NCBI GenBank assembly: GCA_003990765.1
Contig: RBNJ01000188.1
Location: 1-37,600 of the forward strand
Direction of reading: 5' to 3'
Source of the DNA: Jimgerdemannia flammicorona
Taxonomy: Eukaryota
Length of the DNA: 37,600 nucleotides
The position numbers and the translations under genes were made by a program. The notes under the pieces are model-generated. The model searched no databases and was not told the DNA's origin. It saw only the letters and a list, made by a program, of their open reading frames with translations. Each line of letters opens with the position of its first letter. Within the stretch, counting starts at the first letter, position 1. Below, in pieces: positions 1 through 37,600 of this stretch.

Positions 1-1306
1 GGGGGGGGGGGGTAGTAAAAGAGGTCAGGGGAATGTTCGGTTAGGGTTTGGGGTAGATAAGGACGCAAGGCGGGAGTTGTCGACTAACCAGCGGCAAGGT
101 TTTCATAAGGTTGTTCAGAGGAGTTTTCGTGTGGGTGTTGAGAAGGCGGTGTGTTTGTGGATTCACTTTGGCGGGAACAAGAAAAGAGGAGGAGGACTCG
201 TAGCAGAAAAAGGTGGAACGTGTGCAGGTGGAAGAGCGTGACTGGGGGGTGTCCCCCTTTCTCGTCCGATTGGCTGAATATGCTGTGCTCTCTACAGTCA
301 GGTGCCCATCCATGCAAATCAATTTACCTCCAAACCCACCAAACCCTTTCTTTCGTCATGCCTTTGATCCATCTATGCCAGTCATCACAAGCTTGATAGC
401 CCGCAAATCACATACACAACTCGACCCGGAGGTAATCAACGCATCATTACTCACGCACTGGAATCCCGTCACCCATCCATCATCGTTCCAATCTACAGGC
501 TTGGGCCACAGCTATGTTATGTTCCATATCCAAAACCACATAAACCCCGAAAAAAAGAAAAGAAAAAAAAAAAAAAAGAAGGCACACACACACAAGAACC
601 CTCCCAATTCCATCCACTCGATTGTCGCACCCCTTTTGGCGACCGAATCGTCCGCACATTCCGAAAGAGAACGGAGCTGGCCAAAGCCCGTGCCGCAGTC
701 AGTGACTCTTAGATGGATGACATGCCATGTCTCATACCCTGCGTTCACGACACGATTGCGTCTGTGGCGAGCAATGTTAACTTTACCTTGCGATTTTTTC
801 CGCGAGGATCAACCATCCTGTGTTTTCCATCGAATAGTGTATGACCTTTTTTCAGTCCAGTAACCTTCATTCTCATTTTTTCCGCGACTCACACAGATAG
901 GCAACAGAATAGGGCCTAGCTAGCCCCAACTAGAGGCCACCGCTCACCTTGGAGGCCTGCTGTAATTCCCCCCCCCCTCCCCCCACCCCCTTTTTTAAAA
1001 ATAATAAAATAAAATAAAAATAAAAATAAAAAAATAAAAACGCTTATCCAAACATCATCCAGTTCTATACAGATAGAGGGATTGATGATAATACAGGGTA
1101 GACAGAAGGAAGGAGGTTATCGTAAATACTGTACAGGATTAAAGATAAGACAATATTTACAATGAATGTATTTTTGTCCGAAAAAACAAAACAAAAAAAA
1201 AAGAGGAATTACTTCGATTGCGTCCGGGTCTATGTGTGTACAAAGAAGGTGGTGACCGACATGCAGGAAATGTGGATATACTCCGGGAAACCATAAAAAG
1301 CAAAAC

Positions 1307-1349
<43 letters not shown>

Positions 1350-1411
1350 TTATTAAAAATATAAATTTATTTTTTTTTTTTGGTCCTTGTCCTCCCCTCT
1401 CCAAAGCCATC

Positions 1412-2806
1412 TCACACCCATCTCTTCCTCTTTCTCTGCCACCACACGGACCCGTTTCTGATAACATTCACCTTCTTCAACCTCGCAAAACTCGGCTTCT
1501 CCCCCCACTCTTCCGCATCCTCTTCCTCGTCCTCATCGCTCGCATCGACCCCACCCCCAAGTTCAATCAGCCTCCGCATAGCCGGCAACGCGGGCACGTC
1601 CCTTCTTACGTTCCCCAAACTCATCCTCTTCAAATACGGTCCGCTCCTTGTCCCCTTCATCTCCCTCCCAACTTCCTCCATCACGCGCTCGACCACGGCG
1701 CCTAAAAATTTCTCCCCAACCGCACGCGCATTGCTCACAGTGAGCTCCTCGAGCCGCCGACACCTCCCGACAATATCTGTCAGCACAGCCTCGGAGATAT
1801 GATCAGGTTGGTTATCGATCAGACACAACGTGCGCAAGTTCGGACAATGTTTTGGAATTAAGCTCAACGACGCGTCAGTCAAATGCGCAGCGTTCCCGAC
1901 GCTAAACGCCTCGAGCCTTGCTCCGCACGACTCGGAGATGGTCGTAACGGACGTGTCCGTTAGCGCGGTGTCGTGGCCCATGACCTCGAACCGGCGCAGC
2001 GACGGCTGTGACTTGGCAAACTTGCGGATCGTCGACCCTTGTAGCGTTGCGCACGAGGTTAGTGTCAGCACGCGCAAGGACGAGGGAGCCAGGTACTTTG
2101 CTAGTTCGTAGAGCGTGTCGTCGTTCTTGGGCGAATACGCCGTTAGGTGCACCGTGTGTAGACGAGGGCAGTTATGTGCTAGGTGCGCTAGGGGGAGCGG
2201 TGGGGTGTGGTGTGCTGAGGTTTGTGTCGCCGCATGCGCTGCTGAGTGCATGAACCCGGCGATGGCTGCCGCCGCCGCCGCGGAGGAACCTGGGGAATGG
2301 GATGGTCCGTTCTGCGGGCGCGGGAGTGGGAGCGGGAGGTGCAGGCGATCTGGGGTTGCGTGTGGGGCACCGTGTAGGGCATGTGGGGCACCGTGTAGGG
2401 CGCCTGGGGGTCGGCGTGGCGGAGGGTTGAAAGTAAGAGAGATTTCCTCGAGGTTTGGACACGCGACGGAGATGAGAAGGACGGTGTGCGCCGTAATGGT
2501 CGGTTCGCGTTCAGAATGAACGAGTTCGAGTTTTCGGACGAGGGATCCGTGATCTCTAGAGGCGGTTCGGCGTGTCAGAACCGTGAAGACGCGTTCAAAG
2601 TCTCTCTCCTTGGTGATCTTGAAGCTGGCCCAGAGCAGCTGCAGGGCAGGGGCGGACCACGCGCGGCAGACCAGGGCGAGGTGGCGGAGCTGGATGGGAG
2701 TGTCGGCGTGGTGGGCGAAGATGGCTGTGAGGACGGCAGACGGAAGGGTCGCGGGGCGGGTTGGGTCGGTGGCGGCATCGGGTTGTAAGGTGCGGGCGGT
2801 TCTCAT
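1412..2806 (-). CDS. F-box / leucine-rich-repeat (RNI-like, FBXL-type) protein, 464 aa, apparently intronless
   Basis: N-terminal F-box-like motif LPSAVLTAIFAH...LRHLALVCRAWSAPALQLLW followed by cysteine-containing LRRs (CPNLEEISL, CPRLHTVHL, LTDTSVTTISESCGARLEAFSV, LTDASLSLIPKHCPNLRTLCL, CRRLEELTV); uninterrupted 1395-nt ORF. Confidence 0.9.
   Translation of the reverse strand: MRTARTLQPDAATDPTRPATLPSAVLTAIFAHHADTPIQLRHLALVCRAWSAPALQLLWASFKITKERDFERVFTVLTRRTASRDHGSLVRKLELVHSEREPTITAHTVLLISVACPNLEEISLTFNPPPRRPPGALHGAPHALHGAPHATPDRLHLPLPLPRPQNGPSHSPGSSAAAAAAIAGFMHSAAHAATQTSAHHTPPLPLAHLAHNCPRLHTVHLTAYSPKNDDTLYELAKYLAPSSLRVLTLTSCATLQGSTIRKFAKSQPSLRRFEVMGHDTALTDTSVTTISESCGARLEAFSVGNAAHLTDASLSLIPKHCPNLRTLCLIDNQPDHISEAVLTDIVGRCRRLEELTVSNARAVGEKFLGAVVERVMEEVGREMKGTRSGPYLKRMSLGNVRRDVPALPAMRRLIELGGGVDASDEDEEEDAEEWGEKPSFARLKKVNVIRNGSVWWQRKRKRWV
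2361..2402. repeat. 21-bp tandem duplication inside the F-box gene (encodes ALHGAPH twice)
   Basis: tgtggggcaccgtgtagggca followed by tgtggggcaccgtgtagggcg. Confidence 0.85.
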
Positions 2807-2996
2807 GCGGCGAGATCGAGATTTGGGTGTTGCGGCGGGGGTTTGCTGGTGTGTGGATGTGTTTGCTGGTCGGGGGGCATTTGACGGGGTCGCTCTTAAA
2901 AATAGGTCATGTCTGCAATCACCTGACCGCCACGCTATGACATCAATTGCTCCCCACGTGCGCGTGTTGTTGAATCACCAGCCCCAGCCTCTCTCC
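2807..2996. promoter_or_regulatory. Compact putative bidirectional promoter between the F-box gene and POP4
   Basis: Only 190 bp separate two divergent ATGs (2806 minus, 2997 plus); contains an E-box CACGTG at 2955-2960 and an AT-rich TTAAAAATA near 2896-2904. Function inferred from geometry. Confidence 0.55.
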
Positions 2997-4242
2997 ATGT
3001 CCACCGACCAACAAGACCGTACGTGCTGCACCACCACCCCCTTCGCCCAATATGTCTCGCTACGGGCCCATCGAACTTTAATTAACTCTCGCAAATCCTC
3101 CGTCCCACCCACCCACCCACCCGACTCGACTAGGCAACCCCCGCGACCTCAACCTCTACGCTCCCCTCCCCGACTACGTCAGGCACCAACAAGCCCACGC
3201 CGCCTCTTTAGTATGTAGCAGCACCCACGCGATTCCCTCCCCTCCCTCCTTCCCCTAAAAAAACCGACTCCCTTATCCGCCCGTTCCGCTTCCCACTCCC
3301 GCCCCTACTCGTAGTCGGCGGTCCCGTTGGACCCAGTGACGCAGACATTCGTGCCGGGGTTTGTGACGGCCCAAGTGTCGAGCGATTACAACGCACGCCA
3401 GGTTTACAATGCCAAGGTGAAAGATAAGGTGCTCATGCTCGATAACCCGGCCAAGGAAAGCGCCGATAAGAAGGAGCGCAAGCAGAACCGGCGTGGGACA
3501 AGGCGGATGACCGCAAGGGAGAAGCGAGAGAAGAAGGTTTACGAAGTGCCTGCTGATTGTCAAGAGTACGCGTCGTCCTCTTTTTTTTTTTCTTGAGAAT
3601 ATTTGTTGTGGGACCATACCATCCATTCTCTTACCCGGATTCGCCTTACCCTATTTTTATCCCACAGTTACGCTCTCTTCATCCCGCTGCACAATCTTTG
3701 GCTTCAGTATGTGGAAGAGCTCTTCGGCCGGCAGGGCAACGCGATCACACACGCGCAGAAATTGGTTAAGGCGGACTACCACGGCGCTATCATGACCGGT
3801 AAAGAAACCACGTCATTTGGGTTCCTGTTTGTTTGTTTGTTTGTCCTCCCGAATGGGAAGCGGCCACTGAAAATCTGGACCGCCGCAGTTGTCAGGTCAA
3901 AGTGCCATAGTTACATCGGTGTCACCGGGATCATGGTCCAGGAGACCGAGAATTTGTTCAGGATCGTCACAGAACAGAATAGGATCAAGGGTGTGTACGT
4001 GATGTTTTGTTGACGTCAATTTTCTTGGCATGTGAAATTTCGCCATAATGATTATATTGATTATACTTTCTCACGCTTGTCATATCTTCTGTTCTGTCGT
4101 CAAAGCCGTACCCAAGGCCGCCAGCGTCTTCAGCTTCAAGGTTCGCAACGAGGTTTACACCATCTACGGCAACCACATCCGGTACCGCGCGGCCGAGCGC
4201 GCAGCCAAAAAGTTCAAAGCCAAGCCCACGATCGATTTGTAG
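2997..4242 (+). CDS. POP4: Ribonuclease P/MRP protein subunit p29 (Pop4/Rpp29), ~239 aa, 6 exons: 2997-3018, 3134-3210, 3315-3565, 3668-3798, 3889-3990, 4106-4242
   Basis: Spliced translation gives the Pop4 signature YALFIPLHNLWLQY...KLVKADYHGAIMTVVRSKCHSYIGVTGIMVQETENLFRIVT...VPKAASVFSF...IYGNHIRYRAAERAAKKFK; all five introns are GT..AG and phases sum to 720 nt in frame. First two exons are less certain. Confidence 0.92.
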
Positions 4243-4515
4243 ACTGTTGTCAGGCGTAGGAAGGTGGGGGTGGGAGGGAATGGGTGACTCAGTTTTAGGG
4301 TTCATTGCTATGGTTTGCAAATTTTAATAGCTTCTTTCAAGGGGAGGGAGGCACGGAAAAATTGATGTAATGGATGGCAGTTTATGTGCTATTTTGCACC
4401 ATGATTCCTTAGTCTCTCGGAATGATGTGTGTGATCGCATCGGAACTTGGCCCAAATCGAGTTGTTTTCTTTTACCTTGGACAAAATGAATACGTGCCAC
4501 GCACAAGGGAGCATC

Positions 4516-6004
4516 TTAATCTAATTGTTCCAACTGTAGCCTATAGTACCGCGGCTCTTCTGCTACCTCGCATATCCGTTCGAGCGCCTCTCTCTCCCTC
4601 GCCCGTGTCGTGGCGTCCGCATGGCCCGTGACTCGTTTTCCCTAAGTGGCGTGAGGCGCAATCGGATTAGGTGCGAGGTGGCGAAGCGCCGAGAGGTGAC
4701 AACCAACCACAAAAACCATAATCACGTACCAATCTCACCACCCAAAGCTGATATGCCCATGCCAGCATCCTTTGCCTCGCCAACACGACCGGATCCGTCT
4801 CCGTCATAGCACCCTTCCCGGTCTCCGCCTCCTCAACACACCTTCTTACGAACGTCTCTTCTTCCGCTAGCCCTACCACTCCCGCACCAAGCTCCCTCGC
4901 CAACCCGGCACAAAACCTCAAATGACACCACAGCGTCTCATGTCCAGGATACGCCGCCACAAACTCCCTCACCCACTCCACATGCTCCCGCACCTTCTCC
5001 TTTTCTTCACCGTCAACCCCAACCACGGCAACCAAACATCGCTCAAGATGCTGCACGCCAGAATGGTCCCCCACATTCCCGCGCACCCACTCCCTCATTG
5101 CCCCGTACTCGGACTGGAGAAGCGCGCGCGCCGCTGCAGCACCTCCGTCGCATGGAGAGTCAACGGTCTCGCTCCGTCGTGCATGCTCAGTCAAAACGGA
5201 GACTACCCAGTGGCGATGATTCCATGCGTAGTAGTTCTTGGGGTATAGGTTGGCTGTGCGGTGGCAGAGCGCGATCTCGTTGGCAAGAGGGGTTGTGGGA
5301 CCGTGCGGCGAGAGTTGTAAGAGCCAGCGCCGGTGGTGCCATGCCGTCGAGCTTTTGGTGTTACGTGGGGAGGTCAGGAGGAGCGTTAGAAGGCGGAGCT
5401 CCGTGGGTGCGGGGAGGTAGTTCGCGAGAACAAGCTTCTTTCTTGTAAGGGGAAAGGAGTTAAGAGGGGCGTTAGGTTTGGGAAGTACTGATATGCACGT
5501 GATTAATAATCGCAGTTCATCTGGACCTTAGGTAATCACCATCAGTAGAAAGGAGAAGAAAAAAAAGGTCAAGACTACCCAATCCAAACCACCCACCTGG
5601 TATTGATGGCCGTATTGCACTCAGGATTCAACACTATAATGACCCTCGTCGCCTCCTCCAGCGCCATAACCACGGTTTCCCCAGCTTCCTCCAACCGTGC
5701 GTGCGGTAGCCGCATGAACACGGCGTTCGCGCCCTTAAGAACCACGGGCACGTAGTCGAGCGGCACACCCAGCTTCGTGCCCACCAACAGGAACGGGTGA
5801 TACTGTCGCGTCGCCGCGGGAAGCTCATCGGGCGTGGGCGGGAGGGGGAGGAGGCCTAGCTCGTCGCTATGTGGGGTGATGATGGAGTAAATGGTGGGAA
5901 GGAGACTGAGGATAGGGGGGAAATGAAGAGGGGAGGCGTACGTACATATCCAGGTGGGTATTGAGGATGGTGCGTAAGGTGTCATAGAGAACGTGGCTGT
6001 CCAT
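4516..6004 (-). CDS. Protein prenyltransferase alpha-subunit repeat protein (PTAR1/Ecm9-like), ~388 aa, 4 exons: 6004-5946, 5866-5597, 5441-4730, 4641-4516
   Basis: PPTA-type repeats after splicing: NPECNTAINTRKKL, TKSSTAWHHRRWLL, YPKNYYAWNHRHWV, VGDHSGVQHL, YPGHETLWCHLRFC; GT..AG introns join in frame (1167 nt). The DxS and YPGHETLW motifs fit the PTAR1/Ecm9 subfamily. Confidence 0.87.
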
Positions 6005-6074
6005 CGGATACGGCAGTGGTTTGGGAAGGAGGTGTGGCGTAATTAGTTGAAGTCACGCGTCACTAGTTGATGTA

Positions 6075-6083
6075 GCACGTGAC
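6075..6083 (-). promoter_or_regulatory. GTCACGTG (Cbf1/USF-type bHLH) element upstream of the PTAR1-like gene
   Basis: gcacgtgac on plus = GTCACGTGC on minus, ~70 bp upstream of the proposed ATG at 6004. Motif match only. Confidence 0.35.
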
Positions 6084-7764
6084 ATAAATCTGGCAAATGA
6101 AAAGTACCTTATGGCCTATCTGGATTGGTATATACCTTTTTAAAAAATTTCATCTCATATGTTCAGCATGCCAAGCAGTGGAGCGCGAAACTGATGGTAA
6201 TGCGTGTGTGTAGAGCATTAAATTTTTTATTGAGAGTAAACCCTGCACATCCGATTGGGATATGTTTTTACGATGAAGCCAAGTGACCAACACACTGTGA
6301 AAAACGGGGCAGAATAGATCCAGCCACGACAGCTCATTGTTGGTGGCGAGCACGCAGAGAAGAAACAAAAATGCACCTTGTACTCGGCAGGACGATATCA
6401 TGCTGCCCCTTCTTCGGGTTTGCGGTATTGGGTCCTCGTACTGTGTGAGAAGTGGGATGGACAAGTTCAGTCGCCACAGCCCATAATTTGAACACGGTCT
6501 CTCGTTGTGACGGTAAGGTAACGTAGCTTGGGGTATTAATGTTACATGCAGTGGTTGTTCGGGTCACGACGGTAGCGAGATACGACAAATGTCGTGTGGC
6601 TTCACATGGTAGGAAGACTCGTGATGGTGCTGTTCCGAGGTTGGATTGGGTTGGCGAAATAGCTCGTGGGAATACGGCAATACCTTGTACTATACAGTAA
6701 GACACACCACATGCTGTTATACACATGGTTGACCAGAGAAACATTCCGTACCTTACTCATTTCGTTGCAATCGTGCTGTCCGTGCTTTGTAATGCTGTTT
6801 ACAGATGACATCGAGTTCGCTGGTTGAGAACTTGCCTCGTAGAACGTCAAATGGTAGTCGTGGTAATGCTTATGGCTATGCTACTTTTGTAGAGGCCAGC
6901 GATCAATCAGCAACAATCCAAATAGCCAGAAAATATGCAACGAATGAGATATCTATGATATTTCTCATGGCGATCCAGTAATCGACTTATCGGAGACGAG
7001 TTTCCTCTTGTTGGCATTCGCCGAGGGAACCCGTTTGATGAAGACTCCGAAAAGATCGATCTACACTATCTTCCAACAGCAGGGGCAACCCTTGTGTAAA
7101 CAAATCCTCGGCACGTCAGTGGTTTGAGAAAGTAGCGGCACCCTTCCGCGGAAGAAGCCCTAAATTGATTTCCGTTATTTCAGTTACCATATCCATCGTC
7201 GGAAGGGTACTCTCGTTGCTGGCAACCTATTTCATCGGAGGGCGCACAACTTATGAAAGTGAGTTACCTCTTATGTCACGCTACATACCCATATACCACT
7301 CATCACTGCCCAAACATCAAAGCGTGCCTTCAGCGATGCCATCCATCCTCTATCTTTGACATCGCTCTCATCGCAACTGAATAATCAAAGATAAGAAACG
7401 TTCGAACTAAATATACACTGTACGTATGTGGTCGTCATTCTGTTGAACTCACGGGGAAAATATTTGTCAACTTTCGTTTTTTGTGAGGCAGAGAACAATA
7501 CTTTAATTGTGTTCCCCGCCCGACTAATAACCACAAACTCAATGGATTCTAGATTTTGTACACAAACGCGGCAAGCGACAGGACGAGGGCTTGTGAACCC
7601 CGAAACTTAGGCTTGTTTTTATTTCTGTAATGTATGCAAATCCTAATTACCGAAGCGTACAATTCGCCTCCTCAAAGAAAAATAATAACTCTATGAACCC
7701 CAGATCTGAAGTACTTGAGCCTAGATCGAAATGATATTAACCGGACGTAGTACGCAATTACTTG

Positions 7765-8067
7765 CTAGTACAAAGGATGTTTTCCGTATCGTCTTACATA
7801 ACAGTGCTTGCCATCCCGTCGCGCATAACCGGAAAGCGCCATATGGTTTGTAATGTGTTCCTCATCAAAAAAAGCAATGGTGTATTTGCCTAACCCCATT
7901 TTATAACCCTTTTCCGTGGCAATTCCTCCGTTAAGAACGTCAACTGACATATCACAAATTGCCCAGTGAAGAATTGGGGTCTCCTCATCACTGCTTTCTT
8001 TTTCGATTGAGTCTTCAATGGAAATTTTCCTCGTATTTTCCAACCGAACTTCTTGCTTCGATGCCAT
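7765..8067 (-). CDS. Small hypothetical protein, 100 aa
   Basis: ATG-to-TAG ORF with protein-like composition (acidic N-terminus, then ILHWAICDMSVDVLNGG...YTIAFFDEEH); divergent from the kinase gene. No family recognised. Confidence 0.35.
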   Translation of the reverse strand: MASKQEVRLENTRKISIEDSIEKESSDEETPILHWAICDMSVDVLNGGIATEKGYKMGLGKYTIAFFDEEHITNHMALSGYARRDGKHCYVRRYGKHPLY

Positions 8068-8474
8068 TTATCTCTTCTTCCGAGGCGGTTCTCTTCACGA
8101 ACACCTTTTGGTTACAATAAAGAGAAAGAAAGAAAAAGTCGACGCTATTTATTATTCACGGCCGGATGTTTCCGACCACCTTCATATTCAGCCAATGTAA
8201 TTAGCATTGTGGGAAAGAAAAAAAAAAGACTGCTGATGTGACAGAAGAGTCGATCTATTCATCTCCTGTGAATATCGATTGATCTTTTCCCATTCATTGT
8301 GTAACGTTGCAGTGAGTTGACCCTGTGGCTGTCATGCGACAAATGCACTCGAGACGTATTTATGTAAGCACATAACCTCCCGGCTAAATATTTTTATAAG
8401 CATTTGCATTTGGGAGCGTTCCCCTCCAATGACTAATTTCATATGCATGTAAAGCTATTGCTCTTTCCAATACC

Positions 8475-10849
8475 ATGAATGAATTCTATGCTTATAAGGT
8501 TACCGCCCTCACAAGCCCACAGTCCATTGTCCAAACTTCCATCATTCACAAGGAAGAAGATAAGGTCCGCCCCGGAATTCCTGCGAGGGAGTCGTTCTGC
8601 GATGGCACAACGTTTTCAGAGGATGAGCAGAAGGTCACTTCGTCAAAAACGGCAATGGAACTTTACAACGCCCGCCAACTCGCCACAGCAATACTCAACC
8701 AGGGCTGCCAAGCACGAATACAAGCCAACAAAAACAACTTTCCTGGAAACGAACAACAGCTCAAAGCTTTCTTGAATGACGCCAAGATTTCGGATGAATT
8801 GGCAATGTATCTCACCTGGATTCCGTTCGAACGGTTCGACAGCATTAACGTGGTCTCGAGCGGAGAACACTGGACATTCCTCCGTGGTACCATTTCTAGT
8901 GAAAACCGTTGGGGTTTCGCTTGTCCTCGCCACAACGACATGCCGGAGAGTTGGAAGGAGACCAACAGGCGCTGCGGTGATATTCACTATGATTTCAATG
9001 AACAAAGAAAGTACACGATGATGGCCTGTAATAAGAGGGATGCTGAAATGTTCAAAAAACAGGTGCGTCCTTTGTTTCTGTCCTGTTTAAGCTCGTTTTA
9101 CCCCGAAAATTTCTCAATCCTCTTTGTTTTACCCACAGGTTATATTTTCGACACTTCTTTCGGCCTTCAACAATGCATATGACACGATGGCACCAATTGG
9201 CTTCACTCGACGGAACGAACAAGAGCTACCCTACATCGTCTTGGATTTCACCGAGGTTGGAAACTTTGCGCGGCAGATCGAACACAACAAAGGACGATCT
9301 TGGTCCGATGTATGGAGATATGCAGTTTTCCTTGCAAGCGGGTTGAGAGATTTCCACAGTCTCGGAGCTATTCATGGAAATCTCCATCCGGGAGCCCTCG
9401 CTGTGGCAGGGGAAAAATGTTTGCCGTACTTGGTGAACTTTGGTCTCGGCCATCATATAGATCAGGAACCAATGTCTTCTGCAGAATTTCCAGCCAGTAA
9501 TTGCTTCAGCGCGAACTACCTTCCTCCAGAATTCTTCATCTCCAAGCAGCCCTCGCAAGCTTCGGACGTTTATTGCCTGGGTGCTCTGCTATGGCAGCTT
9601 GTTACAACTGTGCCACCTCGAGGAAGCGTCAAAACCATTCAACGTACCGACGGATTGCGCGACGATCTTATTCCTAGAGTACCAAAAGCTTACGAGAACA
9701 TTTGCCACAGTTGTTGGAAAGTTAATCCACAGGAGCGGCCTGAGGCTCAGCAGGTTGTCGACCAACTCCTTGCAGCTGAAATTGAGATCAGGGTTGCAAA
9801 ATGTATGTCCCCACAGACAATGCCATTCGTTACTGAAAGGCGGGCAGATGCACGGATTTCAGGAATGCCGAAAGGTATGGCGAATGTTACTAGTTTAGTC
9901 ATGGTTAGTCCAGAAGACAGAGTTGGTTTCAAAACACTCATGACATGCATTTATATTTTTTTAATCTGTCAAAAACGAAACCTTGGATGTGGTTAAAACC
10001 GCAGACGTGATTCAAACCGCGGATGTGATTGAAACCGATGAAGAACTTTTCTCGAGGTGGAATTTCACGATATACATACATTCGTATTCGAGCTGTAATG
10101 AAACCTTGCTTATCGGCGATTTCTTCTCTGTGCCCTGTACTTTTGTAATATAGATTGCGTACAATGTCGAAGGAGGAATTCGGAACGTAGGTCGTCATTT
10201 ATTTGTTTATTGCGTCCTGTTTCTCCTATAACATTTTGCTTAATTTGAATACCCAAATTGTCAGGCTTGCGAGTAACGATCAACCACAGGCACAGCGGTA
10301 TATGAGATACTTGGCCAAGAGACAGGCTGAAATCGACGAAGAAACAAAAGAACTGGATAAACTCGAACGGCAAATGCTCCTACTTACCAGGAAGGTAATT
10401 GGAGTCGTTGGCAATTCTGGTTCATGATAGTAACGGTTCGTTCGCTAAAACACTTTAATAATTTCACGCAGACCTACCCTTGGAAATGGCTCCGGCGGGC
10501 GCTGAGATGCGGTGAATATGCAAAAAACTATCCTCGAACACCAGCTCAAGCCGAAGCTTTCCTGAACGAATGGCCGACCAATCCAGTGTCTGAAGACAGA
10601 ATGGAACTGGAACGAAGAGAATTACCAACGCCATCGGAGCCCGAAAACGAACCGGAACTGGAGCGAAGAGATTTTCCGACTCCGTCAAAGAAGCCCCAAA
10701 AACCCAACTGGCACAAGCCCGGAAAGCTGGATTCCACTAAGGCCAGTATGGCCAAGAGAACCAAATATTTTGTTTATCATGACTTCTGGCCGAGAAACAA
10801 AACCAATGCACCCGTGGTTAAATTCTTCTCACGTAAGAGAAAATCTTAA
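8475..10849 (+). CDS. TKL-like protein-kinase-fold protein, probable pseudokinase, ~638 aa, 6 exons: 8475-9062, 9139-9874, 10005-10056, 10154-10186, 10265-10394, 10472-10849
   Basis: YLTWIPFERF lead-in typical of Mucoromycota/Glomeromycotina expanded TKL kinases; C-lobe motifs LASGLRDFHSLGAIHGNLHPG, NFGLG, YLPPE, SDVYCLGALLWQL, CWKVNPQERP. Five GT..AG introns link four ORF-track fragments in frame (1917 nt). Exons 3-4 are less certain (weak GTGGAA donor). Confidence 0.8.
10604..10687 (+). repeat. Duplicated coding segment with 51-bp period (ELERRELPTPS / ELERRDFPTPS)
   Basis: gaactggaacgaagagaattaccaacgccatc versus gaactggagcgaagagattttccgactccgtc. Confidence 0.75.
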
Positions 10850-11683
10850 CATGATCCTCTGCGGTTTACTTTGTTTTATTTTATTTTTGCCACTTTTCTA
10901 GTGCGACTTGCATATGCGGAAAAACCTCGCCGACTATTTTTTCATCTCTTTTGCAGTTCCTCCGATTTTAAAACTTTATATGGAAAAAACGCATGCTTCG
11001 TATGCAAATTTTATTTTCTATGATCCGTTGATATCTCCACAACGGTATGCTCATTTTCAATTCTCTATGCTGACTAGCGCCGTATGTATGGCCATCCTTC
11101 TCTATGCCTTTATGTAAACGGAACAAGTAATACCCTGCCCTAGCTCATCACATCGATATATGTATATGTATTATTATGGAGTCCTCGATTTTTAACTGCC
11201 TACATCTTATGATAAGACCAAATTCGCCAGAATGCTATCTGCATATACCCCTCCAATCATACCCTCCCGATAACAAGGTTAAATATTCAAGCGTCAAAGA
11301 TCGGTAGTACAGCGTCTACAAATGGATATGGTGTGACAAAAGTCATTCTGTCAACTGTAATCACGCCCTTCCTCTACCGCTCTACTTGAACCTCCTTGGT
11401 TACTACGTGCATCGTCGAGGGACCTCACCGATCACCGATTTTTGCACAGGATATCAAACTCCGGGAAGCATACTCATTTCTTGTGTAGCCGTTTGTCTCG
11501 CAAACAGTATTTATTTGTAAGTACGTTGTTGGCCTTTAGCAATGCGCCTGAATATACGTGTCATTTATCACAACCGGAGTATTCAAATTCGAGCAGTACG
11601 AAAATGACATGAGTTATTGAGATATATATATATCGCTCACAGCCTTCATTTACCATTTTCTATTCTGTGTGAAAAGTTCCAAC

Positions 11684-12654
11684 ATGAGCCATTCTCCTCG
11701 ACATATCGAAGAGGCCGTACCAGCCGTGACGATTGACGACTTCGATAATCACAACCCTAGGGCACAAGATGAATCCATAGCTCGCAATACTCAAACACAA
11801 GTGTGGTTGAACGAATCACGAGAAGTTAACAAGGTGTAGTATCTTATTATGTTCCAATATGTTTGTCTCCAACGACTCAGAATTAACACGTCTTGATAAT
11901 TCAAATTCGAAAATAGATCGCGTATCGAATCTGGATATTCTACTCCGTCCTTCTGTTCAGTGTGTTGATCGGCAGTCTTCGTTTTACCTTTCAGGAAATT
12001 TTCGGCCAGATGCCTTGGGTATCCTTCATCTTGAACAATTGTGTTCACTTTGCAGCCCATGTATGGAGCATGAGCAAGAATCGTGAAGAAATGGAAAGTA
12101 TTGTTAGAGAGTCATCCACTGCCCTGTGGTATGGCATTTATAGCATTTCTCTAAAGGATTGGAAATTCGAAAAAATTATCCTACTTGTATTCGTAATCTT
12201 AGCGATAGTATCCCTCGCGCTACTGTGGCTCCCATTCGCAATTTTGGGTGGGTTTTTTATGTATATATGGCACTTGCTGACTGTCATACGAGGAATTCAC
12301 AGTATAGCAGGTTTGGATGAGATTATTGTCGAGAAAGAAGTGCCAAGAATACCCCGAGGAAGATCGGCTATTCCGACCCCTATACGCCCGTCCGGCGATA
12401 CAAACACTCTTCCTGCGGCTTCCATATCAATATCTCAAGTTGGCCATCCCACCGCTGTCGCCGCGACCACCGCTACTAATAACCTCACCGCCGCGTCACA
12501 ACGTCGCCGAGTATCTACAAACACAGATACAATGTCATCGCCTCATGTCTCCTCTCCCGGGACTGAGAATATACCCTTACGTCCTTTGGCATCTGAGCCC
12601 ATGATAGCCTCTCATAATGAACAAGTCAGAAGACAACCACAAGAATCCTCGTGA
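11684..12654 (+). CDS. Hypothetical multi-pass membrane protein, ~295 aa, 2 exons: 11684-11833, 11917-12654
   Basis: ATG at 11684 downstream of a TA-rich box (~11622-11633); GT..AG intron joins in phase 0; 3-4 hydrophobic segments (IWIFYSVLLFSVLIG, IILLVFVILAIVSLALLWLPFAILGGFFMYIWHLL) and a Pro/Ser/Thr-rich tail. Confidence 0.7.
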
Positions 12655-13075
12655 GGACAGGAGCAAAGAAATCCATAGTTTCTATTCGCGCAGCTCCTCT
12701 TTACCAATTTTTTTTCTTCATTTTTGTATATATATACGAACCCGCTGTACCCAATCGCTTAATGAAAAAATAAAAATAAACCAAAAAATTAAAATGAGAA
12801 ATTTATCCATATCAATCAAGATATTTCCTTTCTTCAATGGTTATGCAATCACATAGTTATTAGTTTGTTAGTACTATTTACAGTTATTGGTTGAGTATAG
12901 TGAATATTATTTAATCTTTTTTAAATATTCTATTTTAATATTATAGAATAATTTATAATATTGAGCAGAAAATAAAAGTAATATATATATCTAACAAATG
13001 AGTAGAAATTGAATCTTATAAAATTTTGAAAAATATATTATTATATTGATAATTATGATTTACCACTAGTATATT

Positions 13076-13078
<3 letters not shown>

Positions 13079-13113
<35 letters not shown>
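13079..13113. repeat. (AT)n microsatellite within a very AT-rich spacer (~12.86-13.3 kb)
   Basis: About 17 AT units read directly. Confidence 0.9.
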
Positions 13114-13120
<7 letters not shown>

Positions 13121-13669
13121 AAAAAAAGATTGATCACTATTATTAAAATTATTATTATGATTATAAATAATAATAATAATAATAAATTTTCTTTATAATA
13201 AATTGATTTCAAATATATATATATATATTAATCACAGCTTAATGTGTTACTTGATAGAAGACTTATCTTGATTCTTCCATATAGTAGTAGTTGTTGTAGT
13301 ATTTGTACACCATAATAGCGAAGAGCGGTAGGGCAGCAGTTTTTATTGATAACGCAAACAACGCGCTTTTACGCGTAATTGATGACATCGATACAAAGCC
13401 ACAAATGATGACGTAAAACATATATTGAGTTGATCAATGAGATATCCTGAATAACCCAACTGATAAGAGGAAATGCAGATAACATCAAGAAATATAAAGC
13501 CTTGTATCCAGAGGCTTTTGCAGTCTGAAAAGTCACGTGTGAGGAATAGAATGGCGTTGTACTGGGAGAATGTGCTAAAAAGGTCAAGAGATTACGTAAA
13601 AGTTGCTAAACCCTAATAAGGAGCATTTGCCGAGTGCATTGTTCAAATTTTGGGCTTTGTCATTTAATC

Positions 13670-14120
13670 GTTTCCAGTCGTAGAGCTTCAATCATCGAGG
13701 TCGCCTGCTCTATCAACGTCGCGGAAGCCAGATAAATATATCCTACTCCCACTTAAATCGTTTCCGTTGCCATCAGTGCCGCCTAAGGTGAGCGTATGCC
13801 GTCCCTTTAATATACCTGAAAATCCGTTTAACGGCAGTCCGATGCGAATTGTTGTAGCACAATGAATACTGCGCCGCTTGTTGACAGCAAAAGAAATATC
13901 TGGTCGCGTCTAGCATGAGATACATAAGGCTTCCGATTGCCTGTAAGGGAGATTTGTTGTAGAGGTCGTTACGGAGGTTGCTTTTCTTAGCTAGACGTAT
14001 CCGCCAGCGTAGCTGAAGGGTTGCAATCCATCATATTGAATCATTTGAGTATAGCTTGAATATATCGCAGCTGCGAAATATCCCAACAGCAGTTTTGTAG
14101 GTAGAGTTCTATTTCAATTT
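13670..14120 (-). mobile_element. Ty1/copia pol remnant A (RT C-terminus to start of RNase H), frameshifted, CpG-retaining
   Basis: Minus strand reads ISQLRYIQAILK*FNMMDCNPSAT...QAIGSLMYLML/TRPDISFAVNK...HRTAVKRIFRYIKGT...LSGFRDVDRAGDLDD*SSTTG, matching copia GSLMYL..TRPDI..AV, AVKRI.RYLKGT and GY.DADWAGD.DDR.STTG. Confidence 0.88.
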
Positions 14121-14419
14121 TTGTTCAATTTGTCCTGGCAGCTAAGTCTCTTAATACTTTCTAATCTTGGTAGCAAGAGTATATAGATTTCTTACAATTG
14201 TGAGTTTTTTTATATATGTAAGTGAGAGATTTCTTTATATTATATAGATTAGATAACTACTAACTATATATATTTACTAAATTTGGAAATCAGATTCAGA
14301 TATTATAATTAAATATCTCTCTCCTAATTCTTATTCTTAATTTAGATCAACTATTACAATAGATAGATTCTATCTAGTATAGAAGATTAATTTAGACTAA
14401 TATATAGATAGTCAGTAGA

Positions 14420-14680
14420 TGTTATATCTTAGTTGAAAATATGGAGTGAAGAGAAGAGGGACTTTGTTTATTATTCCAGATAGCATGTATTTATATATTG
14501 AGTGAATAGTTCAAAGATAATATAGTTACATATATATAAACTATATTATCAAGATATCAAAATAATAGGAATTTCAATACAAGATAATATGCAAGAAAGA
14601 ATACAATATAAGTAGAAATATAATATAATGTAATCAAGCAATAACCACAAAATGACTGTAAATATACTAAAAGAATACTA
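14420..14680 (-). repeat. Possible degenerate 3' LTR of copia remnant B
   Basis: Lies downstream of the copia RNase H end; on minus a purine-rich GAGTAGATAG precedes it, it contains TATATAAATA and ends ...ATAACA at 14420. No partner LTR found. Confidence 0.3.
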
Positions 14681-14846
14681 TCTACTCATATTTAAAATAT
14701 AAGAAACTATAGTAAAAATAAAGAATATAAATAGATCCCAATGATAGAAAATTTTCAAATATAGAAGAAAAAGAAGAAGAACCAGTAAATAATCATAATG
14801 CAATATAATACTTGAAGAGAGAGATATAGAAAGATATATATATTGC

Positions 14847-14879
<33 letters not shown>

Positions 14880-14916
14880 TTATTACTGATATATAGTTTC
14901 ATTACTAATATATAGT

Positions 14917-15296
14917 TAGTACTCTCAATAAATTGAATTAAATCAAATTTGATCCAAATTCAATAAATCAAAGGTCTAATTCAATTTGAGATTTAATTCA
15001 AACTCTATTTTTTGAAATATAATAACTCAACAAAAATATGTCCAAATTTAATGATCTTTAGCTTATTAGATTCCTCTATATAAAAGGAATATAATAAGTA
15101 AAAGATCATTAAATTTGGACATATTTTCATCAAGTTATTATATTTCAAAAAATAGGGTTCAAATTAGACCCTTAATTTAATCTAAATTTAATTCAATTCA
15201 AACTTTATTTGAATTGAAAAATCTCCAATTCAATTTGATTCAAATAACTCTCAATTTAATTTGATTTAAATTGATTTGATTTGTTTGAAAGCACTA
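14917..15296. mobile_element. hAT-type non-autonomous element (MITE), 380 bp
   Basis: Perfect 8-bp flanking duplication TATATAGT (14909-14916 and 15297-15304); degenerate TIRs TAGTACTCTCAA / TTGAAAGCACTA; subterminal TTCAA/TTGAA/AATC short repeats; central ~150-bp hairpin. An 8-bp TSD is characteristic of hAT. Confidence 0.78.
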
Positions 15297-15304
15297 TATA
15301 TAGT

Positions 15305-15413
15305 TTACCATAAGACTTATTTATTTAGTATATTATTAAAATTTAAATTCTAGAAGAGCTTTGATAAGTGAATCTATAATAATATACTCTATAGAGATAT
15401 ATTCTAAGTATAT
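15305..15413 (-). mobile_element. Ty1/copia remnant B, 3' part (end of RNase H), separated from its 5' part by the gypsy-type insertion
   Basis: YLEYISIEYIIIDSLIKALLEFKF corresponds to copia I.LEYIPT..M.AD.LTKAL...KF with transitions; continues the frame broken at ~21780. Confidence 0.75.
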
Positions 15414-16904
15414 TGTAAGAGGGTTACTTATTAGAGTAACTATTACATAGTTCTGGAAGAGTTTTCTGGAAGTTCTGGATATTCTAAAAGACTGTTTTCC
15501 TAAGGTTAAGATCAATTTCATATAGAGTATATCCTCTATGCTTATTGATTTTAAGATTGGATTGACATCTCAACTAAAGTTCTTTTTTGGACTAGTTCTA
15601 GATGTTTAGGATTTTCTATATTTCAGAAAGTTCAAGAAACTAAGACCAGCTTAGTTGAATTGGTGTATTGCTGCAGACAATACCCAATTAGAAAATTTCA
15701 TAATGAGATTAGGAGTGAGACCTAATGGGGAGCAGATTTACTTAAGAGTGGTTTGTGGGTTATTAAATAGATTTATTCACTATTCATGATATTGCTATAT
15801 TAGAAGTAGTTGTGTGAAGGGATATTATAGGGAAGTATTCAGAAATGTTCTTGTATGTTCAAGTCTGAGATTTTGAGATCTGGGGAAGGGGGTATTTATA
15901 CTAGTAAGGGGCTATCTAGACTATGCTAGATATAGATATAGCACTTAGTACCTTACTGAGTTGGAATATAGTCATATAGTATAAATATGATCTGACATGT
16001 CAAGAGATTATCTGACTGCTGAGTCAGTTTACAGTTATGTTGTATAAGGCTAATCTAACTATACTATGACTGCTAAGCTATTTATAGGTTTAGATGCTGT
16101 CTGGGTAGTCTTCAATGATATCACTATTGATGATATCATCTCTGGCAAAGTCTGAGTAGTTTTCTGACTTCTGACATTATTAGTTTCTAAGGTATCATCA
16201 CTTCTATCTCTTACAAGATTAAGACTGTCCTTGGTAGTAGTGATTGTATAAGAATAACAGGTCTTGGTTCTCTTTTTTTTTGGACTTCTGATATATTTGC
16301 AAGGACTCATCATTCTTGTCTAGAGCAAGGGCTCCCAATGTCATGGCTGGGGGTTCAAACCTCTCAGAAATGATATTTTTTATAATTCAAGGCAATTTTT
16401 AGTAGTAATATCTGTTATATGGATAGCTTGAGATTAGTTTCAACAATGTCAGCTTTCTTGAGTTTAGATGAAGTATCTGTCACTCTCTAATGGAGGTGAT
16501 ACAGATAGAGTGAACAGAGTTGTTCAAATGTGTTTTACTTCTGCTAAGTAATGAAGTCTTGTATAGTTGTGGTATATTTTGGTCTTGAGTTGATAAGTAT
16601 AGTTCATGAACCTTTGATAGATGAGATAGAGTTCTTCTTGTCTTAGTTTGAGTTTGGTACTTTCAGTTTCCTTTTATAATAGTACAGTATACCAAACTAG
16701 TTATAGAGATTCAGAGTCAGTCTTATGGTTATAGTACTTCTTCTGGTATTCTTGTATCTTAGTGGTAGGTTCTCATGCTTGCTGGTATATTTTGTATAAC
16801 CAGATGATCTCTTCAGTAACTTGTTTTATAGTCTTGCATGTGGTTTTCAAATTGGTTCTGAGGATGACATGCAATTTTAGTGACTTGGAGGTTGTGCACT
16901 TATA
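15414..16904 (-). repeat. 3' LTR (1491 bp)
   Basis: Colinear with 20285-21774; minus-strand TATAAATA at 15893-15900 and AATAAA at 15772-15777. Confidence 0.93.
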
Positions 16905-16918
16905 ACTTCCCCCTTCTT
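16905..16918 (-). other. Polypurine tract
   Basis: Minus strand AAGAAGGGGGAAGT directly abuts the 3' LTR. Confidence 0.85.
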
Positions 16919-16989
16919 AGCTTTCAATATTCTTGTTGGGGCCTTTTAATTTAATCTAGTGTTGTTGTACTATTTGGATGATTCTTGTG

Positions 16990-17075
16990 GCTGTATTTGT
17001 TGAGGATTTGTTCAACTTTATATTCCTCTTGGTCATTAATAATAATAGGTGCAGGTGGTTCTGTAGTTTGGTTCA
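16990..17075 (-). pseudogene. N-terminal part of an integrase-associated chromodomain
   Basis: TEPPAPIIINDQEEYKVEQILNK matches the chromovirus pattern PPPP..IDGEEEYEVE.IL.; the YLVKW core is not seen. Confidence 0.7.
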
Positions 17076-17299
17076 GAAATGTGTCTTGGACTTTCTAGAG
17101 TAAGGGTCTAACATGACTGTTGACTTTGGAAAAGTCTTCTTCAGAGTTGTCAGTTTCTCCTTTGAATGGGCAGATGGAGATAGCAAAGAGAGGACATTTC
17201 TTGGCCAATTTCTTAAGCTGTAGCTTATTGATATGGGTGATCTTTGGTCTAGGGTCACTAGTGCTGAGTGGGTCCTTTTCACCTTATAGTTTAAAGTTA

Positions 17300-17645
17300 T
17301 GGCATCCTTTCTTGATGGTCAGAGAATAGTTTATCCAATTGATCATGAGGTTCTCTTGTTTCAACCATGGGTTTCCAAGGATGATTTTATTGTCAGAAAG
17401 TAGTATGATCTGGAGGGTAATATGTACTCGATAGTTACCAATTCAAATGGGTAGATTGCAGACTTCCTTGCTAATGACATGGGAGGTTCCATCAGCTGTG
17501 GCAACAGCTTGAGTTTGTTGGACTAGAGAGGTGAAGACCTTGAGTCTGTTGACTGTTTCTTCATTAATAAAGTTGCCTGAGGCACCACTATCTATCATAA
17601 TCTTAATAGGTGCTTGGTTGACAAAAGCTTGAAGTATAAGCAGTT
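17300..17645 (-). pseudogene. Retropepsin-type aspartic protease domain
   Basis: IKIMIDSGASGNFINEETV...ATADGT...IILGNPWLKQENLMINW (D-S-G catalytic motif and ILG.PWL). Confidence 0.9.
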
Positions 17646-17862
17646 TGTCTGATTCAATAGTAATGATTTTAGTTATAAGAGCTTTCCTTCTGTTGGTTCT
17701 TCTTTAAGCTAGTTTATTAATACAAGAGAAGCAATAATTGATCATTTGGGAAGAGTACATTCTAATACCATGGGGGTATTGGCCACTTGGTATATATCTG
17801 TCTTCGATTTTCTTATAGAATTATTCTTCTTTATTTATGATAGGTTGGGCTGGGGCCTTGTT

Positions 17863-18275
17863 TGATGAGCCAAATCCTTTGGATCCTCAGATGGTGAGTA
17901 GTAGTTCAGGGACTTCCTTGACTATCAGAGTTGACTCGATTTTCTCAAATAGGATCTGGGCAATATAGAAACCAGTGGAGATTTTGAAGAGTATCCAACT
18001 ATGGTTTTGGATAAGGACAATAATTTTGCCTGTATAATCTTTGTCAATGACTCCTCCTTCTACTGAGAGTCCTTTCAATACTAGACTGCTGTAACAGCAT
18101 ATTCTTCTAACATGTCCTTCAGGGATTTGGATGCTGATTCCTGTATAGACTTGCTTGACTTTTCAGTTGGAGACTATAGCTTCTTCAGCTGCATACAGGT
18201 CATATCTAGCTGCTTTTTGACTTCCTTTCATTGGGGTCTTAGCAGTTTGTCTTAACTTGATAAAGTCCAGTATTC
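17863..18275 (-). pseudogene. Trimeric-type dUTPase domain within the retroelement polyprotein
   Basis: All five dUTPase motifs in order: AARYDLY (I), YSSL from RSSL (II), GGVIDKDYTG (III), IAQIL (IV), *GSKGFGSS (V); departures from consensus are explicable by transitions. Confidence 0.92.
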
Positions 18276-18339
18276 TGGTAATCAGGTTATTGAGGTAGTA
18301 CAAAGTAGTAATAGTTGCTCATATTGCTGTTCGGGGTTT

Positions 18340-20270
18340 TCAGTTGGGGCAGGCACTGGCTATGTGTCCTGTTTTTTGTAATAGAAGTATACTCTACTTC
18401 TTCAAAGTTCATTTCTTTTTCCTTTAGTGAGTTTTTTAAAGATACTCAGCTGAGTGGGTTCATGATTTCTAGGTGTCCATGAGGTGGATGTTAAGAGAGC
18501 TTGGGATACTTCATACTTGGGTTCTTCTTTCTTGGTCTAAGTCTTTTCCTTGTTATTGAATTGTCTTTAGGGCAGAATTGGTCTAGCTGTTAGAATTCAC
18601 TTGACCATAGTCTTTATTCTTATCAGATACTATTATTAGTGATTATAACTAACTGAGCATCCTTGTTCTCGGATTTTTCTTATAAGTTATTCAGATAGTA
18701 TATCAAATAAATGATCTGCTCTTGTACCATTTCATGCTTCATTATTGGCAATATATCCTAGGCCAATAGTGTTCAGGAGTGACTTGAGTTTTGTACAGAA
18801 GGTTTCAAATTCTTCTTTGTTATATATATTAAATTTGAGATTGTAGAGTTTTACTCATTCAGCAATTATGGTTTTGCTGTGGTATTGAGCAATCATGAGT
18901 TGTTTTAGTCCAGGAGCTGCAGGATGAGCTCTATATCCTGGGGCATTGTTTGCTGCATTCTGAGCAACTACTATAGGTCAGATATCCCATGTGAGGGGTT
19001 TTTCAGGAAGGGTTTGTCACTATTCTTTAGCAGGTCCTTGGAAGAATGTAACAACTCAGCAGACATAGGCTGTAGTTATAGCAAAGAGTTGTTCCAGAGT
19101 ATGGTCTTGATTGTTTATCAAAAGGCAGTTAGCAACTCACTCATTAGTCTATTGATTGGCTTCAAAGTTGGTATCAACTACACTAATGAAGCTTTGGACT
19201 TCTTGTACAATACCATTGAAGATAGGTAGGCTCAGATTTTTGGTAGGTCAGATTTGTTTAGCTAGGGCAGTAATGGTTGCTGCCATTATGGCTACCTGGG
19301 CTATAAGATCTAGAATCTGTTGGTTTGCCATGTTGTTTACTGGAGACAGTTGGACTACAGGTAGTGGTATTATTGATACTACTTGAGGTACTAGTGAGGG
19401 TGTCCTTTGAGTCTATGTAAGTTGCTAGAGTAGTAGTTGTGGGTCTGGAGTGAGGGCTCAATAGATAGTTGTCTATTGCTGTATAGGTGTATTCTGTCCT
19501 GATAGAGGTACATCTCCTTTGGTGGTATATCCAGGATCAAATTTACTGAGATACTCCTCCTCCTCTTCAGTTTGGTCCCTGTGTAATTGAGTTTGCTCAA
19601 TATCAAAGTAAACAGAATCAGTTGTATATCTGATTTTGGATGGACTTAATTCAAAGTCAAGTTCTGGTTTGATATTGGTTTCGGGTTCAGATAGAGTTGT
19701 AGCAGAGTCTGCTTCAGATTCAGGGTCAGGTTGTTGACAAAGAGTTTCTCTTACTTCTTCTTTAAGAATATGGTAGGCCTTGCTATTCTGGAATTGGTAG
19801 TATAATACAGTCTTAGTCCTGGTATGGTGAAAGTCAGTAGAGTTGAGCCACTTGGCTACAGAGGCTTGGGCTTCATGAGAAACTAAGGCTAGAAATACTG
19901 CTGCTGATTGTCCTAGATCACTCAGATTTGTGGAGCTGATAAAACTCTTATTGAGAAGAGTAAAGAAGGCTTCTATAAGACCTTCTTCATCTTGACTTAC
20001 AAGGTGTAGAGTAAGGAGTTCAGTAAATAGAGTTTTGCCTATCTGCTGATTTAATCAGAGTACTTCTTTCTTTGAATGAAGTTTGTCCCACTTATTGCAG
20101 GTGTGGAGATCAAATTGTCCTTATATATCAGATTCAATTCTCTCCAGATTGTCAGATGGTTCAGAATAAATTTCAGTTCAGAGGTTAGGCTTTATACCAA
20201 CTTGTAGAAATTCTCAAAGGAGTTTGTAGTAGGATGAGAAAGCATCTTGAAGCAGAATTGGATTGTAAGT
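18340..20270 (-). pseudogene. gag with long N-terminal extension and C-terminal CCHC zinc knuckle
   Basis: Frame with transition-type stops containing LPIFNG..EVQSFI, FQGPAKE**QTL (G.A..WW), and YFYYKK/GHIASACP (CxxCx4Hx4C with TGC>TAC changes and a 1-nt slip) at ~18346-18392. Confidence 0.8.
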
Positions 20271-20284
20271 CACTGCTATCAAGT
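20271..20284 (-). other. Putative primer-binding site (initiator tRNA-Met-like)
   Basis: Three nt after the 5' LTR the minus strand reads TGATAGCAGTG, one G>A from TGGTAGCAG, which is complementary to the 3' end of many eukaryotic initiator tRNA-Met. Confidence 0.5.
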
Positions 20285-21774
20285 TGTAAGAGGGTTACTT
20301 ATTAGGATAACCATTATGTAGTTCTGGAAGAATTTTCTGGAAGTTCTGGATATTCTGGAAGACTATTTTCTTAAGATTAAGATCAATTTTATATGGAGTA
20401 TATCCTCTATACTTATTGATTTTAAGATTGAGTTGATATCTCAACCAAAGTCCTTTTTCAGACTAGTTCTAGATGTTTAGGATTTTTCATATTTCGGAAA
20501 GTTTAAGAAACTAAGACCAGCTTAGTTGAATTGGTGTATTATTGCAGACAATACCCAATTAGGAAATTTCATAATAGGGTTAGGAGTGGGATCTAATAGA
20601 GAGTGGATTTACTCAAAAGTGGTTTGTGGGTTATTAAATAGGTTTATTCACTATTTATAATATTACTATACTAGGAGTAGTTATATGAAGAGATATTGTG
20701 GGAAAGTATTTAGGAATGTTCTTATGTATTCAAGTCTGAGATTCTGAGGTCTGGAGAGGGGGTATTTATACTAGTAAGGGGCTATCTGAACTATACTAGA
20801 TATGGATGTAGTACTTAGTACCTTGCTGAGTTGGAATGCAGTCATATAGTATAAGTGTGATCTGACATATCAAGAGATCATCTGACTGCTGAGTCAGTTC
20901 ACAGTTATGTCATATAAGGCTAATCTAACTATACTATGACTGTTAAGCTATTTATAGGTTTAGACACTGTCTAGATAGTCTTTGATGATATTACCATTAA
21001 TAACATTATCTCTAACAAAGTGTAAGCAGTTTTCTGACTTCTGATATCATCAGTTTCTAAGGTATCGTCACTTCTATCTCTTATAAGATTAAGACTGTTC
21101 TTGGTAGTAGTGGTTATATAAGGATAATAGGTCTTGGTTCTCTTTTTTTTTGGACTTCTGGTATATTTATAAGGACTGGCCATTCTTGTCTAGGGTGAGA
21201 GCTTCCAATGTTGTGGCTGGGGGTTTGAACCTTTTGGAAATAATATTTTCTGTAATCCAAGGCAATTTCTAGTAGTAATATCTATCATATACATGGCTTG
21301 AGATTGGTTTCAATGATGTTGGCTTTCTTGAGTTCAGATGAAACATCTGTCACTCTCTAATAGAGGTGATACAGATAGAGTAAACAGAGTTATTCAAATA
21401 CATTTTACTTCTATTAAGTAATGAGATCTTGTATAGTTGTAGTGTATTTTGGTCTTGAGTTGATAAGTGCAGTTCATAAACCTTTAATAGATGAGATAGG
21501 GTTCTTTTTGTCTCAGTTTGAGTTTGGTACTTTTGGGTTTCTTTTGTAATAGTATAGTATACCAAACTAGTTATAGAGATTCAGAGTTGGTCTTATGGTT
21601 ATAGTACTTCTTCTGGTATTCTTGTGTCTTGGTGGTAGGTTCTCATACTTGCTGGCATATTTTGTGTAACCAGATGATCTCTTTGATAACTTGTTTTGTA
21701 GTCTTGTATATGGTTTCTAAATTGGTTCTGAGAATGATATGCAATTTTGGTAGCTTGGAGATTATATACTTATA
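20285..21774 (-). repeat. 5' LTR (1490 bp)
   Basis: Colinear with 15414-16904; minus-strand TATAAATA at 20763-20770 and AATAAA at 20643-20648. Confidence 0.93.
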
Positions 21775-21779
21775 TGTAT

Positions 21780-22770
21780 ATATAGTTCTATTCTCTATAT
21801 ACTTTCTTATATAATAATATTATACATCAATGTGTTTAGTTTTATTATAATAAATAGAGTTCTTTGTCATAGTAATCATAAATTAATTATTCTGATAAAG
21901 TACTATTTCTAATTAATCTAAGTTTCTTTAATAACTAATATAGTTAAATAATTTTCTTTATTACTATAGATAATACTTGATACTATACTTATATAGATGA
22001 TATATATTATTACTGAACTCTATTTATATATATATTTACTATAAAACAACTCTTTTATTATTTAATTAGAAGAAGTATACTCAGTCATAGATTAGTGATT
22101 ATTTAAGTCTCTGGTCTAATTAGCATTATATATACTGAATAGTTATATGTCATTCTTATTATTGTTACTATTACTCCTGTTCAATTTACTAAGAGTAAGT
22201 ATATAATATACTATTTCTTTGATATATCTAAAAATCTACTTAATAGTACTTTAATATATATAAATTATCATAGTATAATGAGTATTATGCTATCTTATTT
22301 ATAGTATATAAAATATTAGACATTATTTCTAATATAAGATATATGAGAGAACTAACTACTTATTGATAGAAAATATTAGTATAGTTTTTCTCTAGCATAG
22401 TATCAGACTTCTTTAACTTTATTAAAATTTCTATAAGAGTATTTACTGGCTTATATTTGCTTATATTAAATTGTTTGAGAATAGTATAGATATAAGTTAA
22501 CTGTAAGAGATATATGATATATATGTTCTTATTATATATAAGAGATATTCTCAAAAGAAAAGATATATCACCTATGTTAATTATCTTGAATTCTTTATAT
22601 AGAGCTTCTTTAACTCTATTAAACTTACTTTTTATCATAACAATAATGATATCATTCTATCTATATACTGTGATACATATAATATAAAATAGAAATAAGA
22701 ATTAGGGAAATAGATATTTGATCACAGTATTTGAATCTAATTTTTAAATATATTATAGTCTTATAAATAG
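21780..22770 (-). mobile_element. Ty1/copia remnant B, 5' part (RT to RNase H), extremely AT-enriched
   Basis: ITVYID (YVDD region), FNRVKEALYKEFKIINIGDISFLLRI...LLQLTYIYTILKQFNISKYKPVNT, and KTKHIDV*YYYIRKYIEN (copia TKHID..YH.IRE). Confidence 0.85.
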
Positions 22771-22780
22771 CAGTCATATT

Positions 22781-22865
22781 TTTACAAATATAGAAACTTT
22801 ACAAATATAGAAATTTTACAGATATAGAATCTTTATGATTATAGAGATTTTACAGATGTAAAGGA
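22781..22865 (+). repeat. Five degenerate 17-bp tandem units (TTTACARATATAGAAWY)
   Basis: Units start at 22781, 22798, 22815, 22832 and 22849, at the junction of copia B and LINE copy 1. Confidence 0.75.
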
Positions 22866-22869
22866 TCTG

Positions 22870-25800
22870 AACACCTTTCTCTGCTATAATTCACATTATA
22901 CAAACTTCTAATAATATTTTTAATATAGTTTTTTGAAGTAAAGATGATCATAATATAGCAACCAATGAGATATTAGAGAAGTATACTGGGCAGAATAGCT
23001 TTAGTACATTTAACTAGCAGTATGTAGGAGGAGTCATGACTTGGAGGAGAGTATGAGAAGCTTACTGGCTAGAGAATATAGATGAGAATAAGATAGTACT
23101 GAGAAGTAGAGAACTAGAAGAGTAAGCTTTCCTGATAAGATCAAGATTAGGCACTTATTTATGGATCTGGAGACCTAGCTACAGGGTGATAAAGAGAAGA
23201 AGAGGAATACAGAGTCTGGTAGAGAGGCTCATGAGAGTAGTAGTGATAGAGCTGAAGAAGTTGTAGCTAGAGAAAGTGAGACTACTGATGGAGGAGAGAC
23301 TACTAATTTAGAAAAAAAATCCAGATGTGACAGCTAATGACAGAGCTGGGCAGAGGTAGGGCATGAGGCCTAGAGATCTGACTGATAGTATAATAGACCT
23401 GATAGTAGTACTGTTACTCAAGAAATCAGTATCTAAATTCACTATTACATTATATTTTCAGAGTCTAGTAATTATGACAAGAATGGTTCTGAGGCTGCTG
23501 ACTTAGAATATAAAAGAGGCTACTTTAGTGAAGTTCTTGAAGAGTCTGGAGAGAGTTAAGATGGGGTTTGAGGAGAAAGAGTTGATGCTAGAGGTATTGA
23601 AGAAAGGTGTAGTAGTAGAAGAGGTAGTAATCTCTATAGCTTAGTACTTATGCTGGAACTCTAGAATGGTACAGTTGGTAGTAGCAAATGTACCAACAGT
23701 GAAGAAGGAGGTGGTTAGAGAGCTGATTGTTGATGTTATCAAGGAGTATAATGATGTAGTAGATGTGGGCTTCTGGGTCTAGAAGGGTACAGAGTTCAGG
23801 ACTAGTGATATAGATATCAGGGTGAGGCCAGCAGATAAGGAGAATACTGAAAAGGAGAGAGATTGACCAGTAGTGCTCAAGTAGAGACTAGTAGAGTATA
23901 AGATCTCAAGGATCAAGAGGATATCAGAGGAGGAGGAGAACTTGCTGGAGGTATTAGAGAACTTGACTGAGGCTGTTAAGAAGAGAAGACTAGTATAAAA
24001 GAAGTATGAGGCCAAGAGAGTGATAGAGATAGTGAATGGTAAGTAAGTAAGATTGGACTGAGCTGCCTAGAAAAGAGTACAGAGATAGCAGTATCAGAAG
24101 AATTTACTAGTAAAGTTGAGAGAGCAGCCAGAGAGAGAGAAGACTGCTGATAGAGTCAGATCAAGAGCCAGTACTTGGGCAGAGAAAGAGGAGATAGTGG
24201 TAAAGGGGATCTGAGCAGAAGGGGGGGACCTGGGGCAGGGGGTGGTGGTTGAGAATGAGGTAATAGTAGAGGTGATACAAGTTCATTATGAGGTATCTAT
24301 AGTAGATAAGGAGAATGATGAGCTATAGGATATACTGGAAGAGAACTAAGATAAGTCAGAGAGAGTGGATGCTGATAGTGGTCAAGAGGCTGAAGGGCAG
24401 AAAGTCAGCCAAGGAGTAGATGAGACTCTAGAAGAGAAGAAGTAGCTATAGATGGTATTGATGAATGTTGTGATAGATGAGTTAGGTAAGGTAGATTTTA
24501 GAGTAATTAGCAAGCACCACTGGAGTGAGATACTGTGGAAAGAGAAAGTGGTTCAGAAGCTTCATAATAAACTACTGGCAGATCTGTTGGAGGCAGAGAA
24601 GTATGAGATAGATGATGCCAGAGAGATAGAGTTCCTAACTATTACAAATAAGCAGGTAGTATATCTGTGGAAATCTAGGAAGGAGTTGGAGAAGTGGTAA
24701 GTAGTGTGTAAGAACTATTGATCTGATATAAAGGTAGTGGATGAAGTAGACTGTCAGGAGATCTTGAAAGTACTAAATGTATAGCAGAGAAAGGCAGATA
24801 AGCTTGAGACAGAGTAAAATTTGGATGTTGCTAGTAATATAGTAAGTATGGAATTATAGAATAAGTACTTATATACTCTCTAAACATTATTCAATATAAA
24901 TAGTACAACTAGAATCTTCTCTTTGAATATCAATGGTCTGAGAGATATGATAAGATATCAAAATATGTATCTTCAGCTGATTGAAGGGACTGGATGCAGA
25001 TCTGTTTTTATTACAGAATATAGGATATAATACTGGCTTAGATATACAAGATTGGACAAGAGAATGGAGAGGTGAAGTGGTATAACAGAATCAGGTAGGC
25101 ATTTTGATTAGGAAGGATAAGAGGAATATTAGAGATATTGAACATTGGGGGGACAGAGTGGTGTGGAGAGTATGGAGGAGGCCTGGCTAGAGCCTCTTGA
25201 CTGTTAGGTCATATTATTGCTCAGTAGAAAGAGAGAAGTATGTGGAGTAGATAAGGAGACCAAGAGATGCCCATATTATGGTAGATAAGAGGATTGACTG
25301 TCTGGGGGGTGACTTTAACATGATATACAATAGACTGCTGAACAGAATGGATGAGAGAAGGGAGATGATGAGCAGGAGTAGAGAGATAGAGAACTGAGAG
25401 AAGATTGAGAGACTGAGCTCACTAGTAGATATAGGGTGACTTGGGTAAGGAGATCATCAGGTCTACACTCATTAGATAGTAGGGCTGAGATTGAAAATTG
25501 ACTGGGTCTTGACTGCTGAGTGCTGGAGAGCAGATGTCTGGAGTTTGATTGAGATAGTATAGTACCTATGGTCTGACCACTAAGGTTTGCTGAGCTGTGA
25601 AAGGTTTGGGAGAAGTGGGGAGGAGTCTGGACATTAGCACTTAAATTCTTTATTATTGAGGAATCATACCTTATGGAATGAATAAGTAGTACTAGGATTA
25701 TTTGCTGGAGATATACTGAGATAAGATAGGGAGAGGGAGGGGAGTCCAAAGGAAGAGTCATATATAGTAGACCTTGTAGAGATTGGAAGAGCTACTGGAG

Positions 25801-28800
25801 AGATGGGCTGAATTAGTGAGGAAGGAGACTAGAGGGCTCAATAGATCCAGTAGGAGGTAGAAGAACTAAAGAGGCTGCTTAGATAGGAGAAAGAACTATA
25901 GGTGAAGAGAATGGTAGTATGATTGCAATGGCAGGATCTGGAGAAGGAGGAGCAATCTATGAAGTTTCTGTCAAGGATGCTTCAGGTAAGAAGAATGAGG
26001 CAGCAGTAGAAAGGAGTATTAGATAAGACAGATGATATAGTGGTCAGAACACTGAAGATCTTAGGCCTACTGTGATCCTATTAGAGGTAGTTATAGAGTG
26101 AGGAAGAGGGAAGTAAAGATGTACTAGGTATTAAATAGTAGTTGGAGAGTTGGCACCCAGACCCAGCAGTGGGCCTAGGTAAACTTAAAGTCTCTATATA
26201 GGGGAAGAAGATCTGTTGGATTTTGGTAATGATAAATATAGAGATAGCTCTAAGGGAAGATAGATTGTCTTGAGATTTCTGGAAGCAGATAGCTGGTATA
26301 GAGGTTATACTAGAGAAGATGATGTAGATGTGTGATAAGATAATTAACTCTAAGATCTGGATTGGAGATCAGTGCTTGAGACTTATAGCTCTATTATATA
26401 AGAATAAGAGAAGGAGGGAGGATTGGAAGAACTGGAGACCAATCATACTTCTGAATATAGATTATAAGTTAGTGATGAAGATTTTGATGATCAAGTTGTA
26501 AGGGGTAGCTCAGCAGATATTAGGGGTAGAGCAGTGGGGCTTTATTGGAGGTTATTTGATATGAGATGAGACAGCTTGAGTCTATGATATTATTGAAGGA
26601 GTACATACTACCAGAGTTAATAGTTGCTTAGTTTTTCTGGACCAAGAGAAGACTTATGATAGGATCTAGTATGTATAGCTAGAGAGAGTACTAAAGTAAA
26701 TAGGGGTCTCCCCAGAGTTTAGGAGATTGTTGATTAGTTTGTTGGAAGAGAGTCAGGCAGTAATTATGGTAAATAGACATAGGGAGGAGTTATTTCCTCT
26801 AAGCAGAGAAGTGCTACAAGAGGATCCTCTATTGCTGATCCTTTATGCTCTCTTAGTGGAGCTCTTGTTAGACAGGATATAGTATAAGATAGAGGGGTTG
26901 AATATTCTAGGAGTAAACTAGAAGATGGGGGTTTTTGCTGATAATACAGTGGTTAGGCTTAACTCTGTGAAGAATGTGGCAGTACTGAAGAGTGCTGTGG
27001 AATAATATGAGAAGTGCTCAGATATGAAGCTCAACTAGCATAAGTAAGACTCTGGTCTTAGATAAAGAAATAGTAGAAGGGAATATAATTGGAATAGTTA
27101 TCCCAGCAGAAGAGGTAGTCTGATATCTGGAAATTTATTTTTTATATAAATATAGTTCTCTGCTACCTTAAGGATGATGGAAACAGCAGCTGATCAAATG
27201 AGGAGATGCTTTATTGCAATAGAGCAGCCAATATATCTCTCTGGCAGAAAGAGTGATAGTGTTGAATATATATTAACTGTTTTTTTTTTTTTTTTTTTTT
27301 TTCTATACTCATTTATTCAGAACACAGTTATAAAGCAAACAGCAGAAAAACATCTCTCAGATTTTCTGACAAGAAAGTAAGTGGGGTCAGACCCTAAATA
27401 AAGTAGCCTCAGATAACCTGACATCTAACTTTAGTAAGGCCAAGGTGGCTAGGGCCTAGTTCTTTCTACCCTGAGTTACTCTCACTCTCCTCTCCTTATT
27501 AATAACAATACCTCTACCAAGGCCACAACTAGTCTCCTCATATAAATAATATATACAATTGTGAAGCAAAAATAAAACAGCATGTAGGCCTGAGAAATTC
27601 CCAACAATGAGTTACTCTACTCTACCTTGGCTGTCCAGTATCAACCTATATACTTAATGAATAGATCTGCTATCCAACTACTACTCTCTCTGTCTAGCTC
27701 TGAGTCAGAAGTCACTATCTGACTTATAACACCAGTATCTTAAATAGTACTACCATCATACCTGGTTTGGCCCCAAAGGGCCACTAGATACAATCCCAGT
27801 ATCTTGAGTATCCCTGCAGTACTGTACTTAGCCAACTGGCTCCCCTCTTCTCAAAGCAGTAAAGTAGTCACTCTGCTGATCTTCTTGCTGATCATTACAC
27901 TATCACTGGCCAATTGCCTGGTCTGATCATTACTGCCATCTTGTATTACACTATCTGACATCTACCAATCACTAGTTACTATTATATTATATATTGAAAT
28001 CACCTCATCTGCCTTGGCCAATCATCAGCTATATCTTCCAAAATCCTCTAAGTGCTTTCCAAAATCTCCCAATATACCTCTATGCCTTGAAGATATAGTA
28101 AGAGTTCTCTCAGAATGAAAGAAAGCCTAAGGGTCTAACCCATGTCTCCCAGCCTATCAGAGTATATCAGTGAGTTGAATGCTTACTATTAAGCTAGCTA
28201 TGCCATTGGAAAAAAGACTCCTTCTCTTCTTGAGTAGTTGCCAGTAACCCCCAGAGCCTACATCATACTATCTGATCTATGAAATAATGGAAACCTTGAA
28301 TTCTTAAAAACTGTAGCCTTGAGGTTAGGGTAACTTGACACTATTGGACTTCTCTTCTCTTACTGCTTCTGACACACCCAATCTTGAGGCACTGATGGCC
28401 CTTCTTCCTCTGCACCATAGGGATCCAATTTCTACCCAGACCTTTTGACCAGTATGGTTTAAGAGAAAGAAGTTCTATATTGACTGTCTAAGCTGTAGTA
28501 TTTGATATATATATATCACTTGGATTTTCTGATATAGGTGATCAAGAGGCTGCTAAAGATGATCAGGTCATAGATATGAGTAGAATAGTAGAGTTAAATA
28601 GGCTGGGAGATATTGATACTACTAGTAGACAGAGGAGGACTGGGCCTGGTAGATTTTATAAAGTATCTATACTACTTAAGAGTATGGTGGCTAAAGCAAG
28701 CAAGTGAATTGAGAGGTCAAGAGTGAGCACTCCTTATGCAGAGGGTGTGGAAGATTTAGTTCTCTCTCTGGAGCATAACTGGTAACCTGCTTTCTCTGGT

Positions 28801-29782
28801 AGTACTGGAGGGGAGTAGAAAGATATGCTATAGAGAATTCTGATGGAGAGTAGTTGATAGTACTCATTGAATTGAACTCAGATAGCAGAGTAATGAGGGA
28901 GAGGAAGATTGGAGACTCCAGATATAGAGGTGAGACTGTCTACTGCTAAGGAATATACTGGTGGATAAATTTCATTTAGAGAATAGTATGGAATATCTTT
29001 AGGAGCATGGGAGAGATATGTAGCCTGAGATCTGATAGAGAGTTGGAATTGGTGAAGAGTGAGACTGAAACAGTATTTGGCCTTGGAGTAAGCAAGTAGT
29101 GAGGTGGCTTCCCCTTAAGTTCTAGGAAGTATAGTAGAAGCTATTATGATATAATATGATACTGAATTACTGATCAGATCATTTAATAAAAGGGAGGGTT
29201 TTAGAGTATATAGAGTGTCTTAATATCAGGTAGGAGGGTAATATAGTACAGACCTCTGAGCATTGGCTGGGAGAGTTTAAGATTCTAGAAGACTTTTGGA
29301 GAGTAATTGAGGATTAGCTAGAGGTATAACCTCTTAGGAGGTTGGAGTGGAATAATTTTCAGAGGAGGCTGATGAGAGAAGTTAGAGATGAGTGGTTGAC
29401 CTTTGGGTGGGCTCTGGCTATTTAGATTGGGCTTACTAGATATTGACTATATATATTTGAGAGTAGTCAGTATATAGTGCTTGGAGTATAAGTTATAAGA
29501 TAGGAGTGATTATTGGTAGACATTCTGAATAGTTAGTAGCAGGAGTAGGGACCTAGAGGAATCCATAGGAGGCTTGTGGAATATATTTACAGAAAGAGTC
29601 AGGAGAGGGTTGGAATGGCTGGGGGATTGGTAATCTTCCAGAGAGATAGAGAGGAGAAGGGAGAGAGAGTTCTATGAGGGGTTCTATATGAGATTAGGTG
29701 AAGGGTACCTTCATATCTTTATATTAATTTAATATAGAATAAATAGTAATAAAGTGGGAGTCTAAGTAACTATAAAACAAAA
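22870..29782 (+). mobile_element. L1-clade non-LTR retrotransposon, copy 1 (ORF1 ~23.0-24.8 kb; ORF2 from ~24896: APE endonuclease + RT), heavily mutated, interrupted by an antisense insert
   Basis: ORF2 begins INSTTRIFSLNINGL (SLNVNGL); RT motifs WRPIILLNIDYKL, QWGFIGG, FLDQEKTYDRI, QEDPLLLILY, FADN; 3' AATAAA followed by an A-rich tail; colinear with copy 2. The 5' boundary is approximate. Confidence 0.88.
27281..28475 (-). mobile_element. ~1.2-kb poly(A)-tailed retroposed insert (probably a 5'-truncated LINE of another family), antisense within LINE copy 1
   Basis: T23 tract at 27280-27302 with AATAAA just upstream on minus; 12-bp TSD TATATTAACTGT (27269-27280) / TATATTGACTGT (28476-28487); host ORF2 resumes after it and aligns with uninterrupted copy 2 near 36320. 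Confidence 0.8.
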
Positions 29783-29809
29783 TATATATATATATATATA
29801 TAAGATCTA

Positions 29810-30590
29810 CACTTATAGAAAATGACTCACAGAAAATAGTCATAACTTAGCTATCTTATAGCTAGTAAACTTATATAAATATTTCTAGTATCTAGAGTGA
29901 ATAAACTTTAGATTAAAATAGTTCAAAGCAAAGAGAAAGCAAGAGAACTAATAAGTCTATGAGTAAATATACTTCAAACTCATCTACTCCTATATCTCAA
30001 GGACTCTATAGAGTTAAAGAAGATTAAATTTTCAAGATACAGAAATCTGACATACTTATCCAGTTATGTATCCACTATATTATAATATCTATAAATATCA
30101 CTCCATTAGTATAGTATTGAATATATATATAGTTATCTGCTTTATAGTATATACAGTTATCATTAAGGAGATATTTATTAATTTTCTATTTTATAAACAG
30201 GTTGCTTACTTGATGCTATATAATAGTTCTTTATATAATTTATATATTCAATCATTCTAGTCATATTCTTGTAGCTGATAAATATAGCTCTATATATATC
30301 TAATAGATTTCTAAGTTATATATAGTACTGATTAAAAGAAGTATTCTGAGCAAAGTAAGTTTAAATATCAGTAAAAATATCACATTATAGTCTATACTAT
30401 AATCCTGTGAATAACTCTTAGCAATTAAATGAGTTTTATACTATTCTATATTTCTATCACTTTTGTACTTAATTTTATAAATATAATATAATTCTATAGT
30501 TTATCAATTAATCAGAAAGAGTATTAGACAGATCACATACATCTCTCTCTAGTAACATTTAGATTATACAACCTTTGAGCAGTACTTATA
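29810..30590 (-). mobile_element. Ty1/copia remnant C (N-terminal half of RT), extremely AT-enriched
   Basis: YKIKYKSDRNIE*YKTHLIAKSYSQDYSIDYNVIF...KLTLLRILL matches copia YK.K...DG.IERYKARLVAKGY.Q..GIDY.ETF; LYSIK*A matches LYGLKQA. Confidence 0.85.
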
Positions 30591-30599
30591 ATATCATTT

Positions 30600-33500
30600 T
30601 TAGAGAAAAGAGACTAGTAACATAGTGACCAACAGGCTTTCCAAAGTATATACTAGGCAGGGTGGCCCTAGTATATTTGACTGATAGCATATAGAGAGGG
30701 GCCCTGGCTTGAGGGAAAGTATGAGAGGTCTGCTGGCAGGAGGATGTAGAAGAGGAGAGAGTAGAGTTGGTGAACAGAAGACAGAGAGGACAAGCTTTGC
30801 AGATATAGTGAAGAGAGGACAGCTGGCACTAGAACTGAAGGGCTGGCTGAGGAGAGGCAAAGAGATAGCAAAGACTATAGAGTATAGGGGAGCAGTCCTT
30901 AGCAGTGGGAGTAGTAGAGCTGGGGATATAGGGGCTGGAGTGAGTATGATGACTGATGACAATAAGACTGCTAATTTGGAAAAAAAATCCAGATGTGACT
31001 GCTGATGGCAGAGCTGAGAGGATGGAACTTGGATAGATAGAGGATCTGGTAGAAGTGTAATGAGCCTGGTAGTGGCCCCATTACTCAAGAAATCAATCTC
31101 AGAGTTTGCAGTTACTTTATACTTCCAGGGCTTAGTAGTGATAGTGAAAATGATGCTGGGGCTGATTGCTAAGCAGATGGCTGAAGCAGTATCTGTGAAG
31201 TTCCTGAAGAGACTGAAAGGAGTGGAGGTGGGCTTTGAGGAGGCTGGACTATTAGAGAAGATACTGAAGGCTGGGCTGACTGTTAGGAAGGTATATATTC
31301 CAATGGTGTGCTGCTTAAGATAGAATCCCAGAGTGGTACAGCTATTGATAAAAGGGGTGCCCATGGTGACTGCTATGGAGATGAAGAGAAGAGTTGAGAA
31401 AGTCAAGGTTGAGTATAAGAAGGTAGTTGATATTGGATTTTGGGTCTAGGAGGGGACCTTATTCTGAACTGAAGATATTGATATTAGGATTTGGTTAGCA
31501 GGGAAGAAAGCTACTAGAAAGGCTAGAGACTGGCCTTTAGTAATAGTTTGGGGGGCTTTTTTATGTAAGATGACAAAGGTGAAAGTGAGGAGAAGAAAGA
31601 GAATTTATTAGAGACACTAGAGGAGCTGAGTAGTATAGTAGAGTGGAGGGCAAAAACTTGAAAGATATATATAAAGTTGATACATTTGGAGATGGTGGAT
31701 AAGAAGAGAATATATATAGATAAGAGACTGTGGGAAAAGTCCCAAGGATGTAAGAGGTAGAGAGAGCTGCTAGCAAACCTAGAGAGTAGAAAGAAAAAGA
31801 ATACTAATGGAATTGAAGTCATAGAGAGAGCCAAAGTGAGTGTCTGGGCTGGTAAAGATGGCAGAAATATAGAGAAGGGGTCAGAAGTAGACAAGGAGGT
31901 GACTGGTAATGACCCATATACAGATAGTATATTTGAGGTCTGAGAAGACTCTCCATCTTCTGCTCCTCTTATTAGATGAGGTCCAGCTTCAAGGGGTAGG
32001 GTGGCAGAGGATGTACCTATGCAGAGGAGGTCTAGCAAGTATACTTTGGAGTTCCTGAGGTAGCAAAGGGGGGGCAGATGGTGGTAGCTGGTATAGATGA
32101 ACTAGTGGATGTCTAAGAGGAGGAGTGGAATGAGACTGTGAGCATAGGGGCTGATACCATAATACTGGATAGAGGAAGGCCAGCAACTCCAGAGAGGAAG
32201 GAGGTAGGAAACCTACTATAGATGTGTAGAATAATGAACAACTTTGCAGCAGAGGAGTTGGGAGAGGTGGACCTGTGAGTAATGAGTGAAGTGTATTGAG
32301 CATGAATCCTATATGGTGATGGAGTAGTGAAGGCACTGAAGGTAGAGGTTTTTGCAGTTTTTCTAGAGGAGAAAGAGTATGAGGTTAATAAAGAGAGAAA
32401 GGCCAAGCTGGTGGTTGCTACTGGGGAGTGAGCTGCCTTCTGTTGGGTAAAGTATTATGGGTTGTAGCTCTGGCAAGAGGCTTGCCTGGAGTATTGTGAG
32501 AATTTTGAGGAGAAGAAGGATGGGAGCTTGCAGAACTACTAGTTGGATTAGAGACTTAGAGGATTGAAGAGGAGACAGTGACTGATGAACACAATCTGGA
32601 CTTGGTGTAGGAGGAGATGAATATGGAGTAGTAGAGGATGTGCTTGCTATTTAACAATATTTCCTATGAATAGTACAACTAATATTTTTTCTTTAAATGT
32701 GAATGGATTATGGGGTTCTTTTTGATATCAGAATATTTTTGCTTGGCTGAAGGAATTAGAGACTGATCTCTTTCTTTTGCAGGATATCAGATGTAAGGAT
32801 AATTTGGATAAACTAGAATAGATAAAGGAATGGAGAGGTGAGACAGTTTGGATGGGCAAGATTGGGATTCTGGTCTGGAGAGACAGAGAGAAGGTATAAG
32901 ATGTGTGAAGCTAGGGAGATAGGCTGGTTTGGGGAGAGTGGATTTACACAGGCTGGGAGTCAGTTATAGTAGGATTCTGCTACTGCCCTACTGTGAGAGG
33001 TAAGTATGTAGATTGGGTGAAGGGTCTCTAGGAGGGAGGGGCTCTTGCAGAGACTGGAGTGGATATGCTTAGCAGAGACTTTTTAATATGATCAGAGATG
33101 TAATGATGGATAGAACTGACAGAGAGTGAGAGGTTGAGGGTAGGAGTAGAGGTCTGGTAGCTTGGGAGAAAGTAGAGAGGCTGAGTGCTTTGATAGATGC
33201 TAGCAGGGGGTTCTAGGGTGACAGAAGAGTATACATACACTGGACAAGTGGCCTGGGAACAAGAATTGACTGGATTTTGACAGCAGATTGCTGGGGCTTA
33301 GATGTTTAGAGGTCACTGGAGGCTGAATGGTGTCTGTGGTCTGATAATTGGGAATTGCTAAGATAGGGTCATTTTGGGAGGAGTGGGAATGGACTTGGAC
33401 ATTAGTACCTCAACTCCTCTTTGTTAGACAATAAGATATTATAGGATAGGTGGGCTGAGGACATTCAGCAGAGAGTGGAGGGGTGGATATAAGAGGGTGC

Positions 33501-36500
33501 TCTGGTTGAAGTTTGGTGGATAAGGTTGAAAGAGACTACTAGAGTCTATTGGGGGGAGACCAGTAAGGTAGCAGGTAGACAGAGGAGGAAGAGAATCCCC
33601 TTTTCTCCACTACCTTACCAGTCACAAGGTTTGGTAGGCAACCTTCCAAGTCTCCCTCCCCTATTATTATTCCCTCTACCTCAGATTGATTTGCTGTACC
33701 TACATGGGCATGGTAGGAGGAGGGCAATGGTGATGAGTTGCCCCTTTATCAGTGTCAGATCAGTGTCTTCTTCACTTTTTCATAGTTTCTGGTGTCTTTG
33801 GCTGTATCTGGAGTATATCTGTTTTGGTGTAGTGTCTTCTTCCTTTTGCCATTGCCAATAAGGTGCTGTCTTGATGTGTCTCAGACTACATAGGGAGTCG
33901 GCTGACCTTGGGTGTCAAGTGCTCAGTATAGGTTACCTGCAGGTCCTCGGTGTCTGTGGTGGGGCCCTCTGGCTTTGGCAAGCTTCCCAGTGAGCATGGT
34001 TCTGGTGTAGGTGACTGTTTTTTGGGTGATGTTGGAGATGGCTATCACAGATAGGAGGAAGGGCATTTACAGTAAACCAGTGGGGTGCCAGGCTGGGGGT
34101 GGTCATCAGGGCTGGGGTAGACAATATTTTGGTGGGGCCTTTTGATTAACTGGTGGGGGGTGGGGTGGTGCAGGGGCCAGCATTCTGGCTGTACCCAACT
34201 GGAACTAAGAGCTGACATGGTAATGTGATCAAGGCCCACAGGCTTGGGGAGTGGGACCTTCCTCATTTGGCAGTACCTGACTGGAACCAGGAGCTGACAC
34301 AGCAATATGATTGAGGCCTGCAGGCTTGGGGAGTGGGAGTGGGATCTCTTTAGGCCCTAGCCCATGTATAAGTCCTTTGAGGAAGGTGCTGTGTGTAAGT
34401 CCTTTACTCACCCACTTTGAATTTACTTTGCTCTCTGTTGGTTGGTTGGGGGGTTTTTTCTTTGCCTTGGGCTTTCTTTTGGGGTTCGGGGGGCTATTCT
34501 TTATTCAGTTCCAGCACTGCTAGATCCAACACATAGGTGTGCTCTCACATGTAAATGATGATCCAGCCCTGGTGAGCAGACAAGTCTAGTATATGTCATG
34601 GGGGTTGACATAGCTGGTGTTTGACAGGCATAGCTGGAGCAGTGGGACTGCTGGACAATTTAGTTGCCTAGGTTAATGGGGGGATATTGTTTGGTGGGTG
34701 GTGGGGGAGGGTTTTGGCCTATATAGTCTAGGTTCCCTTCTAATAAAAATCTGCAGGACTTTGAGTCCATTAAAAAAAAAAAAAAAAAAAAAGAGGAGGA
34801 AGAAGATGGTGTGGACTTCTACTAAACTAGTGAGACTTCTGAAGAATTGGGTAGATCTGTTGGCCCTGGAGGGGGTGGAGGATTGGAGATTGTTAAGGGT
34901 AAAAAAGGAGATTGTTGAGTTGTAACAGGTGCTGTGGGAGGAAGAGGAAGCATAGGTGCAGAGTTTAGTAGTGTGATTACATTGGCAGGAGCTGGAGAAA
35001 GGGGAGAGGTCCTCTAAGTTTCTCACAAGAGTCCTTCAGGCAAGGAGAGTTCAGCAGAGGTGGGAGGGGGTTCTTGATTCTGAGAGACTATTAGTATATA
35101 ATATACAAGACATTCTCAGATTATTAAAGAAGAGGTGGAGCAGTTTGTGGAGTGAGAAGAAGGGTGGGGCTGATGCTGCTGACATTGATCATACTTTTGA
35201 GGATTGGCACCCACCACAGGTGAAAGAGCTGGGTGGCCTGGTATTGCCAGTGCAGGAGGAGGAGATTTGCCAGATTCTTGCTATAACTATATTGGGTATG
35301 GTGCCAGGGGAGGACAGCCTGCTCTGGGATTTTTGAAAGAAGATAGTAGGTGTCTCTGGCATACTAAGAGAGCTGATGGTACTTTGTGACTTAGTACTAT
35401 AGTTCAGGAGATAGGTAGGTGAGTAGGATCTGAGACTAGTGGTACTGCTTTATAAGAACAAGAGCAGAAGAGAGGACTGGAAGAACTGGAGGCTGATCAT
35501 GCTACTAGATATGGACTGAAAGTTAGTCACTAAGGTAGTGGTAGCAAGGCTGCAGAAGGTGGCTCAATAGATCTTGGGGGAGGAGCAGTGGGGCTTTATA
35601 GGGGGCAGGCTCATTAGAGATAGCATGGCTTAGATATATGGCATTATTGAAGGAGTATGAGCCTGTAGACTAGATGAGTACCTGGTCTTTCTGGATCAGG
35701 AAAAGACATAAGACTGTATTTAGTAAGTCTGGATGACAAAGATACTAGATAGAATTGATATCTCTCAGCAGTTCTGAGTAGCAATAGTCAGCCTACTAGA
35801 AGGAAGTAGAGCTGTACTTATGTATAATAGGCATCATAAGGTAGCTTTCTCTCTGGGTAGAGGTGTTCCCCAGAGGGACCCACTGTCTCCCATTCTATAT
35901 ATACTCTCCTTAGAGTCTTTGGTGGATAGAATTCAGTAGAGGATAGTAGGGCTTTCAGTATTTGGTATTGGGTAGAAAGTTGGTACCTTTATGGATAATA
36001 TAGTGGTTAGTCTGAGTTTGGTCACTGATATTGAGAAATTCAAAGAGACTATAGAGTAGTATGAGGTACACTCTGGGGCTAAACTCAATTGGCACAAGTA
36101 TAAAACAATGGTATTGGATAATGGCCTGGTGGGGGGGAATATCATCAAAACAATTATTCCTACTAGGAAGGCAGTGAGGGACTTGGGTATTTATCTCTCA
36201 GTATATGGGTCAGTCCTACCAAGACTCTGGTGGGAGCAGAGGATTGTAATCTAGAGAGAGGCCCTGTAGAGTTAGAGAGACTACCACTTGTCACTAGTAG
36301 GGCATGTTTTCATTTTGAACATTTACTAGCTGTTGAAGTTGTAGTATTTGGCTTATCATCTGGACTTCTTAGCCTAGGTGGTAAAGAGATTATTGATACT
36401 GACCAAGAGATAGATCTGAGCTGAGAGAAGGAGTCAGATTAGCTGGAAAATCTTGTCTTTGCCAGTAACTAGAGGAGAACTCAGGCTGGTTGACTTTCTG

Positions 36501-37600
36501 AAGAAATTGTACTATCTGAGAGTATGGTGGCTAAAGAGAGCTATAGAGCTAAGAGGTAGTAGCTGGATTCCCCTGATGATGAAGGTCTGGGAGATAAGGT
36601 TCTTACTGAGAAGCTCTATAGAAGATTTACTGTTCTTGGTTGGGCTTCAGAACAATGAACACATGTAGTTTAAGAGCTTCTGATGAGGAGTTGCAGATGG
36701 GGTATACTGTATTGAGATTCATTAGCAGAGAGATAAAGGAGAGCTGCCTTGGGGCCCAGTAATATAGTGATGGGACTAAGTATTGCTGGGGGATATCCCC
36801 CTAGGTAACTTTAATATTAGTGATGGGATTGAGTACCAGAGGGGATTAGGGCAGGATCTGTGGCCCTGTAAATGATAGTTGATGAGTATTGAAGAAGAGT
36901 AAGACTGAAATGAGGTCTGGGTCTAGAGTGCTGAGATTAGATAGTAGCTACTACTGAAGTATTAGGTAGTCTAGTGGTATATATTGAGGAGGAATATTAT
37001 ACTCAACTTTTGCTTAGACTACTTTATAGAAGGGGGCAACTTTGACTTTAAGAAGTATTACAATGTTGGACAGAAAGGAAGTTTTGTACAGATGCTAAAA
37101 TATTGGCTAGGAGAGTACAAGATACTTAGTGACTTCTAGATAGTAGTTGGGAAATAATTAGGTATCATGCATAGGGGGGATGATGTGAAGGATTGGTGGG
37201 AGAATTTGTGGAATAGATTAATAGAGGGGGTTGGAAATGAGTGGATTACTTTAGATTGGGTACTGGCTGTATAGGTGGGGTTAGCAGAGCACTGGTTGTT
37301 TTTTTTTTCGAAGAAAAGAGATATCTGGGCTTGGAGGTATAGCTGCTGAGATGAGAAGGGTTGATGGAGGACACTCTGATGGGCTGGTGGTTCAGTTGGG
37401 GTCTGCAGAGTAGTTGGTAGTATTACTTGGTAGAGAAAATCTGTAGGCAGAGTGGAGAGTAGTAGATAATAGGGTGATTTTCAAGTGTGAAGGAGTAGAG
37501 AGGGGGAGTTCCCCTATAGAGATTGGGTAGTAGAAGGAGATAATATAATTATATCTTTAAAATAGTAATAAATGATAGAGTCTACATAACTATAAAAAAA
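30600..37600 (+). mobile_element. L1-clade non-LTR retrotransposon, copy 2 (ORF1 ~30.6-32.6 kb; ORF2 ATG at 32666), mutated, interrupted by a sense insert; poly(A) tail reaches the window end
   Basis: MNSTTNIFSLNVNGL...DLFLLQD (APE), GERSSKFL, WRLIMLLDMD*KLV, QWGFIGGRLIRD, FLDQEKT*D, RGVPQRDPLSPILY, FMDN; 3' end AATAAATGATAGAGTCTACATAACTATAAAAAAA resembles the end of copy 1. Confidence 0.9.
33593..34791 (+). mobile_element. ~1.2-kb poly(A)-tailed retroposed insert within LINE copy 2
   Basis: Perfect 12-bp TSD AGAGGAGGAAGA (33581-33592 and 34792-34803), AATAAA at 34742-34747, A20 tail at 34772-34791; internal duplication with 82-bp period (34191-34256, 34273-34338). Confidence 0.85.

Follow-up and report, generated by a model that had tools for sequence, protein, structure and literature searches.

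RIP is treated as a trait of Dikarya, mainly of ascomycetes, and has so far been accepted only in ascomycetes and a few basidiomycetes. In Pucciniomycotina (Microbotryum), transposons undergo a CpG-centred hypermutation at TpCpG. In Neurospora, DIM-2 acting with DIM-5 and HP1 is reported to mediate RIP that spreads into single-copy linkers (10.1101/115501), and a DIM-2 homologue has been reported in Phycomyces, a member of Mucoromycota (PMC13297926). Further afield, RIP has been suggested for Zoophthora radicans (Entomophthorales) from composition indices and with stated caveats (PMC11105155, eLife 2024). For the lineage studied here, a 2021 paper reports finding no RIP signature in Mucoromycotina, and a PLoS Biology screen of 2025, covering 1,239 genomes, describes ascomycetes as unique in their RIP-like signatures; in that k-mer screen, Jimgerdemannia flammicorona and Endogone sp. 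are listed as 'no_rip' (PMC12543289, supplement file 12). These reports are in line with the original prediction, which took RIP to be unestablished in this lineage. The criterion of the screen was k-mer enrichment in repeats relative to all noncoding DNA, and the classed repeats of J. flammicorona sum to ~73% of the 231-Mb assembly (repeat table of PMC12543289); with so large a share of repeats, the contrast would have little power in this genome. The same share implies that any defence did not stop the expansion of the repeats.

The window, by which we mean the whole 37,600-nt stretch analysed, carries a PTAR1-like ORF (4667-5527, minus strand) that is 97% identical to a protein named in NCBI as that of J. 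flammicorona, the next named matches being from Backusella, Paraglomus, and Dentiscutata. This match places the host in Endogonales, Mucoromycota, and bears out the earlier assignment to an early-diverging fungus rather than to Pezizomycotina. The genes on the left had been described as CpG rich, and positions 1-14074 indeed contain 804 CpG where 776 are expected; the observed-to-expected ratio (o/e) is 0.94-1.20 per 2 kb in the gene-bearing region 1..12700, and stretches to the gene side that are likely noncoding and single copy show no depletion (1.05 at 6000-8400 and 1.19 at 10900-11900). The dense CpG run stops at 14074, and beyond this sharp edge, 14074/14075, base composition predicts 732 CpG in 14075-37600 and 12 are present, the GpC control being 648; the earlier by-eye count of about a dozen CpGs in some 23 kb of repeats was accurate. 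From 14075 on, the block is a nest of dead retroelements, consisting of one dUTPase-bearing LTR element, two LINE-like copies, and AT-rich remnants (Table 1). TpA/ApT is 0.96-1.16 in all eight repeat subsegments and 0.72 in genes. The (CpA+TpG)/(ApC+GpT) index, for which the classic Neurospora threshold is ~1.03, ranges from 0.77 to 1.28 in the eight repeat segments and lies below ~1.03 in only three of them; as the loss of CpG refills the CpA/TpG pool, the pattern in the window is not that of CpA-only RIP.

Table 1. Features of the window, with strand and supporting evidence
Feature	Position	Strand	Evidence
Gene-bearing control region: F-box/LRR-like, POP4-like, PTAR1-like, kinase-like ORFs	1..12700		CpG o/e per 2 kb
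Ty1/copia-like relic, not CpG-depleted	13300..14074	-	CpG o/e 1.16; left edge of the mutated block
CpG-free (apart from 12 CpG), C>T-hypermutated repeat block	14075..37600		Reaches the end of the window; CpG and GpC counts as in the text
AT-rich spacer, GC 0.21, 0 CpG	14101..15412		Inverted repeat 14979-15181
3' LTR (element orientation)	15413..16904	-	TG...TA on + strand; 0 CpG; 86/184 polarised transitions
LTR element internal part: dUTPase ~17863-18243, aspartic protease ~17308-17655	16905..20283	-	Pfam dUTPase 2.8e-23, RVP_2 9.2e-10
5' LTR (element orientation)	20284..21774	-	2 CpG left; 98/184 transitions
AT-rich spacer, GC 0.19, 0 CpG	21775..22870		Composition
LINE-like copy 1, RT ~26097-27044	22871..28717 (approximate ends)	+	Self-BLAST blocks collinear with copy 2; gapless tblastx to L001; 0 CpG
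AT-rich spacer, GC 0.31, 0 CpG	28801..30538		Composition
LINE-like copy 2, RT ~34866-36815	30539..37600, continues past the window	+	Pfam RVT_1 3.9e-31; homologues P0017-P0019
Extra 1.27-kb piece inside LINE-like copy 2	33600..34866	+	Absent from L001 (tblastx offset jump); 3 of the 12 surviving CpG

The two LTRs are 87.3% identical over 1492 nt in a self-BLAST, and their differences comprise 184 transitions, 4 transversions, and 1 indel. Since LTRs are identical at integration, these differences arose after it. The element is flanked by TATAT and TGTAT, apparently a 5-bp target duplication with one transition between its copies; a polypurine tract lies just inside the LTR at 15413..16904 on the element strand, and CTTATA ends both LTRs on the plus strand, as had been noted. 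Against a Ti:Tv of 2:1, the excess of transitions is extreme for all substitutions (184 of 188, binomial p = 6e-27) and for the subset outside CpG (150 of 154, p = 2e-21); the transversion load of the full-length alignment, set in advance as the test of the original prediction, is not a normal one. Within the first 127 nt, for which 14 differences had been claimed, we find 13 transitions and 0 transversions, so the all-transition pattern stands and the count does not.

Mutation of a cytosine depends on its 3' neighbour, with 34 of 36 changed in CpG, 93 of 201 in CpA, 41 of 127 in CpC, and 15 of 219 in CpT (heterogeneity among the last three, chi-square 84, p = 5e-19), and the 5' neighbour is of little weight (0.28-0.45). 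Among triplets, the mutated fraction is 0.64 for CAT, 0.55 for CAC, 0.51 for CCT, and 0.06-0.08 for CTN. CpG sites that read TG in one LTR and CA in its partner, a pattern proposed from a partial view of the LTRs, account for the 34 of 36 cytosines in reconstructed CpG. Approximate cytosine loss per LTR copy is essentially complete for CpG, ~30% for CpA, ~19% for CpC, and ~4% for CpT; expressed as rate × time, this is at least 2.25 for CpG and 0.36 for CpA, with 0.0013 transversions per site per copy (95% CI 0.0004-0.0034), and the ratios CpA:CpC:CpT are ~0.36:0.21:0.04 relative to saturated CG. The order is thus CpG > CpA > CpC >> CpT, without the strong CpA preference of RIP sensu Neurospora, while the near-absence of anything except transitions, in the C>T direction, and the mutation of both copies (86 and 98 changes) and both strands (70 C/T and 114 G/A) are as in RIP. 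With both strands and both copies hit, editing confined to a single strand of cDNA is excluded. Along the sequence, C>T is intermingled with G>A and does not group into strand-coherent tracts (p = 0.06 and 0.80 in runs tests).

Comparison with intact relatives shows that, in two element classes, the mutations ran from C to T and not from T to C. The dUTPase-protease part of the LTR element is 82% identical to P0025, an intact relative that additionally has RVT_1, and of their 60 amino acid mismatches, undoing C>T/G>A reverts 50, applying it explains 3, and controls explain 3-4; RT and integrase are absent from this copy (16905..20283). For the LINE, undoing C>T/G>A reverts 90 of 131 (copy 2), 72 of 114, and 38 of 81 mismatches, whereas applying it explains 5, 4, and 6 and transversion controls 7-11. 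Reading frames had been described as stop ridden and yet largely in register: LINE-like copy 2 aligns with a relative, L001, over 432 gapless codons with 18 stops, and the LTR element aligns with P0025 over 326 gapless amino acids with 5 stops. Copy 1, with an apparent interruption at ~27.1-28.5 kb, has 15 in-frame stops in 316 RT codons. The predicted C>T/G>A origin of the stops likewise fits, 13 of the 18 in copy 2 falling at W of P0017 (10 TAG, 3 TGA), with 3 at R, 1 at K, and 1 at C, and all 5 in the LTR element at R (TGA, 2) or Q (TAA, 3) of P0025. The extra piece inside copy 2, in which we found no Pfam match, is highly repeated (depth 502 and 168 in run X1) and holds an 82-nt tandem duplication with 12 transitions and 1 transversion between its copies.

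The AT-rich spacers are as affected as the recognisable repeats; the arms of the inverted repeat in one of them are 12 transitions and 4 transversions apart. The claim that all repeat classes are hypermutated holds within 14200-37600, for the LTR element, the two LINE-like copies, and the spacers. It fails for the copia-like relic, which at 13.3-14.07 kb lies beyond the coordinates of the original claim. Relatives of that relic were found by HMMER, with RVT_2 in all four checked; the relic shows no excess of C>T-type mismatches, a weak control. Paralogous contigs, most of them <95% alike to the window, differ from it at 351 transition and 29 transversion places in run X1 (n = 405) and at 351 and 33 in run X2 (n = 309).

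On balance, though with reserve, we favour an active, enzyme-driven and DNMT-linked RIP-like deamination following integration. The retroelements integrated first and then underwent massive C->T conversion on both strands, the 3' neighbour setting the preference such that CpG conversion became essentially complete, followed by CpA > CpC >> CpT. The analysis shows this direction, the involvement of both strands, the dependence on context, the timing after integration, the sharp edge of the domain, and the lineage of the host; from these we infer an enzymatic rather than passive process, a trigger lying in repeats or heterochromatin, and the choice of enzyme: deamination would be coupled to a cytosine methyltransferase or to heterochromatin machinery, making up a RIP-like genome defence. 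A preference set by the 3' neighbour is typical of DNMT-type enzymes, and because the spacers are covered too, a DIM-2/DNMT1-type pathway working over the whole repeat domain would fit better than strictly copy-limited RID. A CpG rate × time of at least 2.25 against 0.0013 for transversions puts the CpG-to-transversion ratio at several hundred or more, while in mammals, passive decay of 5mC gives roughly 30-40; this comparison, founded on just 4 transversions and on figures from mammals and plants, is somewhat in favour of an active process, and a single indel per 188 substitutions argues for little elapsed time. The original prediction had named a repeat-directed mutator and dense non-CpG methylation followed by deamination as alternatives, without choosing between them.

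The same domain could have decayed passively, as heterochromatin with near-complete CG and appreciable non-CG 5mC (CA > CC > CT), the product of DNMT1/DIM-2-type enzymes, in which spontaneous deamination was poorly repaired, with neither a dedicated mutator nor homology sensing. Total loss of CpG is equally expected from 5mC decay; the loss is domain wide, spacers included, its edge is as sharp as a chromatin boundary, and the non-CpG rates, at ~1/6 to 1/60 of that for CpG, are ones to which modest non-CG methylation could scale. The lack of strand-coherent tracts and the sparing of the copia-like relic at the edge, beside the genes, also suit a decaying domain and count against active deamination. 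Nevertheless, with 150 non-CpG transitions set beside 4 transversions and 1 indel, passive C>T would have to outpace transversion by a factor of hundreds, much more than the benchmarks for passive decay allow; the excess is not limited to CpG with a near-neutral remainder, as passive 5mC decay would have it, unless CA and CC were methylated. CpT is nearly untouched where CpA and CpC are heavily hit, and we know of no passive process with that pattern. The published record points both ways: CG methylation is reported as TE focused in Rhizophagus (PMC8647823) and at 2.2% in Phycomyces, and the screens report no RIP in J. flammicorona, but non-CG methylation in Phycomyces is given as low, with CHG 0.3% and CHH 0.5% (PMC7862722). 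Taken together, we regard passive decay as the main rival, possible but less likely than active deamination.

Canonical RIP of the RID type, premeiotic, homology triggered, limited to duplicated segments, and performed by a RID/Masc1 orthologue kept in Endogonales, would likewise leave C>T/G>A changes only, in both copies, and would create numerous nonsense codons while preserving the frames. The sexual cycle of Endogonales, with zygospores formed in sporocarps, also speaks for it. So does the report of RID in related arbuscular fungi (PMC8298701). It is nonetheless improbable in our view, the spacers being as affected as the repeats and the order CpG >= CpA > CpC >> CpT being unlike the strong CpA preference reported in Neurospora (10.1101/115501); the sister clades of the arbuscular fungi within Mucoromycota are, moreover, reported to have lost RID (PMC8298701, citing Bewick 2019). 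The genome is reported to come from field-collected fruiting bodies (PMC10386755), and cytosine damage in sporocarp DNA, mis-assembly, or APOBEC-like editing of cDNA before integration might be thought of. We give such explanations hardly any credence: CpG is normal in the genes of this contig and drops at a sharp edge, contigs from two separate runs vary among copies in the same way, and spacers that are not retroelements are hit too. APOBEC-type cDNA editing we rejected on the involvement of both strands, the post-integration divergence of the LTRs, and the dependence on the 3' and not the 5' neighbour. Returning to active deamination, we tentatively propose its more specific form, that an Endogonales defence may deaminate cytosines across repeat or heterochromatin domains with a signature of its own, CpG >= CpA > CpC >> CpT, probably through a DIM-2/DNMT1-class enzyme without RID.

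Aligned copy by copy, the window has a mutation spectrum as extreme as that of RIP. If our reading is true, RIP-type mutagenesis would here be documented by alignment for the first time outside Dikarya, it would either predate the split of Mucoromycota and Dikarya or have arisen twice, and composition-only screens would overlook the process where repeats make up most of a genome. If it is genome wide, it would mark the origin, or a second origin, of mutational genome defence in early-diverging fungi and offer a natural example of such a defence coexisting with a very heavy load of repeats; whether DNMT1/DIM-2-type enzymes drive C>T outside Neurospora would become a testable question.

Among known systems, RIP by RID in Neurospora crassa shares with the locus the exclusive C:G>T:A change on both strands and copies after integration, the stops without frameshifts, the AT-rich product, and the sparing of adjacent genes; it differs in its strong preference for CpA where the order here is CpG >= CpA > CpC >> CpT, and the present host lies outside Dikarya, RID being reported as absent from Mucoromycotina. 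The DIM-2/DIM-5/HP1 pathway, as reported by Gladyshev and Kleckner (2017), also mutates adjoining and linking single-copy DNA and fits the whole-domain pattern with its spacers, though its CpA preference in Neurospora is described as stronger still. The TpCpG hypermutation of Pucciniomycotina is likewise a CpG-centred, RIP-like C>T process in transposons outside Ascomycota, whereas 150 of the 184 LTR transitions here lie outside CpG; as every CpG was lost whatever its 5' base, a TpCpG rule is not visible in the window. Methylation-driven CpG decay in vertebrates and plants similarly turns transposon CpG into TpG/CpA while unmethylated gene regions keep theirs, but the locus differs in its non-CpG Ti:Tv of 150:4 and in having come near saturation while accruing 4 transversions and 1 indel. 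The claim for Zoophthora radicans concerns, like ours, RIP-like mutation in a very repeat-rich, non-Dikarya genome; as reported, it rests on indices in a member of Zoopagomycota, where the present case, from Mucoromycota, draws on the direction, context, and Ti:Tv of aligned copies.

The composition of the window breaks at 14074/14075, with ordinary genes on the left and a virtually CpG-free repeat block on the right. Across the gene half, the observed/expected ratio of CpG (CpG o/e) is 0.94–1.20 per 2 kb, with 804 CpG in total against 776 expected, and probable non-coding single-copy stretches on this side, at 1.05 and 1.19, show no depletion; the 23,526 bases from the break to the window end hold 12 CpG against 732 expected, the mirror dinucleotide GpC occurring 648 times. 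The original prediction of CpG-rich genes beside repeats nearly without CpG is thus confirmed. A Ty1/copia-like relic retains normal CpG as far as the boundary of the mutated block; for its 85-aa ORF, HMMER found relatives, with RVT_2 in all four of those checked. Against its homologues the relic gave no sign of hypermutation: in the comparison with one of them, P0028, reverting C>T/G>A in the window codons accounted for 5 of the 75 mismatches and making these changes for 3, a control of low power as the nearest homologues, at 30–47% identity, leave few mismatches attributable to either direction.

The features on both sides of the break are collected in the table. The flanks of the LTR element, TATAT and TGTAT, resemble a target duplication, with a polypurine tract on the inner side of the 3' LTR junction. 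Its dUTPase sits between the upstream (gag-side) part and the protease; in P0025, an intact protein relative 82% identical to this copy, RVT_1 follows the protease. One LTR segment, 20240–20906, reaches contig depths of 1466 and 339 in two sequencing runs (X1 and X2), far above the remaining element, and may be common to a much more abundant repeat or reflect numerous solo LTRs. LINE-like copy 1 is apparently broken after the RT by ~1.2 kb of other sequence (27100–28500), where the GC skew is negative and where a T-run (27271–27312) was left out as a repeat in the contig alignment. The extra piece inside copy 2 stands out by very high contig depth (502/168 in X1, 81/31 in X2), includes a tandem duplication of 82 nt as well as 3 of the 12 CpG left in the block, and may represent an abundant short element in its own right; a Pfam search with this piece and with the copia-like relic gave no match. 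The sense strand of the LINE family is unusually G-rich and C-poor, with a GC skew of ~+0.5 in 22871–37600. Strand-biased mutation was rejected as the cause, since L001, a related LINE DNA from a metagenome, is skewed alike over 1–3249 (G 39.5%, C 14.1%), and the skew is thus a family trait and not a product of hypermutation; the CpG o/e of L001 itself is 0.44. Among the spacers, that on the left of the LTR element forms a near-perfect hairpin at 14979–15181 (97-nt arms, 84% complementary, 9-nt loop), and those on the gene side carry (AT)n and A/T-run palindromic tracts at 13067–13229 and 1317–1381, of which 1317–1357 matches 27262–27302.

Repeats and related features around the compositional break
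Feature	Coordinates	Strand	Remarks
Ty1/copia-like relic	~13300–14074	-	just left of the edge; frameshifts and stops; CpG o/e 1.16
LTR retrotransposon	LTRs 15413–16904, 20284–21774	-	LTRs of 1492 nt at 87.3% identity; + strand TG...TA
LTR element, internal part (3.4 kb)	17308–18243 (dUTPase and aspartic protease)	-	without RT and integrase
LINE-like copy 1	~22871–28717	+	collinear with L001
LINE-like copy 2	~30539–37600	+	collinear with L001
Extra 1.27-kb piece inside LINE-like copy 2	33600–34866		absent from L001
AT-rich spacers	right block		GC 0.19–0.31

An LTR pair starts out identical when the element integrates, and all differences between the two copies therefore arose in place. Over the full pair these comprise 184 transitions, 4 transversions and 1 indel, which extends the transitions of the original prediction to the whole alignment and refutes a normal transversion load (p = 6e-27 for an expected Ti:Tv of 2:1). 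With C or G assumed to be ancestral, the fraction of cytosines that differ varies with the 3' neighbour, being 34/36 at CpG, 93/201 at CpA, 41/127 at CpC and 15/219 at CpT, with heterogeneity even among the three non-CpG contexts (p = 5e-19), and the 5' neighbour has little influence (0.28–0.45). The trinucleotide shares, ~1.0 for CGN, 0.64 for CAT, 0.55 for CAC, 0.51 for CCT, 0.35 for CAA and CAG and 0.06–0.08 for CTN, contradict a symmetric CHG rule. Per copy, the fractions amount to ~0.30 for CpA, 0.19 for CpC and 0.04 for CpT, CpG being almost saturated; the transversion load is 0.0013 per site and copy (95% CI 0.0004–0.0034). The CpA differences do not stem from a process confined to CpG, because a CG turned into TG or CA leaves the partner C outside CpG. 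The changes fall on both strands (70 C/T, 114 G/A) and in both copies (86 and 98), and a search for strand-coherent RIP tracts among them found none (runs tests, p = 0.06 and 0.80). Smaller duplications in the block show the same tendency: 12 transitions and 1 transversion separate the tandem pair at 34186/34268, and 12 transitions and 4 transversions the inverted repeat arms at 14979/15085. The 242 transitions and 155 transversions between LINE-like copies 1 and 2 represent an old family split and are uninformative on the process.

Two copies alone cannot separate C>T from T>C, and we therefore compared the broken reading frames with intact relatives. For LINE-like copy 2, undoing C>T/G>A restores the residue of the intact protein relatives P0017, P0018 and P0019 at 90 of 131, 72 of 114 and 38 of 81 mismatches, respectively, whereas applying the same changes restores only 5, 4 and 6, and two transversion controls 7–11. 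The LTR element behaves alike against P0025, with 50 of 60 mismatches restored by undoing, 3 by applying and 3–4 by the controls; the present contexts of these 50 single changes, 16 TpG, 22 TpA, 10 TpC and 2 TpT, follow the same order as in the LTR pair. The stop codons were predicted to derive mostly from C>T-type changes and the frames to stay largely in register, and both claims hold: 13 of the 18 LINE stops lie opposite W, 3 opposite R and one each opposite K and C, all five stops of the LTR element are opposite R (TGA) or Q (TAA), and 432 LINE codons and 326 codons of the LTR element align gaplessly. At the DNA level, L001 is only 61% identical to the LINE copies, so that family divergence blurs the context and the comparison serves for direction only; C>T and G>A together outnumber T>C and A>G by 192 to 82 and 169 to 53.

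Copies elsewhere in the genome vary in the same manner. Contigs of X1 and X2, which bear the same organism label as the window, were aligned to 16905–36904 at ≥80% likeness; 405 and 309 of them fitted, most being <95% alike and thus paralogous copies. A further run, X3, is a root metatranscriptome with a word share of 0.10. Over the parts covered by contigs, places differing from the window comprise 351 transitions and 29 transversions in X1 and 351 transitions and 33 transversions in X2. The differences go both ways, with A/T in the window facing G/C elsewhere and vice versa, the outcome anticipated for copies that were mutated independently. DNA damage or assembly error is an unlikely source of the pattern, given the normal genes on the same contig and the like variation in two runs, and changes that affect both strands and postdate integration rule out editing of a single cDNA strand.

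The original prediction had named either a repeat-directed mutator or dense non-CpG methylation plus deamination, and in this hedged form it is supported. Judging from the sequence, we lean slightly towards an active, RIP-like and enzyme-driven deamination that would be coupled to cytosine methyltransferase or heterochromatin machinery. In favour of such an active process are the 3'-neighbour rule, the near-immunity of CpT, the single indel beside 188 substitutions and the ratio of C>T to the per-site transversion load, several hundred or more at CpG and ~270 at CpA, compared with roughly 30–40 where CpG decays passively in mammals. A possible but less probable explanation is that dense CG methylation, accompanied by some CA and CC methylation, decayed passively: this accounts for the total loss of CpG, the domain edge and the missing strand-coherent tracts, but it demands levels of non-CG methylation and rates of deamination much higher than those reported for relatives, the methylation figures given for Phycomyces in PMC7862722 being 0.3% for CHG and 0.5% for CHH.

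Within the active reading, the spacers are as strongly affected as the recognisable elements and the block edge is domain-like, and a heterochromatin-coupled route fits these better than strictly copy-limited RID; the canonical RID form of RIP appears improbable. A precedent is described in 10.1101/115501 for Neurospora, where DIM-2, with DIM-5 and HP1, mediates RIP that spreads into single-copy linkers, and a DIM-2 homologue is mentioned for Phycomyces in PMC13297926. Several observations count against active deamination: only 3 of the 8 repeat segments show a lowered Neurospora CpA index, the copia-like relic is spared (a weak control), and RID is described as lost in sister Mucoromycota clades in a statement of PMC8298701. 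A further point against it is that, in the repeat table of PMC12543289, the classed repeats sum to ~73% of the J. flammicorona genome, so the process did not prevent their expansion.

The host had been predicted to be a probable member of Mucoromycota, and rightly so. A PTAR1-like ORF at 4667–5527 (minus strand) is 97% identical to an NCBI-named Jimgerdemannia flammicorona protein, which makes the host an Endogonales fungus of Mucoromycotina; the next named matches are Backusella (36%), Paraglomus (31%) and Dentiscutata (31%), and an origin in Pezizomycotina is refuted. Our literature search on Jimgerdemannia with RIP, methylation or DNMT returned nothing on topic, earlier mention being possible (e.g. 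Chang 2019, Bewick 2019), and use of RIPCAL or RIPper in the Mucoromycota subphyla was absent among the matches listed. According to PMC8647823, which cites Venice 2020, neither Gigaspora margarita nor species of Mucoromycotina yielded RIP signatures, and PMC11105155 gives an index-based hint of RIP in Zoophthora, with stated caveats. PMC12543289 places RIP-like signatures only in ascomycete classes, and its supplementary table has the entries 'Jimflamm ... no_rip' and 'EndFLAS ... no_rip'; for J. flammicorona the same source notes that TATA is enriched 4.0-fold in non-coding DNA and that repeats >5 kb at 95–100% identity are absent. That screen set repeats against all non-coding DNA and used scaffolds >50 kb, which, we infer, would leave it little power in a fragmented, repeat-majority genome. 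One window and the contigs aligned to it support a RIP-like hypermutation, with the signature CpG ≥ CpA > CpC >> CpT, in a lineage for which published screens report none.

Follow-up and report, generated by a model that had tools for sequence, protein, structure and literature searches.

Contig RBNJ01000188.1 of Jimgerdemannia flammicorona carries, at 15414–21774 on the minus strand, a 6.4-kb LTR element with Gag, a CCHC knuckle, a dUTPase, a CPH...CxxC linker, a DSG protease and the putative start of a chromodomain, which raises the question whether this set of domains marks a new kind of retrotransposon or the remains of a familiar one. The window is the whole stretch of 37,600 nt analysed here; a prenyltransferase exon (286 aa) at 4667–5527 is 97% identical to a J. 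flammicorona protein, and the surroundings of the element form a nest of transposon remains. A previous sequence-only reading had suggested a possibly undescribed chromovirus lineage with a captured dUTPase, present here as a non-autonomous derivative. The element is instead probably a hypermutated and no longer functional copy of a chromovirus-type LTR retrotransposon (Ty3/gypsy) of an Endogonales (Mucoromycota) host, from which the region for reverse transcriptase (RT), RNase H and integrase (IN) has been deleted.

Structure and assignment of the element

The following features are recognized, all on the minus strand:
21775–21779, candidate target site duplication (TSD), upstream copy ATACA, found by sequence inspection
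20285–21774, 5' LTR, 1490 nt, termini TATAAG...CTTACA, direct repeat with 15414–16904
20271–20283, candidate primer-binding site (PBS), one base past the 5' LTR
19476–20054, stop-free stretch of 193 codons in the gag frame
18639–19406, Gag core (capsid-like), by tblastn to P0009 (E 5e-23) and P0011 (E 3e-34)
18349–18389, CCHC zinc knuckle (CX2CX4HX4C), broken, by alignment with P0003, P0011 and P0030
17863–18243, decayed dUTPase domain, PF00692 (E 1.9e-25, profile positions 3–128 of 129)
17722–17820, linker with the conserved motif CPH...MY...CxxC (here YPH...CFSC), by alignment
17308–17655, retroviral-type aspartic protease, RVP_2 (E 4.6e-12) and gag-asp_proteas (E 1.2e-10)
17080–17307, linker preceding RT in intact relatives (P0002, 67.5% over 117 aa; L063, 77% at the DNA level)
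17072–17079, deletion junction, now TTTCTGAA, in frame at an 8-nt microhomology
16919–17071, integrase C-terminal tail and chromodomain start, by tblastn to residues 1400–1446 of P0151 (E 0.002)
16906–16918, polypurine tract (PPT) AAGAAGGGGGAAG, one base ahead of the 3' LTR
15414–16904, 3' LTR, 1491 nt, direct repeat with 20285–21774
15409–15413, candidate TSD, downstream copy ATATA, in an AT-rich flank

The two LTRs are 87.3% identical (12.7% diverged) and differ by 184 transitions, 6 transversions and 1 indel, the mutated state being split nearly evenly between them (98 versus 86). Both end with CA and start with TA instead of TG, which fits a TG>TA change, and the original inverted termini would have been TGTAAG/CTTACA. 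LTRs, TSD and PPT had been described as intact; this holds for the LTR pair and for the PPT (read at 16918–16906), whereas the LTRs now start with TATAAG and the TSD copies agree at only 4/5 positions. Even though their mismatch is a transition, the candidate TSD is weak evidence, since its flanks contain about 20% G+C, and a single insertion event is for the same reason unproven. The candidate PBS is reverse-complementary to LTR positions 21112–21100 at 11/13 positions, both mismatches being transitions, and this pairing would be consistent with Tf1-like self-priming. No tRNA gene lies in the window.

The stop-free 193-codon stretch, a probable N-terminal extension of Gag, is covered by family contigs in the soil run X1; it has no homologue in a protein search and no usable Atlas match. 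No Pfam gag domain is matched in the window copy. The zinc knuckle is present as claimed and its second half lies in the pol frame, but it can be read only by crossing a 1-nt frameshift at an A-run near 18371–18377, and its first two cysteines now read tyrosine. The shift represents a mutational loss of one nucleotide, and no gag-pro frameshift site is evident. Downstream of it the single frame noted earlier is confirmed, all homologous tblastn segments lying in frame -2 from the second half of the knuckle to about 16990.

The dUTPase, previously read as having five motifs, matches PF00692 over nearly its full length and retains GVIDxDY, but the glycine of motif 1 and several arginines are changed. 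Relative to its relatives it shows G>R in AGYDL, has lost the arginines of RSS and RIAQ, and carries a stop in place of the arginine before GFGS, one of two stops inside the domain. Judged by these replacements, it is a predicted pseudogene of a true PF00692 member. In a dUTPase tree of 66 rows built by a quick method, 4 of the 63 inner branches are starred. The rows with dUTPase before protease would require at least two origins by starred branches, and the window dUTPase, on an end branch of 1.29 and in no starred set, is unplaced with support. The proposed tree thus says nothing firm about the origin of the dUTPase, and the assignment to the family therefore rests on the similarity of Gag, linker and protease. 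Columns P, M, Y, C and C of the linker are invariant between the window copy and P0003, P0005, P0008 and P0011, and the protease, whose RVP_2 match bears out the earlier call, has its DSG at 17592–17584. By analogy with retroviral dUTPases, the enzyme of intact relatives may be packaged within Gag-Pol, where it would hydrolyse dUTP near RT and limit uracil in the cDNA.

The chromodomain start is based on a 47-residue local alignment to P0151 (SH3_Tf2-1 at 1347–1408, Chromo at 1431–1482), in which about 17 residues lie within the Pfam Chromo domain, from its start. The earlier claim was put too firmly, and none of three short window pieces gives a Pfam Chromo match. The frame is further disrupted near 16982–16994, with loose contig ends at 16982 and 16994, and in relatives the loose contig ends continue into a strand resembling that of a chromodomain.

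No match to gypsy RT, RNase H or integrase occurs anywhere in the window at E ≤ 0.01 (tblastn with three RT-bearing polyproteins, two of them including integrase), in agreement with the first reading, and the order Gag-knuckle-dUTPase-protease in a Ty3/gypsy chromovirus-type element is likewise supported. Membership in Ty3/gypsy is by descent, as a deletion derivative, since RT, RNase H and integrase are absent here while L063 contains the start of RT and P0147 both RT and RNase H. A retrovirus is rejected, as there is no env and both Gag and protease are of gypsy type. A host DUT gene beside a transposon is likewise rejected, the dUTPase lying in frame between knuckle and protease in an order that recurs in relatives.

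Decay of the copy

The gag frame contains 17 stops in 322 codons (19337–18372) and the pol frame 11 in 496, which gives 28 in-frame stops for the whole copy, together with at least two frameshifts. The stops had been described as transition-type, and indeed all eight pol-frame stops that align to residues of P0030, P0002 or L063 face arginine (4) or glutamine (4); at the position of a ninth, L063 has a stop as well. Following the deletion, the copy would have decayed by C-to-T and G-to-A transitions, and the element is predicted from its reading frames to be non-coding and immobile on its own.

The divergence between the LTRs is almost purely transitional and biased to CpA. To our knowledge, RIP-like signatures are not expected in Mucoromycota, and this CpA-biased, transition-only decay may be a more interesting lead than the type of the element. 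Two LINE-like regions compared for their mutation spectrum (about 66–69% identical, 229 transitions, 138 transversions) are uninformative.

The deletion junction and the relatives

An intact polyprotein of the family would consist of Gag, CCHC knuckle, dUTPase, CPH...CxxC motif, aspartic protease, RT, RNase H, integrase and chromodomain. Polyproteins with dUTPase followed by protease are numerous in public protein sets, and dUTPase precedes protease in 12 of 96 database relatives scanned. P0051 joins gag, knuckle, dUTPase and protease, and P0147 combines dUTPase, protease, RT and RNase H in one protein. A close full-length partner was sought by protein search, which gave one weak match, a Ustilago polyprotein (E 1.5e-5). 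Scans for related loci, built on a 5-row alignment, found 10 loci in JGI metagenome contigs, none with the junction and only one close: L063, which is 77% identical over 1170 nt and continues from dUTPase through CPH...CxxC, protease and linker to the N-terminus of RT. Among viral contigs, 62 loci match over the dUTPase domain or little more; the two inspected, L001 and L002, have a short dUTPase-sized ORF beside small ORFs, without a long polyprotein ORF, and are rejected as relatives. In soil data the family is clearly multi-copy: run X1 contains 3863 contig pieces on the element at ≥80% identity, and up to 20 of its contigs share one alternative letter at a single position. Only one soil run contains 11% of the words, and uncovered parts or a missing junction-bridging contig are no evidence of absence.

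Every relative that reaches the junction continues there into RT-side or IN-side sequence. Three contigs, from X1, X2 and X3, end at or diverge from the window at 17078, and the loose letters of X2 and X3 past this point code for the RT-side peptide FPKKLPKGLPP. On the IN side, an X2 contig of two reads diverges at 17068. In run X1, position 17116 is covered by 10 contigs, all of which have a letter other than the window's and lie within 39 letters of a piece end, which places that end at 17078. The octamer TTCCCAAA is present on the loose ends of both sides, and L063 reads TTTCCCAA followed by the start of RT. RT, RNase H and the integrase core would thus have been lost together when, in one event, roughly 2.6 kb (a size estimated from P0148) was deleted in frame. 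The breakpoints are two copies of the octamer TTCCCAAA, the first immediately ahead of RT and the second in the integrase tail. Template switching during reverse transcription or a microhomology-mediated loss after insertion may have produced the deletion. If the element is such a deletion copy, the deletion is somewhat more probably private to it than shared.

RT-bearing partners and further copies had been named as things to look for: L063 and the soil contigs supply RT-bearing relatives, but no copy sharing the RT-less junction was found among the soil-run contigs or metagenome loci, absence from contigs being weak evidence. This bears on the best-surviving alternative, in which full-length partners copy the RT-less form in trans, so that it spreads as a non-autonomous subfamily of which 15414–21774 is an old member. 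The deletion is in frame, the LTRs, candidate PBS, PPT and all of Gag are retained, relatives able to act in trans exist, and Gag-only non-autonomous LTR elements are described for plants in the available text of PMC4350172. A deletion keeps the frame by chance in one case out of three, however, and besides the lack of a second junction, the sole close metagenome locus (1/10) has the RT form, the ten X1 contigs over 17116 depart from the window as described, and the copy itself is dead, all of which makes such a subfamily unlikely. The suggestion that the element supplies capsid, dUTPase and protease has to be given up, since with its stops and frameshifts it supplies nothing, and a trans-mobilised RT-less family is unsupported because no second copy with the deletion was found. 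If it did exist, this subfamily would be a fungal (Endogonales) counterpart of the plant TR-GAG elements that also carries enzymes, and its polyprotein could either compete for the particles that full-length partners form or bring dUTPase and protease into them.

It is considerably less probable that the LTRs stem from two neighbouring family copies joined by a large deletion or unequal recombination. The 4/5 TSD in AT-rich flanks, the 12.7% divergence and the nest of transposon remains would all suit such a fusion, but the excess of transitions is what a single pair decaying where it stands should show, the mutated state is spread evenly between the LTRs, and the junction lies at a microhomology within one continuous reading frame. 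An assembly artefact at a full-length locus is the least credible reading: high-copy repeats such as this one collapse easily, yet 8 nt of microhomology are too short to mislead an assembler, and both flanks of the junction bear this copy's own transition pattern.

Comparison with known systems

Internally deleted LTR elements are commonplace. Furthermore, an undescribed lineage is unsupported: according to the available text of PMC2864245 (Novikova et al., 2010), chromoviruses of Postia placenta carry a dUTPase at the N-terminus of Pol (PosPlaTy3-3), at its C-terminus or between protease and RT, and dUTPase-containing chromoviruses had been reported in 2008 from Phanerochaete chrysosporium and Tuber melanosporum. 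The outcomes that the sequence-only reading had named as speaking against itself, a domain order already known and a lone RT-less copy, are thus largely what was found. PosPlaTy3-3 is a fungal chromodomain-type Gypsy element with its dUTPase before the protease (PMC2864245, available text), a placement that the present element shares. The Postia, Phanerochaete and Tuber elements differ in their hosts, which belong to the Basidiomycota or Ascomycota and not to the Mucoromycota. Compared by published description only, the copy here further differs in lacking RT, RNase H and integrase and in its CPH...CxxC motif between dUTPase and protease.

The betaretroviruses (MMTV, M-PMV), in which the dUTPase lies between nucleocapsid and protease, have the same domain order in this part. 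In contrast to these, the element has no env and has gypsy-type Gag and protease and a putative chromodomain tail. The parallel between betaretroviruses and fungal chromoviruses in dUTPase placement has already been drawn, as the available text of PMC2774666 indicates. The bdelloid rotifer elements Juno, Vesta and TelKA are likewise LTR retrotransposons with a dUTPase in Pol, but there, in the available text of PMC5408684, it lies between protease and RT, a chromodomain is lacking and the host is an animal. Plant TR-GAGs resemble the element in keeping Gag without RT and integrase; they are, in the portion of PMC4350172 available, under 4 kb long with one ORF for the GAG precursor, whereas the element measures 6.4 kb, retains dUTPase and protease as well, lacks an open frame (with 17 stops in Gag) and is known from one copy, no second junction having been found in reachable data.

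Because dUTPase-carrying fungal elements are already known, the element is an ordinary find of little weight as a new kind. In the literature searched, no report of dUTPase-carrying gypsy elements in Endogonales was found, the nearest being a Pfam enrichment in Entomophthora. Set beside the known systems, the element extends dUTPase-carrying gypsy elements to the Endogonales (Mucoromycota), documents for its lineage a CPH...CxxC motif conserved in the segment that joins dUTPase to protease, and offers a clean case in which an in-frame deletion falls on 8 nt of microhomology.

Domain order and termini of the element

The LTR element on the minus strand (15414–21774) retains a Gag–knuckle–dUTPase–protease order between two LTRs, and comparisons by Pfam (on translations with stops read as X) and tblastn largely confirmed the sequence-only reading that it carries these domains and lacks reverse transcriptase (RT), RNase H and integrase. 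Its features are as follows.

21774–20285, minus: 5' LTR, direct repeat of 1490 nt
19406–18639, minus: Gag, tblastn match to P0009 in its Gag part (E 5e-23)
19124–18660, minus: Gag, tblastn match to P0011 (E 3e-34, 45.5% identity)
18389–18349, minus: CCHC knuckle CX2CX4HX4C, legible only when a 1-nt loss in the A-run near 18371–18377 is bridged
18243–17863, minus: dUTPase PF00692, Pfam E 1.9e-25, profile positions 3–128 of 129
17722–17820, minus: CPH...MY...CxxC motif between dUTPase and protease, conserved in this lineage
17655–17308, minus: protease (RVP_2) with DSG, Pfam E 4.6e-12
17307–17080, minus: linker found ahead of RT in relatives, 67.5% identical to P0002 across 117 aa
16918–16906, minus: polypurine tract AAGAAGGGGGAAG, 1 base before the 3' LTR
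16904–15414, minus: 3' LTR, direct repeat of 1491 nt

Neither a gag domain nor a Chromo domain was matched by Pfam in the element pieces; despite this silence Gag is present, as judged from the tblastn matches to the database relatives P0009 and P0011. The final 50 codons before the polypurine tract match residues 1400–1446 of P0151, a Ustilago polyprotein in which Pfam places a Tf2-type SH3 at 1347–1408 and Chromo at 1431–1482, and from this weak match (tblastn E 0.002) they appear to correspond to the integrase tail and the chromodomain start. Three RT-bearing gypsy polyproteins served as queries (P0147, P0148 and P0151, the latter two also with integrase) and matched nothing further in the window at E ≤ 0.01. 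It follows that RT, RNase H and the integrase core are missing. In the window copy the first two knuckle cysteines are now Tyr, and the gag and pol frames are offset solely by the 1-nt loss; intact relatives would make a single Gag-to-chromodomain polyprotein.

A 193-codon stretch of the gag frame (19476–20054, minus) is free of stops even though 16 of its codons are stop-prone, in contrast to 17 stops in the 322 codons that follow; a rough, post hoc estimate puts the chance of a stop-free stretch at 0.01–0.05. The stretch has no Met and no homologue was found for it. It probably represents an N-terminal Gag extension specific to the lineage; long N-terminal extensions are also seen in P0009 and P0051.

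The YPHG...CFSC linker noted earlier between dUTPase and protease is real: it is the window copy's version of the CPH...MY...CxxC motif conserved in P0003, P0005, P0008 and P0011, where the columns P, M, Y, C and C are invariant. The motif matched no Pfam family; it may be a zinc knuckle and bind zinc. P0009 has a similar Cys-rich stretch, but upstream of its dUTPase.

The LTRs enclose an internal part of 3380 nt, and no further copies of either LTR or internal part occur elsewhere in the window. Both LTRs start with TATAAG and finish with CTTACA; assuming a TpG-to-TpA change in each, the original termini would have been the inverted pair TGTAAG/CTTACA. The target duplication had been called intact. 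The flanking 5 bases do agree at four of five positions (ATACA vs. ATATA), an imperfect match that is weak evidence for a duplication because the flanks have only ~20% G+C. The 13 nt directly after the 5' LTR (20271–20283) are reverse-complementary at 11 of 13 positions, with both mismatches being transitions, to the LTR-internal stretch 21112–21100 (minus), which lies ~60 nt downstream of a TATAAA. This complementarity suggests that priming may be Tf1-like self-priming rather than by a tRNA primer.

Relatives and the loss of the RT–integrase part

HMMER, run against 1.84 billion representatives, returned 14508 matches at E ≤ 0.001, mostly plain dUTPases; 13 reached E ≤ 1e-30, and the nearest were short metagenomic fragments. 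One of these, P0030 (80% identity), spans the knuckle end and the dUTPase start, and P0002 (66% identity) spans the protease end and the linker, followed by FPKKLPKGLPPK, the usual lead-in to RT. The metagenome contig of P0002 (L063, 1345 nt) shares 77% identity with window 18223–17063 and has the order dUTPase, CPH...CxxC, protease, linker and RT N-terminus; it itself carries stops and frameshifts.

Contigs of three soil sequencing runs were aligned onto the element. X1 yielded 3863 pieces (360 at ≥99% identity, 980 at 95–99%, 1857 at 90–95% and 666 below 90%) covering 30 of 30 bins, with X2 and X3 adding 38 and 7 pieces. A single alternative letter at one place is common to up to 20 contigs, and the many distinct variants among the contigs show a multi-copy family. 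Depth, which is not copy number, is 8.7 in the outer flank bin (21709–21900) vs. 166–1300 in 27 of 28 inner bins, the remaining one (outermost 5' LTR) having 84.

Contigs of X2 and X3 depart from the window at 17078 into letters coding FPKKLPKGLPP on the RT side, and one X1 contig likewise stops there; at 17068, two X2 reads depart in the opposite direction, where the letters encode ...ELFPN of the integrase tail. TTCCCAAA is present in both loose ends. Window 17079–17072 reads TTTCTGAA and differs from the integrase-side letters by transitions only, over 18 nt; L063 has TTTCCCAA at this point and then the RT start. The loss of RT, RNase H and integrase is thus a single in-frame deletion between two octamers, removing ~865 codons or ~2.6 kb as measured on P0148.

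The deletion is rather probably private to this copy. The sole close metagenome locus (L063, one among 10 loci returned) is of the RT form, and in X1 the 10 contigs that cover 17116 all have a non-window letter there, their pieces ending by 17078. No joint or bridging piece across 17068–17078 is listed among the soil-run contigs. An RT-less subfamily that propagates appears unlikely; both ratings stay short of certainty because contigs show presence, not absence. The proposal of a non-autonomous family borrowing RT and integrase from helpers is thus unsupported.

Decay of the copy and its genomic setting

The window copy is dead. Stops occupy 17 of 322 codons in the gag frame and 11 of 496 in the pol frame, and the frame is broken in the knuckle and again disrupted near 16982–16994. 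For eight pol-frame stops, P0030, P0002 or L063 has a residue at the facing position, R in four cases and Q in four, which marks them as transition-type, as had been claimed from the sequence. A ninth (17445–17443, LPI-stop-IG, inside the protease) is likewise a stop in the 77%-identical L063 and could reflect a hypermutable codon decaying in parallel or a lesion inherited from a common ancestor. The dUTPase motifs AGYDL, RSS, RIAQ and R-G-x-x-GFGS of relatives read ARYDL, CYSS, YIAQ and stop-GSKGFGS in the window copy.

Identity between the two LTRs is 87.3%; their alignment has 1303 identical columns, against 184 transitions, 6 transversions and 1 indel. CpA/TpG accounts for 125 of the 184 transitions, CpA sites differ between the LTRs in 54% of cases vs. 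11% for CpT sites, and the look of plain CpG decay (TG/CA double sites) is found at only 16 sites. Across the window, the CpG observed/expected ratio is ~1.0 in genic bases 1–13000 vs. 0.00–0.13 from 14000 to the end. The decay of the LTR pair has a RIP-like spectrum, here in an Endogonales genome; Badet and Croll (2025; PMC12543289) report RIP-like signatures in ascomycetes alone. The genic half contains the following genes.

1412–2974, minus: F-box/LRR protein gene
4667–5527, minus: protein prenyltransferase alpha-subunit repeat protein gene (exon with 97% identity over 94% of length to a Jimgerdemannia flammicorona protein)
9091–9996, plus: protein kinase gene

The prenyltransferase match places the window in that species or a near relative, within Endogonales (Mucoromycota). 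By eye, translations also show RT-like and endonuclease-like stretches of two diverged non-LTR (LINE-like) elements (about 25400–28500 and 33000–36800, plus), only about 66–69% identical to each other over short alignable stretches (193–715 nt), and two copia-like RT fragments (22360–22656 and about 13560–13700, both minus). Since the latter cover the same RT region, they derive from two different copia elements and not from one split by insertion.

dUTPase-bearing elements compared

By analogy with retroviral dUTPases, for which a dUTP-lowering role in non-dividing cells has been proposed (PMC2864245), the dUTPase of intact relatives would travel in the particle and lower dUTP near RT. A quick dUTPase tree (66 rows) was poorly resolved and left the window copy unplaced.

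Among Postia placenta chromoviruses, dUTPase is described at the N-terminus of Pol in PosPlaTy3-3, at the C-terminus in PosPlaTy3-4 and between PR and RT in PosPlaTy3-5 (Novikova et al., 2010; PMC2864245); the same source cites earlier findings from Phanerochaete and Tuber and suggests independent acquisitions. Rotifer elements have dUTPase between PR and RT (PMC5408684), and in Entomophthora muscae the Pfams for dUTPase and protease are reported to show a TE-linked enrichment (bioRxiv 10.1101/2023.09.13.557621). A Pfam census covered 96 of the 150 best representatives, selected because they exceed a lone dUTPase in length or match in several stretches; almost all of the other 54 have 137–251 aa and a single matched stretch. 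dUTPase precedes the protease in 12 of the 96 and follows it in 11; it follows the chromodomain in 2 and RNase H in 1, and 1 is copia-type. The census reproduces all three published dUTPase positions, and the dUTPase-before-protease arrangement, earlier thought possibly to mark an undescribed lineage, is not new, being already published for PosPlaTy3-3 (PMC2864245).
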